A DNA stretch of 64,000 bases from Patescibacteria group bacterium. Lineage in GTDB: Bacteria > Patescibacteriota > Microgenomatia > UBA12405. Each line of letters begins with the position of its first letter. Position 1 is the first letter of the stretch. Positions 1 to 64,000 of this stretch are shown here, in pieces. The notes beneath the pieces are model-generated. The model saw only the letters and a program-made list of their open reading frames with translations, searched no databases and had not been told where the DNA came from. A program made the translations under genes and the position numbers. The DNA lies in the NCBI GenBank assembly GCA_013387215.1, contig WARW01000003.1, positions 10,227 to 74,226 on the forward strand, written 5' to 3'.

Positions 1-168
1 ATTTTTGTTGACAATCCTCATCCGTTTTCAGAAATCATAAATTATGAATTTATTGCCGAAGAAGTAATCAGGACTATGGTGGGAAGTATCGGATTGGTTT
101 TAGCAGTGCCAGTAACCACTTTTTTAGCTGCATTAATGTTTAGACAAATTAAAAATAAAAATAAGTGA
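1..168 (+). CDS. 3' end of an upstream membrane-protein gene (partial)
   Basis: Open frame from window edge to TGA at 166-168; hydrophobic tail ...IGLVLAVPVTTFLAALMF; family not recognised. Confidence 0.3.
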   Translation: MFVDNPHPFSEIINYEFIAEEVIRTMVGSIGLVLAVPVTTFLAALMFRQIKNKNK

Positions 169-1388
169 AACTAAAAATACTAATAATTGTTTTTTTCATA
201 GTTTCTTTTCTTTTTTTAAGACTTTATCAAATAGATAGGCGGGTAAACTTTTCAATGGATCAGGGTTTGTTTGCTTTAAGAAGCCTACAAATTTTTCAGA
301 ACAAAGAATTAACTTTAATTGGTCCTCCGGCTTCGCCAATAGTCCATACACATCAGTTTTTTCAGGGGCCATTAATTTATTATTCAATGATTTTTATTTT
401 AGGGATATCAAAGTGGAATCCTTTAATATCTTCCTATGTTTTAGTAGGATTAAACCTTATAAGCCTTTGGTTTTTATTCGCTGCTATTAAAACACTGTTT
501 GGAAAAAAGATTGCAGAACTGAGTTTAGTTGTTTATATATTTTTACCAGCATCAATAAATTTTTCTAATTTTTTATGGAACCCAAATTTTCTTTTGATTT
601 TGTTGCCCGTATTTTTATGGTTTTTGAGTAAGTCGATTAAATCTAATAAAATAAAATGGTTTTTAGGTGCAGGTGTAATGGCGGGCATTTGTTTACAATT
701 TCATTTTCAATTCACATTAATATTATTTTTAACTTTAATATTTTTTATTTATAAAAAAATAAAATGGCATGAAATTATTGTCTTTTTGATAGGGATTATT
801 GCTGGCTACTCACCTCTTTTGGTTTTTGATTTGAGAAACAATTTTTATAATATCAAAACAATTTTTGAATGGCTAAGGTTTGGTGGCGACGAAAAATTTA
901 ATTTTCATATTTACTATTTTCTGGCATTTATTCCGCTAATTAGTATAGTTGCAGGAATGATTCTGAATAAATTGAATAATAAATTTATTCAATATGGATT
1001 AATATTAATTCTTATAATCTATTCTTTTTTTACTAAATATACTGAAACTGAAGCCTTTGGAATGCCAAAAGATTGGAGTTATTCAGAATTAGAAAAAACA
1101 AGTAAAATCGTTGAACAAATGGGGACCAATTTTAATGTGGTCAATTTATTGTCAGGCGATACTAGATTTTATTCTTTAAGATATCTTTTAACTAAGGACC
1201 AAAAAAATCCCCGCAATGTGGACTCTTATCAATCGGCTGACGAATTATTTGTGGTTTCGTATGACATGGAAGAAAAGACTTTGAATAATCCAGTGTGGGA
1301 AATTAGCAGTTTTGGAAAAGCGGAAATAAAAAATAAGTGGGAATTAAACAAAAAAGTAAATTTATACGAATTAGTTAAGTCAAAATGA
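165..1388 (+). CDS. polytopic membrane glycosyltransferase-like protein (GT39/ArnT/PMT-like)
   Basis: GTG start overlapping upstream stop; many TM helices; 'NFSMDQG' and 'HTHQFFQGPLIYY' resemble WxDEA / HPPLYY signatures of GT39/PMT_2; soluble C-terminal domain. Confidence 0.5.
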   Translation: MKLKILIIVFFIVSFLFLRLYQIDRRVNFSMDQGLFALRSLQIFQNKELTLIGPPASPIVHTHQFFQGPLIYYSMIFILGISKWNPLISSYVLVGLNLISLWFLFAAIKTLFGKKIAELSLVVYIFLPASINFSNFLWNPNFLLILLPVFLWFLSKSIKSNKIKWFLGAGVMAGICLQFHFQFTLILFLTLIFFIYKKIKWHEIIVFLIGIIAGYSPLLVFDLRNNFYNIKTIFEWLRFGGDEKFNFHIYYFLAFIPLISIVAGMILNKLNNKFIQYGLILILIIYSFFTKYTETEAFGMPKDWSYSELEKTSKIVEQMGTNFNVVNLLSGDTRFYSLRYLLTKDQKNPRNVDSYQSADELFVVSYDMEEKTLNNPVWEISSFGKAEIKNKWELNKKVNLYELVKSK

Positions 1389-1401
1389 AGTTTGATAAAA
1401 T

Positions 1402-1782
1402 ATGGGCATGAATAAAAATGATAAATATACATGTCCCTGCTGTGGTTATAAAGTATTTAACGAACAACCAGGATCATTTGAAATTTGTCCAATTTGTTAT
1501 TGGGAAGATGAAGCAAAACAACTAAGATATCCTAAGGAAACTGGAGCCAATAGAATCAGTTTGATTAAAGCGCAGGAAAATTACGAAAAACACGGCGTGA
1601 GCGATTTAAATTTAAAAATGCTGGTTCGTGAAGCAGATGAAAATGAGGAAAAAGATCCAAACTGGCGAAAGTTAGATTTAAAAAAAGATAAAATTGCTGA
1701 AAAAAGAGACAAGGTAAATATATATCCACACGATTTGACCAGGCTTTATTATTGGGAAGAAAATTATTTAGTTGAAGAATAA
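1402..1782 (+). CDS. cysteine-rich CPCC-family protein
   Basis: 'YTCPCCGYKVF...FEICPICYWEDE' matches the CPCC cysteine-rich domain. Confidence 0.65.
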   Translation: MGMNKNDKYTCPCCGYKVFNEQPGSFEICPICYWEDEAKQLRYPKETGANRISLIKAQENYEKHGVSDLNLKMLVREADENEEKDPNWRKLDLKKDKIAEKRDKVNIYPHDLTRLYYWEENYLVEE

Positions 1783-2399
1783 TTTTTTACAGGTTTATAG
1801 GAAAAGCGATGAATCGGGCAAGGACCGAGTTTTTCTAGACCTTGCTGATGTGATTTGGTGCCATAACCCTTATTATTGACGAAATCATAACCAGGATAAA
1901 GCTTGTCGAATTCAGTCATTTCTTGATCTCTCATGACTTTGGCACAAATAGAAGCAGCGGCCACAGAAAAACAGTTTAAATCGGCTTTAATAACACTTTT
2001 GTAAGGACAATTTATGTCAAGTTTCATATTGCCGTCAATTAAAACAAAATCATAACGATTTTCAAAAAAAGTAATAGCCTTTTCAATTGAACTAATGATT
2101 GCTTGCTGAATACCCAGAGTGTCGATTTCTTTGGAACTGGAAGAAATTACTTTGAAAGGAAAATTACGCTTTTTGATTTCTTGAAAAGCAGACTCTCTTT
2201 TGGAAGGCAAAAGACATTTGGAGTCTTTAATATTTTTTTGAAAAAATTCCAAATCAAAATTATTAGTGTCCAACAGAAATGCACCAACAGCTACTGATCC
2301 AGCCCAAGGACCGCGACCAACTTCATCAATGCCTAGAATAAAGCGGCAATTTTGAGGGATTAAAGATTTTTCATAATTAAAGTCAGGAGTGTTTTTCAT
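1764..2399 (-). CDS. rnhB: ribonuclease HII
   Basis: 'LGIDEVGRGPWAGSVAVGAFLL', 'LIDGN', 'DSKCLLPSKRE' RNase HII motifs; start placed at internal ATG (MKNTPDF), since the longer ORF has a hydrophobic non-conserved leader. Confidence 0.85.
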   Translation of the reverse strand: MKNTPDFNYEKSLIPQNCRFILGIDEVGRGPWAGSVAVGAFLLDTNNFDLEFFQKNIKDSKCLLPSKRESAFQEIKKRNFPFKVISSSSKEIDTLGIQQAIISSIEKAITFFENRYDFVLIDGNMKLDINCPYKSVIKADLNCFSVAAASICAKVMRDQEMTEFDKLYPGYDFVNNKGYGTKSHQQGLEKLGPCPIHRFSYKPVKNYSSTK

Positions 2400-2430
2400 G
2401 GGAAATATTAGGTAAATTGTATAATAGAGT

Positions 2431-4206
2431 ATGAATATTTTAAAGTGGAACCTGGACGACATATTATCTGTTGAAAAATTTGATGAATTTTTTTGGGAAA
2501 TTCAAAATGATATTGGTTATTATCCACAACTAATTAAAAAACTAGACCCTCGAATGGAAGAGGAATTGTTTAAAGAGATAATAGATTTTGATGAAAATTT
2601 GAGCGAGAAAATTTCCAGATTGAGTTATCTGCCTCACTTAATGGAAACTACCAACCAAAAAGACCAGAAGGCTCAAATTTTAAAATCAAAAGCAGACCAA
2701 ATAATTGTTAGCTATGAGGAAGTTTCAAGAAAATTATTTCACTGGCTTAAGGGAAAAAAGGTTAACGAATTAGAGATTTTGGACAATAAAAATGCAGAAA
2801 GACTATTTGAATCGATTCCTGATTTGGAATTTCAACTTAAACATAATCGTGAAGCATCAAAATACGCTTTAAACGAATCTGAAGAAAACATAATTAGCAA
2901 TAAAAATATTAGCGGAATATTTGCAGTCAAAGATTTACGAAGACAAATATCAACTGGTTTTAGATATAAATTAAAGATTAAAAATCAAAAAACAAGAATA
3001 ATTAAAACACAAGCCGAATTAACAAATTTAGCGCACAGCTCTAAACCAGAAGAAAGAAAAGCGGCCTACTTAAGCTTGTTTAAAGAGTATGAAAAAAATT
3101 TAGATAAATTTTTTATAATTTATCAAGCAGTGGTTAAAGATTGGAATTATGAAGCAAAACTTAGAGGTTATGAAAGCGCCATCAGCATTAGAAATTTTAA
3201 TAATCATATTTCTAATGAAGTAATTGAGATGTTATTAAAAACCTGCAGTGAAAATAAATATGTTTTTCAAAAATATTTTAGATATAAAGCAAAAGAAATG
3301 GGGGTTGAGAAATTAAATCGTTTTGATATTTATGCTCCATTTAAGGCTAGGACTTATAAACACATAGAATTTAATAAAGCAAAAGAGTTGGTTTTAGAAA
3401 CATTTAAAGAATTTTCACCCAGTTTTTACAATCAGGCCAAAAAAATATTTGACGATAAACATATTGATTCCCACCCGAATCCAGAAAAAAGAAGCGGTGC
3501 ATTTTGTGCAACAATCAGTCCTAAAATAACTCCTTACATAATGATGAATTTTACAGGTGAAAAAAATGATTTATATACATTAGCTCATGAACTAGGACAC
3601 GGTATTCACAGTTTATTGGCAAATAATCATTATTATTCAAGTCAGCAGGCTACCCTACCTCTGGCTGAAACCGCTTCCACTTTATCGGAATTAATTTTGT
3701 TTGAAAAAACTTATAAAAATGAACACGATTCTAAAGTTAAAAAAACAATGCTGATTGACCAGATAGCAAGTTCTTATGCAAGCATATTGAGACAAAATTA
3801 TTTTGTGCTATTTGAAATTGAAGCCCATAAATTGATTAATTCAGGGTGCAATTCCAGCCAATTGTCGGAATTGTGGCTAAATACATTAAAGGAGCAGTTT
3901 GGGGATAGTGTAGAGGTGGATAGGGTTTTTAAAAATGAATGGGCTTATATCCCCCATATCTTTGATACACCATTTTATTGCTACAGCTATAATTTTGGAG
4001 AACTATTAAGTTATGCTTTGTATAGTAGATATAAAAAGGAAGGTTTAAGTTTTGTTTCTAAAATTGAAACGATATTGAAAAGCGGAGGTTCAGAGGATCC
4101 CGAAAAAATATTAATGAATGCTGGAATAAATATTAAGGATAAAAACTTTTGGCAGAGTAGTTTTGAGATAATAAATGAATGGCAATCTACATTAGAGAAA
4201 TTGTAA
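2431..4206 (+). CDS. pepF: oligoendopeptidase F (M3B metallopeptidase)
   Basis: HEXXH zinc motif 'AHELGHGIHS' and overall M3B PepF-like architecture, 591 aa. Confidence 0.85.
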   Translation: MNILKWNLDDILSVEKFDEFFWEIQNDIGYYPQLIKKLDPRMEEELFKEIIDFDENLSEKISRLSYLPHLMETTNQKDQKAQILKSKADQIIVSYEEVSRKLFHWLKGKKVNELEILDNKNAERLFESIPDLEFQLKHNREASKYALNESEENIISNKNISGIFAVKDLRRQISTGFRYKLKIKNQKTRIIKTQAELTNLAHSSKPEERKAAYLSLFKEYEKNLDKFFIIYQAVVKDWNYEAKLRGYESAISIRNFNNHISNEVIEMLLKTCSENKYVFQKYFRYKAKEMGVEKLNRFDIYAPFKARTYKHIEFNKAKELVLETFKEFSPSFYNQAKKIFDDKHIDSHPNPEKRSGAFCATISPKITPYIMMNFTGEKNDLYTLAHELGHGIHSLLANNHYYSSQQATLPLAETASTLSELILFEKTYKNEHDSKVKKTMLIDQIASSYASILRQNYFVLFEIEAHKLINSGCNSSQLSELWLNTLKEQFGDSVEVDRVFKNEWAYIPHIFDTPFYCYSYNFGELLSYALYSRYKKEGLSFVSKIETILKSGGSEDPEKILMNAGINIKDKNFWQSSFEIINEWQSTLEKL

Positions 4207-4239
4207 TTAAGTGATATAATTTACATGTAAATTAAGGGT

Positions 4240-4278
4240 AATGTTTGTTTATTTCAAACATGAAGTTCATTTTTTATT
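4240..4278 (+). terminator. weak intrinsic terminator candidate after pepF
   Basis: atgtttg-tttattt-caaacat hairpin followed 8 nt later by TTTTTTATT; AT-rich stem. Confidence 0.25.
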
Positions 4279-4337
4279 CATAATTATATTTTTTAATTAA
4301 TTGTTAATAATTAAAAAAATTAAGGTGGTGATAATAA

Positions 4338-4454
4338 ATGAAAAAATTAATGGAAGAAATATTAACAGATAAAAGTGCCCGAAACATGGCTCAAACAGAT
4401 GCTTTATCACTTGCTGTTGAAGAAGTTGGCGATCCATGGCAAAGTATTGCTTAA
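4338..4454 (+). CDS. 38-aa peptide; candidate ComX-like pheromone / RiPP precursor
   Basis: ATG preceded by AAGGTGGTGA, 7 nt spacer (only strong SD seen in the window); product MKKLMEEILTDKSARNMAQTDALSLAVEEVGDPWQSIA, helical acidic N-part, single Trp near C-terminus; immediately upstream of a histidine kinase. Confidence 0.4.
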   Translation: MKKLMEEILTDKSARNMAQTDALSLAVEEVGDPWQSIA

Positions 4455-4485
4455 TAATTAAATTAAAACCTAGAAATTAAAACTA

Positions 4486-5961
4486 ATGCTAAAAACAATC
4501 ATAAACAAATTAATTTCTAGGTTTAATAATTACTTATTTAATTTTTCCCGGATAAGTGATGAAGATTTGAGGCGAAAGGCTAAGATTTTTAATATAATCA
4601 CTTTCTCTATTTTTTTATTGACTTTATATTCTCTTGCGACTTGGATATTTGGTTATTGTTTTATTGATAGATCTTCTGACAGAAATTTTAGCCACATAAT
4701 TCCAATTTTAGTACTTACACTATTGCCAATTATATTGTTAAAAGTTTCCTTATTAGGAAAACCAAGATTAGCAGCTTGGATATTAATATCATTACTATTA
4801 TTGGCTACATTAAGAACTTCTTTAATTTATGGTGTAAATGTACCAATGGCAACTGTAAGTTATGCGCTAATAATTTTTATGAGCGGAATCTTGGTTGGGC
4901 CATTAAGTGCTTTTTTATTAACAATAATAATTTTTGGTTGCTTGTTAAGCATTTTCTTTTCCCACACGTGGCATTTTATTGAGGTATATTCTGATTGGAA
5001 GAATAAATCTTCTGATATATCGGATATTCTGATATTGAATGTTATATATTTGGTCATTGCAATAGTGTCATGGTTATCGAGCCGAGAAGTTAACAAATCA
5101 CTTAAAAATGCTAATTTATCAGAACAGAAAGCTTTAATGTTGGCTGACAAATTACAAAAACAAAATGATGATCTGGAAAAAATAGTAGAAGAAAGAACAC
5201 AAGAACTTAGGGAACATCAATTAAAACAGCTGATGGAAATAAATACGTTGGCTGAATTTGGAAAAATATCAGCAGGATTATTACATGATTTGAAGAATCC
5301 ATTAACGGTAATTTCAATGAATTTAGACAGTATTAATGATTACGTTAAAGACAAAAATATTTTAAGTCAATCGGAATGGAAAAAATTAATCAACAATTCT
5401 TTATTAGCTTCCAGAACAGTGGAATCAATGGTCAGAACTTCGCAAAAGCAATTAATTAATGAAGATACTAAAGTATTATTTGATTTAAAAAAGGAAATTA
5501 AAAATACTTTAATACTTTTGAATACAAGAGCAAATAAGTTTGGGATAGAAATAAAATTTGTATGTAAAGAATCAATAAACATATTCGGTTGTCCAACAAA
5601 ACTGTCTAGAGTTTTAGCCAACCTAGTTGTAAATAGTATAGATGCTTTGAGGGATGCAAAAAGAGATTTTCCAAAAATAACTATTGAAGTTCAGAAAAAT
5701 AAAACTTCAATAGAAATTATGATTAAAGATAATGGCTGCGGTATTAAAGACGAAGACAAGAAAAATATTTTTCAAGCATTATTTAGTACAAAAAAAGAAA
5801 TGAATAATTCTGGTTTAGGCCTATTTATCAGTAAAACTATTTTGGATAGTTGTTTTAAAGGTACTATTAGTTTTAAAAGTACCTGGGGTGAAGGAAGTGA
5901 ATTTTTAATCGATATTCCGGTTTTAAAACAAAATGGAGCAAAAACTAAACAAAGTAATTGA
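4486..5961 (+). CDS. sensor histidine kinase, ~6 TM N-terminal sensor domain
   Basis: N-terminal 200 aa with ~6 TM helices; coiled coil; H-box 'LLHDLKNPL'; N-box 'NLVVNSIDAL'; G1 'IKDNGCGI'; G2 'GLGLFISK'. Confidence 0.85.
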   Translation: MLKTIINKLISRFNNYLFNFSRISDEDLRRKAKIFNIITFSIFLLTLYSLATWIFGYCFIDRSSDRNFSHIIPILVLTLLPIILLKVSLLGKPRLAAWILISLLLLATLRTSLIYGVNVPMATVSYALIIFMSGILVGPLSAFLLTIIIFGCLLSIFFSHTWHFIEVYSDWKNKSSDISDILILNVIYLVIAIVSWLSSREVNKSLKNANLSEQKALMLADKLQKQNDDLEKIVEERTQELREHQLKQLMEINTLAEFGKISAGLLHDLKNPLTVISMNLDSINDYVKDKNILSQSEWKKLINNSLLASRTVESMVRTSQKQLINEDTKVLFDLKKEIKNTLILLNTRANKFGIEIKFVCKESINIFGCPTKLSRVLANLVVNSIDALRDAKRDFPKITIEVQKNKTSIEIMIKDNGCGIKDEDKKNIFQALFSTKKEMNNSGLGLFISKTILDSCFKGTISFKSTWGEGSEFLIDIPVLKQNGAKTKQSN

Positions 5962-7807
5962 TAAAGGAATTGCCTTTTTAACTGATGAATTAGAAAAGAA
6001 TGTATATTTTGGATTTGAAAGCATATTTCCAATGATTTTGGTTTTTGATTGTCTTAATGAAATTGACAATAAAGGCAGCTACTTGATTAAAGCGAAAATT
6101 AAAAAAGTTTTATTGAAAGAGAAAAATGAATTATGGTCTTTTAATTATTGGAAAAGAAAATCGATAAAAAACAAAATAGAACCATATCCTGAGGATCTTG
6201 ATGATACATGTTTAGCACTTAGTGCTTTATATAGATTTGATAAAAAAGTTTTCAAGGGCAATGATCTTGCAAAAATAATTAATCTTTTAATATTGGCGGA
6301 AGAAAAGATAGGCGGCCCATATCGTACTTGGATATTGGCTAAAGAAAAGTCGGAAAAATGGAGTGATATCGATATTGCAGTTAATAGCAACATTGGATAT
6401 TTTTTAAAATTACAAAAAATTAAGTTAAAGAACTTAACTGAATTAATTGAAAATGGAATCATTAAAGACAAAATATATTCCCCTTTTTATAAAGGTGAGC
6501 TGCCCGTAATTTATTTTATTTCCCGTTTTTATAATGGGAAATTAAAAAATATTTTGAAAGAAAAACTTATCAATAAGGCAAATACTAGCGATTCGGCCTT
6601 AGATTTAGCTTTGATAATAAGCAGTTTAATCAGACTCGGTTATAAAAATATAAAAGAAGACTGGGTTAAGAAAATATGTACAAAACAATCCAAATCAGGA
6701 AATTGGATAGGTGAAGATTTTTATTTTTATGTAGACAAATTAAAACAAACTAATTTTATTGGTACTGAAAGCATTAGTACGGCTTTTATTTTGGAAGCTT
6801 TAACTTTATATATAAATCAAAAACTCAAATTTAAAGATCCATTGTTTTTAGAGATTAATGAGTTTAAAAAAGAAACAGTTTTCAGGCTAGAAAAAGTTTT
6901 TGAAAAGCATCCCGATAAATTAAAAAAGGAAATATTAACATTTATCAAAAACTTAGCTTCGAGCAGTGAATCAGAAATGATAATTGCGACGCCATTAATT
7001 GTTTTAAATTCTATCGATACGGAATTAAAGATCAAAATAACAAAAGATTTTATTGTCAAATTAGGACAAATTAATTTATTGGGATGGTGTGCATATACGA
7101 TTTACGACGATATTATGGACAGTGATTCTTCAGGAAAAATGATTCCAATGGCAAATATAATTTGCAGGGAGATGGAATCAATACTAGGCAGTCTTCCAAT
7201 AAACAAGGAAACAGGTTTTTTTAATTTTTCCAAATTTTTATTGCAAAAAATGGAAATAAGTAATTGGTTTGAACAGAATTATTTATGTCTTAACTCTAGC
7301 AATAATACAATCGATGAGTTTGATTATAAAAAGTTAGCCGATAAGTCTTTAGGACATGCATTGAGCTCAGTAGCAATTTTATGTTATTTGAAACAATCAG
7401 TAAGGTCTTTAGAGGTCCGTTATTTAATGAATTATTTTAGATATTTTATTGTTGCTAAACAGATGAATGATGACGTTCATGATTGGTTAGAAGATTTAGA
7501 AAAAGGCCAAATAAACAGTGCGAGTTATGGATTAATAAAATTTTTAGAAAAAAACAATAAAAGTATTTATAAAGAAATCATGAATAAAGAAAATTTAAAA
7601 TTAATTTTTTGGCAAAATATTGTTCCTGATTATTGTAATAAAATAATATATTTTTCAAATAAAGCGAAAAGAGCATTAAACCAATCCAGTTTAATTATCA
7701 ACAAACTATATTTATTGAATTTAAATAATAAGAATGTAGAATTATGTAGAATTGCATTAAAAGAAAGAAAAAATACATTAGACTTTATAAAAAATTACTA
7801 CAAATGA
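5933..7807 (+). CDS. 624-aa protein with isoprenoid-synthase/terpene-cyclase-like Asp-rich motifs (candidate peptide prenyltransferase)
   Basis: 'EDLDDTC' (aa 87-93, DxDDT-like), 'YDDIMD' (aa 391-396, DDxxD), 'NDDVHDWLED' (aa 512-521, NSE/DTE-like, ~120 aa after DDxxD); sits between HK and RR genes, overlapping the HK by 29 nt. Confidence 0.45.
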   Translation: MEQKLNKVIDKGIAFLTDELEKNVYFGFESIFPMILVFDCLNEIDNKGSYLIKAKIKKVLLKEKNELWSFNYWKRKSIKNKIEPYPEDLDDTCLALSALYRFDKKVFKGNDLAKIINLLILAEEKIGGPYRTWILAKEKSEKWSDIDIAVNSNIGYFLKLQKIKLKNLTELIENGIIKDKIYSPFYKGELPVIYFISRFYNGKLKNILKEKLINKANTSDSALDLALIISSLIRLGYKNIKEDWVKKICTKQSKSGNWIGEDFYFYVDKLKQTNFIGTESISTAFILEALTLYINQKLKFKDPLFLEINEFKKETVFRLEKVFEKHPDKLKKEILTFIKNLASSSESEMIIATPLIVLNSIDTELKIKITKDFIVKLGQINLLGWCAYTIYDDIMDSDSSGKMIPMANIICREMESILGSLPINKETGFFNFSKFLLQKMEISNWFEQNYLCLNSSNNTIDEFDYKKLADKSLGHALSSVAILCYLKQSVRSLEVRYLMNYFRYFIVAKQMNDDVHDWLEDLEKGQINSASYGLIKFLEKNNKSIYKEIMNKENLKLIFWQNIVPDYCNKIIYFSNKAKRALNQSSLIINKLYLLNLNNKNVELCRIALKERKNTLDFIKNYYK

Positions 7808-8484
7808 ATATACTATATATAGAAGACGATAAACAATTAGCCAAAACTATCCAACAAAAACTGATTTCTCATTACAATGTTGATATCTCTCCAACTGGTA
7901 AAAAAGGCATCATTTTAGCCGAGAATAAAGAATATGATCTTTTTATAATTGACTACTATCTGCCAGATCAAAACGGAATTCAAGTTTGTAAAAAAATTAG
8001 AGAGGTTGATACCAAAACACCAATTTTGGTTTTTACTACTAACGATACTAAAAAAGATGTGGTTGAAGCGCTTGATGCAGGAGCTGATGATTATTTGACA
8101 AAACCATTTTCTTATCAAGAGTTAGAAGCCAGAATCAGAGCACTTGTAAGAAGAAACAGTCGTAAGCAGCCAACCAAGCAGATAAATGTTGGCAAATTGA
8201 CTATTAAATTGGATGATCAATATATTGTTTTAAACAAACAATATATTAAATTGCCGAGGCAAGAATATATGCTTTTAAAATATTTGACCACAAATAAAGG
8301 AAAATTGGTTTCACGAGAGGAACTCTATGAACATGTATGGGGTAGAGATGATTACTATAATTCAAACACAATAGACGTCCACATAAGGCGTTTGAGAAAA
8401 AGATTAAAAGAACTTGTTGGAGAAAACTGCATTAAGTCGGTTTATGGAAGTGGATATAAAATATATAATTTTCAAGAAGAATAA
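7804..8484 (+). CDS. OmpR-family response regulator
   Basis: Receiver domain (phospho-acceptor Asp in 'LFIIDYYLPD', 'KPF') plus winged-helix output; ATGA start/stop overlap with upstream gene. Confidence 0.85.
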   Translation: MNILYIEDDKQLAKTIQQKLISHYNVDISPTGKKGIILAENKEYDLFIIDYYLPDQNGIQVCKKIREVDTKTPILVFTTNDTKKDVVEALDAGADDYLTKPFSYQELEARIRALVRRNSRKQPTKQINVGKLTIKLDDQYIVLNKQYIKLPRQEYMLLKYLTTNKGKLVSREELYEHVWGRDDYYNSNTIDVHIRRLRKRLKELVGENCIKSVYGSGYKIYNFQEE

Positions 8485-8614
8485 GTGGTTAAAAAAAATA
8501 TACTGACTTGAATTATGAACAAGTATCTTTTATGTTATTTTATACATGTTATGATGATATAATTGTTTATTCCAATACAAATAATATTTAATGTTTCTTT
8601 AAAAGAACAAAATA

Positions 8615-9262
8615 ATGAACGAAAAAATCAAAAAACAACTCACGGCATTTTTTAACAAATATAAACTTATAAAGTATAAAAAGGGTCAAATTCTTTTTAA
8701 ACCAGGTGAGAGAATTAATGGTATTTTATTTGATAAAAGTGGTTACGTAAGAGTCTACACTATCTCAAAAGAAGGAAAGGAAATTACACTACCAATGTTA
8801 AAACCTTTATTTTTCTGTTCTTTAGTCGATGCTTTATTGGGCAAAGAAAACAAATATTACATTGAAGCTATTAGCCCAGTGGAATTATGGCTGGCTCCAG
8901 AAAACGAATTTATGGATTTTATCAAACAAGATCCAGATCTTTACGATAAAATGACCAAATCTATGTTGAATGATTTTATGGATTTAACTAATAATGTTCA
9001 ACAGCTTATTTTTGGGGATGCATACACAAAGATTGCCAGTTTAATATATTCGATGTCAGAAAAATTTGGAGAAATGAAAGGCAAAGAAACCGTCATCGGA
9101 TTTAATACTCCCCACAGAATGTTGGCTAGCATGACTGGGTTAACCAGAGAAACAGTGACTCTACAAATCTTAAAATTACAAAAGGAAGGCTTTTTGTATA
9201 ATAAAGGCCGAAGAATTGTAATTAAAGATATGGAAAAACTCAAAGAAATTGCTCAGGTCTAA
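8615..9262 (+). CDS. Crp/Fnr-family transcriptional regulator
   Basis: N-terminal cNMP-binding-like fold; C-terminal HTH 'RMLASMTGLTRETVTLQILKLQKEGFL'. Confidence 0.75.
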   Translation: MNEKIKKQLTAFFNKYKLIKYKKGQILFKPGERINGILFDKSGYVRVYTISKEGKEITLPMLKPLFFCSLVDALLGKENKYYIEAISPVELWLAPENEFMDFIKQDPDLYDKMTKSMLNDFMDLTNNVQQLIFGDAYTKIASLIYSMSEKFGEMKGKETVIGFNTPHRMLASMTGLTRETVTLQILKLQKEGFLYNKGRRIVIKDMEKLKEIAQV

Positions 9263-9265
9263 TTT

Positions 9266-9700
9266 TTGGTCTATAATTTGTTTATGACTAGTTCAAGTAG
9301 GATTTACAGATCTAAAAATGAGTACATAATTGCCGGTGTTTGCGGAGGTTTGGCGGAACATTTTAATATTGATCCAACCATAGTTAGGATAATTTTTATC
9401 CTCTTAACTTTAGGTGGCGGGAGCGGAATATTAATATATATAATTCTGTGGTTGGTTTTACCTATGGAAGGAAAAAATGAGCCGGATGATTTGAAAGATA
9501 GAGTTAAAGAAATTTCAGAAGAGTTTAAGAATAATTATTCAAATAGAGAAAAGAGAGGTAACTTTTTGGGAATTATAATATTGTTGATTGGCGTAGTTGC
9601 TTTGTTGGACCAGATTCAACCAGCAATAATCAGATGGGATATTTTTTGGCCAGCCGTTTTGATTATGACAGGGTTGTTTTTGATATTTAGAAAAAGATAA
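9266..9700 (+). CDS. PspC-domain membrane protein
   Basis: 'YRSKNEYIIAGVCGGLAEHFNIDPTIVRIIFIL' PspC motif followed by TM helices. Confidence 0.7.
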   Translation: MVYNLFMTSSSRIYRSKNEYIIAGVCGGLAEHFNIDPTIVRIIFILLTLGGGSGILIYIILWLVLPMEGKNEPDDLKDRVKEISEEFKNNYSNREKRGNFLGIIILLIGVVALLDQIQPAIIRWDIFWPAVLIMTGLFLIFRKR

Positions 9701-9859
9701 TAGCTAAAAGCAAGAGGTTTCTTCGTTGGTTTTTAAACACGGCTTGCTTGGTTCACATTTGTTATTTTTCCGAGATTAAAGGGATTATTTCCTTTTACTT
9801 CTTTCTTACATAATTCTAATTTGCTACTTAATTCTTATCAGTAACATTGGAAGTAGTTT

Positions 9860-10279
9860 TTGGTGGAGTTTAATTGTTTTTTGTTTTCTGAAATGATTAA
9901 AAGGATCCTAATAATAATTTCAATAATTGTACTTTATCTAATTCCTAAAAACATTAAATATGATAAAAAAACAAACCCTTCATTGGTAAATAATTCGCAA
10001 GTGATTGTTAGCCAAACCCCCTTAATAAGCAGCAGAGGTATCAAAATAAAAAATATAAATGCCCCTGAGATAATTGGTGTTAACGGAAAAGAAAATTTCT
10101 ATCCAGACCACAGCCTACCTATTAATATAAACAATATCCTATTGATTGGCTCTGCCATATTTATTAGTTCAGGAATTGGTCTTTTAGAAATAGACAATAT
10201 GGTGGCGAGAGTGAGAAATCTTGTTAATAAAATTAACTTTAACGGCTCTTTAGTTAAATTCATTAATAGAATATTATGA
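9860..10279 (+). CDS. hypothetical membrane protein, first gene of GH8/GT2 operon
   Basis: N-terminal TM; ATGA overlap with downstream GH8 gene; no family recognised. Confidence 0.35.
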   Translation: MVEFNCFLFSEMIKRILIIISIIVLYLIPKNIKYDKKTNPSLVNNSQVIVSQTPLISSRGIKIKNINAPEIIGVNGKENFYPDHSLPININNILLIGSAIFISSGIGLLEIDNMVARVRNLVNKINFNGSLVKFINRIL

Positions 10280-11463
10280 ACAAAAGAATTTTGGGCTATT
10301 TATTTATAGTATTAGGGATTGCAGTTTTTGGATATGTTTTGTATGTTAATAGCCAATACATTGATTTAACTCGGCCGTTTTCGTCATATACTTTGTTGAT
10401 TTCTTCATGGGAAAAATATAAACAAGAATTTATAAATAAAGACGGCAGAGTAATTGATTATTCCCAAAGCGGAATTACAACATCTGAAGGCCAAAGTTAC
10501 GCCATGCTTAGATCAGTATATATTGATGACAAAGGCGCTTTTGACCAAGTTTGGAATTGGAGCAAAATAAATCTTAAAAGACCAACTGATAATCTTTTTG
10601 GGTGGAAATGGGGTTTAACCAGTGATAATAAATATGGGTTTTTAGAAAATGGAGGAAGTAATTCAGCTGCCGATGCAGATACCGATATCGCTTTGGCACT
10701 AATATTTGCGGGAAAGCGCTGGAAAAATGATGAATATATAAACCAATCAAAAACAATCTTAAAGGATATTTGGGATAAAGAAACTGGAGTGGCTGCTGGA
10801 AAAAGATATCTGATTGCCGGGAACTGGGCAACTGATGGAAATATGCTAATTATTAATCCTTCATATTTTGAGCCATACGCCTGGAGAATTTTTGCCACAG
10901 TCGACAAAGATCATGACTGGAATAGTTTAATCGGCCCGGCTTATGCTTTATTGACAGATTCAGGAAAAAGTAATCTGGATAAAAATTCATCGGTGGGACT
11001 GCCTCCAGATTGGGTAGAAATTGATAAAACAACAGGTGTTTTAAAGGCACCAAGTTTTGCCAATTTAACCACAAATTATAGTTTTGATGCTATGAGAATT
11101 CCCTGGAAAATTGGATTGGATTATCAATGGAACAAAAATCAGGAGGCTTACAATTACCTGGCTCAATCATTTAAAAAAATATCGGAAATATATGCGACTG
11201 ATGGTAAGCTGCCAACATCACTGTCTCACGATGGACAAATAGTTCAAGATCAAGAAAATCCAACCATGTACGCAACTGCAATTGGTTATTTTATGTTGGC
11301 TGACCCCATAGCAGCAAAAAAAATATATCAAGAGAAAATCCTCAACTTATATTCCAACGACCAAAACATGTTCAACAGCAATCTTCCCTACTATGAACAA
11401 AACTGGTTATGGTTTGGTTCGGCAATTTACAACCACGAAATAAATAGTTTAAGCAATCAATGA
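10276..11463 (+). CDS. glycoside hydrolase family 8 endoglucanase, membrane-anchored (BcsZ-like)
   Basis: N-terminal TM anchor; GH8 signature 'SAADADTDIALALIFAGKRW' (PROSITE GH8-like A-x-D-A-D-x2-I-A-x-A-L-I-x-A-x3-W). Confidence 0.8.
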   Translation: MNKRILGYLFIVLGIAVFGYVLYVNSQYIDLTRPFSSYTLLISSWEKYKQEFINKDGRVIDYSQSGITTSEGQSYAMLRSVYIDDKGAFDQVWNWSKINLKRPTDNLFGWKWGLTSDNKYGFLENGGSNSAADADTDIALALIFAGKRWKNDEYINQSKTILKDIWDKETGVAAGKRYLIAGNWATDGNMLIINPSYFEPYAWRIFATVDKDHDWNSLIGPAYALLTDSGKSNLDKNSSVGLPPDWVEIDKTTGVLKAPSFANLTTNYSFDAMRIPWKIGLDYQWNKNQEAYNYLAQSFKKISEIYATDGKLPTSLSHDGQIVQDQENPTMYATAIGYFMLADPIAAKKIYQEKILNLYSNDQNMFNSNLPYYEQNWLWFGSAIYNHEINSLSNQ

Positions 11464-13010
11464 AATTTAATATAAACAAAGGCCTCCTAGAAAGAGGAAA
11501 AATTGATAAGTCGTTAATAGGGCTTAATTTGGCCATGACTGCTTTTTATTTTTCTTGGTGGCTGACACCGTCGCATATAGATAATAAGTTTTTATATTTT
11601 CTATTGTTTATAGGGGAAATTTATCATATTTTTATGGCCTTAACTTTTTGGCACACAATTGCTCCGGGGCAATTAAAAATTAAAAAAGTGAATAGATCTA
11701 AAAAATTCTTGCCTACAGTAGACATATTTATAACAGTAGCAGGAGAACCAGTAGAAATAGTAAAACAGACAATAAACAAAGTTTTGAACATGAACTATCC
11801 AAAATCTTTTATATATATATTGAATGATAGTTTAGTGGCTAAAAAAGAAAATTGGAGAGAGTATGAATATTTAGCTGAAGAAATGGGGGTTTTTTGCATA
11901 ACCAGAACCGTGTCTGGAGGTGCAAAAGCCGGCAATATTAATCATGCCTTAAAAATAACCACAGGCAAATTAATTGCCATCTTTGATGCCGATATGCAAC
12001 CAAGACCGAATTTTTTATCCAGATTAATACCCTATTTTAGAAACAAAAAGGTTGGTTTTGTGCAAACTCCTCAATATTATAAAAACTGGCAAAATAATTT
12101 GGTTAGCAGCGGCGCATGGGCCCAACAAGAGTTTTTTTTCGGCCCAATAATGAAAGGGAAAGAAAAAAGTAATTCGGCTTTTATTTGCGGAACAAATTTT
12201 TTGATAAGACGAACTGCTTTATTGGAAGCTGGCGGAATGCAGGAGAATAATATTGCAGAGGATTTTTTAACATCACTGTTTGTTCATAATAATGGCTGGC
12301 TGTCTTATTATGTAAACGAAGTGTTGAGTGAGGGTCTGGCTCCAGAAGATATGTTGTCATACTTTAAACAACAACTAAGATGGGCCAGAGGGTCATTGGA
12401 AATCGTATTTACTAGAAATAATCCTCTTTTCAAAAAAAGATTGAGTTGGCACCAAAGGATTGAATATTTATCATCATCTTTGTATTACTTTAATGGAATT
12501 ATAGTTCTAATCGATATTGTAATGCCATTGTTGTTTTTATTTTTTGGAATACGACCAGTAGCAGCTAGCTCCACCTCGTTTGCACTTTTCTTTGTACCTT
12601 TTATATTTTTAAATTTATATTCACTAAGAATGGCTTCTGCCGACAGAATATCCTTTCAAGCATTATCATTCACTCAGTCGTCTTGGACACTCCAAATTTT
12701 GGCTCTAAAATCAATTCTTTTAAAACAAAAAATGAAGTTTGAAGTTACTTCAAAAAGGGCTCTGACTGGAAACTACATAAACTTAGCTTATCCTCATATT
12801 ACTTATATTGTTTTAGCATTTATGGGATCGATCACAGCTGTGCTTAGAGAAGGAATTAACCCATCAGTAATAACAAACATTGCCTGGGTATTAGTAAATA
12901 CAATATTATTTATTCCATTTATTATGGCAGCTTATAAGGCTGAAGGTGTTCCACGACCCAAACTGGAAATCGATCTGGCAACTGAAAATGAAAGAAAACA
13001 TGTCAAATAA
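11460..13010 (+). CDS. GT2 processive beta-glycosyltransferase, cellulose-synthase-like, no PilZ domain
   Basis: 'FDADMQP' DxD, 'VQTPQYY', 'QQLRWARGSLEI' (QxxRW), TM helices flanking the GT domain; ends at 516 aa without a PilZ region. Confidence 0.85.
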   Translation: MKFNINKGLLERGKIDKSLIGLNLAMTAFYFSWWLTPSHIDNKFLYFLLFIGEIYHIFMALTFWHTIAPGQLKIKKVNRSKKFLPTVDIFITVAGEPVEIVKQTINKVLNMNYPKSFIYILNDSLVAKKENWREYEYLAEEMGVFCITRTVSGGAKAGNINHALKITTGKLIAIFDADMQPRPNFLSRLIPYFRNKKVGFVQTPQYYKNWQNNLVSSGAWAQQEFFFGPIMKGKEKSNSAFICGTNFLIRRTALLEAGGMQENNIAEDFLTSLFVHNNGWLSYYVNEVLSEGLAPEDMLSYFKQQLRWARGSLEIVFTRNNPLFKKRLSWHQRIEYLSSSLYYFNGIIVLIDIVMPLLFLFFGIRPVAASSTSFALFFVPFIFLNLYSLRMASADRISFQALSFTQSSWTLQILALKSILLKQKMKFEVTSKRALTGNYINLAYPHITYIVLAFMGSITAVLREGINPSVITNIAWVLVNTILFIPFIMAAYKAEGVPRPKLEIDLATENERKHVK

Positions 13011-14448
13011 ATTACTAGTGCTGATAGTTCTGGTGACATCCCTAATCAGCATTTATTTTCTTTTTACACAATCGATTCGTTTAGATGAGGCTCAATCGAT
13101 ATGGATGTTTACTAAATCGATTCCCGGGATGCTCAAACTTACTTCTCAAGATGTAAATTTACCGCTTTACGGAATAATTATGCATTTCTGGCTGCAGATA
13201 TTAGGAATAAATATTGTTAGAGCCAGATTATTATCTTTGATATTCTTTTTAATAACATTACCAGTTCTGTACCAACTAATAAAAGAATCGAGCGATAGTG
13301 ATCATGCAATTTTAACAGTAGCATTTTTTGCTTTTTCTCCTTTTATTTTGTGGTACACCAGTGAAGCCCGAACTTATACGTTGTTTATATTAATTGCTTG
13401 TTTACAACAATTATATTTTTTACGATTAATCAGAAGTGGTGGAAATAACGGAAAATTTGGTTATTTTATTGGTACTGCACTTGGATTTTATACACATTAT
13501 TTTTTTATTTTCCTTTTAATTGCCCAAATAGTTTTTGTACTGAGTTTAAGAATAGTTAAAGGTAAAAATAAAAATAGGTTAATTAAACGTCACCTAATTT
13601 TAGATTTTGGAGGTTTATTGGTTTTTATTCCTTGGATTTATTATATTTTTAGGACCGGAGGAGCGGTTAACACACAGCCATTAATTCCTATTCCAAACAG
13701 CTATAGCGTGGTGCAGACTTTTGTTAATTTTGTGGTGGGATTTCAATCTCAATCAATTCAAGCAGTCTTAATTTCTCTTTGGCCACTTTCGACTGTAATT
13801 TTATTTTTAATGTTTACACATAGGAAACAAAAATTGGTTAAAAATGTCGAATACTTTTTTTTAGTCACTTTTTTACCGATTATTTTAGTGTTTTTAATAT
13901 CTTTTATAAAACCCATTTTTTTATCTAGATATTTAATTTTAGTGACACCAACATTATTTTTTATAATTGCATGGATAATTTTGAGTAATTCTAAAAAAAT
14001 ATCTTTTTATTTATCGGTATTAATTTTGCTTTTGATGTTTAGTTTTTTAATGTTTCAGAACATTTCGGCAGCAACTCCAAGTAAAGAAAACTATAGTGAA
14101 GTTAGCCAATATTTGAACCAATATACAACACCAGAAGATATTGTGGCAATTACTGCTCCATTTACTATTTATCCAATTGAATACCAATACCAAGGTGAAG
14201 CTAAATTAGTAACAATTCCTAATTGGGATAAATATGTTGAAGGACCAATCCCCCAATATAATTCTGATAATCTAGTTAAACAAATTAATGACTATAAAAC
14301 TCAATATAATCGTTTGTTTGTGGTTTTTTCGTATGATCAGGGATATGAAAATGATATAAAAAATTATCTGGACACACATTATGCCATCATGGGAATGGGA
14401 AAGTTTTCGGACAGTATTGAAATGAGAATCTACAAATTGAGATACTAG
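12988..14448 (+). CDS. GT39-family membrane glycosyltransferase (PMT_2/ArnT-like)
   Basis: 'RLDEAQS' (WxDEA-like), 'DVNLPLYGII' (HPPLYY-like), 'WYTSEARTYTL'; ~11 TM helices; start placed at internal ATG to minimise overlap (long ORF begins 12946). Confidence 0.7.
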   Translation: MKENMSNKLLVLIVLVTSLISIYFLFTQSIRLDEAQSIWMFTKSIPGMLKLTSQDVNLPLYGIIMHFWLQILGINIVRARLLSLIFFLITLPVLYQLIKESSDSDHAILTVAFFAFSPFILWYTSEARTYTLFILIACLQQLYFLRLIRSGGNNGKFGYFIGTALGFYTHYFFIFLLIAQIVFVLSLRIVKGKNKNRLIKRHLILDFGGLLVFIPWIYYIFRTGGAVNTQPLIPIPNSYSVVQTFVNFVVGFQSQSIQAVLISLWPLSTVILFLMFTHRKQKLVKNVEYFFLVTFLPIILVFLISFIKPIFLSRYLILVTPTLFFIIAWIILSNSKKISFYLSVLILLLMFSFLMFQNISAATPSKENYSEVSQYLNQYTTPEDIVAITAPFTIYPIEYQYQGEAKLVTIPNWDKYVEGPIPQYNSDNLVKQINDYKTQYNRLFVVFSYDQGYENDIKNYLDTHYAIMGMGKFSDSIEMRIYKLRY

Positions 14449-14997
14449 CTATTCCCGACAACAATCAAGAATCTTACCAATAACACCACTAACCTTACCC
14501 ATAAAATCTGTTTTATCGGCTTTTAAAGGTTTGTCTGATTTTGATAAAACTGGAGTATCGTTTTTGGTTTCTGATTTAAAGTCGTCAGATTTAAGCATGC
14601 CAAGATTTAGGCCCCAAAAAAGATTGTAGAGGTTATATGATTTTTTGAAAAATTCTTCCGAAGCTTTAATATCGCCCTTGGTTTGAGCTTTGGTACCAAC
14701 CTCCATAAGTCTCATGGAAGCAGCTAAAAGATGTTTACTAATACACCAGACTTCACCCTCATAATCTTTAATAATCATTTTCAAAAGCCCTTTGCGCATA
14801 TCGCGAACTTCATTAAGAAGATCATAATATTTTGTTTTGCCTGTTTTTCCGCCAGAGAAGAAAAGATGTTCTTCAATGGAAATAAGGTTCATGATGGCAA
14901 TAGATAGGTCTTCATCGGAAGACAAATCCAAAGTTTCACCTTTTTCCATTTTTTTAACTTTGTTTAAAAATTGATTAATATCTTCATTATTGGTCAT
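14449..14997 (-). CDS. hypothetical cytoplasmic protein
   Basis: 182-aa ORF convergent with the GT39 gene; no recognisable motif. Confidence 0.4.
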   Translation of the reverse strand: MTNNEDINQFLNKVKKMEKGETLDLSSDEDLSIAIMNLISIEEHLFFSGGKTGKTKYYDLLNEVRDMRKGLLKMIIKDYEGEVWCISKHLLAASMRLMEVGTKAQTKGDIKASEEFFKKSYNLYNLFWGLNLGMLKSDDFKSETKNDTPVLSKSDKPLKADKTDFMGKVSGVIGKILDCCRE

Positions 14998-15014
14998 AGT
15001 TGATTGTACCCTAT

Positions 15015-15470
15015 TTAAAGGTTAAAAATAAGTTTAAAAGCAAGAGTGCTTAGGATTAATAAACTTAGCGGAAAAACAACCCGCTGATAATAAAAAAGAA
15101 CCTTACCGTGGTTGCGTTTTTTGGTGTAAAGATTAATAAAGTTTCCTAAGATTACTGCCACAAGACCTAGAGTTTCACCAAGAACAATTTTATCGATTCC
15201 CAAAATCGAATCCTTTCCACTGATTTGATTAGTAAAACTAAAATAGAACAATGTTAGTCCATATAATATTAAAGATAAAATTATGGGATTTCTTAAAATT
15301 CTATTTTTAAATTTAGAGGCCAAATAGAAAGCGATAACAGTATTAAGACCGCCGATCCAGATATTAATTAAAAGCGAATCAATGCCTAATTTTTCAGCTA
15401 AAATCATACCACCACCAACTGTAACTATACAAACTGGACATTGAGCATAAACTTCTTTGACTAAGAACAT
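15015..15470 (-). CDS. small polytopic membrane protein with CPVC motif, last gene of copper operon
   Basis: 'MFLVKEVYAQCPVCIV' then ~4 TM helices; start at internal ATG to avoid overlap with copA. Confidence 0.4.
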   Translation of the reverse strand: MFLVKEVYAQCPVCIVTVGGGMILAEKLGIDSLLINIWIGGLNTVIAFYLASKFKNRILRNPIILSLILYGLTLFYFSFTNQISGKDSILGIDKIVLGETLGLVAVILGNFINLYTKKRNHGKVLFYYQRVVFPLSLLILSTLAFKLIFNL

Positions 15471-15489
15471 AATAGTATATTTTAACTTA

Positions 15490-18400
15490 TTATTTTTGAT
15501 TGAACTTGTAATAATTGTCAGCAAACTGACGAGGCACAAAATGCATCATATCGAGGCTGGTTAAGTTCTTTTTGGGAAGTCCGGTAATAATAATATTACT
15601 GCCAAAAAAATTGTTTATAGTGTCAAACTTTTTTTGAAAAAGCTTTTCTTTTATCATCATTCGAGCCTCATCGTAGCCAACATAAGTGGATAAATATTTA
15701 GTGCCAGCTACTTCATAATTTGTTTTAAGCGGATCGATAATTGATAATAATTGCTGCGGAATATTGGTTTGGTCATACAAATATATTAGTTTCAAATCGC
15801 CAAGAGCAGTTTCGGTAACTAATATATCACTTTTAGCGGTTAGATTGGCAAAAGATTTTTGATTAAAGATGTGATATTCATCGATCAAAGTTCCAGTTGG
15901 GGCAAGAATACCAACAATTTTAATTTTTGGCAGTCCAAAAAAGTTGGGTATTTCAGAACCAACACCTTTAATTAGGCCTTCTTCAATCATCATACTGGCC
16001 TCTTTAGATCCTAAAATAACATTATTTTCTCCTGATAAATCAAAGTTGCCTGCAGATAATTTTAAAGAGGATGGCAGATTGTCGACTCCTAAAATTAATT
16101 TAGGATTATTTTTGACAAAACCAATTTTTGAAGGATTATTTTTTAAAAGCTCATTTATTTCGGTTTTTATGGATGGCCGAGATTGGATATAGGCAACTAG
16201 ACCAGAATTGGATTGGGCATCAGCTCCCATTTTTGAAGAAAAGCTGGCAAATTCAATAAAAATAAGTAAAAAGAATGAAATCATCACAAAAGGAGCCAAT
16301 TTTGATATCCAATTAAACTTCCCTGGTTTGAAAAATTTTAAGGTTAAAGAGTTAGCCACCACTGAAACCGAAGATAAAGCCATGGCCAGACCTGCAAGTT
16401 CAGGTTTAAGAATTAAACCAATCCCCATCAAAGCACGAGCAGCGATGGGAATTCCCAGAATATTATAAAAGAGAGCAAAGAACATATTTTGACGAATTTT
16501 ACCTACGGTTTGGCGAGAAAGATCTATGGCTGTCAGAACTCCATTTAAATCATTACTGATAATGACAATACTACCTGATTCCATGGCGATATCAGCACCA
16601 CTACCCATAGCAATACCAAGATCAGATTGAGTTAAAGCAGGGGCATCGTTGATACCATCGCCAACCATAGCCACTTTAAAACCAGAATCTTGAAGTTTTT
16701 TGACTTCCTCCGCTTTGTTTTGAGGTAAAACTTCAGCTAATACATTGGTAATACCAAGCTGTTTGGCAATTGCGTCAGCAGTACGGTGATTATCACCAGT
16801 GATCATATATACAGCAATGCCCATTTTTTTAAGTTTGGAAACAACAGCAACTGAAGTTTCTTTAAGTTGATCGGCTACAGCAATTAATCCTAAAACTTTT
16901 TCTTTATTGGCGATAAGCATGGCAGTTTTACCATCATTCTCAAGCCTCTCCATATCATAAGAAGAAGTTAAGGGAATTTGATTCGCTTCCAATAGTTTAC
17001 GATTACCAACATAATAGGTTTGACCATTGACTACTGCTTTAACACCAGACCCAGGGATGGCCTGAAAATCTTCAATCGCATAGTTGATTGCCCCACAAGA
17101 TTGGCTATAACGAACAATCGATTCAGCCAAAGGATGTTCAGATTTTTGTTCGATTGAGTATAGAATTGAAAGAATTGTCTGATCACCTGGAAGATAGTTA
17201 ATAAAATCAGTTACTTCAGGTTTACCTTTAGTGAGAGTGCCAGTTTTATCAAAGACAATAGCTTCCAAATTTTGGGCCATTTCCAGCGGTTCGCCACCTT
17301 TAATTAAAACTCCATATTCAGCACCTTTACCAGTTCCAACCATAATAGAGGTAGGAGTGGCCAAACCAAGAGCACAAGGACATGCAATAACGATAACTGC
17401 CACAAAAGCTAATAAGGCGAAAGTTAAAGAAGACCCAAGCAAAAAGTACCAAATTACAAAAGTAAGGACGGCGATACTAATTACAGCTGGTACAAAAATT
17501 GAGGAAATCTTATCGGCAAAACCTTGAATTGGAGCTTTTGAACCTTGAGCATCTTCAATTAATTTGACGATTTGAGACAAAGCAGTGTCGGCACCAATTT
17601 TAGTGGTTTTAAACTCAAAAGAACCAGTCTTATTGATTGAAGCGGTATAAACTTTTGATCCAATTTGTTTTTCAACTGGTAATGATTCGCCAGTTAGAAT
17701 AGATTCATCAACAGCCGAGTAACCAGAAACTACTTCCCCATCCACAGGAATTCTTTCGCCAGGGCGAACAACAACAGTGTCGCCTACCATTACCTGTTCA
17801 ACAGGAATATCCACTGGTTGGCCATTTTTTAGAATACGAGCAGTTTTTGGGGCCAACCCCATTAATTTTTCAATAGCCTCAGAGGTCTTTCCTTTAGCTT
17901 TAGCTTCGAGCCATTTACCTAATGATACAAAAGTGATTAAGAAGGCGGCGACCTCAAAATAAAGATTGGGGATTTTGGAACCATTTAAGCCAATAAATGA
18001 ACCAGTTTCACTAAAATAATTAAAAAATTCAAATATGCTGTAAAAATAGGCTGTACTTGTGCCTATAGCAACTAAAGAATCCATGGAAAAAGTACGCATT
18101 TTTAAGGCTGACCAAAACCCAGCAAAAAAATTAGAACCAACGTAAAAAAGAACCGGAGTGGCTAATAATAAAGAGATCAATCCGGCGTATGGCATGACGA
18201 TGCTTTTAAATGGAACAGTATTGGTAAAATCGTAGACCATGAATAGAATCATGGGGATGCTTAGGATTAAACCGGTGAAGAATTTTGAAAACCAATATTT
18301 TATTTCCTGTTTTCTTTTTTCGTGCTGATTTTCTGTTTTTTCGTTAGGAAGCGAGGCTTTATAACCAGCTGCTTCAATGCTTTTAATCAAATCATCGATT

Positions 18401-18582
18401 TTGGCTGAACTAGGACTGTATACAACTCTGGCTTTTTCAGTGGCAAAATTAACATTAACCTCATTAACACCATTAACTTTTTTTAAAGACCGCTCGATAA
18501 GACCAGCGCAGCTGCTACAATGCATGCCAGTAATATCCAAATTTACGGCAATATTTTTTGTAGATGGGTTTTGATTTTCCAT
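15490..18582 (-). CDS. copA: copper-translocating P1B-type ATPase with ~285-aa C-terminal extension
   Basis: N-terminal HMA '[12 protein letters not shown]'; '[10 protein letters not shown]'; 'DKTGTLT'; 'GDGINDAP'; 1030 aa versus ~740 for the core, with an extra TM and a soluble tail. Confidence 0.9.
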
Positions 18583-18584
18583 AT

Positions 18585-18803
18585 TTATAGAAGCTGGGCT
18601 GTATAGCCAGAATTTTTTATAATTTTTATTAAATCTTCTGAATTAAGTTTGTCAGAATCAAATTCAACAGTAACTAGTTTTGTTTCTAAATTAGCATCAA
18701 CAGAAATAACACCATTAGTATCTTCTAAGTCCATTTGAATTAATTTTGGACAGGAAGGACAATGCATGTCGGAAACTTTAAATGTATTTTTTTGATTAGT
18801 CAT
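18585..18803 (-). CDS. copZ: copper chaperone (HMA domain)
   Basis: 72 aa, '[11 protein letters not shown]' MxCxxC motif. Confidence 0.8.
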
Positions 18804-18811
18804 GTTGGTTT

Positions 18812-19222
18812 TTAATTAATAACTTCAAAAGTACCCGTGTACATGCCCATGGTGCAACTGAAACGATAGGTTCCAGGTGCAACTGGAGTAAATTCTTTTG
18901 TAACTTGAGAGTTAGGGATAAGATCAATTCGGTCTGAGAAAAGCCCGTGAGAAACAATACTTCCAGCGCAGCCAGCATTGCCAGATGAAGTAATTTGCCA
19001 AACCACTGGTATGTTGGCTTTAATTTTAAAATTGTTTGGAGAATAACCAGCAGCCGAAGCAGTCATCTTAACAATTTGTTTACCATCTACAACTTGAACT
19101 AAGTCAGGGCCAGAAGCTGCATTGGAAACAGAGGGGTGTTTTTGGCTAAATATGAAAAAACCAAAAACAACGATTAAAACTATCGAACCTAAAACATAAA
19201 ATAGATTAGAAATATTTTTCAT
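18812..19222 (-). CDS. membrane-anchored cupredoxin-like domain protein
   Basis: N-terminal TM; C-terminal 'GCAGSIVSHGLF...YRFSCTMGMYTGTFEV' paralogous to the C-terminal domain of the neighbouring fusion protein; alternative TTG start at 19249. Confidence 0.55.
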   Translation of the reverse strand: MKNISNLFYVLGSIVLIVVFGFFIFSQKHPSVSNAASGPDLVQVVDGKQIVKMTASAAGYSPNNFKIKANIPVVWQITSSGNAGCAGSIVSHGLFSDRIDLIPNSQVTKEFTPVAPGTYRFSCTMGMYTGTFEVIN

Positions 19223-19230
19223 AGTTTTTA

Positions 19231-20694
19231 TTAATGATGACAACCACAACCTTTTGCACCAGATTCAATAATAGTTGGGGCTGCTCCAACAGAGTTGATA
19301 TTGCCTGATTTATCAAGCACTTCAAAAGTGCCCGTAACCATGCCCATCCAACAACTAAACCGATAAATTCCAGGAGTGTTGACAGTAAATTCTTTAACAC
19401 TGGTGGTTCCTGGAACTAAATCAATTTGACCGGAAAATAGTTGGCGGGAGATGATGGCATTAGTGCAACCACTAGTGCCCGTATCCTCTATTTCCCATTT
19501 AACAGGTATTCCAGCGCGAACTTTAAGTTTATTTGGAGCATATCCAGCAGATGAAGCTTTAATATGGATGATTTGCTTACCATCAATAATTGGAGGTAAG
19601 TCAGTGGCAATATTTTGAGATATGGTTTTAGGGGAAGTTAGAGATTCCAGATTAGAAACGCCTAAAACTGCCAATTGGGCATTTATATTAAAAAAGGCGA
19701 AGAATAAAACCAGAATTCCGGCAATTATAGAAAACTGCTGAGAAAATTTTGGATTAGAAAAAAGTTTAATACTGGTTAAGCCAATTGTGAGCAGGCCTGG
19801 TAGGGTGCCAATAGCAAATAAGCCCATGATTAAGGCACCTTGTATTGGATTACCAGAAGCTAATGCCAGTGCTTGGACTGTAATAGTAAAACCGCAAGGC
19901 AAGAAAAAGGTTAAAGCTCCCATAATTACCGGAGCAAATTTGCCAGTAAAATTAGACTCGTCTGAAAATCGGCGGGTTAAAGATTTGGGTAATTGAAGAC
20001 GAAATTTTTGCAGAGCTTTTATGCCAAGCATTTGTAAACCCAGAAGAATCATTAAGACAGATACAGCGATCACTAGGCTGGCTGAAAAAAGCGGCGTCAA
20101 TCTGAAGAAATTACCAATTTGGCCCAGAATGGCGCCAAAAGCAAGATAAGATAAAACCCGACCAGTATTAAACAAAAAGTGCGGTTGTAGTTTTTTGACG
20201 GTGGAATCGGAATTTGAATAAAGATTGTTCCATTGTTGAGACAAAGATAAAATAATACCGCCAACAAGAGCCGCGCAACTGGAAAAACCAGCGAGCAGAC
20301 CGAAAAGGAAAAACACAGGTAGAGAACTTTGTGCATTAACTGATATTAAAGAGGAAAATCCAGATTTACCTAATAAAATAAAAACTAAAATAAATAAAAG
20401 GCTAAAAAATAATGAAGAAAAAACATTGAGACGTTTTTTTTCTATTGGGCAAGAAACAGCTTTGGTGTTTTGTTTAGAAAATGGCTTGAGTGAAAACCGA
20501 TAGTTATCTTTTAAAAAGATATCGTTTAAATCTTTTAAAGATATTTTTATATTTCTTTTTGTTTCAAGAGATAAAGTTGACTTAGCTAAGGAAACCTCGG
20601 CTTTAACAACTCCTTGCTGCTTTAAAAGTTTCTTTTCGATTAGAATTTCACAAGAAGGACAATGCAGGCCAGAAATATAAAATAATTGTTTCAT
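19231..20694 (-). CDS. HMA domain - DsbD/CcdA-like permease - cupredoxin fusion with C-terminal GCGCHH tail
   Basis: 'ISGLHCPSCEILIEKKL' (HMA); ~6-8 TM central region; 'SGCTNAIISRQLF...YRFSCWMGMVTGTFEV' (cupredoxin-like); terminal 'KGCGCHH'; start at internal ATG (MKQLFYISG). Confidence 0.6.
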   Translation of the reverse strand: MKQLFYISGLHCPSCEILIEKKLLKQQGVVKAEVSLAKSTLSLETKRNIKISLKDLNDIFLKDNYRFSLKPFSKQNTKAVSCPIEKKRLNVFSSLFFSLLFILVFILLGKSGFSSLISVNAQSSLPVFFLFGLLAGFSSCAALVGGIILSLSQQWNNLYSNSDSTVKKLQPHFLFNTGRVLSYLAFGAILGQIGNFFRLTPLFSASLVIAVSVLMILLGLQMLGIKALQKFRLQLPKSLTRRFSDESNFTGKFAPVIMGALTFFLPCGFTITVQALALASGNPIQGALIMGLFAIGTLPGLLTIGLTSIKLFSNPKFSQQFSIIAGILVLFFAFFNINAQLAVLGVSNLESLTSPKTISQNIATDLPPIIDGKQIIHIKASSAGYAPNKLKVRAGIPVKWEIEDTGTSGCTNAIISRQLFSGQIDLVPGTTSVKEFTVNTPGIYRFSCWMGMVTGTFEVLDKSGNINSVGAAPTIIESGAKGCGCHH

Positions 20695-20710
20695 ACTACG
20701 TAGTGTAGTA
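20694..20710. promoter_or_regulatory. dyad motif TACTAC-N5-GTAGTA abutting start codon of HMA-permease gene
   Basis: TACTACGTAGTGTAGTA, perfect 6-5-6 inverted repeat filling the 23-nt gap between M56 gene stop and next start. Confidence 0.4.
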
Positions 20711-20717
20711 GATGTTT

Positions 20718-21626
20718 TCATTCTTTGCAATGGTCTGATAAAGAGATGTTTTGGTGAGAGAATAAAACTTCGACACATTTGACCAAATGGTTGCATTGAT
20801 AGAAAATTGTAGATTTACCAATAAAGGTAGTAGTAAACAAAATGAGAACCAATAAAAATGAATTTAGGGTAAAGAAGTTTTTGAAATTAGGCTTCTTTTT
20901 ATCAACTAAAACCGAAACGCGTTCATGAAATTCAGAAAAATTATTGAGATAAAAATTATTTCTTGTGTCAGGTTCTTCTATTTTTAACAGAGCAGAAACC
21001 AATGGTGTTTTTGATTTCAATTGAGTTTGGGCATAATTATCACAATTTATTTCTACCAATGCAGAATAATTTTTGAATATCCAGACTTTCTTTGGGAAAG
21101 AAGGTAAAAAGTGGTTGATTAAATCAACAATAAAATCTTTTAAAGGGTCAAAATTAAATTGATGTTTTTGTTCATGAAAAATAATCGCTTCCAATTCTTT
21201 TGGATTAACGGTTTTAATTAATTTTTCCGATATATAGATTTGAGGATTTAAAAAACCTGAAGTAAAGGCAATGACTTCTTTAATTTTGATCAAGTTATAC
21301 TGATTTTGTCTTTTTGATTTAAGGTTGTTTAAAAATTTTTTAGTTAAAAATATTTTATTAAAAGAATAATCGAGAGATTTAAAGAAGCGAAGTAAAAGAA
21401 TAAATAATATTATTCCGGATAAAACATTTATATAAAATGTCGAAGAAATAATTAAGGGAATTAAATTTTGATGATTATTTTTTAGGGCATCTATTAAAAA
21501 TATCAACTGCATCGAAAATCCAGAGAATATCTTTAAAAAGGCGAGTGATAAAAAGGATATGTAAAGAATTCCTAAAGTTAGGATGAATAAAAAAGCTAGA
21601 TTTCTTTGAAAACTGATTTTAGTCAT
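20718..21626 (-). CDS. M56-family (BlaR1/MecR1-like) membrane zinc protease without penicillin-binding sensor domain
   Basis: 4 TM helices, 'IIFHEQKHQ' HEXXH; 302 aa; Cys/His-rich C-terminus 'CNHLVKCVEVLFSHQNISLSDHCKE'. Confidence 0.65.
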   Translation of the reverse strand: MTKISFQRNLAFLFILTLGILYISFLSLAFLKIFSGFSMQLIFLIDALKNNHQNLIPLIISSTFYINVLSGIILFILLLRFFKSLDYSFNKIFLTKKFLNNLKSKRQNQYNLIKIKEVIAFTSGFLNPQIYISEKLIKTVNPKELEAIIFHEQKHQFNFDPLKDFIVDLINHFLPSFPKKVWIFKNYSALVEINCDNYAQTQLKSKTPLVSALLKIEEPDTRNNFYLNNFSEFHERVSVLVDKKKPNFKNFFTLNSFLLVLILFTTTFIGKSTIFYQCNHLVKCVEVLFSHQNISLSDHCKE

Positions 21627-21984
21627 TATTTTTCAAATATTCTTTTAATAACTCAATATCATTTTTATTGTTTTTAATAGTATCGACAAATTGGGAAATA
21701 GCCAACTTACCATATGAACCGACCAAATTGCCGTAAATTCCAGACAGATTAGATTCGATAAACTGATCTTTATTTAAAATGGGAGTATAAAAATAAACTT
21801 TACCTTCTAGTTTTCTTTTGACTATTTTTTTATCTGACATTCGCTTGAGAACAGTCATAATTGTGGTGTAGGCCTGATCCCCTTTTAGACTCACTAGAAC
21901 TTCGGCAGGTTTTAAAGGACGGTTGGACTGCCAAAGGATATCCATTATCTTCTGTTCTAATTCACCAAGCATTTGGGTTTTCAT
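21619..21984 (-). CDS. BlaI/MecI/CopY-family transcriptional repressor
   Basis: 121 aa winged-helix 'LGELEQKIMDILW...PAEV...TIMTVLKRMSDKKIV...KVYFYTP'; no C-terminal Cys metal motif; 8-nt overlap with M56 gene. Confidence 0.8.
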   Translation of the reverse strand: MKTQMLGELEQKIMDILWQSNRPLKPAEVLVSLKGDQAYTTIMTVLKRMSDKKIVKRKLEGKVYFYTPILNKDQFIESNLSGIYGNLVGSYGKLAISQFVDTIKNNKNDIELLKEYLKNND

Positions 21985-21985
21985 A

Positions 21986-22002
21986 TACTACTTAGTGTAG
22001 CA
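21986..22002. promoter_or_regulatory. second copy of dyad motif, 1 nt upstream of repressor start codon
   Basis: TACTACTTAGTGTAGCA (one arm mismatch) in the 47-bp region upstream of the repressor gene. Confidence 0.4.
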
Positions 22003-22031
22003 TATTTTTAAAACTCCATGTTTATCAGTGA

Positions 22032-23420
22032 TTATTGCTTACATTGACCATTGTAGACTGGTGAACAACCAAGTTGGCTGTCGGTTCGCTGGCCAGAAGT
22101 GTCGTCAATATGTTTACGAAGCACTTGTTCTAGCTCATACCCTTTTTGAGGAATGGTGGAGATTAAATTGTTTTGCTCTTTAGGATCGTCATTTAGGTTA
22201 TAAAGCTCTTTGTTGCCGTTTTCTAAAGTTAAAATAAATTTCCAGCCATCTGGAGTCTGATAGGACCTTTTAAATGTATAAAGTCGATAATCAGTTTCAC
22301 TAAATACACTGTGGGCGACAGATTTACCATCAAAAACCGGAGTAAGATCAGCACCTTTTGTCTGTTCAGGAACAGGGTTTTTTATTCCCAATAAATCAAG
22401 CGCAGTTGGAACTATATCGAGAGTGCTTACTAGTTCATTAATTCTTTGGCCTTTGGTTTGGCCTGGTTTGTGAATAGCAAACAAAACATCAACTAGTTCA
22501 CCATAAAGAGTGTGGCCATGATCAAAACGATTATGTTCGTAGAATTCAGTGCCATGATCACTCATAACGATAATAATTGTATTATCCAAAAGTTTCATGT
22601 TGTTGATCTGATCCATAAAGTTTTTGAATTCAGCATCGGTACGATTAATCTTTTCATCATAAATAGCCCGCCAAAAAGCCACATCTTCGGGTGATAGATT
22701 TAAACTTTTACCAGCTAAACCGTCTTCACGAAGTTGACCTTGTTCGGTTGGACTGCCAGTATATTTGCCGTTATATGGCTTTGAAACATAGCGATAATCA
22801 AAACCACCGGCTGGTGCATGCTGCCCGTGAACATCATAGCCATGAAGGAAAAGGAAAAACTGCTTGTTTTTATTCTGCTTTAACCAGTCAACTGCTCTTG
22901 GTATGCTGCCATCGAAACCACCGAAGGTGCCAGTGGGTTCATAATAAGTATCAAAACCTTGACTAAAACCAAACTGCGGCCCAACTCCAGCATCGCCAGT
23001 AAAACCGCCAGTAACAAAACCTTGTTTTTTAAGAATTTCAGCAAGGGTCATGGCATTCGGAGAAAGTTTTTTTAAATTAGAAATAGTTCCCTTTTGGGCT
23101 TTCATATCGTAATCACTAAATTTGTTGACAACTTTATGTTCGGATGGATACATAGAAGTAAAGACAGACATGTGGGTTGGCACTGTCCAAGATGACGGAC
23201 TGACAGTATTGGTAAATAAAGTTGACTTATCAATAAAAGAATCTAAATTGGGAGTCGTGTTCAAAGAATAGCCATATTCATGCAAATGCTTGGCCTGCAA
23301 GCCATCGATCGAAACAAGAATAAGATTATATTTTTTATGAAATAGTTTTGGAGAAATCTTTATTGCAGCAACGGTTAGTAAGCTTAGAACAATGACACCA
23401 ATAAGAAATTTAATTTTCAT
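22032..23420 (-). CDS. membrane-anchored sulfatase-fold (alkaline phosphatase superfamily) protein, divergent paralog
   Basis: Signal/TM; 'TTPNLDSF', 'SSWTVPTHMSVFTSMYP', 'MSDHGTEFYEHNRFDHG' sulfatase-family motifs; lacks KKEGYF tail. Confidence 0.75.
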   Translation of the reverse strand: MKIKFLIGVIVLSLLTVAAIKISPKLFHKKYNLILVSIDGLQAKHLHEYGYSLNTTPNLDSFIDKSTLFTNTVSPSSWTVPTHMSVFTSMYPSEHKVVNKFSDYDMKAQKGTISNLKKLSPNAMTLAEILKKQGFVTGGFTGDAGVGPQFGFSQGFDTYYEPTGTFGGFDGSIPRAVDWLKQNKNKQFFLFLHGYDVHGQHAPAGGFDYRYVSKPYNGKYTGSPTEQGQLREDGLAGKSLNLSPEDVAFWRAIYDEKINRTDAEFKNFMDQINNMKLLDNTIIIVMSDHGTEFYEHNRFDHGHTLYGELVDVLFAIHKPGQTKGQRINELVSTLDIVPTALDLLGIKNPVPEQTKGADLTPVFDGKSVAHSVFSETDYRLYTFKRSYQTPDGWKFILTLENGNKELYNLNDDPKEQNNLISTIPQKGYELEQVLRKHIDDTSGQRTDSQLGCSPVYNGQCKQ

Positions 23421-23493
23421 ATCAAGTAAATCAAATTATATAAATGATATAAGTGTTATATTAAATTTATCTTTTAAAAGCAATAGACCGTAA

Positions 23494-25023
23494 ATGCGAT
23501 TGGGTAAAAAAATATTTATATTTGGTTTGCTGGGATTGATGATAATTGGGAGCGGTTTTTTGATTATTAAAAAAGTATCAAAAAAAACCTGCGATAAATG
23601 CAACATAATGCTTATCGATGTTGATATTTTGAGAGCAGATGAACTTCCCTGCTATGGATATCCCCGAAACACAATGCCAAACATTTGTGAATTTGCCAAA
23701 AAATCAGTAAGTTTTAAAGATAATTATTCGACTTCATATTGGACACTACCAAGTATTTTTTCAGTAATTACTTCACTATATCCAACTTTTCATCAAATGC
23801 AGGTTAATTATATGTTTGCACTGTCGTCTAGAATTCCGACTTTAGCAGAAACTTTACATAAGCAAGGATATAAGACTGTTTATGTGGGACAAAAAGACGA
23901 TTTAATGTCTAGTTATAATGGCGGTTTCCGCGGTTATGATTTAGTAACTCAAGAACCAATTGAAAAAGTAATTGATGAACTTTCAAAAAGTTCTCAACCA
24001 TGGTTTATACATAGGTATATCAGTGAATTGCATATGCCCTATTTATTGCCAGATAATTTAAAACCTGTGGAAGATTTGCCGGTTCCAAAAAATTTACCAA
24101 CTACTTATTACACTTTCGATTTATTTTTTAATAAATATTTAAAAGAACATTACAAAGAAATATTTAAACAGAAAGCAATCGATGAATATAGAGCAATTAT
24201 TTTAGGACCAGATAAGGCAGATGATATTAGTGTGACCAATCTTTTTGATAAATTGAGAGCTGACGATAAAACCATAAATGAATATTTATTAGATGCCTGG
24301 AGACCGAGATTAGATTTTTATTTAAAATCGTTTGACGGAAAAAATCCCCAAGATGTGGCTTATTTAAGAATGATGTATGACACTAAACTAAAATATCTTG
24401 ATGAAAAACTAAAACCTCTTTTACAAAGACTAGACTCGAGTTCATTGTCAAAAAACACTATTACAGTGATTATGTCGGATCATGGTGAAGCATTTGGCGA
24501 GCACGGAACGTTTTCACATGAGGATAATCATTTCACTGAACTATTTTACACTCCTTTAATAATCAGGGCTCCTCAATTTGAAGCAAAACAAGTTGAACAA
24601 ACCACAAATATAGTGGATATATTTCCGACTATTTTAGATTTAACAGGTGAGAAAAAAATTGATATGCATCAAGGGCAATCATTAGTACCTTATATGAATG
24701 GCCAAACTAAAAACGATACTACATTCAGCTTGAGCCAATCAATAGAAGGAACGCTTTTACAAAATAAGAATTGGCTGTACTTTTTACCAAACAGCGCTAA
24801 AGATATGAATGAATCAGAACTCTATAATAAAACCATCGACCCCCTGGAAAAAGTGAATGTGACTGGACAGAATCAAGATTTAGTTAAAACACTTTTTAAA
24901 AAAGCTGATTTATTCCGCTCATACGGAGGGATTGATTATGAAAAAGAAGAAATACCGTTGCCAAACCGGATGAAGTTGGACCCAGATAAAATAGAACGCC
25001 TTAAAAAAGAAGGATATTTTTAA
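23494..25023 (+). CDS. sulfatase-fold paralog 1 (Thr at sulfatase Cys position)
   Basis: N-terminal TM; 'DELPCYGYPRNTMPNICEF', 'STSYWTLPSIFS', 'MSDHGEAFGEHGTFSHE'; C-terminal 'KIERLKKEGYF'. Confidence 0.75.
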   Translation: MRLGKKIFIFGLLGLMIIGSGFLIIKKVSKKTCDKCNIMLIDVDILRADELPCYGYPRNTMPNICEFAKKSVSFKDNYSTSYWTLPSIFSVITSLYPTFHQMQVNYMFALSSRIPTLAETLHKQGYKTVYVGQKDDLMSSYNGGFRGYDLVTQEPIEKVIDELSKSSQPWFIHRYISELHMPYLLPDNLKPVEDLPVPKNLPTTYYTFDLFFNKYLKEHYKEIFKQKAIDEYRAIILGPDKADDISVTNLFDKLRADDKTINEYLLDAWRPRLDFYLKSFDGKNPQDVAYLRMMYDTKLKYLDEKLKPLLQRLDSSSLSKNTITVIMSDHGEAFGEHGTFSHEDNHFTELFYTPLIIRAPQFEAKQVEQTTNIVDIFPTILDLTGEKKIDMHQGQSLVPYMNGQTKNDTTFSLSQSIEGTLLQNKNWLYFLPNSAKDMNESELYNKTIDPLEKVNVTGQNQDLVKTLFKKADLFRSYGGIDYEKEEIPLPNRMKLDPDKIERLKKEGYF

Positions 25024-25068
25024 TAGGTGGTATATTAAACTGATAATTAAAAGTAATAGGCTGTTTTA

Positions 25069-26613
25069 ATGCTCAAAAGAAAATATCAAAAAATTATAAT
25101 CGGAGCGGGATTTATTTTGTTGATTATATTTGGGCTAATAGGACTTTTTAAACGAACAAACAAATTGCCATTTAAAGCCTGTACCAACTGCAACATTATA
25201 TTAATTGATATTGATATTTTAAGAGCTGATGAATTGCCTTGCTACGGATATTCCCGAAATACCACCCCAAACATTTGTAATTTTGCGAAAAAGGGTATGA
25301 TTTTTAATGACAACTATTCTCCATCCTATTGGACTATGCCTAGTATGTTTTCCACAATAACGTCTCTTTATCCAACTTTCCACCGAATCCAAATGAATTA
25401 CACTGAAGCTTTGTCGCCTAAAATTCCAACCCTTGCAGAAACTTTACACAAACAAGGCTACCGAACAATCTATATTGGCCCGGAAGACGACATGTTAAAA
25501 CACAATAATGGCGGCTTACGCGGTTATGATTTAGTGACTCAAGAACCGATTGAAAAAGTGGTAAGCGAATTGTCGAAAAGTTCTCAACCATGGTTTGTGC
25601 ATTACTATAATAGTGATTTGCATGCCCCATATTTATTTAATGAAAAACCTCAATTGATTGATAATCTTCCCGCCCCTAAAAATTTTCCAATTACTTATTT
25701 AGATTTCAGTATTCTTCTAAATAAATATTTAAAAGAACATTACAAAGAAATATTCAAACAGAAAGCTATCGATGAATATAGAGCAATTATTTTAGGACCA
25801 GATAAAGCAGATGATATTAGTGTAACTACTCTTTTTAACAATATTAGAGGCGATAAGAAAATAATGAATGATTATTTATTTGATGCCTGGGTGCCAATAT
25901 TAAACACTTATCTTGGTTCTTTTGATAAAAATAATGCCGATAATGTGGCATATTTACGCATGATATATGATACTAAACTTAAGATAATAGACGATAAGTT
26001 GGGAGCGCTTTTTCAAGAGTTGGATTCAGAAGCACTATCTAAAAACACCATAACAGCAATTTCGTCAGACCACGGAGAAGCGTTTGGAGAACATGGAACT
26101 TTTTCACATGAGGTTAACCATTTCACTGAACTATATTACACACCTTTAATAATCAAGGCTCCACAATTTTCAGGAAAAATAATTAATGAAACCAGCAGCA
26201 ACATTGATATTTTCCCGACTTTTTTAGACTTAACCGGCAGCGAAAAAATTAATAATCAGCAAGGCAAATCACTAGTTTCTTATATGAATAATGAAAATAA
26301 AAGTTTAGAGGGCTTTAGTGTCAGTGAATGTTCGGAAGGAATATTGCTGCAAAATAAAAAATGGTTGTATTTTTTATCAAATGAGGTTTCAGAATTTAAT
26401 AAATCGGAACTTTACGACAGGAAAAATGATCCATTAGAAAAAAATAATGTGGTTGGAAAGAATCCAGAATTAGCTAGATCACTTTACCGACAGGCTGATT
26501 TGTTCCGATCCTATGGCAAAATTGAATATAAAAAAGAAGAGATACCAATTAGTGAGCAAATTAAGTTGGATCCAGAAAAGATCGAACGTCTTAAAAAAGA
26601 AGGCTATTTTTAA
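25069..26613 (+). CDS. sulfatase-fold paralog 2
   Basis: ~70% aa identity to paralog 1; ~108-nt near-identical tract; tail 'KIERLKKEGYF'. Confidence 0.75.
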   Translation: MLKRKYQKIIIGAGFILLIIFGLIGLFKRTNKLPFKACTNCNIILIDIDILRADELPCYGYSRNTTPNICNFAKKGMIFNDNYSPSYWTMPSMFSTITSLYPTFHRIQMNYTEALSPKIPTLAETLHKQGYRTIYIGPEDDMLKHNNGGLRGYDLVTQEPIEKVVSELSKSSQPWFVHYYNSDLHAPYLFNEKPQLIDNLPAPKNFPITYLDFSILLNKYLKEHYKEIFKQKAIDEYRAIILGPDKADDISVTTLFNNIRGDKKIMNDYLFDAWVPILNTYLGSFDKNNADNVAYLRMIYDTKLKIIDDKLGALFQELDSEALSKNTITAISSDHGEAFGEHGTFSHEVNHFTELYYTPLIIKAPQFSGKIINETSSNIDIFPTFLDLTGSEKINNQQGKSLVSYMNNENKSLEGFSVSECSEGILLQNKKWLYFLSNEVSEFNKSELYDRKNDPLEKNNVVGKNPELARSLYRQADLFRSYGKIEYKKEEIPISEQIKLDPEKIERLKKEGYF

Positions 26614-26654
26614 TTAGGTTAATATATAAATAATATATTGAATAAATAAATTAC

Positions 26655-28196
26655 ATGAAGATTCTTTTTTTTAGAGAAAAAAAATACCGCAAGATTATTG
26701 TGTTAGTTGGTATAGCATTAATAATTGGGTTAGTACTTGCATGGAAAAGATTGCCTGAAAAAAAGTGTGAACACTGCAATATTGTAATGGTAGATATTGA
26801 TGTCTTAAGAGCTGATGAGTTGCCTTGTTATGGATATTCCCGAAACACCACTCCCAATATTTGCCAGTTTGCCAAAAAGGCGACTATTTTTAAAGATAAT
26901 TATTCGACTTCATATTGGACTTTACCTAGTATGTTTTCAACAATTACCTCTATGCTACCCACCTTTCATAAGGTGAGAACTGAATTTATCAACAAACTGT
27001 CCCCTGATACAAAAACACTAGCCGAAGTTTTACATAGCCAGGGATATCGAACAGTATATATTGGCGACGGCCAGAATCCTGCTTTATTAACCAAAGATAA
27101 CGGAGGCTTGAGAGGTTACGATATTGTGACAAAAGAACCGATCGAAAAAGTAATTGCAGATCTTTCAAAAAGCTCACAGCCATGGTTTATCCACTATTAT
27201 TTAGTTGATTTACATATGCCTTATTTATTACCAGAAAATGTGAAACCAATGGAAGATCTGCCAGCTCCAAAAAATTTGCCAATAAACCAAACCGATTTTG
27301 ACCGCATGTTAAATACCTATTTAAAAAAGCACTATAAACAAATATTTAATGAAAAAGCGATTGGAAAATACGGCTCGGTTATTTTAGCTCCAGATAAAGC
27401 AGATGATACCAGTGTGACTAAACTTTTCAACGATTTAAGATGGACTAGTAAAAGCATGACTGAATATTTTATTGACAGCTGGAAGCCTATTTTTAATTCA
27501 TATATGGATTCATTTGATAAGAATAATCCCAATGATGTGGCATATATTAGAATGATGTACGATACAAAATTAAAACTGGCTGACGAGCAACTACAATCTC
27601 TTTTTATAAAATTAGAGACAAAACCATTTTCTGAAAATACGATCTCGATAATTATGTCAGATCATGGAGAAGCGTTTGGAGAACATGGAACTTTTTCCCA
27701 TGACAATAATAGTTATACGGAACTTTATCACACGCCGTTAATAATTCGGGCACCTGGACTGCCTGCTAAAATTGTGGACCAAACTTCAAGCAACCTAGAT
27801 ATTTTTCCAACAGTTTTAGACTTAAATGAAATAAAAAAATTAGACAGTTTTCAGGGAAAATCATTAGTGGACAGTGTCAATAAAAAAACAGAAACTAAAT
27901 CATTTAGTCTAAGCGAATATTCTGATGGTGTAATTTTACAAAACCATGACTGGCTGTATTTCTTACCATTTTGGGTTGATAAGTTTGAAAACTCAATGTT
28001 GTTTGATAGAAATAAAGATCCTAAGGAAAAAAATAATGCAGCAAAACAGAATTTAGAGTTAACTCACTTTCTTTATAAACAAGCTGATTTATTGAGATCT
28101 TATAATGGAATTATTTATAAGCCAGAGGAAATTCCAAGCGATATTAAATTAAATCCTGAAAAAATAGAGCGTCTTAAAAAAGAAGGCTATTTTTAA
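26655..28196 (+). CDS. sulfatase-fold paralog 3
   Basis: Same motifs; tail 'KIERLKKEGYF'. Confidence 0.75.
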   Translation: MKILFFREKKYRKIIVLVGIALIIGLVLAWKRLPEKKCEHCNIVMVDIDVLRADELPCYGYSRNTTPNICQFAKKATIFKDNYSTSYWTLPSMFSTITSMLPTFHKVRTEFINKLSPDTKTLAEVLHSQGYRTVYIGDGQNPALLTKDNGGLRGYDIVTKEPIEKVIADLSKSSQPWFIHYYLVDLHMPYLLPENVKPMEDLPAPKNLPINQTDFDRMLNTYLKKHYKQIFNEKAIGKYGSVILAPDKADDTSVTKLFNDLRWTSKSMTEYFIDSWKPIFNSYMDSFDKNNPNDVAYIRMMYDTKLKLADEQLQSLFIKLETKPFSENTISIIMSDHGEAFGEHGTFSHDNNSYTELYHTPLIIRAPGLPAKIVDQTSSNLDIFPTVLDLNEIKKLDSFQGKSLVDSVNKKTETKSFSLSEYSDGVILQNHDWLYFLPFWVDKFENSMLFDRNKDPKEKNNAAKQNLELTHFLYKQADLLRSYNGIIYKPEEIPSDIKLNPEKIERLKKEGYF

Positions 28197-28209
28197 ATAA
28201 ATTTGAAAG

Positions 28210-29727
28210 ATGGATAAAAAAATAAGAAATGTTTTATTGGTTTTGTTAATTTTTGTCGTGGGAACGGCAGTATTTGCATTAATAAAGACTAGGACAAAGA
28301 AAACCTGTGATCATTGCAATATTGTGATAATGGATATTGATATTTTAAGAGCTGATGAATTGCCCTGTTACGGATATTCCAGAAATACGACCCCAAATAT
28401 TTGCCAGTTTGCCAAAAAGGCAACTGTTTTTAAGGATAATTATTCAACTTCTGTTTTAACACTACCAGATATGTTTTCGATAATTACATCTCTTTATCCA
28501 ACTTTTCACCATGTGAACACAGCAACAATCGATAAACTTTCAGCAAACATCCCTACTTTGACTGAGATATTGAAAAAAGAAGGCTACAGGACAGTTTTTA
28601 TTGGAGATAGTGAATATTCTGGAACAATAAATAATCAAAACAATGGGCTAAGAGGCTTTGATATGGTGACACAAGAACCGATTGAAAAGGTAATGGAAGA
28701 ATTATCAAAAAGTTCTCAACCATGGTTTATATATTATTACTCAGGCGACTTACATATGCCTTATTTACTGCCGAAAAACACAAAACCGATGGAAAATATG
28801 CCGGCTCCAAAAAACTTACCGATAAACCAAACTGATTTTGATAAACGGTTAAATATTTATTTAAAAAATCACTACAAAGAGGTTTTTAATAAAAAAGCCA
28901 TTAAAGAATATTCTTCAATAATATTATCGCCAGATAAACCAGCAACTGAACTGTTTTATTCCTTAAAAAGTGACAATGAAAAGATGAAAGAATACTTAAT
29001 CGATGTGTGGAAACCTGAGTTTAACGTGTATATGGAATCATTTGATCAAAATAATTCTTCAGAGGTAAGTTATGTCCGAATGATTTATGATACAAAGTTA
29101 AATTTAGTTGATAATAAACTTGAAAAGGTGCTTAAAAAACTGGACACAAAAGAATCAATAAAAAATACGATTACTTTAATTTCATCAAACCACGGAGAAA
29201 GCTTTGGAGAACATGGAAATTTTTCCCATAATTTTAGTCCTCACTCAGAACTTTATTACACTCCATTAATAATTAAAGCGCCACAACTTAAGGCAAAACA
29301 AATCCAAAATACTTCAAGTAATATGGATATCCTACCCACAATTTTGGATTTAACTGGAATAAAAAAGTTAGACAGTTTTCAAGGAAACTCATTGATCGCT
29401 AGTATTAATCAAAAAGAAAACTTAGAAAATTTTGCCATGAGTGAATATTGGGGAAATATAATTTTACAAAATAAAAAATGGCTATATTTTTTACCAGCAG
29501 AAGCTAAATACATTGAGCAATCAATGCTTTTTAATAAAGAGAATGATAAAGATGAAAATACCAATGTGTCGATGCAAAATACAGAACTAGTAAAGATGCT
29601 TTACAAAAGGGCGGATTTGCTACGTTCTTATAGTGGAATTAATTATAAAATAGAAACTATTCCTACTAATGAAATAAAAATAGATCCTGAAAAAATTAAG
29701 AGGATTCAAAAAGAAGGATATTTTTAA
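28210..29727 (+). CDS. sulfatase-fold paralog 4
   Basis: Same motifs ('SSNHGESFGEHGNFSH'); lacks KADDISVT segment; tail 'KIKRIQKEGYF'. Confidence 0.7.
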   Translation: MDKKIRNVLLVLLIFVVGTAVFALIKTRTKKTCDHCNIVIMDIDILRADELPCYGYSRNTTPNICQFAKKATVFKDNYSTSVLTLPDMFSIITSLYPTFHHVNTATIDKLSANIPTLTEILKKEGYRTVFIGDSEYSGTINNQNNGLRGFDMVTQEPIEKVMEELSKSSQPWFIYYYSGDLHMPYLLPKNTKPMENMPAPKNLPINQTDFDKRLNIYLKNHYKEVFNKKAIKEYSSIILSPDKPATELFYSLKSDNEKMKEYLIDVWKPEFNVYMESFDQNNSSEVSYVRMIYDTKLNLVDNKLEKVLKKLDTKESIKNTITLISSNHGESFGEHGNFSHNFSPHSELYYTPLIIKAPQLKAKQIQNTSSNMDILPTILDLTGIKKLDSFQGNSLIASINQKENLENFAMSEYWGNIILQNKKWLYFLPAEAKYIEQSMLFNKENDKDENTNVSMQNTELVKMLYKRADLLRSYSGINYKIETIPTNEIKIDPEKIKRIQKEGYF

Positions 29728-31292
29728 TGAAAGGCTTTTTAAGTAGAAAAAAACTTTTGTTGCTAGCATTATTGATTTTATTGTCGATAGTAATTGGTTT
29801 TGGATCGTGGACTTTTTATAAAAAAACAGAAAATAAGTCCGAAAAAAAGTGCGAGAATTGCAACATAATGCTTATTGATATTGATATTTTAAGAGGTGAT
29901 GAATTATCCTGTTTGGGATATTCCCGAAATACCACCCCAAACATTTGTGAATTTGCCAAAAATGGAGCTGTTTTTAAGGATAATTATTCGACTTCATATT
30001 GGACTCTTCCAAGTATATTTTCAACCATGACTTCTTTGTATCCGACTTTTCATGGGATGCAAAATGCAGGCAAGGATATTCTCTCTCCAAACATTACAAC
30101 TTTGGCTGAGGTGTTACATAAAAAAGGATATATGACGGTTATGGTAAACGGAAATAAAGATACAATGCAAATGCTGTTTGGCGATAATGAGGGTTTGAGA
30201 GGCTTTGAAATGGTTACAGCTGATCCGGTTGAAAAAGTTATAGATGACTTATCAAAAGACAATAGACCTTGGTTTATTTATTACTATAACTCAGAGCTGC
30301 ACTTTCCATATTTATTGCCAGAAAACACAAAACCGATGGAAGATTTGCCAGCTCCAAAAAATTTACCAATAAACCAAACTGATTTTGATACTTTACTAAA
30401 TAAATATTTAAAGACTCATTATACAGAAATATTTAAGCCAAAGATAATTGATAAGTACGGTTCGATTATTTTAGGGTCAAATAAAGAAGATGATATGGGT
30501 ATGGTGAAAATGTTTAATACTTTAAAAGCGGATCCTTCAAAAGTAAGCGAATATTTTATTAATGACTGGAATGCAAATTACCAAACTTACATGGAGTCGT
30601 TTGATCAAAATAATCCATCTGACGTTAAATATGTGCGAATGCTTTACGATACAAAATTAAAATTACTTGATAATAAAATGGGAAGTGTTTTACAAAAATT
30701 AAATTCGAAACAGCTTTCAGAAAATACAATCACAGTTATTACTTCAGACCATGGAGAAAATTTTGGAGAACATGGTTTTTTTACCCATATTGCCGATTTT
30801 CATTCCGAAGTGTTTTATATTCCATTAATTATTAAATCACCCAACATTTTACCGACAACAATCGAGCAAACAACAAGTAATATTGACATATTCCCTACTC
30901 TTTTAGATTTAACTGGCATCAATAGCCCGGGCGGACTACAAGGGATTTCTTTAGTTCCGTATATTAATAATCAGCACACAGAAAAACAATCATTTGCTAT
31001 GAGTGAATATTGGGGAAATGTGATTTTAGAGAATCATGATTGGCTGTATTTTTTACCTAAAGATGAGCAAGGTGTAGTCAAACCCACGTTCTATGACAGA
31101 ATTAAAGATCCGGCAGAAAAAGAAAATGTCATAGATAAATATCCTGAGATGGTAAATTCCCTTTATAAACAAGCCAGCCTGCTTCGCTCTTATAATGTTT
31201 TCTATGAAAATAAACCAATAGTAAAACCTGATGTAATCAAAAACATTGATAAAGTAAAATTAGATCGATTAAGGAAAGAAGGTTATTTTTAA
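29727..31292 (+). CDS. sulfatase-fold paralog 5
   Basis: TAATG start/stop overlap with paralog 4; tail 'LDRLRKEGYF'. Confidence 0.75.
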   Translation: MKGFLSRKKLLLLALLILLSIVIGFGSWTFYKKTENKSEKKCENCNIMLIDIDILRGDELSCLGYSRNTTPNICEFAKNGAVFKDNYSTSYWTLPSIFSTMTSLYPTFHGMQNAGKDILSPNITTLAEVLHKKGYMTVMVNGNKDTMQMLFGDNEGLRGFEMVTADPVEKVIDDLSKDNRPWFIYYYNSELHFPYLLPENTKPMEDLPAPKNLPINQTDFDTLLNKYLKTHYTEIFKPKIIDKYGSIILGSNKEDDMGMVKMFNTLKADPSKVSEYFINDWNANYQTYMESFDQNNPSDVKYVRMLYDTKLKLLDNKMGSVLQKLNSKQLSENTITVITSDHGENFGEHGFFTHIADFHSEVFYIPLIIKSPNILPTTIEQTTSNIDIFPTLLDLTGINSPGGLQGISLVPYINNQHTEKQSFAMSEYWGNVILENHDWLYFLPKDEQGVVKPTFYDRIKDPAEKENVIDKYPEMVNSLYKQASLLRSYNVFYENKPIVKPDVIKNIDKVKLDRLRKEGYF

Positions 31293-31298
31293 AAACAG

Positions 31299-32831
31299 AT
31301 GAAAAAAAAGATAAGTTTATTATTAATTGGATTAATGGTTTTTTTTACAATCGCTGCTTTTTTAATAAAAAAAGAAGTTATTAATAAACCTAAAATCTGC
31401 AAGCATTGCAATATCATGCTTATTGATGTGGATGTATTGAGAGGAGATGAATTGCCCTGCTATGGATATTCCCGAAACACCACCCCAAACATTTGTGAAT
31501 TTGCCAAAAATGGAGCTGTTTTTAAGGATAATTATTCGAACTCAATAATGACGCTGCCAAGTATGTTTTCCACTATCACTTCGCTTTATTTAACTTTTCA
31601 TAAAGTAGAAGTAAGTTTTGCTGATAGACTTTCGATAAAAATACCAACTTTAGCAGAGACATTACAAAAAGAAGGATATAGAACTGTATTTATAGGCAAA
31701 AGCGATGACCCTTCCACACTAAACCAAGAAAATGGAGGTTTACGAGGTTATGATTTAGTGACTCAAGATTCAATCGATAAGGTTGTGGACGATTTATCAA
31801 AAAGTTCTCAACCTTGGTTTGTGCACTACTATAATTCAGATTTACATATGCCCTATTTATTGTATGATGGCATGAAACCAATGGAAAATTTGCCAGCTCC
31901 GAAAAATATGCCAATCAGTTATTCGGATTTCGATAAACTGTTAAATACTTATTTAAAAAAACATTCAACTGAAATATTTAATAAAAAAGCAATTGAGGAA
32001 TATTCATCAACAATATTGGCACCAGATAAAGAAAACGATGTGAGCGTGACCCAGCTTTTTTATACCCTTCGCAATGATCCTAATAAAATGAAAAAATATT
32101 TAATTGATGGCTGGAAACCGATTTTTGATTCTTATATGGGATCGTTTGATAAAAATAATGAAAAAGATTTGGCTTATTTAAGGATGATGTATGATTCTAA
32201 TCTTAATTTGGTGGACAAAAAGTTGGAGCCAGTTTTGAATAAATTAAAATCAAAATTATTAGCAAAAAACACTATAAGTATATTTATGTCAGACCATGGC
32301 GAAGCTTTTGGTGAACACGGAACTTTTACTCACGACTACAACCATCACACAGAGCTATTTTATACACCATTAATAATTAAAAGTCCTAGTTTTTCAGGAA
32401 AAGTGATTGACCAAACTACAAGTAATATCGATATTTTTCCAACTATTCTCGAACTTGCAGGAATTAGAGACCCAGGTGTTTTACAAGGACAATCGTTGGT
32501 TCCGCATATGAAGGGAGTGGCCGAAAATTCAAGACCATTTGCCATAAGTGAATATTACAATGGCACGGTTTTACAAAACCATAACTGGTTTTATTATTTA
32601 CTGAACAGTGAAAATATTGAAAATTCGATACTTTATGACAAAATAAATGATCCTTTGGAAAAGGATAATGTATCTTTAAAACATCCAGACTTAACAATGA
32701 ATCTTTTCAAACAAGCAGATATTTTGCGTGTATATAATAGAAATTATAATAAGGAAGAGATTCTAAGATCCGAAAAGACTGGATTAGATCAGACAAAAAT
32801 AAAAAGGATTCAAAAAGAAGGATATTTTTAA
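31299..32831 (+). CDS. sulfatase-fold paralog 6
   Basis: 76-nt tract near-identical to paralog 5 (SRNTTPNICEFAKNGAVFKDNYS); tail 'KIKRIQKEGYF'. Confidence 0.75.
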   Translation: MKKKISLLLIGLMVFFTIAAFLIKKEVINKPKICKHCNIMLIDVDVLRGDELPCYGYSRNTTPNICEFAKNGAVFKDNYSNSIMTLPSMFSTITSLYLTFHKVEVSFADRLSIKIPTLAETLQKEGYRTVFIGKSDDPSTLNQENGGLRGYDLVTQDSIDKVVDDLSKSSQPWFVHYYNSDLHMPYLLYDGMKPMENLPAPKNMPISYSDFDKLLNTYLKKHSTEIFNKKAIEEYSSTILAPDKENDVSVTQLFYTLRNDPNKMKKYLIDGWKPIFDSYMGSFDKNNEKDLAYLRMMYDSNLNLVDKKLEPVLNKLKSKLLAKNTISIFMSDHGEAFGEHGTFTHDYNHHTELFYTPLIIKSPSFSGKVIDQTTSNIDIFPTILELAGIRDPGVLQGQSLVPHMKGVAENSRPFAISEYYNGTVLQNHNWFYYLLNSENIENSILYDKINDPLEKDNVSLKHPDLTMNLFKQADILRVYNRNYNKEEILRSEKTGLDQTKIKRIQKEGYF

Positions 32832-32838
32832 AAAATAA

Positions 32839-34227
32839 ATGAAAAAAAATTATTTTTATATAGTTTTGGCAATTTTTAGCGGATTAATGATGTTCCCCCA
32901 ATTGATGATTAAGTACCCTTCTTTAATTGATGATGGAGTTAATTTTTTAACAGTAAAAAACAATAATTTTTTTCAAATATTTTGGCACCAACTATTTATT
33001 GATGAAAGAACAAGACCATTACAACTGATTTTTAGAAAAATACTTTTTGAAATTTGGGGATTTAATATATCGGGGAATTTTTTGGCTTACACCTTATTAC
33101 TTTTTGGAGTTGGGGTTATGGTTTGGAAAATTTTGGAAGGCATATTTAATGACAATAAAATAAAATGGTTAAGCCTTTTACTGTTTACTTTACCAGGAGT
33201 TTATGCGAATTTTTATCGTTTAGGCACAGATGAAACTATACAATTATTTTCAATTTTGGTAGTTATTGCCTTAGTAATCAGAAAGAAGTGGAAATGGGGC
33301 ATGATTGTGATGTTAATAAGTTTATTAACGAAGGAAACTTCTATTTTATTTTTGATGGCTCTTTTAGTGTTTTATTTGGTAAACAAACGAAAAAAAGAAG
33401 CGGTTTGGGGTGTGATTGGAGCTGGATTATTTATTTTTTTAGTCTGTTTTAAATATCAGTTTTATGAATCGGCAACATATATCCGAACTGGAGAATTATC
33501 TTGGAAACATATAATGTATAGTTTTACCTCTCACCCAGTCTTGGCAATACTGGTGATTGTTTTGCCAATTTTACTTTGGATAAAAAGAAAGGCTTTGGGA
33601 GAAAGAAATGCCTTATTAATGGCCTTATTAATTAGCAGTTGTATTGGAGAAATTGTAATTTGGGATGTAAGACAGGAATACTACTGGTTAATAATAGAAG
33701 TATTAATCTCGATTGGAATTGCGATGGCTCTTAGTCAAATAAAATATTGGCCGTTAATGCTGGTAATGTTGGCGTACTTAAATTTTAATAACACCATGTA
33801 TGAGATTAAGTATTGGCACGGAAAATATCTGAAAGACGAAGTCTTGGTTGAATATTTACTCAACAAAAATTGGAAAAATACAAATGTTTATATAGACGAT
33901 AATGATTTTGAAGAAAACGATAAGATACGCTATTATATTAGTTCCTGGAACACTGGGGCAAAAAGTATTTATCCAGATACTGATATTTGGCTAGTAAATC
34001 AAACTAAAAAAGATAGAAATTATTTTATCGAAACAGCCAAAAATTCAATTAAGCTATTTAACGAAAATAAAACCAATAGCGTTTTGATTTCAAATAATGA
34101 AGAAGATTTATATAAAATGGGAAAAGAACTTTCAGTTGATTTTCAGCAAGCAGCTAGAAAAATATGCGGAAAGTCATGGTTGCTTTCTAATCCCGATTGT
34201 TTTTTGATTATTGAAAAGAATCAATAA
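32839..34227 (+). CDS. polytopic membrane protein, ArnT/GT39-like glycosyltransferase candidate
   Basis: ~10 TM helices, 'FIDERTRPLQLIF', 'LLTKETSILF'; 7 bp after last sulfatase-fold paralog. Confidence 0.45.
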   Translation: MKKNYFYIVLAIFSGLMMFPQLMIKYPSLIDDGVNFLTVKNNNFFQIFWHQLFIDERTRPLQLIFRKILFEIWGFNISGNFLAYTLLLFGVGVMVWKILEGIFNDNKIKWLSLLLFTLPGVYANFYRLGTDETIQLFSILVVIALVIRKKWKWGMIVMLISLLTKETSILFLMALLVFYLVNKRKKEAVWGVIGAGLFIFLVCFKYQFYESATYIRTGELSWKHIMYSFTSHPVLAILVIVLPILLWIKRKALGERNALLMALLISSCIGEIVIWDVRQEYYWLIIEVLISIGIAMALSQIKYWPLMLVMLAYLNFNNTMYEIKYWHGKYLKDEVLVEYLLNKNWKNTNVYIDDNDFEENDKIRYYISSWNTGAKSIYPDTDIWLVNQTKKDRNYFIETAKNSIKLFNENKTNSVLISNNEEDLYKMGKELSVDFQQAARKICGKSWLLSNPDCFLIIEKNQ

Positions 34228-34236
34228 TAATTCGAT

Positions 34237-34704
34237 TTACTTGATTGCTTTTTCGCGATGACAGACCAAATTCTGTTGGTGCTTCTTTTCTAAATAATCA
34301 GGAATAGATTGGGCAGTTTTTTGATAATAGCTATAGATGGCTTCAGTGAGAGCGTCAGCGGCTAAAAGGGAACAATGAATTTTGACAACCGGAAGATTGT
34401 CGAGAGCTTTGATAACATCTTGATTACCAATTTTTAGAGCATCTTCAAGAGTCTTGTTTTTAGCCAAATCAGTGACCACACTACTGGTAGCAATAGCAGC
34501 AGCGCAACCAAGGGTCTCGAATTTAACATCTTCAATAAATTCTTTGCCTTCCGAATTTTTAGAAATTTTTAAATATAGTTTCATAACATCACCGCAAGTC
34601 AGATTGCCAACCTCGCCAACTGCGTCCGCATTGCTAATAGAGCCAAAATTATGGGGATTTCGAAAATGTTCTAAAACTTTTGGAGAGTAAGATAAATTGG
34701 TCAT
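34237..34704 (-). CDS. Fe-S cluster assembly scaffold (NifU/IscU/SufU-like)
   Basis: 'GNLTCGDVMKLY', 'LGCAAAIATSS', 'KIHCSLLAADAL' three conserved Cys. Confidence 0.85.
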   Translation of the reverse strand: MTNLSYSPKVLEHFRNPHNFGSISNADAVGEVGNLTCGDVMKLYLKISKNSEGKEFIEDVKFETLGCAAAIATSSVVTDLAKNKTLEDALKIGNQDVIKALDNLPVVKIHCSLLAADALTEAIYSYYQKTAQSIPDYLEKKHQQNLVCHREKAIK

Positions 34705-35864
34705 AGTTTAAATGGAGATAAAATTCTAAATTTATTAATAACTTGAGGAATGACTTCTAGAAGATAATCGATCTCTTCTTCCGTAGTCCAGCGACCAATA
34801 CTAAAACGAAGTGAACCGTGAGCCTGGTGGGCTTTTAAACCGGTAGCTAATAGAACATGGCTTGGCTCCAAAGAGTTAGAGGAACAAGCAGAACCAGTTG
34901 AGCAAGCAATACCGGCAAAATCGAGCTGAAGCATCAAGGACTCCCCTTCAACTTTTGAGAATGAAATATTAATATTATTTGAAAGCCTTTGAGTTGGATG
35001 GCCGTTTAGATAGCTGCCTTCAATAGAAGTTAAAATACTATTAATTAATTTATCGCGAAGTTTAGTCAATCTTTCTGTTTCTTGGGGCATTTCTTCAATA
35101 CAAAGTTCAGCTGCCTTGGCAAAGCCAGCAATTAAGGGCACGTTTACAGTGGAGGAACGAAGGCCATATTCGTGACCACCACCATGTAGAAGCGGTTCAA
35201 TTTTAGTGCCTGATTTTATATAAAGAAGAGCTACTCCTTTGGGACCATAAATTTTGTGTGAAGAAGCGGTTAATAAATCTAAATTCATTTTTTGAACATC
35301 AATTGGGGTTTTTCCAAAACTCTGGGAAGCGTCAGTGTGAAAATAGACTTTATTTTCTTTACAAATTTTACCGATGGCTTCCAAGTCCTGAATAGTACCA
35401 ATTTCATTGTTGCCATGAATTATGGAAACTAAAATTGTATCGGGGCGAATAGATAATTTTAGAGCTTCAAGATCGATCAAACCAAATTTATCGACTGGCA
35501 CTTTAGTAATTTCAAAACCCATTTTTTTAAGCCAATTAGAGCTTTCAACAATACAATCGTGTTCAATTGAAGAAATAATAATATGCTTGCCTTTTTTTTG
35601 ATTGGCAAAAGCAATACCCTTTAAAACAGTGTTGTTAGATTCGGTTGCAGAACCAGTAAAAATTATTTCTTGAGGCTTAGAATTAAGAATTTTAGCAAAA
35701 GTATTTCGACTTTCTTCCACAATTTCTGAAGCTTTCTGGCCAAAGGAATGAAGCGACATGGTGTTGCCACAAAAATCGAATTCAAATAATGGCAACATGG
35801 TCTTTAACACCCGAGGGTCTAAAGGAGTTGAAGCAGCATAGTCGAAATAGATTTGTTTATTCAT
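34701..35864 (-). CDS. cysteine desulfurase (NifS/IscS family)
   Basis: PLP-lysine motif 'SSHKIYGPKG'; active-site 'STGSACSS'; 4-nt overlap with scaffold gene. Confidence 0.9.
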   Translation of the reverse strand: MNKQIYFDYAASTPLDPRVLKTMLPLFEFDFCGNTMSLHSFGQKASEIVEESRNTFAKILNSKPQEIIFTGSATESNNTVLKGIAFANQKKGKHIIISSIEHDCIVESSNWLKKMGFEITKVPVDKFGLIDLEALKLSIRPDTILVSIIHGNNEIGTIQDLEAIGKICKENKVYFHTDASQSFGKTPIDVQKMNLDLLTASSHKIYGPKGVALLYIKSGTKIEPLLHGGGHEYGLRSSTVNVPLIAGFAKAAELCIEEMPQETERLTKLRDKLINSILTSIEGSYLNGHPTQRLSNNINISFSKVEGESLMLQLDFAGIACSTGSACSSNSLEPSHVLLATGLKAHQAHGSLRFSIGRWTTEEEIDYLLEVIPQVINKFRILSPFKL

Positions 35865-36258
35865 TTTCAGAAACTAAACTTAATAACGAAATAGAATTTA
35901 AAGTGGCAATAAAACCGTCTTGAATTTTCTTCCACATTCTTTGGGTTAAACATTTTTGACTGTCGGGACAATTAAAATGACCATCAACACATTTAACAGG
36001 GGTAAATTTGCCTTCTAACGATTGCATGATTTCGCCAACGGTAATATTTTTTGGTTCACGGCTTAAAGTGTAGCCACCAAGTACTCCCCTTTTAACAGTG
36101 AGTAAGCCGTCTTTTTTAAGTTTAGAAAATATTTTTTCTAGGTATTCAAAAGGAATTTTTTCCACATCAGATATTTCTTTGGTTGAGCAACATTTGTTGT
36201 GCAAAGCTAAATAAGCCATTGCTTTGAGCCCATAACGGGAACGGGTTGATATTTTCAT
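35857..36258 (-). CDS. Rrf2-family transcriptional regulator (IscR-like)
   Basis: 'MKISTRSRYGLKAMAYLA' HTH; Cys cluster 'KCVDGHFNCPDSQKC'. Confidence 0.8.
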   Translation of the reverse strand: MKISTRSRYGLKAMAYLALHNKCCSTKEISDVEKIPFEYLEKIFSKLKKDGLLTVKRGVLGGYTLSREPKNITVGEIMQSLEGKFTPVKCVDGHFNCPDSQKCLTQRMWKKIQDGFIATLNSISLLSLVSENE

Positions 36259-36283
36259 AAAACTGGACTAATTTAGTCCGATT

Positions 36284-36910
36284 TTATATAGAAACGGAAA
36301 GCTTGTCAACAAGATAGTTGTCGATGATTGGTTTAAATTCGAGATAGTTTTTAAAAATTATTCCATTAATTCCCAGTTTTTGAGCAGCCTCAACATTTTC
36401 AGGCTTGTCATCAATAAATATAATTTCCTCTGGTTTATAATCTCCGTACTGAAAAATATTTTGATAAATTTCTGGATTTGGTTTTCGTTGATGAACAGCC
36501 CAAGATAAGATAGAGTAATCAAAATAGGGTTCGATATATTTTTTAAAATAATTGCCAATAAAGTTTTCGGTGTTAGAAAGGCAAGCAACTTTAAGACCTG
36601 ATTCTTGGATGGTTTTGATTAAATCAAGCATGTTTTTATCAAGGTATGAATTGAAAAGGTCGGCGTTACCAAAAATGTCGTCTATTTTTTTCATGAAATC
36701 TTTGGGGTCAACACTGGGGGCCAAAACCTTAAACCAATCTTCGATCTGGGTTTGTCCAGTTTCAAAACCAAGATAGACTTTTTCGTATTCATTTCGAAAA
36801 TCATTAAAAGAAATGTCAGCTAAAATCGACCAAGATAAAAATAATTGATCGAATAAAGGGCGAAATTCCCAAATAACATTACCAATATCAAAAACATAAA
36901 ATTTGATCAT
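36284..36910 (-). CDS. HAD-superfamily hydrolase
   Basis: 'YVFDIGNVIW' motif I-like, 'IFIDDKPENV' motif IV-like. Confidence 0.6.
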   Translation of the reverse strand: MIKFYVFDIGNVIWEFRPLFDQLFLSWSILADISFNDFRNEYEKVYLGFETGQTQIEDWFKVLAPSVDPKDFMKKIDDIFGNADLFNSYLDKNMLDLIKTIQESGLKVACLSNTENFIGNYFKKYIEPYFDYSILSWAVHQRKPNPEIYQNIFQYGDYKPEEIIFIDDKPENVEAAQKLGINGIIFKNYLEFKPIIDNYLVDKLSVSI

Positions 36911-36953
36911 GGGAAAATTTTAAACTAGAGCCAGGAAAAAGTATAATACTTGT

Positions 36954-37496
36954 ATGACAGATGAAGAGATTGTTAAGTCGATTCAAGACGGAAATAAAGA
37001 AAACTACGAACTAATTGTTGAGAGATATGAAAAGAAATTGTTTTTTTATATCAAAAAAATGATCAATCAGCCGGCGGAAGAAGTTGAGGATGTGCTACAA
37101 GAGGTGTTTATTAATTCATATATAAATATTCAAAGCTTCGACACTAAAAAAAAGTTTTCGAGCTGGATTTATAGAATTGCCCATAATAAAAGTGTTGATT
37201 ATATTAAAAAGGTTAAATTGAAAATCAAAATATGTGAAGATGACGATTTGTTTGAAGAAAACAATAAATTAATTGAAGACGTTTTGGTTGAAGAAGAAAA
37301 TAAAACTCAAGTGTTTAGATCAATTAATCTTTTGGAAGAAAAATACAAAGAAGTAGTTCTTTTGTATTATTATGAAAATAAAAGTTATGAAGAAATTTCG
37401 GAAATATTAAGAATACCAACAAATAATGTTGGGGTAATGCTTTTTAGAGCCAAAGAAAAATTAAAAGTTTTTTTAAAAAATTATGAAAAAAACTAA
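36954..37496 (+). CDS. ECF-type RNA polymerase sigma factor
   Basis: Region 2 'FSSWIYRIAHNKSVDYIKK', region 4 'YEEISEILRIPTNNVGVMLFRAKEKL'. Confidence 0.8.
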   Translation: MTDEEIVKSIQDGNKENYELIVERYEKKLFFYIKKMINQPAEEVEDVLQEVFINSYINIQSFDTKKKFSSWIYRIAHNKSVDYIKKVKLKIKICEDDDLFEENNKLIEDVLVEEENKTQVFRSINLLEEKYKEVVLLYYYENKSYEEISEILRIPTNNVGVMLFRAKEKLKVFLKNYEKN

Positions 37497-37914
37497 ATTA
37501 GAAAAACAAATAATGGAAAAAATTGAAAACAAAGAAATAAAAATGAAATCAAAATGGTGGTTTTTTGCTAAAACCACAAGTTTAAGAGGAATAATTTTGC
37601 TCAATATATTACTCTGTTCAATAATATTGTCAGCTACTGTTTATCTAGTAAGTTTAAAAACTCCACTGGAACTCTTTTCATACGGAAATATTGGCATGGA
37701 AATATTTTTTAATGATTTCCCATATATTTGGCTTATTAGTGCTGTTGTATTAATAATAAGCGGAACAATCTTACTATCGAAAGTGGGAGATAACTATCGA
37801 AAAACAACAAAAACAGTATTGGCTATAAATATTGTTTTTATAATTATCGCAACTTTGATTTTTGGATTACTAAAAAACTCTTTTAACTTAGAAAGTTGGC
37901 TCGGTAGATTTTAA
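37483..37914 (+). CDS. membrane protein, putative anti-sigma factor
   Basis: 14-nt overlap with sigma gene; 3 TM helices; no family motif. Confidence 0.35.
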   Translation: MKKTKLEKQIMEKIENKEIKMKSKWWFFAKTTSLRGIILLNILLCSIILSATVYLVSLKTPLELFSYGNIGMEIFFNDFPYIWLISAVVLIISGTILLSKVGDNYRKTTKTVLAINIVFIIIATLIFGLLKNSFNLESWLGRF

Positions 37915-38178
37915 TTCTTTATCCAATTGATCAAATTGAAAATTTAAGATAGTTTCATTTGTGCCATCAAGATCTTTCATTAGCTGTTCATCAGTTTCTT
38001 TTATAGTTTGAATGTTGTTTTCTTGATTAATTTTTTCGAGTTTAGTGTCTATTTTATTATCGATTTTGTTTAATATTTTTAATTCTGTTTTATCTTTAAA
38101 GGAACAAGCAGAAAGAAAAATTGTAGAAAAAGCCAAAACCGGAATAATAATTTTGTATTTCATTAAATATGATAACAA
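37888..38178 (-). CDS. small lipoprotein
   Basis: Signal peptide with lipobox 'FLSAC'. Confidence 0.4.
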   Translation of the reverse strand: MLSYLMKYKIIIPVLAFSTIFLSACSFKDKTELKILNKIDNKIDTKLEKINQENNIQTIKETDEQLMKDLDGTNETILNFQFDQLDKELKSTEPTF

Positions 38179-38210
38179 AAAACTGCCACTAGTTTAAACT
38201 AGCGGCAGTT
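38174..38210 (-). terminator. intrinsic terminator of the 38227..38835 gene
   Basis: Minus-strand RNA: aacugccgcuagu-uuaa-acuaguggcaguu (13-bp stem, one G-U) followed by UUUUUGUUAUC. Confidence 0.55.
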
Positions 38211-38226
38211 AACTATTGACTAATAA

Positions 38227-38835
38227 TTAAGCTTTTACAATAAGTCTTAATGAATCAGTTAAAATCTTTCGAAGAGAATTAAGATCGGTTCTGACTAAAG
38301 TAGCAGGGGCCTTTAATTCAGCAGCCAATGTTTTTGGAGTGGCTGTGGTAGATAATTCATTGAATTTTGCTGTAAAAGCAGCTAAATCTTTTTGATAAGT
38401 TGCTTCGGCGGCGGTAAATTCTGCTAATTTTGCAGTAGCAGCTGTAACATTTTTACCTTGAGATTGTTTTTCGTTTAGTCTGGCGGTTATTTTAGCTTGG
38501 GTTTGAACCAAAACATTATGCCTATTATTAAATTCCTTTAACATAGCAGAATAAATTGCATCAATTCTTTTTTTCTGCATGGCTAATACTTGTTCTTTTC
38601 TAGCTGCTTTTTCGGCATTGGCCTGAACTTTTAAAGCTTGTCTGTCTTGGACAGCAGTGGTTTTTATTTCCTTTATTTCGGCTTGACCAGTTTTTCTAAC
38701 ATCTTTAAGTTCCTGTCTCATTTCTTTTCTAATTCCAGTTGGGGTGGCACTAACAGTGTCAGCAGCAAAAGATGGAGTGGCTAAAACTAAAAACATTAAA
38801 CTAGTAAGCGAAAAAATGATTTTTTTATTGCACAT
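38227..38835 (-). CDS. secreted Ala/Lys-rich coiled-coil protein
   Basis: Signal peptide with 'SFA|AD' site; helical repetitive Ala/Lys/Gln-rich body. Confidence 0.45.
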   Translation of the reverse strand: MCNKKIIFSLTSLMFLVLATPSFAADTVSATPTGIRKEMRQELKDVRKTGQAEIKEIKTTAVQDRQALKVQANAEKAARKEQVLAMQKKRIDAIYSAMLKEFNNRHNVLVQTQAKITARLNEKQSQGKNVTAATAKLAEFTAAEATYQKDLAAFTAKFNELSTTATPKTLAAELKAPATLVRTDLNSLRKILTDSLRLIVKA

Positions 38836-38906
38836 ATTTTGAATTTAATAATTTATAACTTCAATAATTGATACGACAAGCTAATTAAAATATTACAAGC
38901 AATTTT

Positions 38907-39749
38907 TTATTTCTGACAATGCGGACAGTAAAAGGTGCCACGTCCACCAAGCTTAATTCTTTTAATAGGAGTTTTACAAATCAAACAAGGCTCTCCGTCA
39001 CGCTGATAAACCCGAAAATTAAATTGGTTTTGACCACTAGAACCATCAGGCCGAATATATTTATTATCTTTAGCTGTGGAACCTCCTGCTAAAATCGATT
39101 CTTTCATTATTTGGATTAAAAATTTACGAAGCTTGGTGGCTTTTTCTGAACTTATTTGATTGGATGGAGTCTGGGGATTAATTTTAGCTAAAAATAAGGC
39201 ATCGTTAGCATAAATATTACCAATACCGGCAAATTTAGATTGATCAAGCAAGACTGATTTAACTGGTCTTTTAGAGGTTTGGAGTTGTTGAAAAAAATAT
39301 TTGAGAGTAAAGTTTGAATCCAAAATATCACGCCCCAGGTTTTTTTGAGATTTTTCAAGATTCTCCGGGGTAAAAATTTTGACCCAGCCAAACTTGCGCT
39401 GATCATTAAAAAATAATTTGGACCCATTAGAAAAAGTGAAAACGAGTCTGGTTGATTTATTAGGTAAAATTGATTTGTCTTCTTTTGGGGTCGGGTGTCC
39501 AAAAATAAATTCTCCTAAAATAATTTGACCGGTCATTTTTAAATGAAATAGAAGGACTAAATTATTTTCCAAATGAATCGAAAGTTGTTTGCCAATGCGA
39601 GAGGTTTTAATGATTTTCTGGTTTTGGGCTAATTTAGGATCCCCAATAAAAGATTTGGGAGTGAGAATTTCAATATTGGAAATAGTTTTACCAAGAAGAT
39701 GACCGTCTAAAAACTGACGAACAACTTCAACTTCGGGAAGTTCTGGCAT
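38907..39749 (-). CDS. mutM: formamidopyrimidine-DNA glycosylase
   Basis: N-terminal 'MPELPEVEVV'; C-terminal zinc finger 'CLICKTPIKRIKLGGRGTFYCPHCQK'. Confidence 0.85.
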   Translation of the reverse strand: MPELPEVEVVRQFLDGHLLGKTISNIEILTPKSFIGDPKLAQNQKIIKTSRIGKQLSIHLENNLVLLFHLKMTGQIILGEFIFGHPTPKEDKSILPNKSTRLVFTFSNGSKLFFNDQRKFGWVKIFTPENLEKSQKNLGRDILDSNFTLKYFFQQLQTSKRPVKSVLLDQSKFAGIGNIYANDALFLAKINPQTPSNQISSEKATKLRKFLIQIMKESILAGGSTAKDNKYIRPDGSSGQNQFNFRVYQRDGEPCLICKTPIKRIKLGGRGTFYCPHCQK

Positions 39750-39753
39750 ATCC

Positions 39754-40677
39754 CTATCTTATCAGATCATCCAGGTCAATATTGGTGACCGTTTCGCTTT
39801 TTCCAAGACGATAAAGAGCAACTCGAGTATCAGCTAATTTGTCTTTTAAAAGGCTTAAAGAATTTAAAAATATCTGAGTGGAACCTAGATAGCCAATGAT
39901 AAGGATTAATCCAGAAATATTTTTAGTCCCCTGATTGACTTCAAAAATCAAATAAAGCAGAGCGGCAGAATAAAAACAAATAGAAATATTTTGAAGTGTG
40001 AACCATTCAATAAAATTCCAACTACAAATTTTTTGATGAACCCGGTTATATTGTTTTTCTTCAAGATCGATGTCGTTAGTGCCTTGAAGCCGAGCATAAT
40101 AAGCTTCGACTTTGGCATTTTGAAGATTTTTTAAGTAAATATAGCGCTGGGTGGTGTAGACATCGACGAAAAAGTACACAACAATATAGACTATTTCAAA
40201 AATAAAGATTTTAAAATCTAAGAAAAATAAAATTAAAGGTGTAGCGATTAAAGAGACCACACTGTCGACTCCAGGCTGACGAATTAGTTCAAGCGTCAAA
40301 CGAACAGCTTCAGAAAAGTTTCTGATAGCCTGGATGGCTTCAAAACGAGCTGATTTGTTTTTTAATTCAAGATCGGGAATTAAAAAATTATGAACTTCAA
40401 ATTGAATGCCACTAATAAGATATTCCAGTTTATTAATAGACAGAAGACGGGTGAAATTTTCCAAAAGATAAATAATAAAAATTAGGGCAACTAGATATAA
40501 AACCGTAGAAAAATTAGATTTATTCTCGACAAGAGCGATGATCTGTGAAAATAAATAGATGGAAAAAATGGGAAAAAGAGCTGAGATAAAGCGAATAAAA
40601 AACCAAAAGAAAAAAGAACCTTTATGACTGATGAATTTTAAAATAAATTTTATTATATTTCGAGTTTCCGGAGTCAT
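39754..40677 (-). CDS. ABC exporter transmembrane domain only (no ATPase domain)
   Basis: 6-TM type-I exporter-like TMD, 307 aa, ends where NBD would begin; next gene 4 nt downstream is mutM. Confidence 0.45.
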   Translation of the reverse strand: MTPETRNIIKFILKFISHKGSFFFWFFIRFISALFPIFSIYLFSQIIALVENKSNFSTVLYLVALIFIIYLLENFTRLLSINKLEYLISGIQFEVHNFLIPDLELKNKSARFEAIQAIRNFSEAVRLTLELIRQPGVDSVVSLIATPLILFFLDFKIFIFEIVYIVVYFFVDVYTTQRYIYLKNLQNAKVEAYYARLQGTNDIDLEEKQYNRVHQKICSWNFIEWFTLQNISICFYSAALLYLIFEVNQGTKNISGLILIIGYLGSTQIFLNSLSLLKDKLADTRVALYRLGKSETVTNIDLDDLIR

Positions 40678-40728
40678 TATTTAAATGATACTAAAAAACA
40701 GGTGTAGAAGTAAAAACTAGATGATAAA

Positions 40729-41688
40729 ATGGGAAATATGCCAGAGACAAAAGAAATTTTTGACACAATTATTGTGGGATCAGGTCCAGCCGGATTAACA
40801 GCTGCAATTTACAATATTAGAGCAGCTTTAAAAACCGTGGTAATTGCGGGAAATCAGCCAGGCGGACAATTAACCATTACCACTTATGTTGATAATTATC
40901 CTGGTTTTCCAACCGGAATCGGCGGAGTTAAATTGATGATGGATATGCAGGCTCAGGTGAAAAATTTAGGCGGTGAAATTCGCCAAGGATTAGTAAAAGA
41001 AATTCAAAAGAAAGACGGTGTGTTTGAAGTATGTTTTAATGATGAGTCAATTCTTAAAGCCAAATCGGTGATTGTGACAACCGGCGCCAGCGCTAAATGG
41101 TTGGGACTTCCAAACGAAAAAGAATTAGTAGGTAGAGGTGTCAGCGGATGTGCAACTTGTGATGGAATGTTTTTTAAAGATAAAATTGTGGCGGTGGTTG
41201 GCGGTGGAGACACGGCTTGCGAAGATGCAGTGTTTTTAACAAGATTTGCCAATAAAGTTATTTTGATTCATCGACGAGACAAATTCCGAGCTGCACCAAT
41301 GGAGCAAAGCAAAGTGTTTGAAAATAATAAAATTGAAACTTTATGGAATACTGAAGTTGAAGAGATTATAGGAAAAGATAAACTAGAAGCCATTAAAATA
41401 ATTAATAATCAAACCAAAGAAGAAAAAGAAATTCAAATTAATGGACTATTTATGGCTATAGGCCATGATCCGGCTACTCAATTTATTAAAGATTTGGTTG
41501 AATTAAAAGAAACTGGGCAAGTTGTTGTGGGTAAAAATCAAAACTATCCAACCATGACTAACGTTGAAGGTTTATTTGCAGCTGGTGATTGTGCTGATGA
41601 TGTTTACAGACAAGCAATAGTGGCAGCGGGAAATGGCTGCAAAGCAGCCATTGATGCTCAACATTGGCTGGAAAATCAAGAAGCTTAA
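40729..41688 (+). CDS. trxB: thioredoxin-disulfide reductase
   Basis: 'GSGPAGLTAAIY' FAD site, redox 'CATCDG', 'GGGDTACEDA' NADPH site. Confidence 0.9.
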   Translation: MGNMPETKEIFDTIIVGSGPAGLTAAIYNIRAALKTVVIAGNQPGGQLTITTYVDNYPGFPTGIGGVKLMMDMQAQVKNLGGEIRQGLVKEIQKKDGVFEVCFNDESILKAKSVIVTTGASAKWLGLPNEKELVGRGVSGCATCDGMFFKDKIVAVVGGGDTACEDAVFLTRFANKVILIHRRDKFRAAPMEQSKVFENNKIETLWNTEVEEIIGKDKLEAIKIINNQTKEEKEIQINGLFMAIGHDPATQFIKDLVELKETGQVVVGKNQNYPTMTNVEGLFAAGDCADDVYRQAIVAAGNGCKAAIDAQHWLENQEA

Positions 41689-42893
41689 ATCAATTTTTTG
41701 ATTGATTTAATAAAGTTGTCTTTAGAAAAACAATCGGCTCGATTAATACAATTTTGAGATATTTTTTGAGAATCTTTTGGAGTTTTAGTAAGTTTTTCCA
41801 ATTCTTGGATTGCCCTAGCACAAGATTCCGGAGTTAATTTATCAAATAAAACTCCGGTTTTACCATCAATAACAGTTTCAGCAGTTCCACCACTTTTAAA
41901 ACCAACAACAGGACAACCAAAAGACATGGCCTCTACCGGAACCATGCCAAAATCTTCATTGTCGGAACAAAACAGAAAAGCTTTGGCTTGGAAATATAGT
42001 TTTTCTTTTTGTTCTTGATTTACTTCACCTAAAAATTCAATGGTGGGGCCAGAGATATTTTTGAGTTCATCCATAAACCCAGCAAAATCACGGCCAAATA
42101 TTTTTAATTTAAGATTCAATTGGTTGCAGGCTTTAATGGCAACATCATAACGCTTAGCTCTAGCTAGTCTGCCGCCTGCTAAAAAGTATGACTCAGATAA
42201 AATTTGGCGGTGCTCGCTACCTTCGGGCTCGACTTCGTTTCGCGTTCGCTGTGCTCCTGAAATTTTATTCTTCGTATTAACGAGCTTCGCCATTTTTGGA
42301 ATTTCTATAGGAGGATTTATAACTATACTGTTTTTACGGTAAAATTTTTCAATGCGGGCGGCAGTGGTTTGAGAATTGGCAATAAATTGATCGACGTTTT
42401 GGGCAAATCTAAAATCTAAAAATCTTAAAAAGTGATTTAAGAATTGAACTATAAAATAAATAAATTTGTTTTTGGTTAAAACTCTGGCAGTGGGCAGACC
42501 ATATAAATAACGAGGCGGAGTGTGGCAATAACAAATTAATTTAGCTTGTTTTTTGTTTAAAGCATTTGGAAAATAGGCACCAGTGGCGGAACTGATAATC
42601 AAGTCGTAATCAGAAAAATCAAAAGAATAAAAAGCTAGCGGCGAAAATAAACGAAGCGGACTGATTATTTTTCTGGCAAAAGGTATAAATTTAAAAAAGC
42701 TTTGATGAATACGACCCGCCCATTTTTTTTGAAGACGATTTTGATGAGGACCTAGAAATTTTGGGCAATAAAGTGAAGTGTAAATCGGAGCATCGGGAAA
42801 AATATCGGAAAAAGTTTCTAGAACTGACTCGGCTCCCCCAAATTCTTTTATATAATCATGAACTAGGGCTATTTTGAGTTTAGTTTGGGTCAT
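41685..42893 (-). CDS. GT4-family glycosyltransferase with GC-rich in-frame insert
   Basis: C-terminal 'FGMVPVEAMSFGCPVVGFKSGGTAETV' GT4 motif; 42207-42257 GC-rich segment encoding 'GAQRTRNEVEPEGSEHRQ'. Confidence 0.7.
   Translation of the reverse strand: MTQTKLKIALVHDYIKEFGGAESVLETFSDIFPDAPIYTSLYCPKFLGPHQNRLQKKWAGRIHQSFFKFIPFARKIISPLRLFSPLAFYSFDFSDYDLIISSATGAYFPNALNKKQAKLICYCHTPPRYLYGLPTARVLTKNKFIYFIVQFLNHFLRFLDFRFAQNVDQFIANSQTTAARIEKFYRKNSIVINPPIEIPKMAKLVNTKNKISGAQRTRNEVEPEGSEHRQILSESYFLAGGRLARAKRYDVAIKACNQLNLKLKIFGRDFAGFMDELKNISGPTIEFLGEVNQEQKEKLYFQAKAFLFCSDNEDFGMVPVEAMSFGCPVVGFKSGGTAETVIDGKTGVLFDKLTPESCARAIQELEKLTKTPKDSQKISQNCINRADCFSKDNFIKSIKKLI
42207..42257. repeat. GC-rich element copy inside GT4 coding sequence
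   Basis: 'ggtgctcgctaccttcgggctcgacttcgtttcgcgttcgctgtgctcc' shares 'gtttcgc(g/t)ttcgct' + 'gtgctcc' with element B; ~60% GC in an AT-rich gene. Confidence 0.45.
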
Positions 42894-42896
42894 AAA

Positions 42897-43847
42897 TTAA
42901 AATAAACTGGTTTGGTTGGGGTCTTCATTTTTTTTGCTTGGTTTGACAATATTATTGTTTTTTTCAAGACGTGCAATTAATGATTTAAAATTATAAGACT
43001 TAAAAACAGCAATTAAGTTTTGCACACAAGTATCACACCATTTAGCATCTGATAATTTAAACTTAAGTGGAATATTATAAACCAAAGTAGCTAGTTTTTG
43101 CGAAAGGTAGGCGTTTTCTTTACCAGAAATTAATTTTTCTTTAAGGCTTGGCTTAATGTTGTCTATATTTTTATAAATATTATCGAGATTTTGATATTCG
43201 GTCAGAAGATCAATAGCAGCTTTAGGGCCGATTCCAGCAACACCTGGATAATTATCCGACATATCACCCATTAAGGCTTTAAGATCAACAACTTGAGTCG
43301 GAAGCACTCCAAGTTTTTCTTTGACTCCTTCGGAATTGATGGTTTTTGTTTCCGAAAGACCACGAATAGGCATAAACAATTCAACTTTTGGCCCAACTAA
43401 CTGCATAATATCTTTATCGCCAGTAATAATGGTGACATTGTCAATAATTCTTTTTTTAGCACCAGTTTGGCTGACTTTTATTTTATTTAAGGCTTTTTTA
43501 GTAATGGTGGCAATTAAATCATCGGCTTCAAAACCACCAATGGCAAAATTAGGGATTTTGGCCTCCTCAAGACTTGATTGAAGCTTCGGAAATTGGCTGA
43601 TCAAATCCATGTCGGCAGGTTTACGTTTCGCACGATAACCAATAAATTCCTCATTGCGAAAATTAGGACCAGGCGAATCGAGACAAACAATTAAATAGTC
43701 CGGTTTTAAGGTGTTAACTGCTGTTAAGATCATGGAATAAAATCCATATAAAGCATTAACCGGCTCGCCGTTTACAGTTAAGGGCGGAATAGAATGATAG
43801 GCACGATGGATGATTGCATGACCATCAACAATGATAAGTTTGGACAT
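42897..43847 (-). CDS. 5'-3' exonuclease (Pol I N-terminal domain-like FEN)
   Basis: 'LIIVDGHAIIHRAYH' and H3TH-like region; 316 aa, no polymerase domain. Confidence 0.8.
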   Translation of the reverse strand: MSKLIIVDGHAIIHRAYHSIPPLTVNGEPVNALYGFYSMILTAVNTLKPDYLIVCLDSPGPNFRNEEFIGYRAKRKPADMDLISQFPKLQSSLEEAKIPNFAIGGFEADDLIATITKKALNKIKVSQTGAKKRIIDNVTIITGDKDIMQLVGPKVELFMPIRGLSETKTINSEGVKEKLGVLPTQVVDLKALMGDMSDNYPGVAGIGPKAAIDLLTEYQNLDNIYKNIDNIKPSLKEKLISGKENAYLSQKLATLVYNIPLKFKLSDAKWCDTCVQNLIAVFKSYNFKSLIARLEKNNNIVKPSKKNEDPNQTSLF

Positions 43848-43876
43848 AAGTTAGTTTAGCAGGTAAAATTTAGGTA

Positions 43877-44782
43877 ATGGAACAACACGCGATTCCACAG
43901 CAGATTTCGTCCTACGAATTTAAATTAGTGGGAGAAATGACGCTAAAACAGTTTATTAAGGCAGCGGCGGGAATTATCCTGGCACTATTAATTAACGCAA
44001 CCAAATTAATTATTATTGTTAAGTGGCCTTTAATGGCAGTTTGCGCTGGAGGCGGATTACTTTTAGCTTTTGTTCCTTTTGAAGACAGACCGCTGGAAAC
44101 CTGGGCAGTAGCTTTTATTAAATCGATTTATTCCCCGACTGTTTATATTTATAAAAAAAGAGCAAGTAAAAATTGGCTAGAAATTGATTTGAATAATATT
44201 ACAGATACAGATGGTGCTGAAACAAACGATGACGAAGAAGTACTAGTGGTTAAAGATAAAACTAAAGTAAGAGAATTTATTCAATCACTGCCTTCAGTTA
44301 AAAGAGAAGTAAAAGAAGAAGTTGAAGAAGTAAAAGAAGTGAAAAAAGTACAAGTACCAGTGAGCAATCCTCAAGTGCAAACCCAAACAGAGGTGGTTAA
44401 AAATATACAAAAGACTGAGGATTGGCATGATCAAAAAACTAATTTGAATTTAAAAACCGAAAAACTCGAAGCGACAGGAAAGGCAAATTTTGGAGCAATA
44501 CCAATGCCTGATATTCCAGAAGTTCCAAATATAGTGGTAGGAATGGCGATGGATAGCAATGGTAAAATTGTGGACGGAGTGATTATTGAAATCCAAGATG
44601 AACATGGTAATCCTTCAAGAGTATTAAAAACCAATTCTTTAGGACAATTTAAAACTTCAACTCCATTAGCTAATGGAAGATATTTATTAGTTTGTGAAAA
44701 AGAAAATTTCAGTTTTGATAGGGTCAATATTGATGTTAAGGGTGAGATTATTAAACCGATAAGGATTATTGCCAATAATTAA
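43877..44782 (+). CDS. PrgI/VirB3-like T4SS membrane protein with C-terminal CarboxypepD_reg-like beta-sandwich
   Basis: N-terminal 'LKQFIKAAAGIILALL...PLMAVCAGGGLLLAFVPFEDRPLETW'; C-terminal 'SNGKIVDGVIIEIQDEHGNP...TNSLGQFKT...ANGRYLLVCEKENFSF'. Confidence 0.45.
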   Translation: MEQHAIPQQISSYEFKLVGEMTLKQFIKAAAGIILALLINATKLIIIVKWPLMAVCAGGGLLLAFVPFEDRPLETWAVAFIKSIYSPTVYIYKKRASKNWLEIDLNNITDTDGAETNDDEEVLVVKDKTKVREFIQSLPSVKREVKEEVEEVKEVKKVQVPVSNPQVQTQTEVVKNIQKTEDWHDQKTNLNLKTEKLEATGKANFGAIPMPDIPEVPNIVVGMAMDSNGKIVDGVIIEIQDEHGNPSRVLKTNSLGQFKTSTPLANGRYLLVCEKENFSFDRVNIDVKGEIIKPIRIIANN

Positions 44783-44816
44783 TATATGATTAAAATATTA
44801 GTTATAAAAAAATAGT

Positions 44817-45524
44817 ATGGCTACCGATCCACTTAAAATTGCCATTAAAGGTACAACTCAAGACCATTTGCCCATCGAAGATGTGGTTGATGGAGTGGTG
44901 ATTTTGAAAGACGGATCATGTGCGATGGTAATGCAGATATCTTCCGTCAATTTTGATTTGTTATCAGAAAAGGAACAATCGGCTTTGGTTTTTGCTTATG
45001 GCGGAATTTTAAATTCTTTGAACTTTCCAATTCAAATAATTATCAGATCAAACGCTAAAGATGTGTCGGTTTATCTTAATAATTTGAAAGACGCCGAAGA
45101 AAAACAAAGCAATTCTCTTTTGAAACAAAGAATTCAACTATACCGAAAGTTTGTTGAAGAAACGGTTAAAAAAAATGATGTGTTATCAAAATCTTTTTAT
45201 GTGGTGGCTCATTTTTCTGCGTTGGAACTGGGAATAAAAAATGCCGGCAAGCAAACATTGAGCACTATTCTGCCTCCTTTAGGAAAATCGCGTTCAACAG
45301 AATTACCATTTTCCAAAGATTATATTCTAGATAAAGCAAAAGCTAGTTTGGAACCGAAAAGAGATCATTTAATGAGATTGTTTTCCCGATTAGGATTGGA
45401 AATTAAACAATTAAACACCAAAGAATTAATCGAACTGTATTATAAAATTTATAATGAAGAAACGGCTGTAAATCAGAAACTGCAAACACTGAATTACAAT
45501 GCACCAATTGTTACCACTAAATAA
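44817..45524 (+). CDS. hypothetical protein, T4SS-cluster associated
   Basis: 235 aa between PrgI-like and VirB4 genes; no family recognised. Confidence 0.4.
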   Translation: MATDPLKIAIKGTTQDHLPIEDVVDGVVILKDGSCAMVMQISSVNFDLLSEKEQSALVFAYGGILNSLNFPIQIIIRSNAKDVSVYLNNLKDAEEKQSNSLLKQRIQLYRKFVEETVKKNDVLSKSFYVVAHFSALELGIKNAGKQTLSTILPPLGKSRSTELPFSKDYILDKAKASLEPKRDHLMRLFSRLGLEIKQLNTKELIELYYKIYNEETAVNQKLQTLNYNAPIVTTK

Positions 45525-45525
45525 A

Positions 45526-48213
45526 ATGAGTATTTTAGATAAATTAATTAAAAAACCGGCAGCTGCACCAAGTACTACTCCAAGTACAACCCAAACTGAT
45601 CCCGTTGAAGAGACCAAACCTTTTACTGAAGGATTAGTGTCGACAAAAGATATTATTGCCCCATCTGCCTTAGAAGTTGATTTTAATCATTTAAGAATTG
45701 ATAATAAATATTACCGAACTTTGTTTGTGGCTGGATATCCAAGATTTGTGGGTATTAATTGGTTGTCGTCTTTGATTAACTTTGATGCTTCTTTGAATAT
45801 TGCTATGTATGTTTATCCAACAGACGGCAAGGCAATTTTGGATGATTTGAGGCGAAAAGTAACGGAAATGGAGGCAGAAATCAGCACTGACATTCAAAGA
45901 GGTAGAGTGGTTAATCCAGCAACACAGGCTAAACTTGAAGATGCATTAAATTTGCAAGCAGATTTAGTAAAAGGTGAAGAAAGATTTTTTCAATTTGGAC
46001 TTTATATTACGATTACTTCAGATTCAAAAGAAGAATTAAACAGAATCAATAAAAATTTGGAAGCAGCTTTGGGATCACTTTTAATTGTGAGCAAAAAAGC
46101 TACTTTGCAAATGGAAGAAGGATTTGTGACCACTCTCCCCGCTTGCGACGATAAACTGCAAATTACCCGAAACATGGATACGACTTCACTAGCCACTACT
46201 TTTCCATTTGTGTCTTCTGATTTATCAGATGATAAAGGAATAATGTATGGAATTAATGCCCACAACGGGTCTTTAGTTATCTTCGACCGATTCTCGATGC
46301 AAAACTACAATTCAGTAGTATTTGCAACTGCCGGTGCCGGAAAGTCTTACATGATAAAACTTGAGGCATTAAGATCTTTAATGCTTGGTTCAGAAATAAT
46401 TGTAATTGATCCAGAAAACGAATATAGAGATTTGTGTGAAGCAGTTGGCGGACAATATATTGCCTTTGGATATGGTGAAGTTTCAAAAATTAATCCTTTT
46501 GATTTATCTTTGGTAGAAGAAGATGGTGAAAATGCTTTAAACAGCAAAGTTTTAAGTCTTCATAAACTTTTCAAAGTGATGATTGGAGCTATGGATCCAA
46601 TTGAAGAATCTATCCTAGATAAGGCAATTATGGAAGCTTATAAAGCTAAGGGAGTGACACCAGATCCAGAAACACAAAAGAGAGAACCCCCGTTGATTGA
46701 AGATTTATATAAAGCATTAATCGGGATGGAAGAACAAAAAGCCCAAAGTTTGGCTGCCCGATTTGAAAAATTTATTAAAGGTTCGTTTGCTGGAATATTT
46801 AATCAAAAGACAACAGTTAATTTGACTAATCCGTTTGTGGTTTTTGGAATTAAAAATCTTGAAGATGCTTTAAGACCAGTAGCTATGCAAATTATTTTGG
46901 ATTACATTTGGACAGTAGTTAAAGCAACTTTAAAAAGAAGAATCTTAGTGGTCGATGAAGCTTGGTATTTGATGCAATATGATGATTCAGCAGAGTTTTT
47001 AAGAGGAATAGTAAAAAGAGGCCGAAAATATTATTTAGGAGTAACAACAATTACCCAAGATGTGGATGATTTTTTGAAAACTAGTTATGGAAAGGAAATT
47101 GTGACTAACAGTGCTATCCAAATTCTTTTAAAACAACATAGTGCGGCAATTGATCAAATCGGTGAAGTTTTTTATTTATCGGAAGGAGAAAAACAATTAT
47201 TATTAAGCGCAGATAAAGGTGAAGGAATATTTTTTGCCGGTCAAAATCATGTGGCTATTCGAGTTATCTCTTCCGATGACGAACATCAATTAATTACTTC
47301 CAACCCAGAAGAGGTTTTAAAAATTAAAAAAACCCAAGCACAAGCTCAAGATTTACCCAAGCCTCCAGTGTTTCCTCCAATAAAAGAAAGTCCTGTGGTT
47401 AATGCTCAGCCAATCAATAATCCAACTCCGATAAATAAACCAATAATTGAAACTAAACCGGAAATTCCTATGACTCCTCCAACATTAGTTGTTGAAAAGG
47501 TAGTGGAAATTAAAATGCCAGAAATTAAGACTCAAGAGACAAATAATGTCAATCCAAGCCCGGTAATAAATAATCCGACACCAGTAAGTCCAACTGTTTT
47601 ACAAACTCCAGCAAGCAATTCTGGGAATCGACCAGAAGTGGTAGTTTTAGATTTACAACAAAGAATTAATGAACTTGAGGAAAAAGAAAAAATAGAATTA
47701 AAAGAACATCAAGAAAAAGAAGAACAAATTAAGCAGGCAAACCAAACACCGGTGTTTACAAAAGAAGGTGAATTGCCAAAGTATCAAGATATATTTAAAA
47801 CACCAAATCCAGTTCAAACAAACCAACTTCCTCCTCTGCCAAAATTAGACCAACCAGTAAATAATAATGTGATTTTAAAAACGGAAACAATTGGAAACTC
47901 AACAAATAATTCTCAATCAAATAATTTGGAAAACAAAAAACCAATCTTTTTGAATCAAGTTGAACAAAAAATTCCGCAGCCACCACAACTGGCCAAAAAA
48001 ATTGTGCCAGAATTTGTGGCGCCAACTCAAAAAACTCCAAGCCAATCTCCTACTCCGACAAGTGAAATAAAACTGCCACCAGTAAAAGCAGCTTCGATTA
48101 ATCCAATACAAACTCCGATTGCAAAAGTAGAAACTCCTAGCACTAATACAGACAAACCTAAAGAAGAGAAAAAACTGAATTATGATGATATTTTTGGTGA
48201 CGGGATTGTGTAA
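45526..48213 (+). CDS. VirB4-family T4SS ATPase with ~300-aa Pro/Thr/Gln-rich C-terminal tail
   Basis: Walker A 'ATAGAGKSY', Walker B 'ILVVDEAWYLM'; low-complexity proline-rich C-terminus; start at internal ATG (MSILDKL) abutting upstream stop. Confidence 0.85.
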   Translation: MSILDKLIKKPAAAPSTTPSTTQTDPVEETKPFTEGLVSTKDIIAPSALEVDFNHLRIDNKYYRTLFVAGYPRFVGINWLSSLINFDASLNIAMYVYPTDGKAILDDLRRKVTEMEAEISTDIQRGRVVNPATQAKLEDALNLQADLVKGEERFFQFGLYITITSDSKEELNRINKNLEAALGSLLIVSKKATLQMEEGFVTTLPACDDKLQITRNMDTTSLATTFPFVSSDLSDDKGIMYGINAHNGSLVIFDRFSMQNYNSVVFATAGAGKSYMIKLEALRSLMLGSEIIVIDPENEYRDLCEAVGGQYIAFGYGEVSKINPFDLSLVEEDGENALNSKVLSLHKLFKVMIGAMDPIEESILDKAIMEAYKAKGVTPDPETQKREPPLIEDLYKALIGMEEQKAQSLAARFEKFIKGSFAGIFNQKTTVNLTNPFVVFGIKNLEDALRPVAMQIILDYIWTVVKATLKRRILVVDEAWYLMQYDDSAEFLRGIVKRGRKYYLGVTTITQDVDDFLKTSYGKEIVTNSAIQILLKQHSAAIDQIGEVFYLSEGEKQLLLSADKGEGIFFAGQNHVAIRVISSDDEHQLITSNPEEVLKIKKTQAQAQDLPKPPVFPPIKESPVVNAQPINNPTPINKPIIETKPEIPMTPPTLVVEKVVEIKMPEIKTQETNNVNPSPVINNPTPVSPTVLQTPASNSGNRPEVVVLDLQQRINELEEKEKIELKEHQEKEEQIKQANQTPVFTKEGELPKYQDIFKTPNPVQTNQLPPLPKLDQPVNNNVILKTETIGNSTNNSQSNNLENKKPIFLNQVEQKIPQPPQLAKKIVPEFVAPTQKTPSQSPTPTSEIKLPPVKAASINPIQTPIAKVETPSTNTDKPKEEKKLNYDDIFGDGIV

Positions 48214-48249
48214 GTTTTAGGTCTGAATGATTGATATAATTTGTATAAA

Positions 48250-48283
48250 CAGTGCCTTGTTAATATCTAACACTGTTTTTTAC
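48250..48283 (+). terminator. possible terminator/attenuator after VirB4 gene
   Basis: aacagtg-N16-cactgtt followed by TTTTT; large loop, weak. Confidence 0.25.
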
Positions 48284-48316
48284 GCTTTTGTAAATTTTAT
48301 TTATATCTTGTAATAA

Positions 48317-51300
48317 ATGCCAGATCTAGCGACTGCTCAGAAAAATCCGATTGAGAAAAAAATAGACTACTTAAATGCGAGTGAAATTTCGACTCCTGAA
48401 GAAGCTATTGAGGTATTAAGAGAACTAAGAAATATTGGTGGAAAATTAATTAAAGGAAGTGTTCTTGAAAAAAGTATTGAGAATTATTTAGGCGAACTTG
48501 AGGTTTATGATGTGCCAAGCGTTATTGAAGCATTGAAAGACTTTGAGACAAAGACGGATGATAATTTTGATAAAGCGGCAGTTCCAGTCGCAAAAATTGA
48601 TGAATTAGTAGACGAATATGAAGAATATCTAGAAAAAGGATTTGACAGTGAAGAGGCTGCAGATAAAATTTATAAAGAAAATAAGGGATTAATTTCAAGA
48701 AAAACTATTGATAGTTTTGTTCAAAGACAACGAGAAATTTTTGAAAACAATTTAAAGAAAGTAAATGAAACTAAAAAACCTTTAACTCAGGAAAAATTAA
48801 TCGATTTAAATAAATACCGACAAGAAAGTGAAGCGACAACTCAAAACATAAAGACAGGTTTTAATGAAAAAGATAATAATTCCGAAAATAATGTAATTGA
48901 TTTAGGGAAATATAAGCAAAATACGATTGATGATTTTTATGATTTAAAACCAGACGTAAAAGAAAATAAAAAATATGATTTAAAACCAGAAAATAAAGCG
49001 AAAAAAGTTATTGATTTGGACTCATATATTCAAGGAAAAGAAGAGGTTGAAGATATAACTACTAATACTGATGCAGGAAAATATGAATCAAATAAAAATA
49101 AAGTAGAAGAACAAGTTGAAATAATCAGTAAAGAACAATTTAAATTTGAGAATAAAGTTGAAGAAGAATTATTAAAGTATCAAAAACAAGACATAAAATC
49201 AGACAGCAGTGTTGATGAAAAAGTAAAAGAAGAATTAAAAAAAGTATCAAGAGATATTTCAAAACAAACATTCGAATCTGTAGTTTTAAACGAAAAAGAT
49301 GTGGATATAGAAACAGTTGATAGAGTTGTAGAAAAGATAAGCGATGAATTGCCTTACTCCATAATTAAACCAGAAGAAAAAGAAACATTTAAAGCTAATT
49401 TAAAAGAAGAAATTGAAGTCGTTACCGCTAATATTGCCGTTGAAGCAAAAACTGAGGAAATTAGCCAGAAAATAATTTTAGAATTAAAGAAAGACGAAAG
49501 AACCGAGGAATTAATTAAGAGAAACAGCGACGTTGTTGAAAATAAAATCGAGACAGCAGTTAAGAATGTAATTTTAGGCGAAGAGGTTGTTACTAAAACA
49601 GAGCAAATAAATGACTTAAATTCCGAAATTATTAGGATTCTAAAAGAAGAAGATGTGAGCGACTTTAAACACGAAGCTCCAGTAAATAAAACCGCCATAA
49701 AAACAATCGATTTAGAATTAAATAAATGGGTAGAAACAAATAGAGAAACGGTTCAAGATTTTAGAGGCGATCATCTTGAAAAAATAATTGATCTTCAAAT
49801 CCAAAAAGAAAATCCATATTTAAGCGAAGAACAAAAAGTCCAAGTCCAAAAATATAAACAATTAATCAGAGAAATATATTATTCCGACAGCACACTTGAA
49901 AAATATAAAAATGATGCCGTAAATAATGCCTCTAAAACTAATAGTCCAGGACAAATAAATCAAGCTTGGACCGATTTAAAAGGAATAACAAATTTACTTA
50001 AAAAAAAGCCTGGGGATGTTAAAGATATTTTTAAAAGATATGATGACATTAAAAAGGGACTTGGCAATATTAATTTACCTTTTGATATTAAAGAATGCCG
50101 ATCTTTTGAGAATATTGCAAATGTTTTAACTAATCCCCAAATTAACGTTTTATTTGGAAAAGCGCAAAAATACATTACTTATCTAGAAAAATTAGATAGC
50201 TTTTCAGGAGGACTTTTGGGAAAAGCCGGAATGAAGGGGGCTAATTATATTATAGAGAGAATTGGCAACCAGGCAGTAAAGGCTTTTGCAGAAAATTCAT
50301 TAAAAATAATTGCAGAAAAAGGTTTACAGGAAGGTTTTGGAATTGTATTGAGAGGAATTTTAAGTGGTGGTGTGCAAGCTGGTGCTAGCGCAGCCGCCAG
50401 CGGAGCTGCAGTAGCAGGTGGAGCAGCGGCAACAGGAGTAGCAGTAGTCGGAGGGGCGGCTTTATCAGCAACAGGAGTTGGAGCAATTGTAGTAGCGGCA
50501 GCGACAGTTTTAGGAGTAGTAAAAAAAGTTGTTAATAAAATAAAAGATGGGATTTTAAAATCTTTAGGGATTGAGTCTGGTTTATTTGGAGCTAAACAGT
50601 TTTTTCAGGATAATTTTGGTAAAGGTTTAGGTGGAATATTAGGTAAAGGAGTAGAGTTAGTAGAATTATTAGTAGTAGGAACCATTGCTTTGGTTGCAGC
50701 TGTTTCAGCAGCAGCAGTCGGCCCAATAATAATTGCCTTTTTTGTGGGATTATTTGGATATCAAATGCTTCAAGGACACACTGTTTCCAGTTTAGTTCCA
50801 CCAACCACACTCCAAGACAGCACAGATATAAATGAGGAAGGCGGACAAGTTTTTGATCCAGGCAGTGTTCATAGTTTAAATTTAAGTTTTAATGTGCCAG
50901 TGGTAGGCGCTGAGTTTACTCGAGCGGATTTAGTGAATGTGGCCCAATCATTATTGGGATTACCTTATTTTTGGGGCGGAAAATATCCTCATAAAGGAGC
51001 AAACCCTAGCTGGGGGCAATTAAAAACAGTAACTGCTGATAAGAGTTGGTCAACCGGACTCCAAATTCCATCAGGATTAGATTGTTCTGGATTCGTTGAT
51101 TGGGCTTATTTTCAATTAACAGGCAGACAAATTTCAAACGGCGGCGGATCGGCAGATATCTGCAATTTAGCGGCACCAGTGGCTAGAGCAAGCTTAAAAG
51201 CTGGAGATGTGGGTTGTATGGATGGCCATGTAGCATTGTGTATTGGAACTGATCCGACAGATGGAGAGCCATTATTTATCCAAGCTGTTGGTCAAAGATA

Positions 51301-51430
51301 TAGAGATAATTCAAAAGGGTTGGTGGCTGGTCAAGTTTTGATATTAAAAGAAGGGATAGAATATAATGGTTATGTAGGACCTACTTTTACTAGTTACGGA
51401 CGACCAAATGTTACTTTTAAGGATAATTGA
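48317..51430 (+). CDS. large T4SS-associated cell-wall hydrolase: acidic coiled N-region, Gly/Ala-rich TM core, C-terminal NlpC/P60 domain
   Basis: 'GLDCSGFVDWAYFQLTG' catalytic Cys, 'GHVALCIG' His; hydrophobic Gly/Ala-rich segment aa ~650-800. Confidence 0.7.
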   Translation: MPDLATAQKNPIEKKIDYLNASEISTPEEAIEVLRELRNIGGKLIKGSVLEKSIENYLGELEVYDVPSVIEALKDFETKTDDNFDKAAVPVAKIDELVDEYEEYLEKGFDSEEAADKIYKENKGLISRKTIDSFVQRQREIFENNLKKVNETKKPLTQEKLIDLNKYRQESEATTQNIKTGFNEKDNNSENNVIDLGKYKQNTIDDFYDLKPDVKENKKYDLKPENKAKKVIDLDSYIQGKEEVEDITTNTDAGKYESNKNKVEEQVEIISKEQFKFENKVEEELLKYQKQDIKSDSSVDEKVKEELKKVSRDISKQTFESVVLNEKDVDIETVDRVVEKISDELPYSIIKPEEKETFKANLKEEIEVVTANIAVEAKTEEISQKIILELKKDERTEELIKRNSDVVENKIETAVKNVILGEEVVTKTEQINDLNSEIIRILKEEDVSDFKHEAPVNKTAIKTIDLELNKWVETNRETVQDFRGDHLEKIIDLQIQKENPYLSEEQKVQVQKYKQLIREIYYSDSTLEKYKNDAVNNASKTNSPGQINQAWTDLKGITNLLKKKPGDVKDIFKRYDDIKKGLGNINLPFDIKECRSFENIANVLTNPQINVLFGKAQKYITYLEKLDSFSGGLLGKAGMKGANYIIERIGNQAVKAFAENSLKIIAEKGLQEGFGIVLRGILSGGVQAGASAAASGAAVAGGAAATGVAVVGGAALSATGVGAIVVAAATVLGVVKKVVNKIKDGILKSLGIESGLFGAKQFFQDNFGKGLGGILGKGVELVELLVVGTIALVAAVSAAAVGPIIIAFFVGLFGYQMLQGHTVSSLVPPTTLQDSTDINEEGGQVFDPGSVHSLNLSFNVPVVGAEFTRADLVNVAQSLLGLPYFWGGKYPHKGANPSWGQLKTVTADKSWSTGLQIPSGLDCSGFVDWAYFQLTGRQISNGGGSADICNLAAPVARASLKAGDVGCMDGHVALCIGTDPTDGEPLFIQAVGQRYRDNSKGLVAGQVLILKEGIEYNGYVGPTFTSYGRPNVTFKDN

Positions 51431-51869
51431 TCAAATAATTGAATTTGTTAAAAAGCATAAAATAATTTCTGGAATTTTGGGAGTTTTACTATTTTTTTTA
51501 TTACTCCAATTAAACAACCCTAAAACCCAAACAAAAACCAAAACTGAAAATCAAAATAAAATTGATCAAAATAATAGTTCAGAAACAGTTAATTTAAAAG
51601 ACCACCTTCTCCCCACTTTATCAACTGCAAAAACAACCCCTGAGCCATTTGATATTACCAACAGTGATCCCCAATATCCTTTAGAACAATTTTTGCCATA
51701 TGAAGGTAAAGGATTTACGGTGGAAAAATATTTAGCGCCATTAGTATTGGAAGTGAAGGTAAAAAATAAAGCTGATATTTCAAATATTGAACCGTTATTA
51801 AAAGCATGGTTAAAAGATAAAGAGCTAATTAAGGGCGAAAATAAAATCACTTGGAAATACGGTGAATAG
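51408..51869 (+). CDS. hypothetical membrane-anchored protein
   Basis: N-terminal TM then soluble domain; no motif. Confidence 0.35.
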   Translation: MLLLRIIDQIIEFVKKHKIISGILGVLLFFLLLQLNNPKTQTKTKTENQNKIDQNNSSETVNLKDHLLPTLSTAKTTPEPFDITNSDPQYPLEQFLPYEGKGFTVEKYLAPLVLEVKVKNKADISNIEPLLKAWLKDKELIKGENKITWKYGE

Positions 51870-51897
51870 TTTTTGGGAAATATAATATAATTTTAAT

Positions 51898-52326
51898 ATG
51901 AATCTTTTTCAGTTCGTAAAGAAATATCAATTGATTTTAATTTTAAGTTTTATAGCAATAAGTTTGTTTATAATTAAATCGGTTTACGGATATAAAGATT
52001 CTGGAGTGAAACCAGAAATTTCTATCTCGCCTACTCCATCGGCTTCAGCTGAAATTTCACCAACAAATATCCCAACAATTCCTGTTTCCAGCTCAAGTTC
52101 TAAATTAAAAACTTCTATTATTAAAGAAGTATCAAAAAGTGCAACAAATAAGTTAAAATTACCCTACTCTTCAAAAAATTTTATTGTTCAAGAATTTGAT
52201 TCGGTTAATACTTTTAAAGTAAAACTATTGAATCCTGATAAGGCAGTTGTTATACAGGAAATAATAAAATGGCTGGAGAAGAATGGATTAAATCCAGTAG
52301 ATTACCAAGTAGTTTTTGTTAATTAA
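51898..52326 (+). CDS. hypothetical membrane-anchored protein
   Basis: N-terminal TM, Ser/Pro-rich linker; no motif. Confidence 0.35.
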   Translation: MNLFQFVKKYQLILILSFIAISLFIIKSVYGYKDSGVKPEISISPTPSASAEISPTNIPTIPVSSSSSKLKTSIIKEVSKSATNKLKLPYSSKNFIVQEFDSVNTFKVKLLNPDKAVVIQEIIKWLEKNGLNPVDYQVVFVN

Positions 52327-53441
52327 TCTTGCAAACGGACAGGCATGATGATGTGGGTGAATTGAGGATCAGATTGGTCATGAAAACAGCCAGGAGTTAA
52401 TGGTTCATTTAATTCAATTAAAATTTCTTGGCTTTTACAAACATTTAGGAAATCAGATAAGAATTTATAATTAAAAGCAATTTCTAAAGTTTCCCCTTCT
52501 ATCTTAGATTCAATTGAAGCTTTGTTTTGACCAACTTGAGGAGCATTGGCGGTAATATCGATGGAATTAGTTTTAATATTTAATTTAATAACATTAGCTG
52601 ATTCTTTAGCAAAAACTGAAGCAATTTTGACTGCTTGAGTAAATTCATCTTTATTTAAAAATAATTTAGTAGTGAAAGATTCAGGAATAATTCTTTTATA
52701 TTCCGGATAATCCCCTTCAATAAGACGGGAAACCAACTCTACGTCGTCTAGAACGAATACAACTTGGTGACCATCAGGTGTTAGCCCTATTTTTATTTTC
52801 TTGGCGTTTTTAGCAAGTTTAGTGACTTCGATTAAACTTTTTGCCGGAATTAAGAAAGTAATTTGGTCAGAATTTAAATTTATTGGATTGACGAGTTTAA
52901 TACTTTTAAAAGAAAGTCTAAAACCATCGGTGGCAGCTAAGGTTAAATTATCTTCAGAAAATTGACAAAGAATAGCAGTTAAAGCTGGTCGAGTGTCATC
53001 GGTGGCAGCGGCAAAGGCTAGTTGGGTAATAGCTTGATTTAAAATAGACAAATCGATTTCAAAGGAAGTGTTTGGATCGATACTTGGAAATTCAGGAAAA
53101 TCAGCAGCACTAACAGTGGTAAAACTTGATTCAGATTTAGCAGAAGAAAGAGTAAGTAAATTATTCTCATTTAAAGTGAGGTCGACTTTACCTGAGGAGA
53201 GATAAGAAACAAATTCTGTAATCTCTTTGGCTGGGATAGTTATACTTCCCTCTTCTTCAATTTTGGCACCAATCCAATAATTAATACTCAACTCTAAATT
53301 AGTAGCTGAGAGTTTAAGACGACCATTATCAGTAGATAAGAGAATGTTATTAAGAATAGGTAGTTGTGACTTAGAAGAAACGAACCGAGACACATTACTT
53401 AGGGCAGTTGTAAGATTCTCTTGTAGAAGGGAAAGCTTCAT
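52323..53441 (-). CDS. dnaN: DNA polymerase III beta sliding clamp
   Basis: 'MKLSLLQENLTTALSNVSRFVSSKSQLPILNNILL' typical DnaN N-terminus; 372 aa; downstream of dnaA. Confidence 0.9.
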   Translation of the reverse strand: MKLSLLQENLTTALSNVSRFVSSKSQLPILNNILLSTDNGRLKLSATNLELSINYWIGAKIEEEGSITIPAKEITEFVSYLSSGKVDLTLNENNLLTLSSAKSESSFTTVSAADFPEFPSIDPNTSFEIDLSILNQAITQLAFAAATDDTRPALTAILCQFSEDNLTLAATDGFRLSFKSIKLVNPINLNSDQITFLIPAKSLIEVTKLAKNAKKIKIGLTPDGHQVVFVLDDVELVSRLIEGDYPEYKRIIPESFTTKLFLNKDEFTQAVKIASVFAKESANVIKLNIKTNSIDITANAPQVGQNKASIESKIEGETLEIAFNYKFLSDFLNVCKSQEILIELNEPLTPGCFHDQSDPQFTHIIMPVRLQD

Positions 53442-53701
53442 TGGCTTTATGTTATCAACAAATTAACAAAGTTTAAAGCTCTTAATAAAATTAAATATTT
53501 ATATCAAGAATAGTAGTAGGTATTAGTAGGGAGAGTGAATAAGTGGAGTATTTTTTAATTTGACCGAAAATTTGGCAATTTTTAAATAAAATAGTGGTGG
53601 AAAGTATTAAAATGGTTGTAGTAGTGGTGAAAAAAGATGTTTTTATCTTATAAGGTAAACTTGAGTTTGGGTAAGTTTCGGGGGAAAAGACAAAATTAAA
53701 A

Positions 53702-53743
53702 TGTGGATAAGTTTGTGGATAAGTGGAATCCAAGTGTGGAAAA
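53702..53743. promoter_or_regulatory. DnaA-box cluster in dnaA-dnaN intergenic region (oriC part)
   Basis: TGTGGATAA at 53702-53710 and 53714-53722 (perfect reverse complements of TTATCCACA), TGTGGAAAA at 53735-53743; AT-rich flank 53442-53700. Confidence 0.6.
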
Positions 53744-53755
53744 CTTCAGACAGGG

Positions 53756-55117
53756 TTAGAAAGCACTTTTAATTTGGTTGATAAGTTGTCTGAGTTGTGG
53801 ATTAGTGGAAAAATCAGTGCTGACTTTGTCACGGGCGTGCATAATACTGGTATGGTCGCGGCCACCAAGCAAATGCCCTACTTCTTCAAGGGGTAAATTT
53901 ATTTCTGTTAATAAAAGATAAGCAGTGATATGGCGGGCGGAAACTAATTCTTTTTTACGGCTTTTTCCGCAAAGATCACTAGTTTTTATATTAAAATGTT
54001 TAGCACAGATAGAAATTATATGGCGAGGAGAAACCTTTTCAGAGCTGACAGAAAAAATCGAACTAGAATTAGGATTAGTTTGAGGGTGTAAATAATTTTC
54101 AATAAAATCCACATCAATCATACTGACTCGTTGGGCCATGGATTGAACAACAACCTCTTGGAGTTTACCTTCAATTTCACGAATATTTGCAGGGATATTA
54201 TTAGCAAGAACTTGAACGGCTTCAGGAGTTATTTGAACGCCTTTTTCTTCGACTTTTTGATTAATAATAGCGACCCGCATTTCATAGTCAGGAAGCTGAA
54301 TATCGACGGTTAATCCCCCCATAAACCGGGAAACTAAACGATCTTCAAGGCGATCGATTTCACTAGGCTTGCGGTCGGAAGTTAAAATTACCTGTTTTCC
54401 GGCCATATGAAGAGCATTGAAAGTGTGGAAAAATTCTTCTTGAATATATTCTTTGCCAGCAATAAATTGAATATCATCAACTAAAATACAATCAAGTTTT
54501 CGATATTTATCTTTAAACTGATTCATGTTTTTAGATTTGAGAGCGCTTATCAGTTCATTACTAAAGGTTTCGGCGGGAAAATACTTAATTTTCATGTCAG
54601 GAGAATGCTTTAGAAGTTCATGGCCAATAGCCTGCATTAAATGGGTTTTACCAACACCGACTCCACCCCAAATAAAGAATGGGTTGTAAGAAAGACCAGG
54701 ATTTTTAACAATACCTTGAGCGGCAGCATAGGCAAAATTATTACTATTGCCGACAATTAAGGTTTCAAAAGTATATTTAGGATGAAGACAAGAGAAATCG
54801 ATAGTGTTTTTTTGAGGAGAAAAGGAGAAAAGCGGGGCGGAAGTGCTGTCTACTATAGAATCCCCTTTTGGGGCTTCCTGGATAATAAAATTTAAAACAT
54901 TACTGGATTTAGTTTGGTTATCAAGGGCACTTTTAAAAAGATCGTAATAGCGTTTATGATTAATATCAACTAAATAAGAATTAGGACAAGCAATAATAGC
55001 AATATTATTTTCAATACTGATTAATTGAGTTTTGGCAACAAAAGTTTGGAAGACAGCGGGAGCTAGAACTATTTTAAGTTCCTCTTGTGTGTTTTTCCAA
55101 ATTCTTATCAAATCCAT
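53756..55117 (-). CDS. dnaA: chromosomal replication initiator
   Basis: AAA+ Walker A 'GGVGVGKTHLMQAIGHE', 'ILVDDIQFIAGK', C-terminal DnaA-box-binding 'HTSIMHARDKV'. Confidence 0.9.
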   Translation of the reverse strand: MDLIRIWKNTQEELKIVLAPAVFQTFVAKTQLISIENNIAIIACPNSYLVDINHKRYYDLFKSALDNQTKSSNVLNFIIQEAPKGDSIVDSTSAPLFSFSPQKNTIDFSCLHPKYTFETLIVGNSNNFAYAAAQGIVKNPGLSYNPFFIWGGVGVGKTHLMQAIGHELLKHSPDMKIKYFPAETFSNELISALKSKNMNQFKDKYRKLDCILVDDIQFIAGKEYIQEEFFHTFNALHMAGKQVILTSDRKPSEIDRLEDRLVSRFMGGLTVDIQLPDYEMRVAIINQKVEEKGVQITPEAVQVLANNIPANIREIEGKLQEVVVQSMAQRVSMIDVDFIENYLHPQTNPNSSSIFSVSSEKVSPRHIISICAKHFNIKTSDLCGKSRKKELVSARHITAYLLLTEINLPLEEVGHLLGGRDHTSIMHARDKVSTDFSTNPQLRQLINQIKSAF

Positions 55118-55196
55118 AATTATTTTTGTTTTATAAAGGCATTAATATGCCTATTTTTAGGCAGGAAATAAATTAACTTCGGGGCAGAGATTTAAG

Positions 55197-55228
55197 TTAT
55201 CCACATTATAATAAAGTAGTTTTCCACA
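55197..55228. promoter_or_regulatory. DnaA boxes upstream of dnaA
   Basis: TTATCCACA at 55197-55205 (perfect), TTTTCCACA at 55220-55228. Confidence 0.55.
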
Positions 55229-55323
55229 AAAGAAAAGATGTCAGTTTAGGGATATTAAAGTCATTTTAATACAAATTCAGATTAATTACAAAAGTGGCGG
55301 TTGTTTATGATAAAATACTTTCT

Positions 55324-55461
55324 ATGTCTAAGCAAACTTTTCAACCAAAAACTAAAAAAAGAACCAGAGTTCACGGATTTTTAAAAAGAATGATGTCTCA
55401 TGACGGCCGAAACGTTTTAAAAAGAAGAAGAGCTAAAGGTAGAGCAAAACTAACGGTATAA
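55324..55461 (+). CDS. rpmH: 50S ribosomal protein L34
   Basis: 45 aa [45 protein letters not shown]; below track size cut-off; classic position before rnpA. Confidence 0.85.
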
Positions 55462-55468
55462 TTAGTGA

Positions 55469-55810
55469 ATGCTAAAGAAAATTAACCGGATTAAAAGCAA
55501 AAAAGATTTCGGGGAGATTAAAAATCGAGGGGTAATGTATCATTCCCCTCTTTTTAGTTTTGTATATATAAAATCAGAATTAAACGATCTAACTCATACT
55601 CAATTCGGTTTTATAATTTCTAAAAAGATTTCCAAAAAAGCTGTAGATAGAAATAGAATTAAAAGATTATTATCCTCCAGCCTGCAAGATAACTTAGAAA
55701 AATTTAAAAATAATTTAAAGGGAGTATTTTTAGTAAAGAGAGTGATTTTAGAAAAAGACCAAACGGAAATTAATCAGGAAATTGAAAAACTAGCAGATAG
55801 AATACAATGA
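55469..55810 (+). CDS. rnpA: RNase P protein component
   Basis: Basic 113-aa protein following rpmH; 'FGFIISKKISKKAVDRNRIKRLL' RnpA motif. Confidence 0.8.
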   Translation: MLKKINRIKSKKDFGEIKNRGVMYHSPLFSFVYIKSELNDLTHTQFGFIISKKISKKAVDRNRIKRLLSSSLQDNLEKFKNNLKGVFLVKRVILEKDQTEINQEIEKLADRIQ

Positions 55811-56010
55811 AAAAAATAGTTTTAAAAATACTTGTCTTTTATAAAAAATACCTGTCTTACGGGTATAATTGTAGATTTATCCCAACATGTTCGGAATATA
55901 CATATGAAGCCGTGGAAAAATATGGTGTAATTAAAGGAATGGGTTTAGGAATAAGAAGAATATTAAAATGTCACCCATGGGGTAAAAAAGGAATAGATTT
56001 GTTAAAATAG
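55807..56010 (+). CDS. yidD: membrane protein insertion efficiency factor
   Basis: 'CRFIPTCSEYTYEAVEKYGVIKG' YidD signature. Confidence 0.8.
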   Translation: MKKIVLKILVFYKKYLSYGYNCRFIPTCSEYTYEAVEKYGVIKGMGLGIRRILKCHPWGKKGIDLLK

Positions 56011-56016
56011 TAACTT

Positions 56017-56796
56017 ATGAATATTTTTATTGCACCGTTTGTGAACGCCCTATTTGGAGCCTACTATTTAGTAGGAAACTTAGGTTGGGCAATTATTTTG
56101 GTAACCATTTTAATTAAATTAATTTTGATTCCATTGGTTATTCCCAGTTTAAAAACCGCTCAAAAACAACGATTATTACAGCCAAAATTAAGTAAATTAA
56201 AAGAAAAATACGGCAATGATAAACAAGCTATGGCTAAGGCGCAAATGGATTTGTATAAGCAGGAAGGAATCAATCCAATGGCCGGATGTTTGCCCCAAAT
56301 ACTTCAAATCGCCGTATTACTTTTATTCTTCTCTGCTTTCAATATGGTGACTCAATATTCTGAGGGTAAAGGCAGTATGGATAATATTAATAATAATTTA
56401 ATTCAGAATTTTAAGATCAATCATGATTTTAAATTTGATGTGAACTTTTTTGGTTCGAATTTAACTCAAGTGCCTTCAAAGATTTTTTCACAAGGAATTA
56501 GTTTGAGTTTAGTTTTACCTTTAATCCTTTTATTGGGATCAGGTTTATTGCAATTTTGGAGTGCTAAATTAATGATGCCAGCTCCAAAAGCTGATGAAAA
56601 AATTGCTAAAGCAACTGCTGATAAAGAGGATGATATGATGGCGGCAATGAGAACCCAATCAACCTATCTTATGCCTTTAATGACAATTATTATTGGCTGG
56701 AATTTTTCATTAGGTTTATTGCTGTATTGGTTTGTTAATTCAGCGGCAATGATCGGTCAACAATTAATCTTTAATAAATTTTCAAAAAATAAATAG
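56017..56796 (+). CDS. yidC: YidC/Oxa1-family membrane protein insertase
   Basis: Short Gram-positive-type YidC; 5 TM, conserved 'MxxxQPxL..LKEKY' region and C-terminal TM bundle. Confidence 0.8.
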   Translation: MNIFIAPFVNALFGAYYLVGNLGWAIILVTILIKLILIPLVIPSLKTAQKQRLLQPKLSKLKEKYGNDKQAMAKAQMDLYKQEGINPMAGCLPQILQIAVLLLFFSAFNMVTQYSEGKGSMDNINNNLIQNFKINHDFKFDVNFFGSNLTQVPSKIFSQGISLSLVLPLILLLGSGLLQFWSAKLMMPAPKADEKIAKATADKEDDMMAAMRTQSTYLMPLMTIIIGWNFSLGLLLYWFVNSAAMIGQQLIFNKFSKNK

Positions 56797-56841
56797 TAAT
56801 ATTGGGGATTAAAACTCAATAATGCATGGTAAAATAGCCCT

Positions 56842-57312
56842 ATGGATAACAAAGAAAGAAATGAAAAAATCTTAAAGATCGCTTGTGATCTTTTGGAAAA
56901 AATGAATTTTGAAGTAGAAAAAGCCTTCGTTGAGGATGTGGAAGGAGAGGAAGATCAAGTTTGGGTGGGAGTAACTGTGAAAAATCCAGGCGGTTTGATT
57001 GGATTTAGAGGCCGAAATTTAGCATCAATTCAAATTTTAATGTCGATGATTGTTAAGACTCAAGTCGATGAAAAGATCAGAGTGCTTTTGGATGTAAATA
57101 ATTATCGCGGTGAACAAAAAGTCAGATTAGAAAATATGGTAAAAAGTTTAGCTGAAAAAGTAATCCAAACCGGAATACCTGTCAGTTTAACTAATATGAG
57201 TTCGTATGAAAGAAGAATTTGCCATATGGCAGCTTCAAATATTGAAGAAATAGTGTCGGAGTCTGAGGGTGAAGGTGAAGAAAGACACGTAGTAATAAAA
57301 CTAAAGGCATAA
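56842..57312 (+). CDS. Jag/KhpB-like R3H RNA-binding protein
   Basis: KH-like then R3H region ('ERRICHMAA'); conserved position after yidC. Confidence 0.7.
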   Translation: MDNKERNEKILKIACDLLEKMNFEVEKAFVEDVEGEEDQVWVGVTVKNPGGLIGFRGRNLASIQILMSMIVKTQVDEKIRVLLDVNNYRGEQKVRLENMVKSLAEKVIQTGIPVSLTNMSSYERRICHMAASNIEEIVSESEGEGEERHVVIKLKA

Positions 57313-57334
57313 AATATTTATGCTAAGATAGGGC

Positions 57335-58552
57335 GTGGTTGAAATTCGGCAAAAAATAAGCAGTTGGCTGCTTTTCATATTTTTATTTTTAATTCCAACT
57401 CAATTAGGAAAACATTTTTGGCCGGATTGGAGTTATATTTTGGGAATCAGAATCGATTTTTTATCCCCTACTTTGTATTTTTTAGATTTAATTTGGATTG
57501 GATTATTTTTAATTAATTTCAGTTTTGAAAAAATTAAAAGAATTTTAAAATGGGAATATTTTTTATTGACCCTATTTGTGGGAATTAATCTATTAGTAGC
57601 GGAAAATAAGGGCGTGGCTGTTTACCGGTGGCTTATTATTTTACAAATTATTTGGACTATAAATTTTTTAAAAAGCCAAAAAAATGAAGTTAAAAAATAT
57701 CTTTTTAAAATTATTCCAGTTTGGATTATCGGTGAAAGTATTTTAGGTTTGAGCCAGATGGTTTCTGGTGGAAGTTTAGATGGTATTTGGTATTTTTTAG
57801 GAGAAAGAAATTTTAATATTAATACAGTTGGGATTGCCCAAATGTCAATATTTGGGAAAGGAATTTTGAGAGCTTATGGAACTTTTTCCCACCCAAATAG
57901 TCTAGCGGGATTTGTTTTGTTAAGTTTGGTTTTATGGATTAGATTTAAAAGCAAAATAAAAAATAAGGTGTGGTGGTGGACAGTTTGTTGGTTTGGAATT
58001 TTAGGAATTATTATTAGCGGCAGCCGATTAATATGGTTTTTAGCTTTGATTTTGGGATATTATTTTTGCTGGCAAAAGATAAAAAATAAAAAGAAAGCCG
58101 TTGGTATAACTTTAATAAGTTTAGGGGTTTTAATGATGCTAAGCGCTGTAATTATTAATAAATATCCTTTAAATAATTTGATTGGAGGCTGGGATAAAGA
58201 AAGTTTTAGTAAAAGATGGGATTTGAATGTGGCGGCTTTTAAAATGATTCGTGGTTCGTTGTGGACTGGAGAAGGATTAGGAAACTTTATTGTTGAATTA
58301 CCTAGGTACGAAAAGAACAATTCTTTGTTGCAGCCGGTTCATAATATTTTATTGTTGATAGTTAGTGAAACTGGACTCTTAGGTTTAGGACTTTTAGGAT
58401 TAAGCTTAATTAATTTTTATAAAAATAAAGTTGGGAAAATTTCCGATAAATTGATTTTAATTTTGATTTTAATAAGTGGAATGTGGGACCATTATTGGAT
58501 TACCCTGCCCCAAAATTGGTGGCTTTTAACCGTGGTGTTGGGAATAATATAA
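57335..58552 (+). CDS. O-antigen ligase-like (Wzy_C family) membrane protein
   Basis: ~10 TM with large loop 'SRLIWFLALILGYY' and 'FSHPNSLAG' typical of O-antigen ligase family. Confidence 0.6.
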   Translation: MVEIRQKISSWLLFIFLFLIPTQLGKHFWPDWSYILGIRIDFLSPTLYFLDLIWIGLFLINFSFEKIKRILKWEYFLLTLFVGINLLVAENKGVAVYRWLIILQIIWTINFLKSQKNEVKKYLFKIIPVWIIGESILGLSQMVSGGSLDGIWYFLGERNFNINTVGIAQMSIFGKGILRAYGTFSHPNSLAGFVLLSLVLWIRFKSKIKNKVWWWTVCWFGILGIIISGSRLIWFLALILGYYFCWQKIKNKKKAVGITLISLGVLMMLSAVIINKYPLNNLIGGWDKESFSKRWDLNVAAFKMIRGSLWTGEGLGNFIVELPRYEKNNSLLQPVHNILLLIVSETGLLGLGLLGLSLINFYKNKVGKISDKLILILILISGMWDHYWITLPQNWWLLTVVLGII

Positions 58553-58587
58553 ATAAAAAGTCAGGATAGGAATGGTAAAATTGATGG

Positions 58588-59805
58588 ATGTTAAAGAAAC
58601 CGATTATTAATACGGCAGTACAAGTGTTTGGTAAAGGAATTACTGTTTTAATTAGCTTGGTAACAACCGGTATTTTGACCAGAAAATTAGGACCGGATGT
58701 TTACGGCAGTTATACATTAGTAACTTCGGTGTTTATTATTCTTGATTCTTTGGCGGATTTCGGCACAAAAATTATTGGTGTCAGAGAAGCATCTTTGAAA
58801 ACTGGCAAAGAAAGAGAAAATATTTTTATTCAAGCAACCTGGCTGAGATTAATGACTTCAACAATTGCCTTTTTAGTTGGACTTTTGGTGATATTTTTAT
58901 GGAATGGATTTGCGGAAATTAGAATTGAATCGTTAGTTTCTTTATCGATGATTTGGTTCACTTCAATTGCGGGGAGCTTAGAAATCGTGTTTCAAACGAA
59001 ATTGAGAATGGATTTGAAAGTATTAATTGATATCGTATTCCCCTCTTTATTTTTGATTGCCCTTTTAAGTTGGAATAAACCAATTACTTTATTGTGGGTG
59101 TTTGGAGTTTATTTGCTAGCCAGAATCATTAGTTTAGTGTTTGGAATCGGATTGGTACGAGAAGTGTTTAATTTGGAAGCAATTAGATCAATAAACTGGG
59201 TATTTTTGAAAAAATTTTTGAAAGAATCTTGGCCAATGGGAATGTATTTAATCGTATTTGCCGGTTATGACCGGGCTATCGATTCCCTATTGATTCAAAA
59301 ATATATCGGCATTAAAGAAGTCGCTTTTTACGGTTTGGCTTATAAAATCTATTCTAATTTAATCCAACCGGCTTATTTTTTTGTGAATAGTATTTTTCCT
59401 TTGATGTCTTCTGAAACCACAGAAAGAAGAAAATTGTTTAAATCTTCAACTTTACTAATCGTTTTAGGTTTGATTTTACTCATTCCAACAGTTTATTTAC
59501 TCTCCCCTTTTATTATTAACGTGCTTGGAGGCGCTAGTTTTGCACCATCTATTCCGGTTTTAAGGGTGCTTTTAATTGCTTTGGCTTTCTCATATATCGG
59601 CCACTTGGTTGGATTTACTTTGATTGCTAAAGGCGGGCAAAAAGATATTTTGATTTTTAGCTTAATTTCGTTAACAGTGAATATTGCTGCAAACCTATGG
59701 GCGGTTCCCCGCTATGGAATGATGGGTGCAGCGGTGGTGACAGGCATAACTGAAGCTACTAATTGTATTTTGATGAGTTGGAGACTTTGGAAAAAGGCTA
59801 GGTAG
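58588..59805 (+). CDS. MOP-superfamily polysaccharide flippase (Wzx-like)
   Basis: 12-14 TM, N-terminal 'VQVFGKGITVLISLVTTGILTRKLGPDVYGSY' typical of polysaccharide biosynthesis/flippase proteins. Confidence 0.7.
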   Translation: MLKKPIINTAVQVFGKGITVLISLVTTGILTRKLGPDVYGSYTLVTSVFIILDSLADFGTKIIGVREASLKTGKERENIFIQATWLRLMTSTIAFLVGLLVIFLWNGFAEIRIESLVSLSMIWFTSIAGSLEIVFQTKLRMDLKVLIDIVFPSLFLIALLSWNKPITLLWVFGVYLLARIISLVFGIGLVREVFNLEAIRSINWVFLKKFLKESWPMGMYLIVFAGYDRAIDSLLIQKYIGIKEVAFYGLAYKIYSNLIQPAYFFVNSIFPLMSSETTERRKLFKSSTLLIVLGLILLIPTVYLLSPFIINVLGGASFAPSIPVLRVLLIALAFSYIGHLVGFTLIAKGGQKDILIFSLISLTVNIAANLWAVPRYGMMGAAVVTGITEATNCILMSWRLWKKAR

Positions 59806-59813
59806 TGTTTTAT

Positions 59814-59892
59814 ATTTAGCTTTGTAATTTGCAGTGCTCGAGCCTTCGTAATATCCACTCAGATACTGCGCGCTTAAATAACAAAGCTAAAT
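59814..59892. repeat. GC-rich hairpin element A1
   Basis: Perfect 12-bp IR atttagctttgt / acaaagctaaat flanking 55-nt GC-rich core with 'gcagtgctcgagccttcg'. Confidence 0.6.
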
Positions 59893-59911
59893 TTATTCCA
59901 TTTTTTTTAGA

Positions 59912-59971
59912 TCGTGATTTGCGGTACTCACGCGTTCACTTTGTTCACATGATTCCGTTCCTAAATCACGA
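59912..59971. repeat. GC-rich hairpin element A2
   Basis: 9-bp IR tcgtgattt / aaatcacga flanking core 'ctcacgcgttcactttgttcacatgattccgt'. Confidence 0.6.
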
Positions 59972-60318
59972 CCTAAAATAATATACATTTGATATATTCC
60001 CCTAGCTAAAATAATGACGTTTTTACAACGTGAAAACCCCTAAAATCAGTACTGTGCTGACATTTTTTTGATAGAAAATTTTTTCTTTTCAAGATTCCCC
60101 TCTCGGAACCAGGTTCGATTTTGAAAAATACCATCTGAACTCGTTTGTATTTACATTAAAAATACTTACATATATCTATAATCACGTCATTACATTTTTT
60201 CACGTTACTCCTTATAATTAATTAGCTTGGTTATGACTATTTTTGGCAAGTAATAACCGCATAATAACCGATTTATTACCGTAAGAAAATAGTAAACATT
60301 TAAACTAAAATAAGTAGT

Positions 60319-63300
60319 ATGAACTCCGATTTACCAAACGCTTTAATTATTGGAATCGGACATTTTGCTGCTAAAAAACTAGCCGAAGAAATTGTAAGTA
60401 AAGACATTAACGTGGTAGGAGTGGGGGAATATGTGGATGGGTTGAATGAGATTAAGAATTTCAATTATTTTGCTAATTTAGAGGAAGTAGAGGGTAATTT
60501 TAATTATGTTTTTGATTTTAACGGGGATCTTGGAGCTTGGAATAATTTAGTGGAAGAAAGTGAAAAAATAACCATAATTTGCATTAATAACCAGTTGAAG
60601 TCAGAGCAATTGCAAGGCCAGTTGAAAAACAATAAGTTGAATTGGCGATTGGTGGAAGCTAATGGAGTATATGGGCCGGGGATGGATGATAATGAAGAAA
60701 GCAAAGATACTGGATTTTTAGTGGCGGCTTTTAAACAAGCAGTACTTAATAAAAATTTATTGCTGCCACCAGTAGAGGATAGATTTAGGTTGTTGTGTGT
60801 GGAAGATTTGGTAGATGCAGTTTTAAGAGCAAGTTTTTTGTCCGGAACTGAAGAAGAAATTTATACGTTAGCGGGAAGTGAAATTAATTCAGAAATATTA
60901 GCCGGCGTTTTGATAAACGAGGCTAAGATGACAAGGTATAAGGTGATGCAAAAAAAGATGGAACTTTTGGAATGGGATGAAAAGAAAATTTTGGAAACTC
61001 AAAAGAAACTGAGATGGCAGGCAAGGATTGATTTTAATGATGGAGTTAAAGAAACGTTGCAATATTTTTTTGTAAAAATAGATGAAGAAAGTAGAAGAAA
61101 ACCTGAGAAAAAAGAAGTGAAGAAAACAGTAATTTTGCCGGAAGTTGAAGAAAAAAGAGAAAGCCCTAAAAAATCATTTGAAGTAATTGTGGAAGAAAAA
61201 ATTGAAGAAGAACCGGTAAAAATAATTGAAGAGGAAGAAGTAAAAGAGGTGGAAAAGCCAATAGAAAAGGAAATAATTAAGAAAGAAGAAAAAAAAGAGG
61301 AACACCCAACTCATATTTTTAAACCATTGTCGTTTGAAGAAAAAAAAGAAGAAGAAGCAGTTTTGGTTGAAGAAATGGACGATTTTAGTCAATTTGTGGT
61401 AAAGAATTCAAACATGAGACAGGCAAGAAGCGAGCCGGTTGAGGAAAGTAAACCAGAAGAGAAAAAACCAGAAATAATAGAAGAAAAAAGAACGGAAAAG
61501 AAGAATAGAAGACCAAGCTTAAAAATAAAAATAAATAAGAAAGCCTTAATTTTTGCGATTGTTTCAGTATTAATTGTGGTTTTAGCCGTGCCAGTCGGTT
61601 GGGGAATCTCGACTTATAAGGCTTGGAAAAGCATAAATGAAATATCAGTTTTGACTAAAAATAAAAAGTATACTGAAGCTGAAAATTTGGGAAATAAGCA
61701 TTTGATTAAACTGAGAACGATTGATGGAAAAATTGACGATTGGGGATTAAATCAATTTGCGGGAATGCGGCATTATCAAACTGTTATTAAAGCGGAAGAA
61801 GAAGCATTGGGACTAGAAAGCAAATTGGTTGAATTGGCCCAATCGGGAGATGAAATAAATGATGCGATTTTTAAAAACAAAGCCATAGATTGGGATAAGG
61901 AATTAAATTCAGTTTCGGGAAATTTAGATGATGTTTCAAGCAAAATCGGAGTGCTTCAAGCCAGACTGAGTGGAGATTGGGAGTGGCTGCCAATGAGATG
62001 GAGAAGCGGACTGCAGAAGAAAATTGCTGACCTGAATCAAGGCAAAAAATATATTGAGTTATCTTCAAAAGCAATAAAAATTGCTCCGGACTTTTTGGGT
62101 TTAGATGGAAAGAAACGAGAATATTTAGTTTTGCTTCAAAATGAAACAGAAATAAGACCTGGCGGCGGATTTATTGGCTCATATGGGCTTTTGAGTTTCG
62201 AGAAGGGAAAGCTTTTAAATTTTGAAATCAAAGATGTTTATGAGGCTGACGGCCAGCTGAATGGACATGTGGAACCACCAGAAGAAATCAAAAATTATTT
62301 GGGAGAAGCCAACTATTATATGAGAGATGCAAATTGGAATGCTAATTTTCCAGATGCAGCAGTTGATTTACAATGGTTTTTAGACAAGGAAACTGGCAAA
62401 AAAGTAGATGGGGTGATTGGAATTAACTTGGGAGTGGCAAGAGCAGTTCTTGGGGCTGTTGGAGAGGTATTTGTCCCTGATTTTAAAGAAAGGATTAATA
62501 AAGATAATTTGTATGAACAAGCAGAATTTTATGCCGAAACAAAATTTTTCCCAGGATCAACTCAAAAGGCAAGCTTTTTGGGAGGTTTAGGAAAACAATT
62601 ATTTGATAATATTCAAAACCTAAAAGCTGATCAGAAATTAAGTTTAGTGGAAGCCTTAATCGACTCTTTGCAAAAAAATAATATGCAGATTGCACTTAAT
62701 AATAAAAATTCTGCCAATGTTTTGGCGGATTTGAATTGGAATGGAGCCATATATCAGGGAAAATGCGGAGTGGAGGGTTGCATTAGTGATTATCTGTATG
62801 TGGTTGAAGCTAATTTGGGAGTAAATAAAGCCAACTACTTTTTGTATCGAACCATGGAAGAAACAGTTGATTTTTCCAACCAATCTTTAAGCCGAGTATT
62901 AAAAATCAATTATGAAAATACGGCTAAAAATGCTAATTGGCCAGGCGGTGACTATAAAAACTATATGAGAATTTATTTGCCAAGCAATGTCAATTTGTCA
63001 CAAGTAAGTTTGATTGATACCAATAATCCAACATCTAAAAAAACATATTCTGATGGGGAGTTGAAAATAAGAGAAATTAATGGAAAAAAAGAAATTGGTT
63101 TTCTGATGACAGTGCCAGTTTCGACCAAAAGAACTGTGGAAGTCAGATATTCAACCGGAATTGATTTGAGTAAAATGAATAAAATTTCTTATGTTAATTA
63201 TTTTCAAAAACAATCAGGTTTTGGAGATACAGGTTTGGTTACTTTAATTTCATATCCACCAGAATGGCAGGCAGTTCAAGTGCAACCTACTGCTAGTTTA

Positions 63301-63372
63301 GTGGGAGGAAAACTATTGTTTAATTCTAAATTGGATCAGGATATTAAGATGGGGATTGAGTTGGACAAATAA
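60319..63372 (+). CDS. large membrane-anchored protein: Rossmann-like N-domain, Lys/Glu-rich linker, TM, C-terminal DUF4012-like domain
   Basis: 'LQNETEIRPGGGFIGSYGLL' and following region resemble DUF4012; 'KKEE'-repeat low-complexity linker aa 250-400; single TM 'ALIFAIVSVLIVVLAVPVGW'. Confidence 0.5.
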   Translation: MNSDLPNALIIGIGHFAAKKLAEEIVSKDINVVGVGEYVDGLNEIKNFNYFANLEEVEGNFNYVFDFNGDLGAWNNLVEESEKITIICINNQLKSEQLQGQLKNNKLNWRLVEANGVYGPGMDDNEESKDTGFLVAAFKQAVLNKNLLLPPVEDRFRLLCVEDLVDAVLRASFLSGTEEEIYTLAGSEINSEILAGVLINEAKMTRYKVMQKKMELLEWDEKKILETQKKLRWQARIDFNDGVKETLQYFFVKIDEESRRKPEKKEVKKTVILPEVEEKRESPKKSFEVIVEEKIEEEPVKIIEEEEVKEVEKPIEKEIIKKEEKKEEHPTHIFKPLSFEEKKEEEAVLVEEMDDFSQFVVKNSNMRQARSEPVEESKPEEKKPEIIEEKRTEKKNRRPSLKIKINKKALIFAIVSVLIVVLAVPVGWGISTYKAWKSINEISVLTKNKKYTEAENLGNKHLIKLRTIDGKIDDWGLNQFAGMRHYQTVIKAEEEALGLESKLVELAQSGDEINDAIFKNKAIDWDKELNSVSGNLDDVSSKIGVLQARLSGDWEWLPMRWRSGLQKKIADLNQGKKYIELSSKAIKIAPDFLGLDGKKREYLVLLQNETEIRPGGGFIGSYGLLSFEKGKLLNFEIKDVYEADGQLNGHVEPPEEIKNYLGEANYYMRDANWNANFPDAAVDLQWFLDKETGKKVDGVIGINLGVARAVLGAVGEVFVPDFKERINKDNLYEQAEFYAETKFFPGSTQKASFLGGLGKQLFDNIQNLKADQKLSLVEALIDSLQKNNMQIALNNKNSANVLADLNWNGAIYQGKCGVEGCISDYLYVVEANLGVNKANYFLYRTMEETVDFSNQSLSRVLKINYENTAKNANWPGGDYKNYMRIYLPSNVNLSQVSLIDTNNPTSKKTYSDGELKIREINGKKEIGFLMTVPVSTKRTVEVRYSTGIDLSKMNKISYVNYFQKQSGFGDTGLVTLISYPPEWQAVQVQPTASLVGGKLLFNSKLDQDIKMGIELDK

Positions 63373-63382
63373 ATTTTGTTTC

Positions 63383-63478
63383 GTTTTGAGATTTCCGGTG
63401 TCCTCTAAAAGGACTCGCTTCGCAGCGCTCACGCGTTTCGCTTCGCTCACATGATTGTGCTCCGTAGAATCTCAAAAC
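63383..63478. repeat. GC-rich hairpin element B
   Basis: Perfect 11-bp IR gttttgagatt / aatctcaaaac; core shares 'ctcacgcgtt' (63428-63437) and 'tcacatgatt' (63446-63455) with element A2. Confidence 0.6.
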
Positions 63479-63545
63479 TTCACTTTATATCGTGCTAAAA
63501 ATTTCTTTTGCTTCGCCAGCATTATTTGATTGATAAAATAGGGAT

Positions 63546-63839
63546 ATGAAAATGAAAAAAGTGGTGGAGAATTTTAGATGTGAAAATTGCGGTTTTGAAA
63601 TGAAAGGCGATGGCTGTACTGATCATTGCTCACAGTGTTTATGGGGAAAACATGTGGATGAAGCAGTGCCTGGCGATAGGTTAAGCGGTTGCAAAGGTTT
63701 GATGGAGCCGATTAGAACCAGCTATCAAAATGATAATTTTAGAATTTATTACAAGTGCACTAAGTGTAATCATGATTTTTGGGTTAGGGAAGGCAAGGAT
63801 GATAATAGAGATAAATTAATTGAATTGAGTGGTAATTAA
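63546..63839 (+). CDS. RNHCP-domain-like zinc-ribbon protein (8 Cys)
   Basis: 'FRCENCG...GCTDHCSQC...GCKG...YKCTKCNHDFW' eight cysteines in four pairs. Confidence 0.5.
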   Translation: MKMKKVVENFRCENCGFEMKGDGCTDHCSQCLWGKHVDEAVPGDRLSGCKGLMEPIRTSYQNDNFRIYYKCTKCNHDFWVREGKDDNRDKLIELSGN

Positions 63840-63860
63840 TTAACAAGTAAATAAATTTTT

Positions 63861-63920
63861 GCTACGAATTTTTTTCTCCCTCAATGCGTTACCGCGTTGA
63901 AACTCGTAAAAAATTGTAGC
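63861..63920. repeat. GC-rich hairpin element C (degenerate)
   Basis: Imperfect IR gctacgaattttttt / aaaaaattgtagc around 'ctccctcaatgcgttaccgcgttgaaactcg'. Confidence 0.4.
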
Positions 63921-64000
63921 CTTAAATTTACTTCGAGAATAGAATTAATTGCGGAATAAAATCGGTTAATATACGGTAATATTTTTATCAGTTAGCTATA

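Follow-up and report, generated by a model that had tools for sequence, protein, structure and literature searches.

An A-type gene and a tandem array of six B-type genes make up a conserved two-part module in the window, the whole stretch of 64,000 nucleotides analysed from contig WARW01000003.1 of a Patescibacteria group bacterium (Table 1). The products fall within a large, so far uncharacterised family, a variant inside a known superfamily, with A the slowly evolving and B the faster-evolving partner. On balance we lean towards reading them as membrane-tethered, extracytoplasmic, metal-dependent phosphoryl-transfer enzymes on an S1-sulfatase-like scaffold, most likely hydrolases.

Table 1. 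Positions of the A/B genes, their intergenic region and the downstream gene in the window
Feature	Position	Strand	Description
A-type gene	22032-23420	-	462 aa, Thr-nucleophile sulfatase-fold protein
A/B divergent intergenic region	23421-23493	.	73 bp, AT-rich
B1	23494-25023	+	509 aa, B-type Thr-nucleophile sulfatase-fold protein
B2	25069-26613	+	514 aa
B3	26655-28196	+	513 aa, copy chosen for modelling
B4	28210-29727	+	505 aa
B5	29727-31292	+	521 aa
B6	31299-32831	+	510 aa, final array copy
PMT_2/GT-C-like (weakly) membrane protein	32839-34227	+	462 aa, polytopic

The original prediction described seven genes, namely six co-oriented paralogs and a divergent one across a 73-bp spacer, and this layout was reproduced to the nucleotide. 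All seven ORFs are intact, the six plus-strand B ORFs encode 505-521 aa with gaps of -1 to 45 bp, and the gap between the minus-strand A gene and B1 is 73 bp. From A to B1 and onward to B6, the spacings are 73, 45, 41, 13, -1 and 6 bp, the start codon of B5 overlapping the stop codon of B4 (TAATG), and the next gene follows B6 after 7 bp. The B copies share 52-65% protein identity and 62-79% DNA identity in pairwise comparison, and about 30% identity with A. B2 is the sister of B1 (65% identity; bootstrap 100), while B5 is the most divergent copy. B1, which is identical to database protein P0003, contains a CxxC motif and two more Cys, WTLPSI, SDHGEAFGEHGTFSH, a C-terminal ...RLKKEGYF and one TM helix. 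In the divergent spacer, an extended -10-like element, TGATATAAG, lies at 23445-23453 on the plus strand, oriented toward the B array, and a TATAAT match at 23440-23435 on the minus strand is oriented toward A, forming the candidate TTAATA-18-TATAAT, in a promoter scan that stayed overall at chance level in such AT-rich DNA. TGnTATAnT-like elements also occur in the matching A/B spacers of six other loci (L001, L003, L005, L007, L017 and L019).

The predicted sevenfold expansion is instead an amplification of B to six tandem copies; A is a separate orthologous family and not a seventh copy. A-type proteins keep 69-77% identity between genomes and 54% to the homologue from Geoanaerobacter. A adjoins B in all of the 11 other B-containing loci sampled, which are all apparently from Patescibacteria. 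The copy number, which the original prediction proposed to check in related genomes, turned out to be one B copy in six of these loci, two in four and five in one, against six here. The proposed phylogeny of the paralogs showed that only B is amplified and that B copies group by genome; in each of five genomes they form a single clade (bootstrap 73-100), so B was amplified repeatedly and independently. B branches are about twice as long as A branches. In Geoanaerobacter, the A-like gene is followed by two more sulfatase-fold genes of a third type, and RREFLKR near the start of its A-like protein looks like a Tat signal. Fused two-domain relatives mostly retain both catalytic sets.

All seven proteins match PF00884 Sulfatase in Pfam (E about 1e-35 to 1e-36), and SGSH_C likewise. 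The models made with AF2 have a pLDDT of 93.3 for B3 and 91.9 for A. Kyte-Doolittle windows gave one hydrophobic N-terminal segment per protein (B6 has a second above-threshold window), and the modelled TM helix spans residues 9-31 of B3 and 2-21 of A; the predicted combination of a single N-terminal TM with a sulfatase fold is thus supported by Kyte-Doolittle, Pfam and AF2 (B3 and A) alike. Over its full length, the family profile aligned with two S1_11 sulfatases, 7p24 (1.6e-57) and 5g2v (1.6e-51). B3 carries a helical insertion at about 193-290, and a flexible linker precedes its ...KIERLKKEGYF tail. Four Cys are invariant in B (Cys38, Cys41, Cys58 and Cys70 in B3) and A has a C-terminal pair (C452 and C460); together with the N-terminal helix, these Cys suggest that the A and B proteins are most likely extracytoplasmic. 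With a single TM anchor and a linker of about 10 residues, the catalytic domain would sit at the membrane surface, so action on lipids or lipid-linked polymers, transfer included, is conceivable.

The nucleophile position separates these proteins from the sulfatases that they resemble. When aligned by HMMER with solved sulfatases and phosphonate monoester hydrolase (PMH), the proteins place the Thr of 'YWTLPS' where C/S-x-P-x-R has its formylglycine Cys/Ser, and another residue stands in for the Arg. The predicted exchange of Cys for Thr with loss of the Arg was borne out, Thr lying on the formylglycine Cys/Ser in every alignment and Arg being changed to M, I or H, and the proposed comparison with PF00884 members likewise placed Thr there, with no C/S-x-P/A-x-R. 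A regex scan found [CS]x[PA]xR at the nucleophile position in none of the seven proteins. Some details of the predicted motifs need correction around this Thr core: the preceding residue is W, L or M rather than W, Y or L; the minus-strand gene has T-V-P-T-H, with His at +4 instead of Ile/Met, as well as SDHGTEFYEHN and 'TPNL' instead of SDHGE.FGEHG and 'TPNI'; and B4 has SNHGE instead of SDHGE. The catalytic residues of B3 are D49, T89, H187, D336-H337-G-E339, H344 and H349, and those of A are D39, Thr79 (in SSWTVPTH), H198, D288-H289, H296 and H301. Among the other sulfate-site residues, the second Asp is changed to V, I or T, the Lys-x-His loop (K113/H115 of PAS) to G-D-G-Q, and the distal Lys375 aligns with His349. 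Since Thr occupies the nucleophile position and the Arg is missing, the A and B proteins are not formylglycine sulfatases, and with the sulfate-binding residues replaced, the expected chemistry is that of phosphate and not of sulfate. That they are true sulfatases, relying on an unusual nucleophile or on Cys/Ser at another site, is therefore very improbable and largely refuted, although Pfam names the domain 'Sulfatase', the best NCBIfam and PDB matches are sulfatases and source databases label the proteins 'arylsulfatase A-like' or 'choline-sulfatase'. Every NCBIfam sulfatase score is far under its cutoff, formylglycine cannot arise from Thr by oxidation, and Thr-bearing PF00884 members are explicitly excluded from SulfAtlas (PMC5066984).

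The Thr is kept in 125 of 127 close homologues; among 150 diverse representatives, which contribute about 165 domains, it is present in 157 of these domains. In these family domains D49, H187, H337, H344 and H349 are each at least 90% conserved, while D336 is conserved in about 73%. The Thr, His and Asp catalytic positions of A-type proteins are invariant in 73 sequences. The full catalytic set is present in A and in five of the six B copies; the exception is B4, in which Asn takes the place of the Asp metal ligand (SNHGE) and the nucleophile motif reads LTLPD, its remaining catalytic positions being intact. The same D-to-N change was found in both B copies of locus L020 and in 11 of the approximately 165 aligned family domains. 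In the arylsulfatase of E. faecium, the D311N mutation abolishes activity (PMC12421950), and by position we take D311 to be the equivalent of the Asp336 ligand. Since roughly one family member in four departs from Asp336, and D-to-N kills a related sulfatase, some copies may have little or no activity. It could further be supposed from this loss in B4 and several relatives that some of the copies, or all of them, have no catalytic role and act in binding or regulation, as pseudoenzymes like PbgA/YejM that bind phosphorylated molecules of the envelope or sense them. We consider this improbable, because the 90-97% conservation of the Thr, four His and Asp49 across the diverse domains, and their invariance in A, point to purifying selection on the catalytic site, which is complete in nearly all copies here. 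PbgA/YejM (LapC), a protein with five TM helices, serves Gram-negative bacteria as a regulator that senses LPS, whereas the A and B proteins have essentially a single N-terminal TM helix; with the PbgA/YejM model NF038282, whose cutoff is 825, they score 29-48 bits. Moreover, one study presents YejM itself as a metalloenzyme (PMC7576196).

For the favoured phosphoryl-transfer enzymes, the following mechanism may be proposed in B3 numbering. A single divalent metal would be bound by Asp49, Thr89, Asp336 and His337, and the metal-activated Thr89 would attack a phosphate ester, whose phospho group would become covalently linked to Thr. The phosphoryl oxygens would be bound by His187 and His349 (Glu339-oriented), which would also supply a proton to the leaving group, and water would then resolve the phospho-Thr intermediate. 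Directly observed are the fold, which residues stand at the catalytic positions and how well they are conserved, the pairing of A with B and the independent duplications; the geometry of the metal site (from sequence correspondence), the phosphoryl chemistry, the choice of hydrolase over transferase, the tail's role and the substrate are inferred.

The closest relatives in both sequence and fold are S1 sulfatases (the S1_11 GlcNAc-6-O-sulfatases BT3177, 7p24, and BT4656, 5g2v), choline sulfatase and PMH. Common to them and to the proteins here is the two-subdomain fold with an SGSH_C-type C-terminal subdomain, and B-type proteins have the long helical insertion as well. Also retained are the first Asp, the His of 'H-x-P' and the D-(N/H)-G Asp; a His directly after this last Asp is shared with PMH, SpAS2 and EfAS. 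The A and B proteins differ from them by Thr in place of the formylglycine Cys/Ser and by the one-helix anchor. Compared with PMH, Thr and His occupy the formylglycine and distal Lys positions of 4upk, and the PehA model, with a cutoff of 900, gives 67-103 bits. The A-type protein also scores 57.6 bits with Pfam Phosphodiest, above its threshold of 23; its T-x-P-x-H...YP..H motif resembles the nucleophile motif of NPPs (PF01663), some of which are also single-pass anchored ectoenzymes. No assayed or solved member of the Thr-type clade was found in literature and solved-structure searches.

A different comparison is offered by MCR-1/EptA/EptC and LtaS, which have a Thr nucleophile, a metal set of an acidic residue, Thr, Asp and His, and two more His, as appears from sequence to be the case here. 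MCR-1, EptA and LtaS are also extracytoplasmic, with disulfide-forming Cys. The SDHGE-x8-H spacing of B3 equals that of Asp465/His466/Glu468/His478 in MCR-1, whose roles have been described (PMC5216409). The proteins might thus be envelope-decorating phosphotransferases. These would pass a phosphoethanolamine- or phosphoglycerol-like group from a donor through Thr to a surface glycopolymer or lipid of the cell itself, and having six B copies would provide for different decorations or acceptors. The tight tethering of the domain to the membrane agrees with this, as do some gene neighbourhoods. The module of L020 lies inside a glycopolymer cluster (ABC-2 exporter, Wzy_C, GT4s and PLP decarboxylases), a setting which would suit a decorating transferase, Acyl_transf_3 and GT2-GtrA genes are found near the modules of L003, L005 and L012, and the PMT_2-like gene lies downstream of the array in the window. 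Flanking genes, however, differ between module loci. The host-lipid-modifying role raised in the original prediction is speculative.

The downstream gene itself, predicted as 'ArnT/GT39-like', does encode a membrane protein following the array, but its PMT_2 match is borderline (26.0 bits against a Pfam cutoff of 26.1) and its homologues were never beside such arrays: no PMT_2-like gene adjoined them in the screened loci, and no PMT-type gene was seen in further annotated loci. It partially matches the NCBIfam surface-glycopolymer family AZOBR_p60025 (8e-13; 48 bits against a cutoff of 150), and only four homologues were found among 5.8 billion proteins, the two checked both lying within glycopolymer biosynthesis clusters. 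This gene is probably co-transcribed with the B array here, and it is outside the conserved module.

The original assignment to the LtaS/EptA/OpgB type stands for the set of catalytic residues but not for the rest. With the NCBIfam models of these families the proteins reach at best 15-37 bits, where the cutoffs lie at 493-1250, the fold is nearer to hydrolytic S1 sulfatases and PMH, and the proteins have an extra C-terminal subdomain and one TM helix. To our knowledge, the characterised lipid-donor transferases (LtaS, EptA/B/C, OpgB, BcsG and GacH) have a polytopic N-terminal membrane domain. The Geoanaerobacter homologues, judged by their N-termini, appear to bear export signals and not membrane domains. 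The transferase role is the less likely reading; because the polytopic domain is absent, we think it most likely that the proteins hydrolyse their substrates, as phosphodiesterases or phosphomonoesterases, and are not lipid-donor transferases.

Two regions of B may bear on the function of such hydrolases. Residues 134-148, the most variable internal segment, sit at the position of the S1 K-x-H loop, and this variable loop next to the putative active site is consistent with diversified leaving-group specificity among the six copies. The C-terminal tail is more conserved among the paralogs than the whole protein (71% against 56% identity), and 66 of the 150 representatives end in GYF. In choline sulfatase and PMH, C-terminal tails bring about oligomerisation and extend to the neighbouring active site (PMC5870055). 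By analogy, the invariant ...EGYF tail of B is probably an oligomerisation or active-site-completing arm. It is a rather speculative extension that A and the B copies form a two-component surface phosphoesterase, in which B docks through its EGYF-COOH tail on A or B and phosphodiesters of the host or the environment are cleaved.

If true, the amplification of B would represent a diversified repertoire with which episymbiotic CPR bacteria scavenge nutrients or gain access to their hosts, and candidate targets would be polymers or lipid head groups, such as teichoic-acid-like glycopolymers, phosphoglycans and phospholipids. The family would then also be a natural case in which an S1 sulfatase scaffold has exchanged its formylglycine chemistry for one based on Thr.

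All seven open reading frames of the original prediction were recovered exactly where it had placed them (7 of 7), comprising one A-type gene and six B-type paralogs (B1-B6). Successive B-type genes are spaced by 45, 41, 13, -1 and 6 bp, and the spacer of the divergent A/B1 pair is 73 bp. In the Pfam search, every protein matched Sulfatase (E ~1e-35 to 1e-36) as well as SGSH_C, the sulfatase C-terminal subdomain, and all seven carry a hydrophobic N-terminal segment, which is modelled as a helix in both predicted structures (B3 and A-type). The B-type copies share 52-65% pairwise protein identity with each other, against ~30% with the A-type protein.

Coordinates of the array, its neighbourhood and related modules (positions in the window unless a locus is named)
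Feature	Location	Strand	Remark
Cellulose-synthase-like GT2 (516 aa) and PMT_2 protein (500 aa, 5.7e-13)	11460-14448	+	GT2 overlaps start of PMT_2 protein
Copper/heavy-metal-resistance-like operon	15490-21984	-	directly upstream of A-type
HMA P-type ATPase, 1030 aa	15490-18582	-	
Cupredoxin	18812-19249	-	
HMA-DsbD_2-cupredoxin fusion, 521 aa	19231-20796	-	
M56/M48 sensor-protease-like protein	20718-21626	-	
BlaI/CopY-type repressor	21619-21984	-	
A-type ORF, 462 aa	22032-23420	-	
B-type ORFs, six, 505-521 aa	23494-32831	+	
Rrf2 regulator, NifS-like cysteine desulfurase, NifU-like scaffold	34237-36258	-	Fe-S assembly operon, immediately downstream of array
A-like gene and two 556-aa sulfatase-fold genes ending ...IPYP	L024 10001-14902		Geoanaerobacter pelophilus, cultured Desulfuromonadota
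666-aa PF01663 phosphodiesterase-family protein, one A-like gene and a B-like pair with xGYF tails	L023 3908-11255		
Divergent A/B loci, ten	L001, L003, L005, L007, L008, L012, L017, L018, L019, L020		

It had also been proposed that Thr replaces the sulfatase Cys and that the motif Arg is gone, and both were borne out by alignments with solved structures and a motif scan. HMMER placed the Thr of "YWTLPS" on the formylglycine Cys/Ser of PMH (4upk, NPCGPSR), choline sulfatase (6fny, PLCAPAR) and the S1_11 sulfatases (7p24 and 5g2v, SGPSR), with Met, Ile or His at the position of the motif Arg, and the scan found [CS]x[PA]xR at the nucleophile site in none of the seven copies. Among close homologues, 125 of 127 have Thr in this column, as do 157 of ~165 domains aligned from 150 cluster representatives (50% identity clustering). 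A Cys or Ser elsewhere as formylglycine precursor was looked for by alignment, and none is present. In the known characterised enzymes that belong to the alkaline-phosphatase superfamily, a Thr nucleophile accompanies phosphoryl, not sulfuryl, transfer. The names given in the source databases are "arylsulfatase A-like", "choline-sulfatase" or "sulfatase"; on the evidence, these are misnomers across a family that numbers at least ~1,800 clusters (50% identity clustering, E <= 1e-30). True sulfatase activity, as these names imply, has the scaffold on its side and the nucleophile against it, and is very unlikely. Thr within PF00884 proteins is already a known phenomenon, and according to SulfAtlas the members bearing it are not to be named sulfatases (PMC5066984). 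Structure alignments found no Thr-bearing solved structure within the S1-like group.

AlphaFold2 gave models with pLDDT of 93.3 for B3 and 91.9 for the A-type protein. Foldseek ranked PMH, choline sulfatase and Bacteroides carbohydrate sulfatases highest for B3 (E ~1e-23), and the family profile aligns end to end, including the helical insertion, with the S1_11 GlcNAc-6-O-sulfatases 7p24 and 5g2v (1.6e-57 and 1.6e-51), so the scaffold is of the formylglycine-sulfatase type, unlike LtaS or EptA. To locate the active site, we transferred the canonical S1 residues onto the window proteins through sequence alignments (B3 numbering). Asp49, His187 and Asp336 are kept, while the second canonical Asp becomes V/I/T, the nucleophile Cys becomes Thr89, the motif Arg becomes M/I (His in A-type), the Lys-x-His loop becomes G-D-G-Q, the Asn becomes His337 and the distal Lys becomes His349. 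The spacing of Asp465/His466/Glu468/His478 in MCR-1 equals that of SDHGE-x8-H in the window proteins. The MCR-1 ligands of Zn1 are Glu246, Thr285, Asp465 and His466, and the phospho-Thr of this enzyme is contacted by His395 and by His478, which is oriented by Glu468 (PMC5216409). From the residue mapping and this spacing match, the residue set corresponds in sequence to that of phosphoethanolamine transferases, and we infer the metal-site geometry from the same correspondence. Thus, the LtaS/EptA-type arrangement originally suggested holds for the residue set, but not for the scaffold or the membrane part, which is a single TM helix.

A pseudoenzyme role is possible for some copies. B4 has Asn for Asp336, and D311N, at a position that we take to be equivalent, inactivates an arylsulfatase of E. 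faecium (PMC12421950). This Mn-dependent enzyme was rejected as a Thr-type relative, its nucleophile being Cys61/formylglycine. The same Asn occurs in both B copies of L020 and in ~7% of aligned family domains, and the change is therefore a recurrent variant, not a one-off defect. Substitutions of Asp336 were seen in 4 of 15 copies from multi-copy arrays and in 0 of 6 single-copy genes, numbers too small to carry meaning.

The seven genes do not form one sevenfold expansion, as had been claimed: all are sulfatase-fold genes, but the A-type is a distinct orthologous family and B alone is amplified. A-type proteins of different Patescibacteria genomes share 69-77% identity, the identity to a Geoanaerobacter pelophilus protein is 54%, and 59 columns are invariant in an alignment of 73 sequences. 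B-type proteins share only 45-59% identity between the genomes compared, and their branches are ~2x as long as those of A in neighbour-joining trees. Their hallmarks are four invariant Cys (CxxC and two more), a helical insertion of roughly 70 residues and a C-terminus that hardly varies, ...(R/K)(L/M/I)xx(E/D)GYF. Neighbour-joining also makes the within-genome B copies monophyletic in five genomes (bootstrap 92% for the window, 77 for L017, 85 for L020, 73 for L001 and 100 for L023), so B underwent at least five independent amplifications, unless the copies were homogenised by older gene conversion. The closest relative of the window set is L017 (bootstrap 90%), whose two copies duplicated separately. 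Recent gene conversion among the window copies was rejected: they are only 62-79% identical at the DNA level and lack long identical tracts, which also marks the duplications as old. Conservation among the six copies is highest at the nucleophile region, at the DHG motif and in the C-terminal tail (tail identity 71% vs 56% overall). The most variable internal segment, residues 134-148, aligns where S1 sulfatases hold the sulfate-binding Lys-x-His loop.

A adjoins B in 11 of 11 other B-containing loci examined, with one B copy in six, two in four and five in one; the window has six. Ten of these loci are divergent (see table; L002 duplicates the L001 locus over a shorter stretch). In the distant CPR relative L023, A and B are co-oriented between map and infA in a ribosomal-protein cluster (ribosomal-protein/SecY/adk/map ... 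infA-rpsM), a placement that hints at constitutive, housekeeping-level expression. In three genomes (L009-L011) and in Geoanaerobacter (L024), what follows A is instead a paralog of a third type, with ...(I/S)PYP or SYP at its end. The L024 A-like protein has an RREFLKR motif resembling a Tat signal, and a gene with an FGE-sulfatase domain lies ~9 kb from the module. Besides, the A/B modules on contigs L004, L007, L008 and L012 are clearly Patescibacteria-like, yet the MAG records assign these contigs to "uncultured Pseudomonadales", "Gammaproteobacteria" or "Candidatus Methanoperedens", probably through binning or taxonomy error. Fused relatives with two domains, 860-1,550 aa long, retain both catalytic sets in most cases, and such natural fusions are consistent with tandem paralogs acting jointly. 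Several (P0149, P0158, P0169, P0183, P0186, P0221 and others) contain two tandem Thr-type domains per chain; ...LGY-like motifs lie near domain ends.

Module neighbours vary by locus, with envelope and glycan genes recurrent, such as Acyl_transf_3 (three loci), GT2-GtrA and GH130; L020 has a complete glycopolymer cluster. In L017 (3575-7708), a 1,377-aa alpha-2-macroglobulin-like protein with Pfam matches including Hint/PT-HINT (intein-like) adjoins the module. The array was said to end at an ArnT/GT39-like protein; a 462-aa gene does follow B6, but its PMT_2 score is borderline (26.0 bits vs a cutoff of 26.1). This protein has only four homologues among 5.8 billion proteins, and the two that were located lie in glycopolymer clusters, neither beside an A/B module. 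The gene is absent from the related loci screened for module neighbours and was rejected as a conserved partner. The window holds at least two PMT_2-like genes, and the one within 11460-14448 is the clearer match. In seven loci, the A/B spacer contains an extended -10-like element, TGnTATAnT, that faces B. We kept this cross-locus conservation as evidence and set aside the generic sigma-70 promoter/terminator scan, because its 57 sites vs 64 expected are at chance level in the AT-rich window DNA. Across the whole 64-kb window, Rfam gave no family, tRNA included, at gathering score. PADLOC defence models matched none of A, B3, B4 and the PMT_2-like protein, so the idea of a defence system was abandoned.

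The observation behind the original prediction is thus confirmed and its interpretation supported in part. The reading with the most support is that these genes form a conserved module whose products are extracytoplasmic and act as metal-dependent phosphoryl-transfer enzymes, their S1-sulfatase scaffold bearing a Thr nucleophile. Hydrolases are favoured over lipid-donor transferases because there is one helix here, whereas the known characterised transferases of the superfamily have a polytopic membrane domain. In place of such a domain, Geoanaerobacter homologues appear from their N-termini to have export signals of the Tat, Sec or lipoprotein type. A decorating-transferase role, with an active site resembling that of phosphoethanolamine transferases, is a serious rival. 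Choline sulfatase and PMH oligomerise through their C-terminal tails, which extend to the adjacent active site (PMC5870055); by analogy, the invariant EGYF tail probably serves as an arm for oligomerisation or for the active site.

The chemistry of the superfamily is well understood. For the Thr-type S1-like clade we found neither a solved structure nor specific literature, and literature searches gave nothing specific on the A and partner gene module, its conserved C-terminal tails or CPR sulfatase-like proteins. The family joins S1-sulfatase architecture and a phosphotransferase-type active site, a natural case for nucleophile and substrate-class switching in the alkaline-phosphatase superfamily. 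The pair is open to experiment in cultured Geoanaerobacter, which has the 54%-identical A-type gene and two partner genes. Nutrient scavenging or host interaction is a candidate role for these paired surface enzymes, which are conserved and of which the second was independently amplified in at least five genomes; this is of relevance for CPR organisms, reliant as they are on external lipids, nucleotides and phosphate.

Follow-up and report, generated by a model that had tools for sequence, protein, structure and literature searches.

The 64-kb stretch of DNA analysed here (the window) comes from a Shapirobacteria-like bacterium of the ultra-small CPR group. It includes a GT4 glycosyltransferase gene, a DUF4012 gene and dnaA and dnaN; a tRNA scan of it returned no tRNA or tmRNA genes. 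A preliminary description of the window had reported AT-rich inverted repeats around GC-rich cores in its intergenic regions, and we recovered this arrangement at four hairpins, A, B, C and D (Table 1), all of which lie just 3' of plus-strand genes, with A adjoining B and a T-run after A. The window has four perfect stems, 9 bp or longer, that enclose a GC-rich loop of 20-90 nt, whereas shuffled sequence yields 0.43 ± 0.67; three of the four are B, C and a further element, G, which lies inside the GT4 gene and is antisense to it. The motif GCRGYRCTCRC, with up to one mismatch, has six sites where 1.2 are expected, and A, B, C and G are four of these six. B contains an exact CTCACGCGTT...TCACATGATT, both parts of which are common to B and C, and the local alignment of B with C scores z = 10, a value matched by 0 of 200 shuffles. 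Of the core motifs described earlier as shared, 'cttcg' carries no signal of its own. A and B fold with z = -4.0 and -4.5, respectively. C contains an additional small hairpin (63400-63414), and the arms of G are ATAAAATTT and AAATTTTAT.

Table 1. Hairpin elements in the window and the gene that hosts element G
Feature	Position	Strand	Arms	Core	Assignment
Element A	59811-59895	+	59811-59830 / 59876-59895	59831-59873	Degenerate family member
Element B	59900-59984	+	59900-59920 / 59963-59984	59921-59961	Canonical family member
Element C	63383-63478	+	63383-63393 / 63468-63478	63422-63463	Family member, core canonical
Element G	42195-42271	+	42195-42205 / 42260-42271	42206-42259	Diverged family member, in frame in the GT4 gene
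GT4 glycosyltransferase gene	41685-42893	-			Hosts element G
Hairpin D	63861-63920	+			AT-stem/GC-core element, separate from the A/B/C/G family

Searching the 64 kb with a covariance model (CM) and filters off, we obtained significant matches to A, B, C and G only. The scores of B (72-75 bits) and C (53 bits) are those of training sequences, and the 62 bits of A (CM R2) are likewise by construction, because A is in the training set; G, however, is recovered at E = 1.6e-4 and E = 4e-5 by models built without it. The GT4 segment is therefore related to the intergenic hairpins, as had been proposed, and the view of a dispersed miniature family of GC-core hairpins with an in-frame member gains further support from CM matches and relatives in other genomes. 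The one family does not extend to every site named at the outset: hairpin D, with the core CTCCCTCAATGCGTTACCGCGTTGAAACTCG, reaches 14.5 bits at E of about 1 and has no significant pairwise similarity to the others, and we therefore reject it as a member and regard it as belonging to a different family. The syntenic relative L023 retains hairpin D, its stem differing by two compensatory changes, whereas L024 and L025 lack it.

Each unit of the A/B/C/G family is an imperfect palindrome of 64-132 nt, of which only about 45 nt are conserved. This GC-rich upper part has the form TTTT-GCnGTGCTCACGCGTT-[variable loop]-(C)TCACATGATTGCGCKC-nn-AAAA: the T-run and the A-run clamp an upper stem whose irregularities are fixed (a G.T wobble beside a C x A mismatch, plus bulges), and the apical loop, 8-16 nt in length, exists in a few subfamily variants. 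The AT-rich lower stem, by comparison, is copy-specific and different in each copy. Base pairing covaries both in the lower stem and in the core. Of the cells, 85.5% are paired; shuffling lowers this share to 68.6%, and sliding the partner by one to three columns lowers it to 52% or less. Two-sided changes are seen in 60 cells, where shuffles give 23.5 ± 3.6; the core pairs 38-60 and 39-59 switch from GC to CG and from UA to CG with zero unpaired cells. The flanks of 18 hairpins contain no conserved nucleotides or tetranucleotide at the foot, the only features shared inside the stem being the T-run and GCnG, and no target-site duplications or flanking direct repeats are found at the hairpins. 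At the GT4 site, AAATTT can be read as a duplication, but it is itself palindromic. The elements have no coding capacity.

Copies in public sequences were found by means of an exact 20-base pattern, and the conservation of those 20 bases is for that reason partly by construction. Scans with this pattern gave four true loci in species-representative genomes and seven distinct metagenome loci, whose likeness reaches past the pattern (GTG before, GCGCKC after); every true locus is enclosed by its own inverted repeat, and all share the hairpin architecture. Five further matches, with no similarity past the pattern, were set aside as chance: L004, a 43-nt tandem repeat on an Omnitrophota contig, and L002, L008, L014 and L018, which fall in coding sequence. 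Copies used to build the models have CM E-values between 1e-10 and 1e-19; those that model R1 was the first to detect, and that lay outside its training set, have values between 6.9e-12 and 1.6e-4. Named hosts of relatives are Shapirobacteria and Woesebacteria only, the others being metagenome contigs, and the core is conserved across both groups and across contigs of 33-50% GC. The record of L003/L006 bears the label Gammaproteobacteria, which we note as a label only. Three patterns, covering the main family and D, had no match in viral contigs, and the literature that we searched on CPR bacteria contains no earlier description of the family.

Pairwise identity among A, B and C is 62-75%, below the 79-88% identity that they show to copies in other contigs: the closest relative of A is the Woesebacteria copy L005 (79%), that of B is L016 (88%) and that of C is L009 (84%). 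Loop subfamilies recur across genomes and across types of site, copies at the GT4 site being 87-90% identical to intergenic copies elsewhere, and no recently duplicated, near-identical pair within one genome was seen among the copies compared. The subfamilies are thus either older than the compared genomes or moving between them, a pattern that a conserved functional site could likewise produce. Copies are sparse, with four in the 64 kb of the window and only the GT4-site copies in 46 kb of three further GT4 loci (L026-L028).

The copies occupy three types of site. Intergenic copies fill short gaps of 80-100 nt, in mixed orientation to the genes: some are sense and some antisense, and others separate genes that converge or diverge. 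The neighbours of the copies reveal no particular gene associated with the element. The L003 copy is a 110-nt insertion in the apical loop of a 23S rRNA helix, where it forms an AT-rich hairpin extension at the tip. The third site is the GT4 gene, where G sits in the linker between the two Rossmann-type domains (Pfam Glyco_transf_4, residues 18-196, and Glycos_transf_1, residues 234-376). Its core encodes SGAQRTRNEVEPEGSEHRQ, that is, 19 extra residues with the frame kept, and we predict that it is read through in the protein; AlphaFold assigns pLDDT < 50 to residues 206-232, so the stretch with the insert is predicted to be disordered. Alignment of orthologues shows that the insert, which the preliminary description had taken to lengthen a surface loop, lies in the linker and is not private to this genome: about 45 of 120 carry a copy at the same site, with the reading frame open through it, and their linkers measure 33-43 aa, against 16-20 aa without an insert. 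Near-canonical copies are present in L027 (E = 7e-12) and L026 (E = 6e-5), the vertically inherited copy of L019 has drifted towards AT, and at least two unrelated hairpin families occupy the linker in different lineages. The insert is of old standing in the linker, is common among orthologues and has been remodelled repeatedly. The insert-free orthologue L021 was considered as an empty site at the nucleotide level and rejected as too diverged. When the canonical element was translated in its three open frames and used as a protein query, no scored match was returned; other proteins therefore rarely contain a canonical copy in frame, unless the word index missed them.

Comparison of syntenic sites reveals presence in some genomes and absence in others. 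A and B are absent from the corresponding gap of L023 and L024, where the position of C is taken by a gene of 507-515 aa, and in L025 that position holds an element that differs from C in both subfamily and stem. The placing of copies on both sides of the DUF4012 gene, to which attention had been drawn earlier, is thus incidental. Because remnant-like sequences lie at the A/B position in L023 and L024, loss in these relatives, instead of gain in this genome, is allowed.

In every true-copy contig examined, the top strand of the element is the G-rich strand (the window, W; L001, L003/L006, L005, L007, L009, L010, L012, L015, L016 and L025; and the GT4 site). GC skew is positive in genes of either orientation, and at five chance-match control loci it ranges from -0.11 to +0.05. 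The G-rich strand may be the lagging-strand template, although in the window the skew keeps its sign across dnaA/dnaN. Y1 transposases of the IS200/IS605 kind work on ssDNA, and both their excision and their insertion take place on the lagging-strand template (PMC6006769). No transposase or candidate mobilising gene was detected by Pfam among 30 window ORFs, which include the majority of those longer than 110 aa, or among 10 genes next to other copies, nor was a tnpA_REP (Y1_Tnp)/RAYT gene, and no autonomous IS with matching ends was seen in the sequences examined.

Several known systems resemble the family in part. Rickettsia palindromic elements (RPEs) are hairpin-forming elements of about 100 nt without a transposase, found in frame in coding genes as well as between genes. 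In form, the CPR elements are similar in combining an in-frame copy within a coding gene with intergenic copies, but their hosts belong to an unrelated phylum, their conserved part is only about 45 nt and their stems vary by copy. REP/REPIN sequences, mobilised by the Y1 HUH transposase RAYT (TnpA_REP), offer a second parallel in the short, GC-rich imperfect palindrome with fixed irregularities, in being non-coding, mostly extragenic, in both gene orientations and sometimes adjacent (as are A and B), and in an orientation bias that fits ssDNA chemistry (PMC6006769, PMC3116915, PMC3333891). However, REPs have a conserved, GTAG-like tetranucleotide guide 5' of the hairpin foot (PMC6006769) and flank a tnpA_REP gene of their genome, whereas no foot tetranucleotide is conserved in the 18 CPR hairpins and no RAYT gene was seen among the ORFs examined; the CPR element is also low in copy number with a copy-specific lower stem, and its subfamilies span class-level lineages, while REPs are species-specific and homogeneous within a genome. 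From MITEs the family differs in having no terminal inverted repeats common to its copies, which share only TTTT/AAAA and the GC clamp, and no direct target-site duplication. Yeast mitochondrial GC clusters such as GC42 are GC-rich palindromes of about 40 nt in an AT-rich genome, with a constrained hairpin, changes mostly in loops, polymorphic insertions and no known enzyme (PMC4478555). They share with the CPR elements the constrained GC-rich palindrome in AT-rich surroundings, but are mitochondrial and have a dinucleotide (AG) target duplication, and the account consulted reports no long copy-specific lower stem or strand rule for them (PMC4478555). Finally, the L003 copy resembles an intervening sequence (IVS) of bacterial 23S rRNA in extending a helix tip as an AT-rich hairpin, but IVSs are defined by position and RNase III excision, whereas the CPR elements are united by their sequence and are found in intergenic gaps and protein genes as well.

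From these observations, we hypothesize, at a probability of roughly 55%, that the family to which A, B, C and G belong consists of small DNA elements (REP/MITE/RPE-like) of Microgenomates-group CPR bacteria (Shapirobacteria, Woesebacteria) that are non-autonomous, presumably mobile, and act as an ssDNA hairpin. The element would fold as single-stranded DNA on one particular replication strand, where a putative trans-acting protein recognising the conserved upper hairpin would copy it or convert an existing copy. Complementarity of the lower stem may arise or be preserved later, either through fold-back or template switching during replication or because selection favours the hairpin, and copies would persist only at harmless sites: short intergenic gaps, an rRNA helix tip, or a disordered linker read in frame. 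Several results weigh against this reading: no mobilising gene among the ORFs scanned, neither target-site duplications nor conserved nucleotides at the hairpin foot, no near-identical pair within a genome, the low density, the remnant-like sequences of L023 and L024, the constant sign of the skew at dnaA/dnaN, and a 20-base conservation that is partly due to the search pattern.

The rival that survives best, although we hold it to be unlikely, is a host-functional signal that is not selfish, namely an ssDNA hairpin that serves in replication (priming, pausing or recombination) or is bound by a conserved host protein, kept by selection with slow loss and gain. Conservation of the core across Shapirobacteria, Woesebacteria and contigs of differing GC content would be expected of such a signal, as would covariation into the core, discrete loop subfamilies common to genomes and not homogenised within one, orientation locked to the G-rich strand and low copy number; what tells against it is that the element is missing at syntenic sites of the closest relatives, has no particular gene association, sits within a 23S rRNA helix in one case, and is tolerated in frame in a protein linker, where the L019 copy is decaying towards AT. 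More doubtful is a structured RNA motif (cis-regulatory or small RNA) with a stem kept by RNA-level selection, which the preliminary description had offered beside REP/MITE-like elements. The strong, covarying hairpin and a core G.U pair in 16 of 16 aligned copies are consistent with it, but it is the weaker of the two because copies lie in both transcription orientations, despite an asymmetric core, and their orientation follows the G-rich DNA strand. Copies also lie inside coding sequence and rRNA; Rfam has no match at gathering score in the window and none overlapping the element even at E <= 10 (four loci). Neither strand is favoured, since the complement of G.U with C x A is A x C with U.G, and the count of G.T against A.C stem mismatches (15 vs 12) is uninformative as a strand indicator. 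Ordinary intrinsic terminators or gene-end hairpins of mere resemblance are a very improbable source, for all that A-D follow plus-strand genes and a T-run follows A: on either strand the order is T-run, GC stem, A-run, so no U-tract follows the stem, an anatomy that already contradicts this reading, while several copies lie upstream of genes or antisense and the core recurs in distant genomes and within genes. Chance likeness of GC-rich patches in an AT-rich genome does explain the five matches set aside, but is already refuted for the family by the B-C alignment, by the CM E-values of copies outside R1 training and by similarity past the search pattern with a common hairpin architecture in every true copy.

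Within the preferred reading of a mobile ssDNA hairpin, we put forward, speculatively and as doubtful in itself, a hairpin-directed spread without a dedicated transposase: on the lagging-strand template, the conserved upper hairpin would be copied into, or replace the top of, other hairpins, and fold-back (template-switch) synthesis would then build a new lower stem from the local flank. If true, this would explain at once the private stem of each copy, the GT4 arms that stay complementary although they vary by lineage, and the presence of cores from different subfamilies at one site, and it would be a mode of repeat spread not described in bacteria.

CPR/Patescibacteria genomes are small and usually regarded as repeat-poor. 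A hairpin element residing in gaps, rRNA helices and linkers would be the source of some insertions in the rRNAs and proteins of CPR bacteria that still lack an explanation, and would serve as an annotation marker for them. It adds a case, outside Rickettsia and organelles, of (semi-)selfish DNA predicted to be translated inside proteins. The G-rich-strand association and the copy-specific stems together provide a way into ssDNA-based spread and the origin of hairpins through replication errors, and the GT4 linker is a natural test site for what decides the persistence of such elements.

The window, with a G+C content of ~32% and the gene content of a typical CPR bacterium, carries three intergenic hairpins with GC-rich cores (A, B and C), a copy of the same element inside a GT4 glycosyltransferase gene (G) and a further intergenic hairpin (D), all lying where the preliminary description had placed them. 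For both the GT4 and the DUF4012 protein, NCBI holds an entry of 100% identity on a 77-kb contig, and their nearest named homologues belong to Candidatus Shapirobacteria.

Positions of the hairpin elements and of the other features discussed, in window coordinates
Feature	Position	Strand	Character
Element A	59811-59895		intergenic hairpin
Element B	59900-59984		intergenic hairpin
Element C	63383-63478		intergenic hairpin
Hairpin D	63861-63920		intergenic, separate element
Element G	42195-42271		inside GT4 gene
GT4 gene	41685-42893	minus	host of G
Gap holding element C	63373-63545
Sulfatase paralogues	22032-32831
Type IV secretion-like cluster	43877-51430		adjoins dnaN
dnaA/dnaN	52323-55117
Triple (T)AACCG motif	60253-60281		upstream of DUF4012
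Triple (T)AACCG motif	63949-63980		inverted, upstream of ftsH

Folding of all the intergenic hairpins gave z-scores of -3.2 to -4.6 relative to shuffles. Several measures place the similarity among A, B, C and G above chance. The alignment of B with C reached z = 10. The motif GCRGYRCTCRC, which marks A, B, C and G, occurs 6 times in the window against 1.2 expected, while perfect-stem hairpins around GC-rich loops number 4 against 0.43 expected, three of them being G, B and C. A covariance model built from public and intergenic copies recovered G, which was outside its training set, at E = 1.6e-4. A second covariance model, run with filters off, returned exactly four significant matches in 64 kb: G at 29.5 bits (E = 4e-5), and B, A and C at 72, 62 and 53 bits, scores that are by construction, these three being training sequences. 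Since D scored 14.5 bits with E of about 1, outside these four matches, we consider it a different element and reject it as a family member. The preliminary description is right in outline, and its single family of related hairpins holds for A, B, C and G but not for D. The latter is an AT-stem/GC-core element that is kept in the syntenic locus L023 (about 14925-14990) with two compensatory stem changes, and is absent from the syntenic loci L024 and L025.

Scanning for relatives with the pattern CTCACGCGTT-N(3-15/20)-TCACATGATT, we found true family members in a Shapirobacteria MAG (L001), in a Woesebacteria MAG (L005), at two sites on one further MAG contig (L003, L006) and on seven distinct metagenome contigs; viral contigs gave zero pattern matches. 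In the true relatives the pattern is preceded by GTG and followed by GCGCKC, and every one lies within an inverted repeat of its own. A further five matches, having neither these shared outside bases nor such a repeat, were taken as chance. One of these, in the terminal part of an Omnitrophota contig (L004, 4040-4338), is a 43-nt tandem repeat that contains both pattern 10-mers by chance and shows no similarity to the family beyond the pattern. The family consensus is TTTT-GCnGTGCTCACGCGTT-[8-16 nt]-(C)TCACATGATTGCGCKC-nn-AAAA, in which the conservation of the 20 pattern bases is partly by construction; the real variation of the family is shown by the copies in L025, L026, L027 and L028, which were found without the pattern, together with A and G.

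The hairpins are 64-132 nt long, and the covariance analysis supports their pairing. Over 22 pairs in 16 copies, 85.5% of cells form a standard pair, compared with 68.6% in shuffled and at most 52% in slid alignments, and 60 cells are changed on both sides, compared with 23.5 +/- 3.6 (shuffled) and 13-26 (slid). The covariation also reaches into the core, beyond the lower stem that is specific to each copy: two pairs there switch from GC to CG and from UA to CG, in three sequences each, with zero unpaired cells at these positions. A G.U pair is present in 16/16 copies and adjoins a C x A mismatch in canonical copies; as these read A x C and U.G on the opposite strand, neither strand is favoured. 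On both strands, the GC part is preceded by a T-run and followed by an A-run, which is the reverse of the architecture of an intrinsic terminator.

Intergenic copies usually occupy an entire 80-100-nt gap next to ordinary housekeeping genes, and they are found sense, antisense, and between convergent or divergent genes. The L003 copy lies within a 110-nt insertion in the apical loop of a 23S rRNA helix. A third type of site is the GT4 gene, whose segment had been proposed to be an insertion; among 120 orthologues, the inter-domain linker is 33-43 aa in about 45 and 16-20 aa in the shortest. The extra residues are the translated reverse strand of the element (e.g. FSAQSCKRS..REHCK, FSRAQSSEWRSYEGVSTxK, FSARNIRGAMPKGVSTEK), the window insert reading SGAQRTRNEVEPEGSEHRQ. 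AlphaFold assigns residues 206-232 a pLDDT below 50, which makes the insert a disordered linker between the domains. The origin of the extra residues is confirmed at the DNA level, where the GT4 site holds a near-canonical copy in L027 (E = 7e-12), a match in L026 (E = 6e-5) and, in L028, a copy similar to the window version; synteny shows that these loci are true orthologues. The two arms are both coding and differ among lineages (GTCTAA.., GATGRTRA.., ATAAAA..), yet they stay complementary. The orthologue L019 (75% identical) has the window copy too, with the same arms but a core shifted towards AT, so that this copy was vertically inherited and is decaying.

GT4 orthologues also carry other inserts. 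An unrelated GC-rich double-hairpin family, seen at L026 10040-10090 and read in frame as SPLSRGDARRAEGF, PALSREGARRAEGF or SLSREDVDLSTGGF, occurs at the GT4 N-terminus and, in about 30/120 orthologues, in the same linker as the main family. In L028 (about 10140-10210, NRTCPSGR), a third type of in-frame GC-rich insert lies between an A-run and a T-run and has a core, GGGAATCGAACC..., that looks like the T-arm of a tRNA in reverse reading.

Comparison of syntenic loci shows how these sites turn over. The Polysacc_synt-to-DUF4012 gap is without A and B in L023 (70% identical protein) and L024 (62%), and in L025 the A/B position (about 9640-9700) has an unrelated AT-stem/GC-core hairpin, TCATAAATTTTTT[ATGTCTGGTGAATGTGCGTTGCACGTTCAAGGCCAC]AAAAAATTATGA. 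At the position of C, L025 carries a copy that belongs to another subfamily and whose stem differs, while L023 and L024 have a gene and no spacer. Both of these relatives have weak sequence remnants at the A/B position, where the elements may have been lost. The gene itself, of 507-515 aa, lies between DUF4012 and RNHCP (L023 13082-14605, L024 13103-14650), is absent from the window and L025, and gave no match in a Pfam search; in the window, C occupies its site. Upstream of both DUF4012 and ftsH, (T)AACCG occurs three times at intervals of about 10-11 nt; this arrangement is conserved in L023-L025 and looks like an operator or promoter element common to the two genes.

The mutual identity of A, B and C is 62-75%, whereas their best outside relatives are closer (A-L005 79%, B-L016 88%, C-L009 84%), and GT4-site copies are 87-90% identical to intergenic copies elsewhere. 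Loop subfamilies therefore cross both genomes and site types. Moreover, the same GT4 site holds cores of different subfamilies, which requires re-insertion or gene conversion beyond vertical descent.

While the elements point either way relative to genes, their orientation with respect to base composition is uniform: in every contig, the top strand (5'-GTGCTCACGCG...) coincides with the G-rich strand, i.e. in about ten independent contig groups and at the GT4 site (two-sided p about 0.002 or lower). In the element contigs, genes on either strand show positive GC skew; at the five chance-match loci, used as controls, the skew ranges from -0.11 to +0.05. In most bacteria, the G-rich strand is the leading-strand sequence and hence the lagging-strand template. 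For Y1/HUH single-strand transposons, that template is the site of both excision and insertion (PMC6006769). Mainly for this reason, our preferred mechanism is one that works on single-stranded DNA, in which the link from skew to replication direction is an assumption. Throughout the window and L023-L025, the strand-wide skew is very strong (0.1-0.5) in both gene orientations, and in none of them does its sign switch at dnaA/dnaN, despite the flip in gene orientation there.

Next to dnaN is a type IV secretion-like cluster (PrgI-like, TraC-like, TraG/VirB4 ATPase), which in relatives includes a large NlpC/P60-type protein; its position is syntenic in all relatives examined, so that the cluster is chromosomal rather than a recent island. 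Sulfatases (PF00884) are represented in the window by seven paralogues, of which six follow one another head-to-tail on the + strand with a period of 1.53-1.59 kb and 64-79% DNA identity.

The family appears to be undescribed: Rfam has nothing at the elements (window at gathering thresholds, four loci at E <= 10), we found no description in the CPR literature, and a Pfam search of 30 window ORFs and 10 neighbours of other copies revealed no adjoining transposase. It resembles REP/REPIN sequences (PMC3116915, PMC6006769), Rickettsia palindromic elements and yeast mitochondrial GC clusters (PMC4478555) in the way it works. Unlike REPs, however, it has neither a foot tetranucleotide nor within-genome homogeneity, and unlike MITEs it has neither shared terminal repeats nor target duplication. 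The copy-specific stems could stem from insertion into pre-existing palindromes, from selection for the hairpin, or from template-switch 'palindrome correction', a process demonstrated to create and maintain hairpins (PMC8794818). It is the unusual combination of a separate lower stem for each copy, subfamilies that extend across lineages and orientation along the G-rich strand that makes this family worth pursuing.
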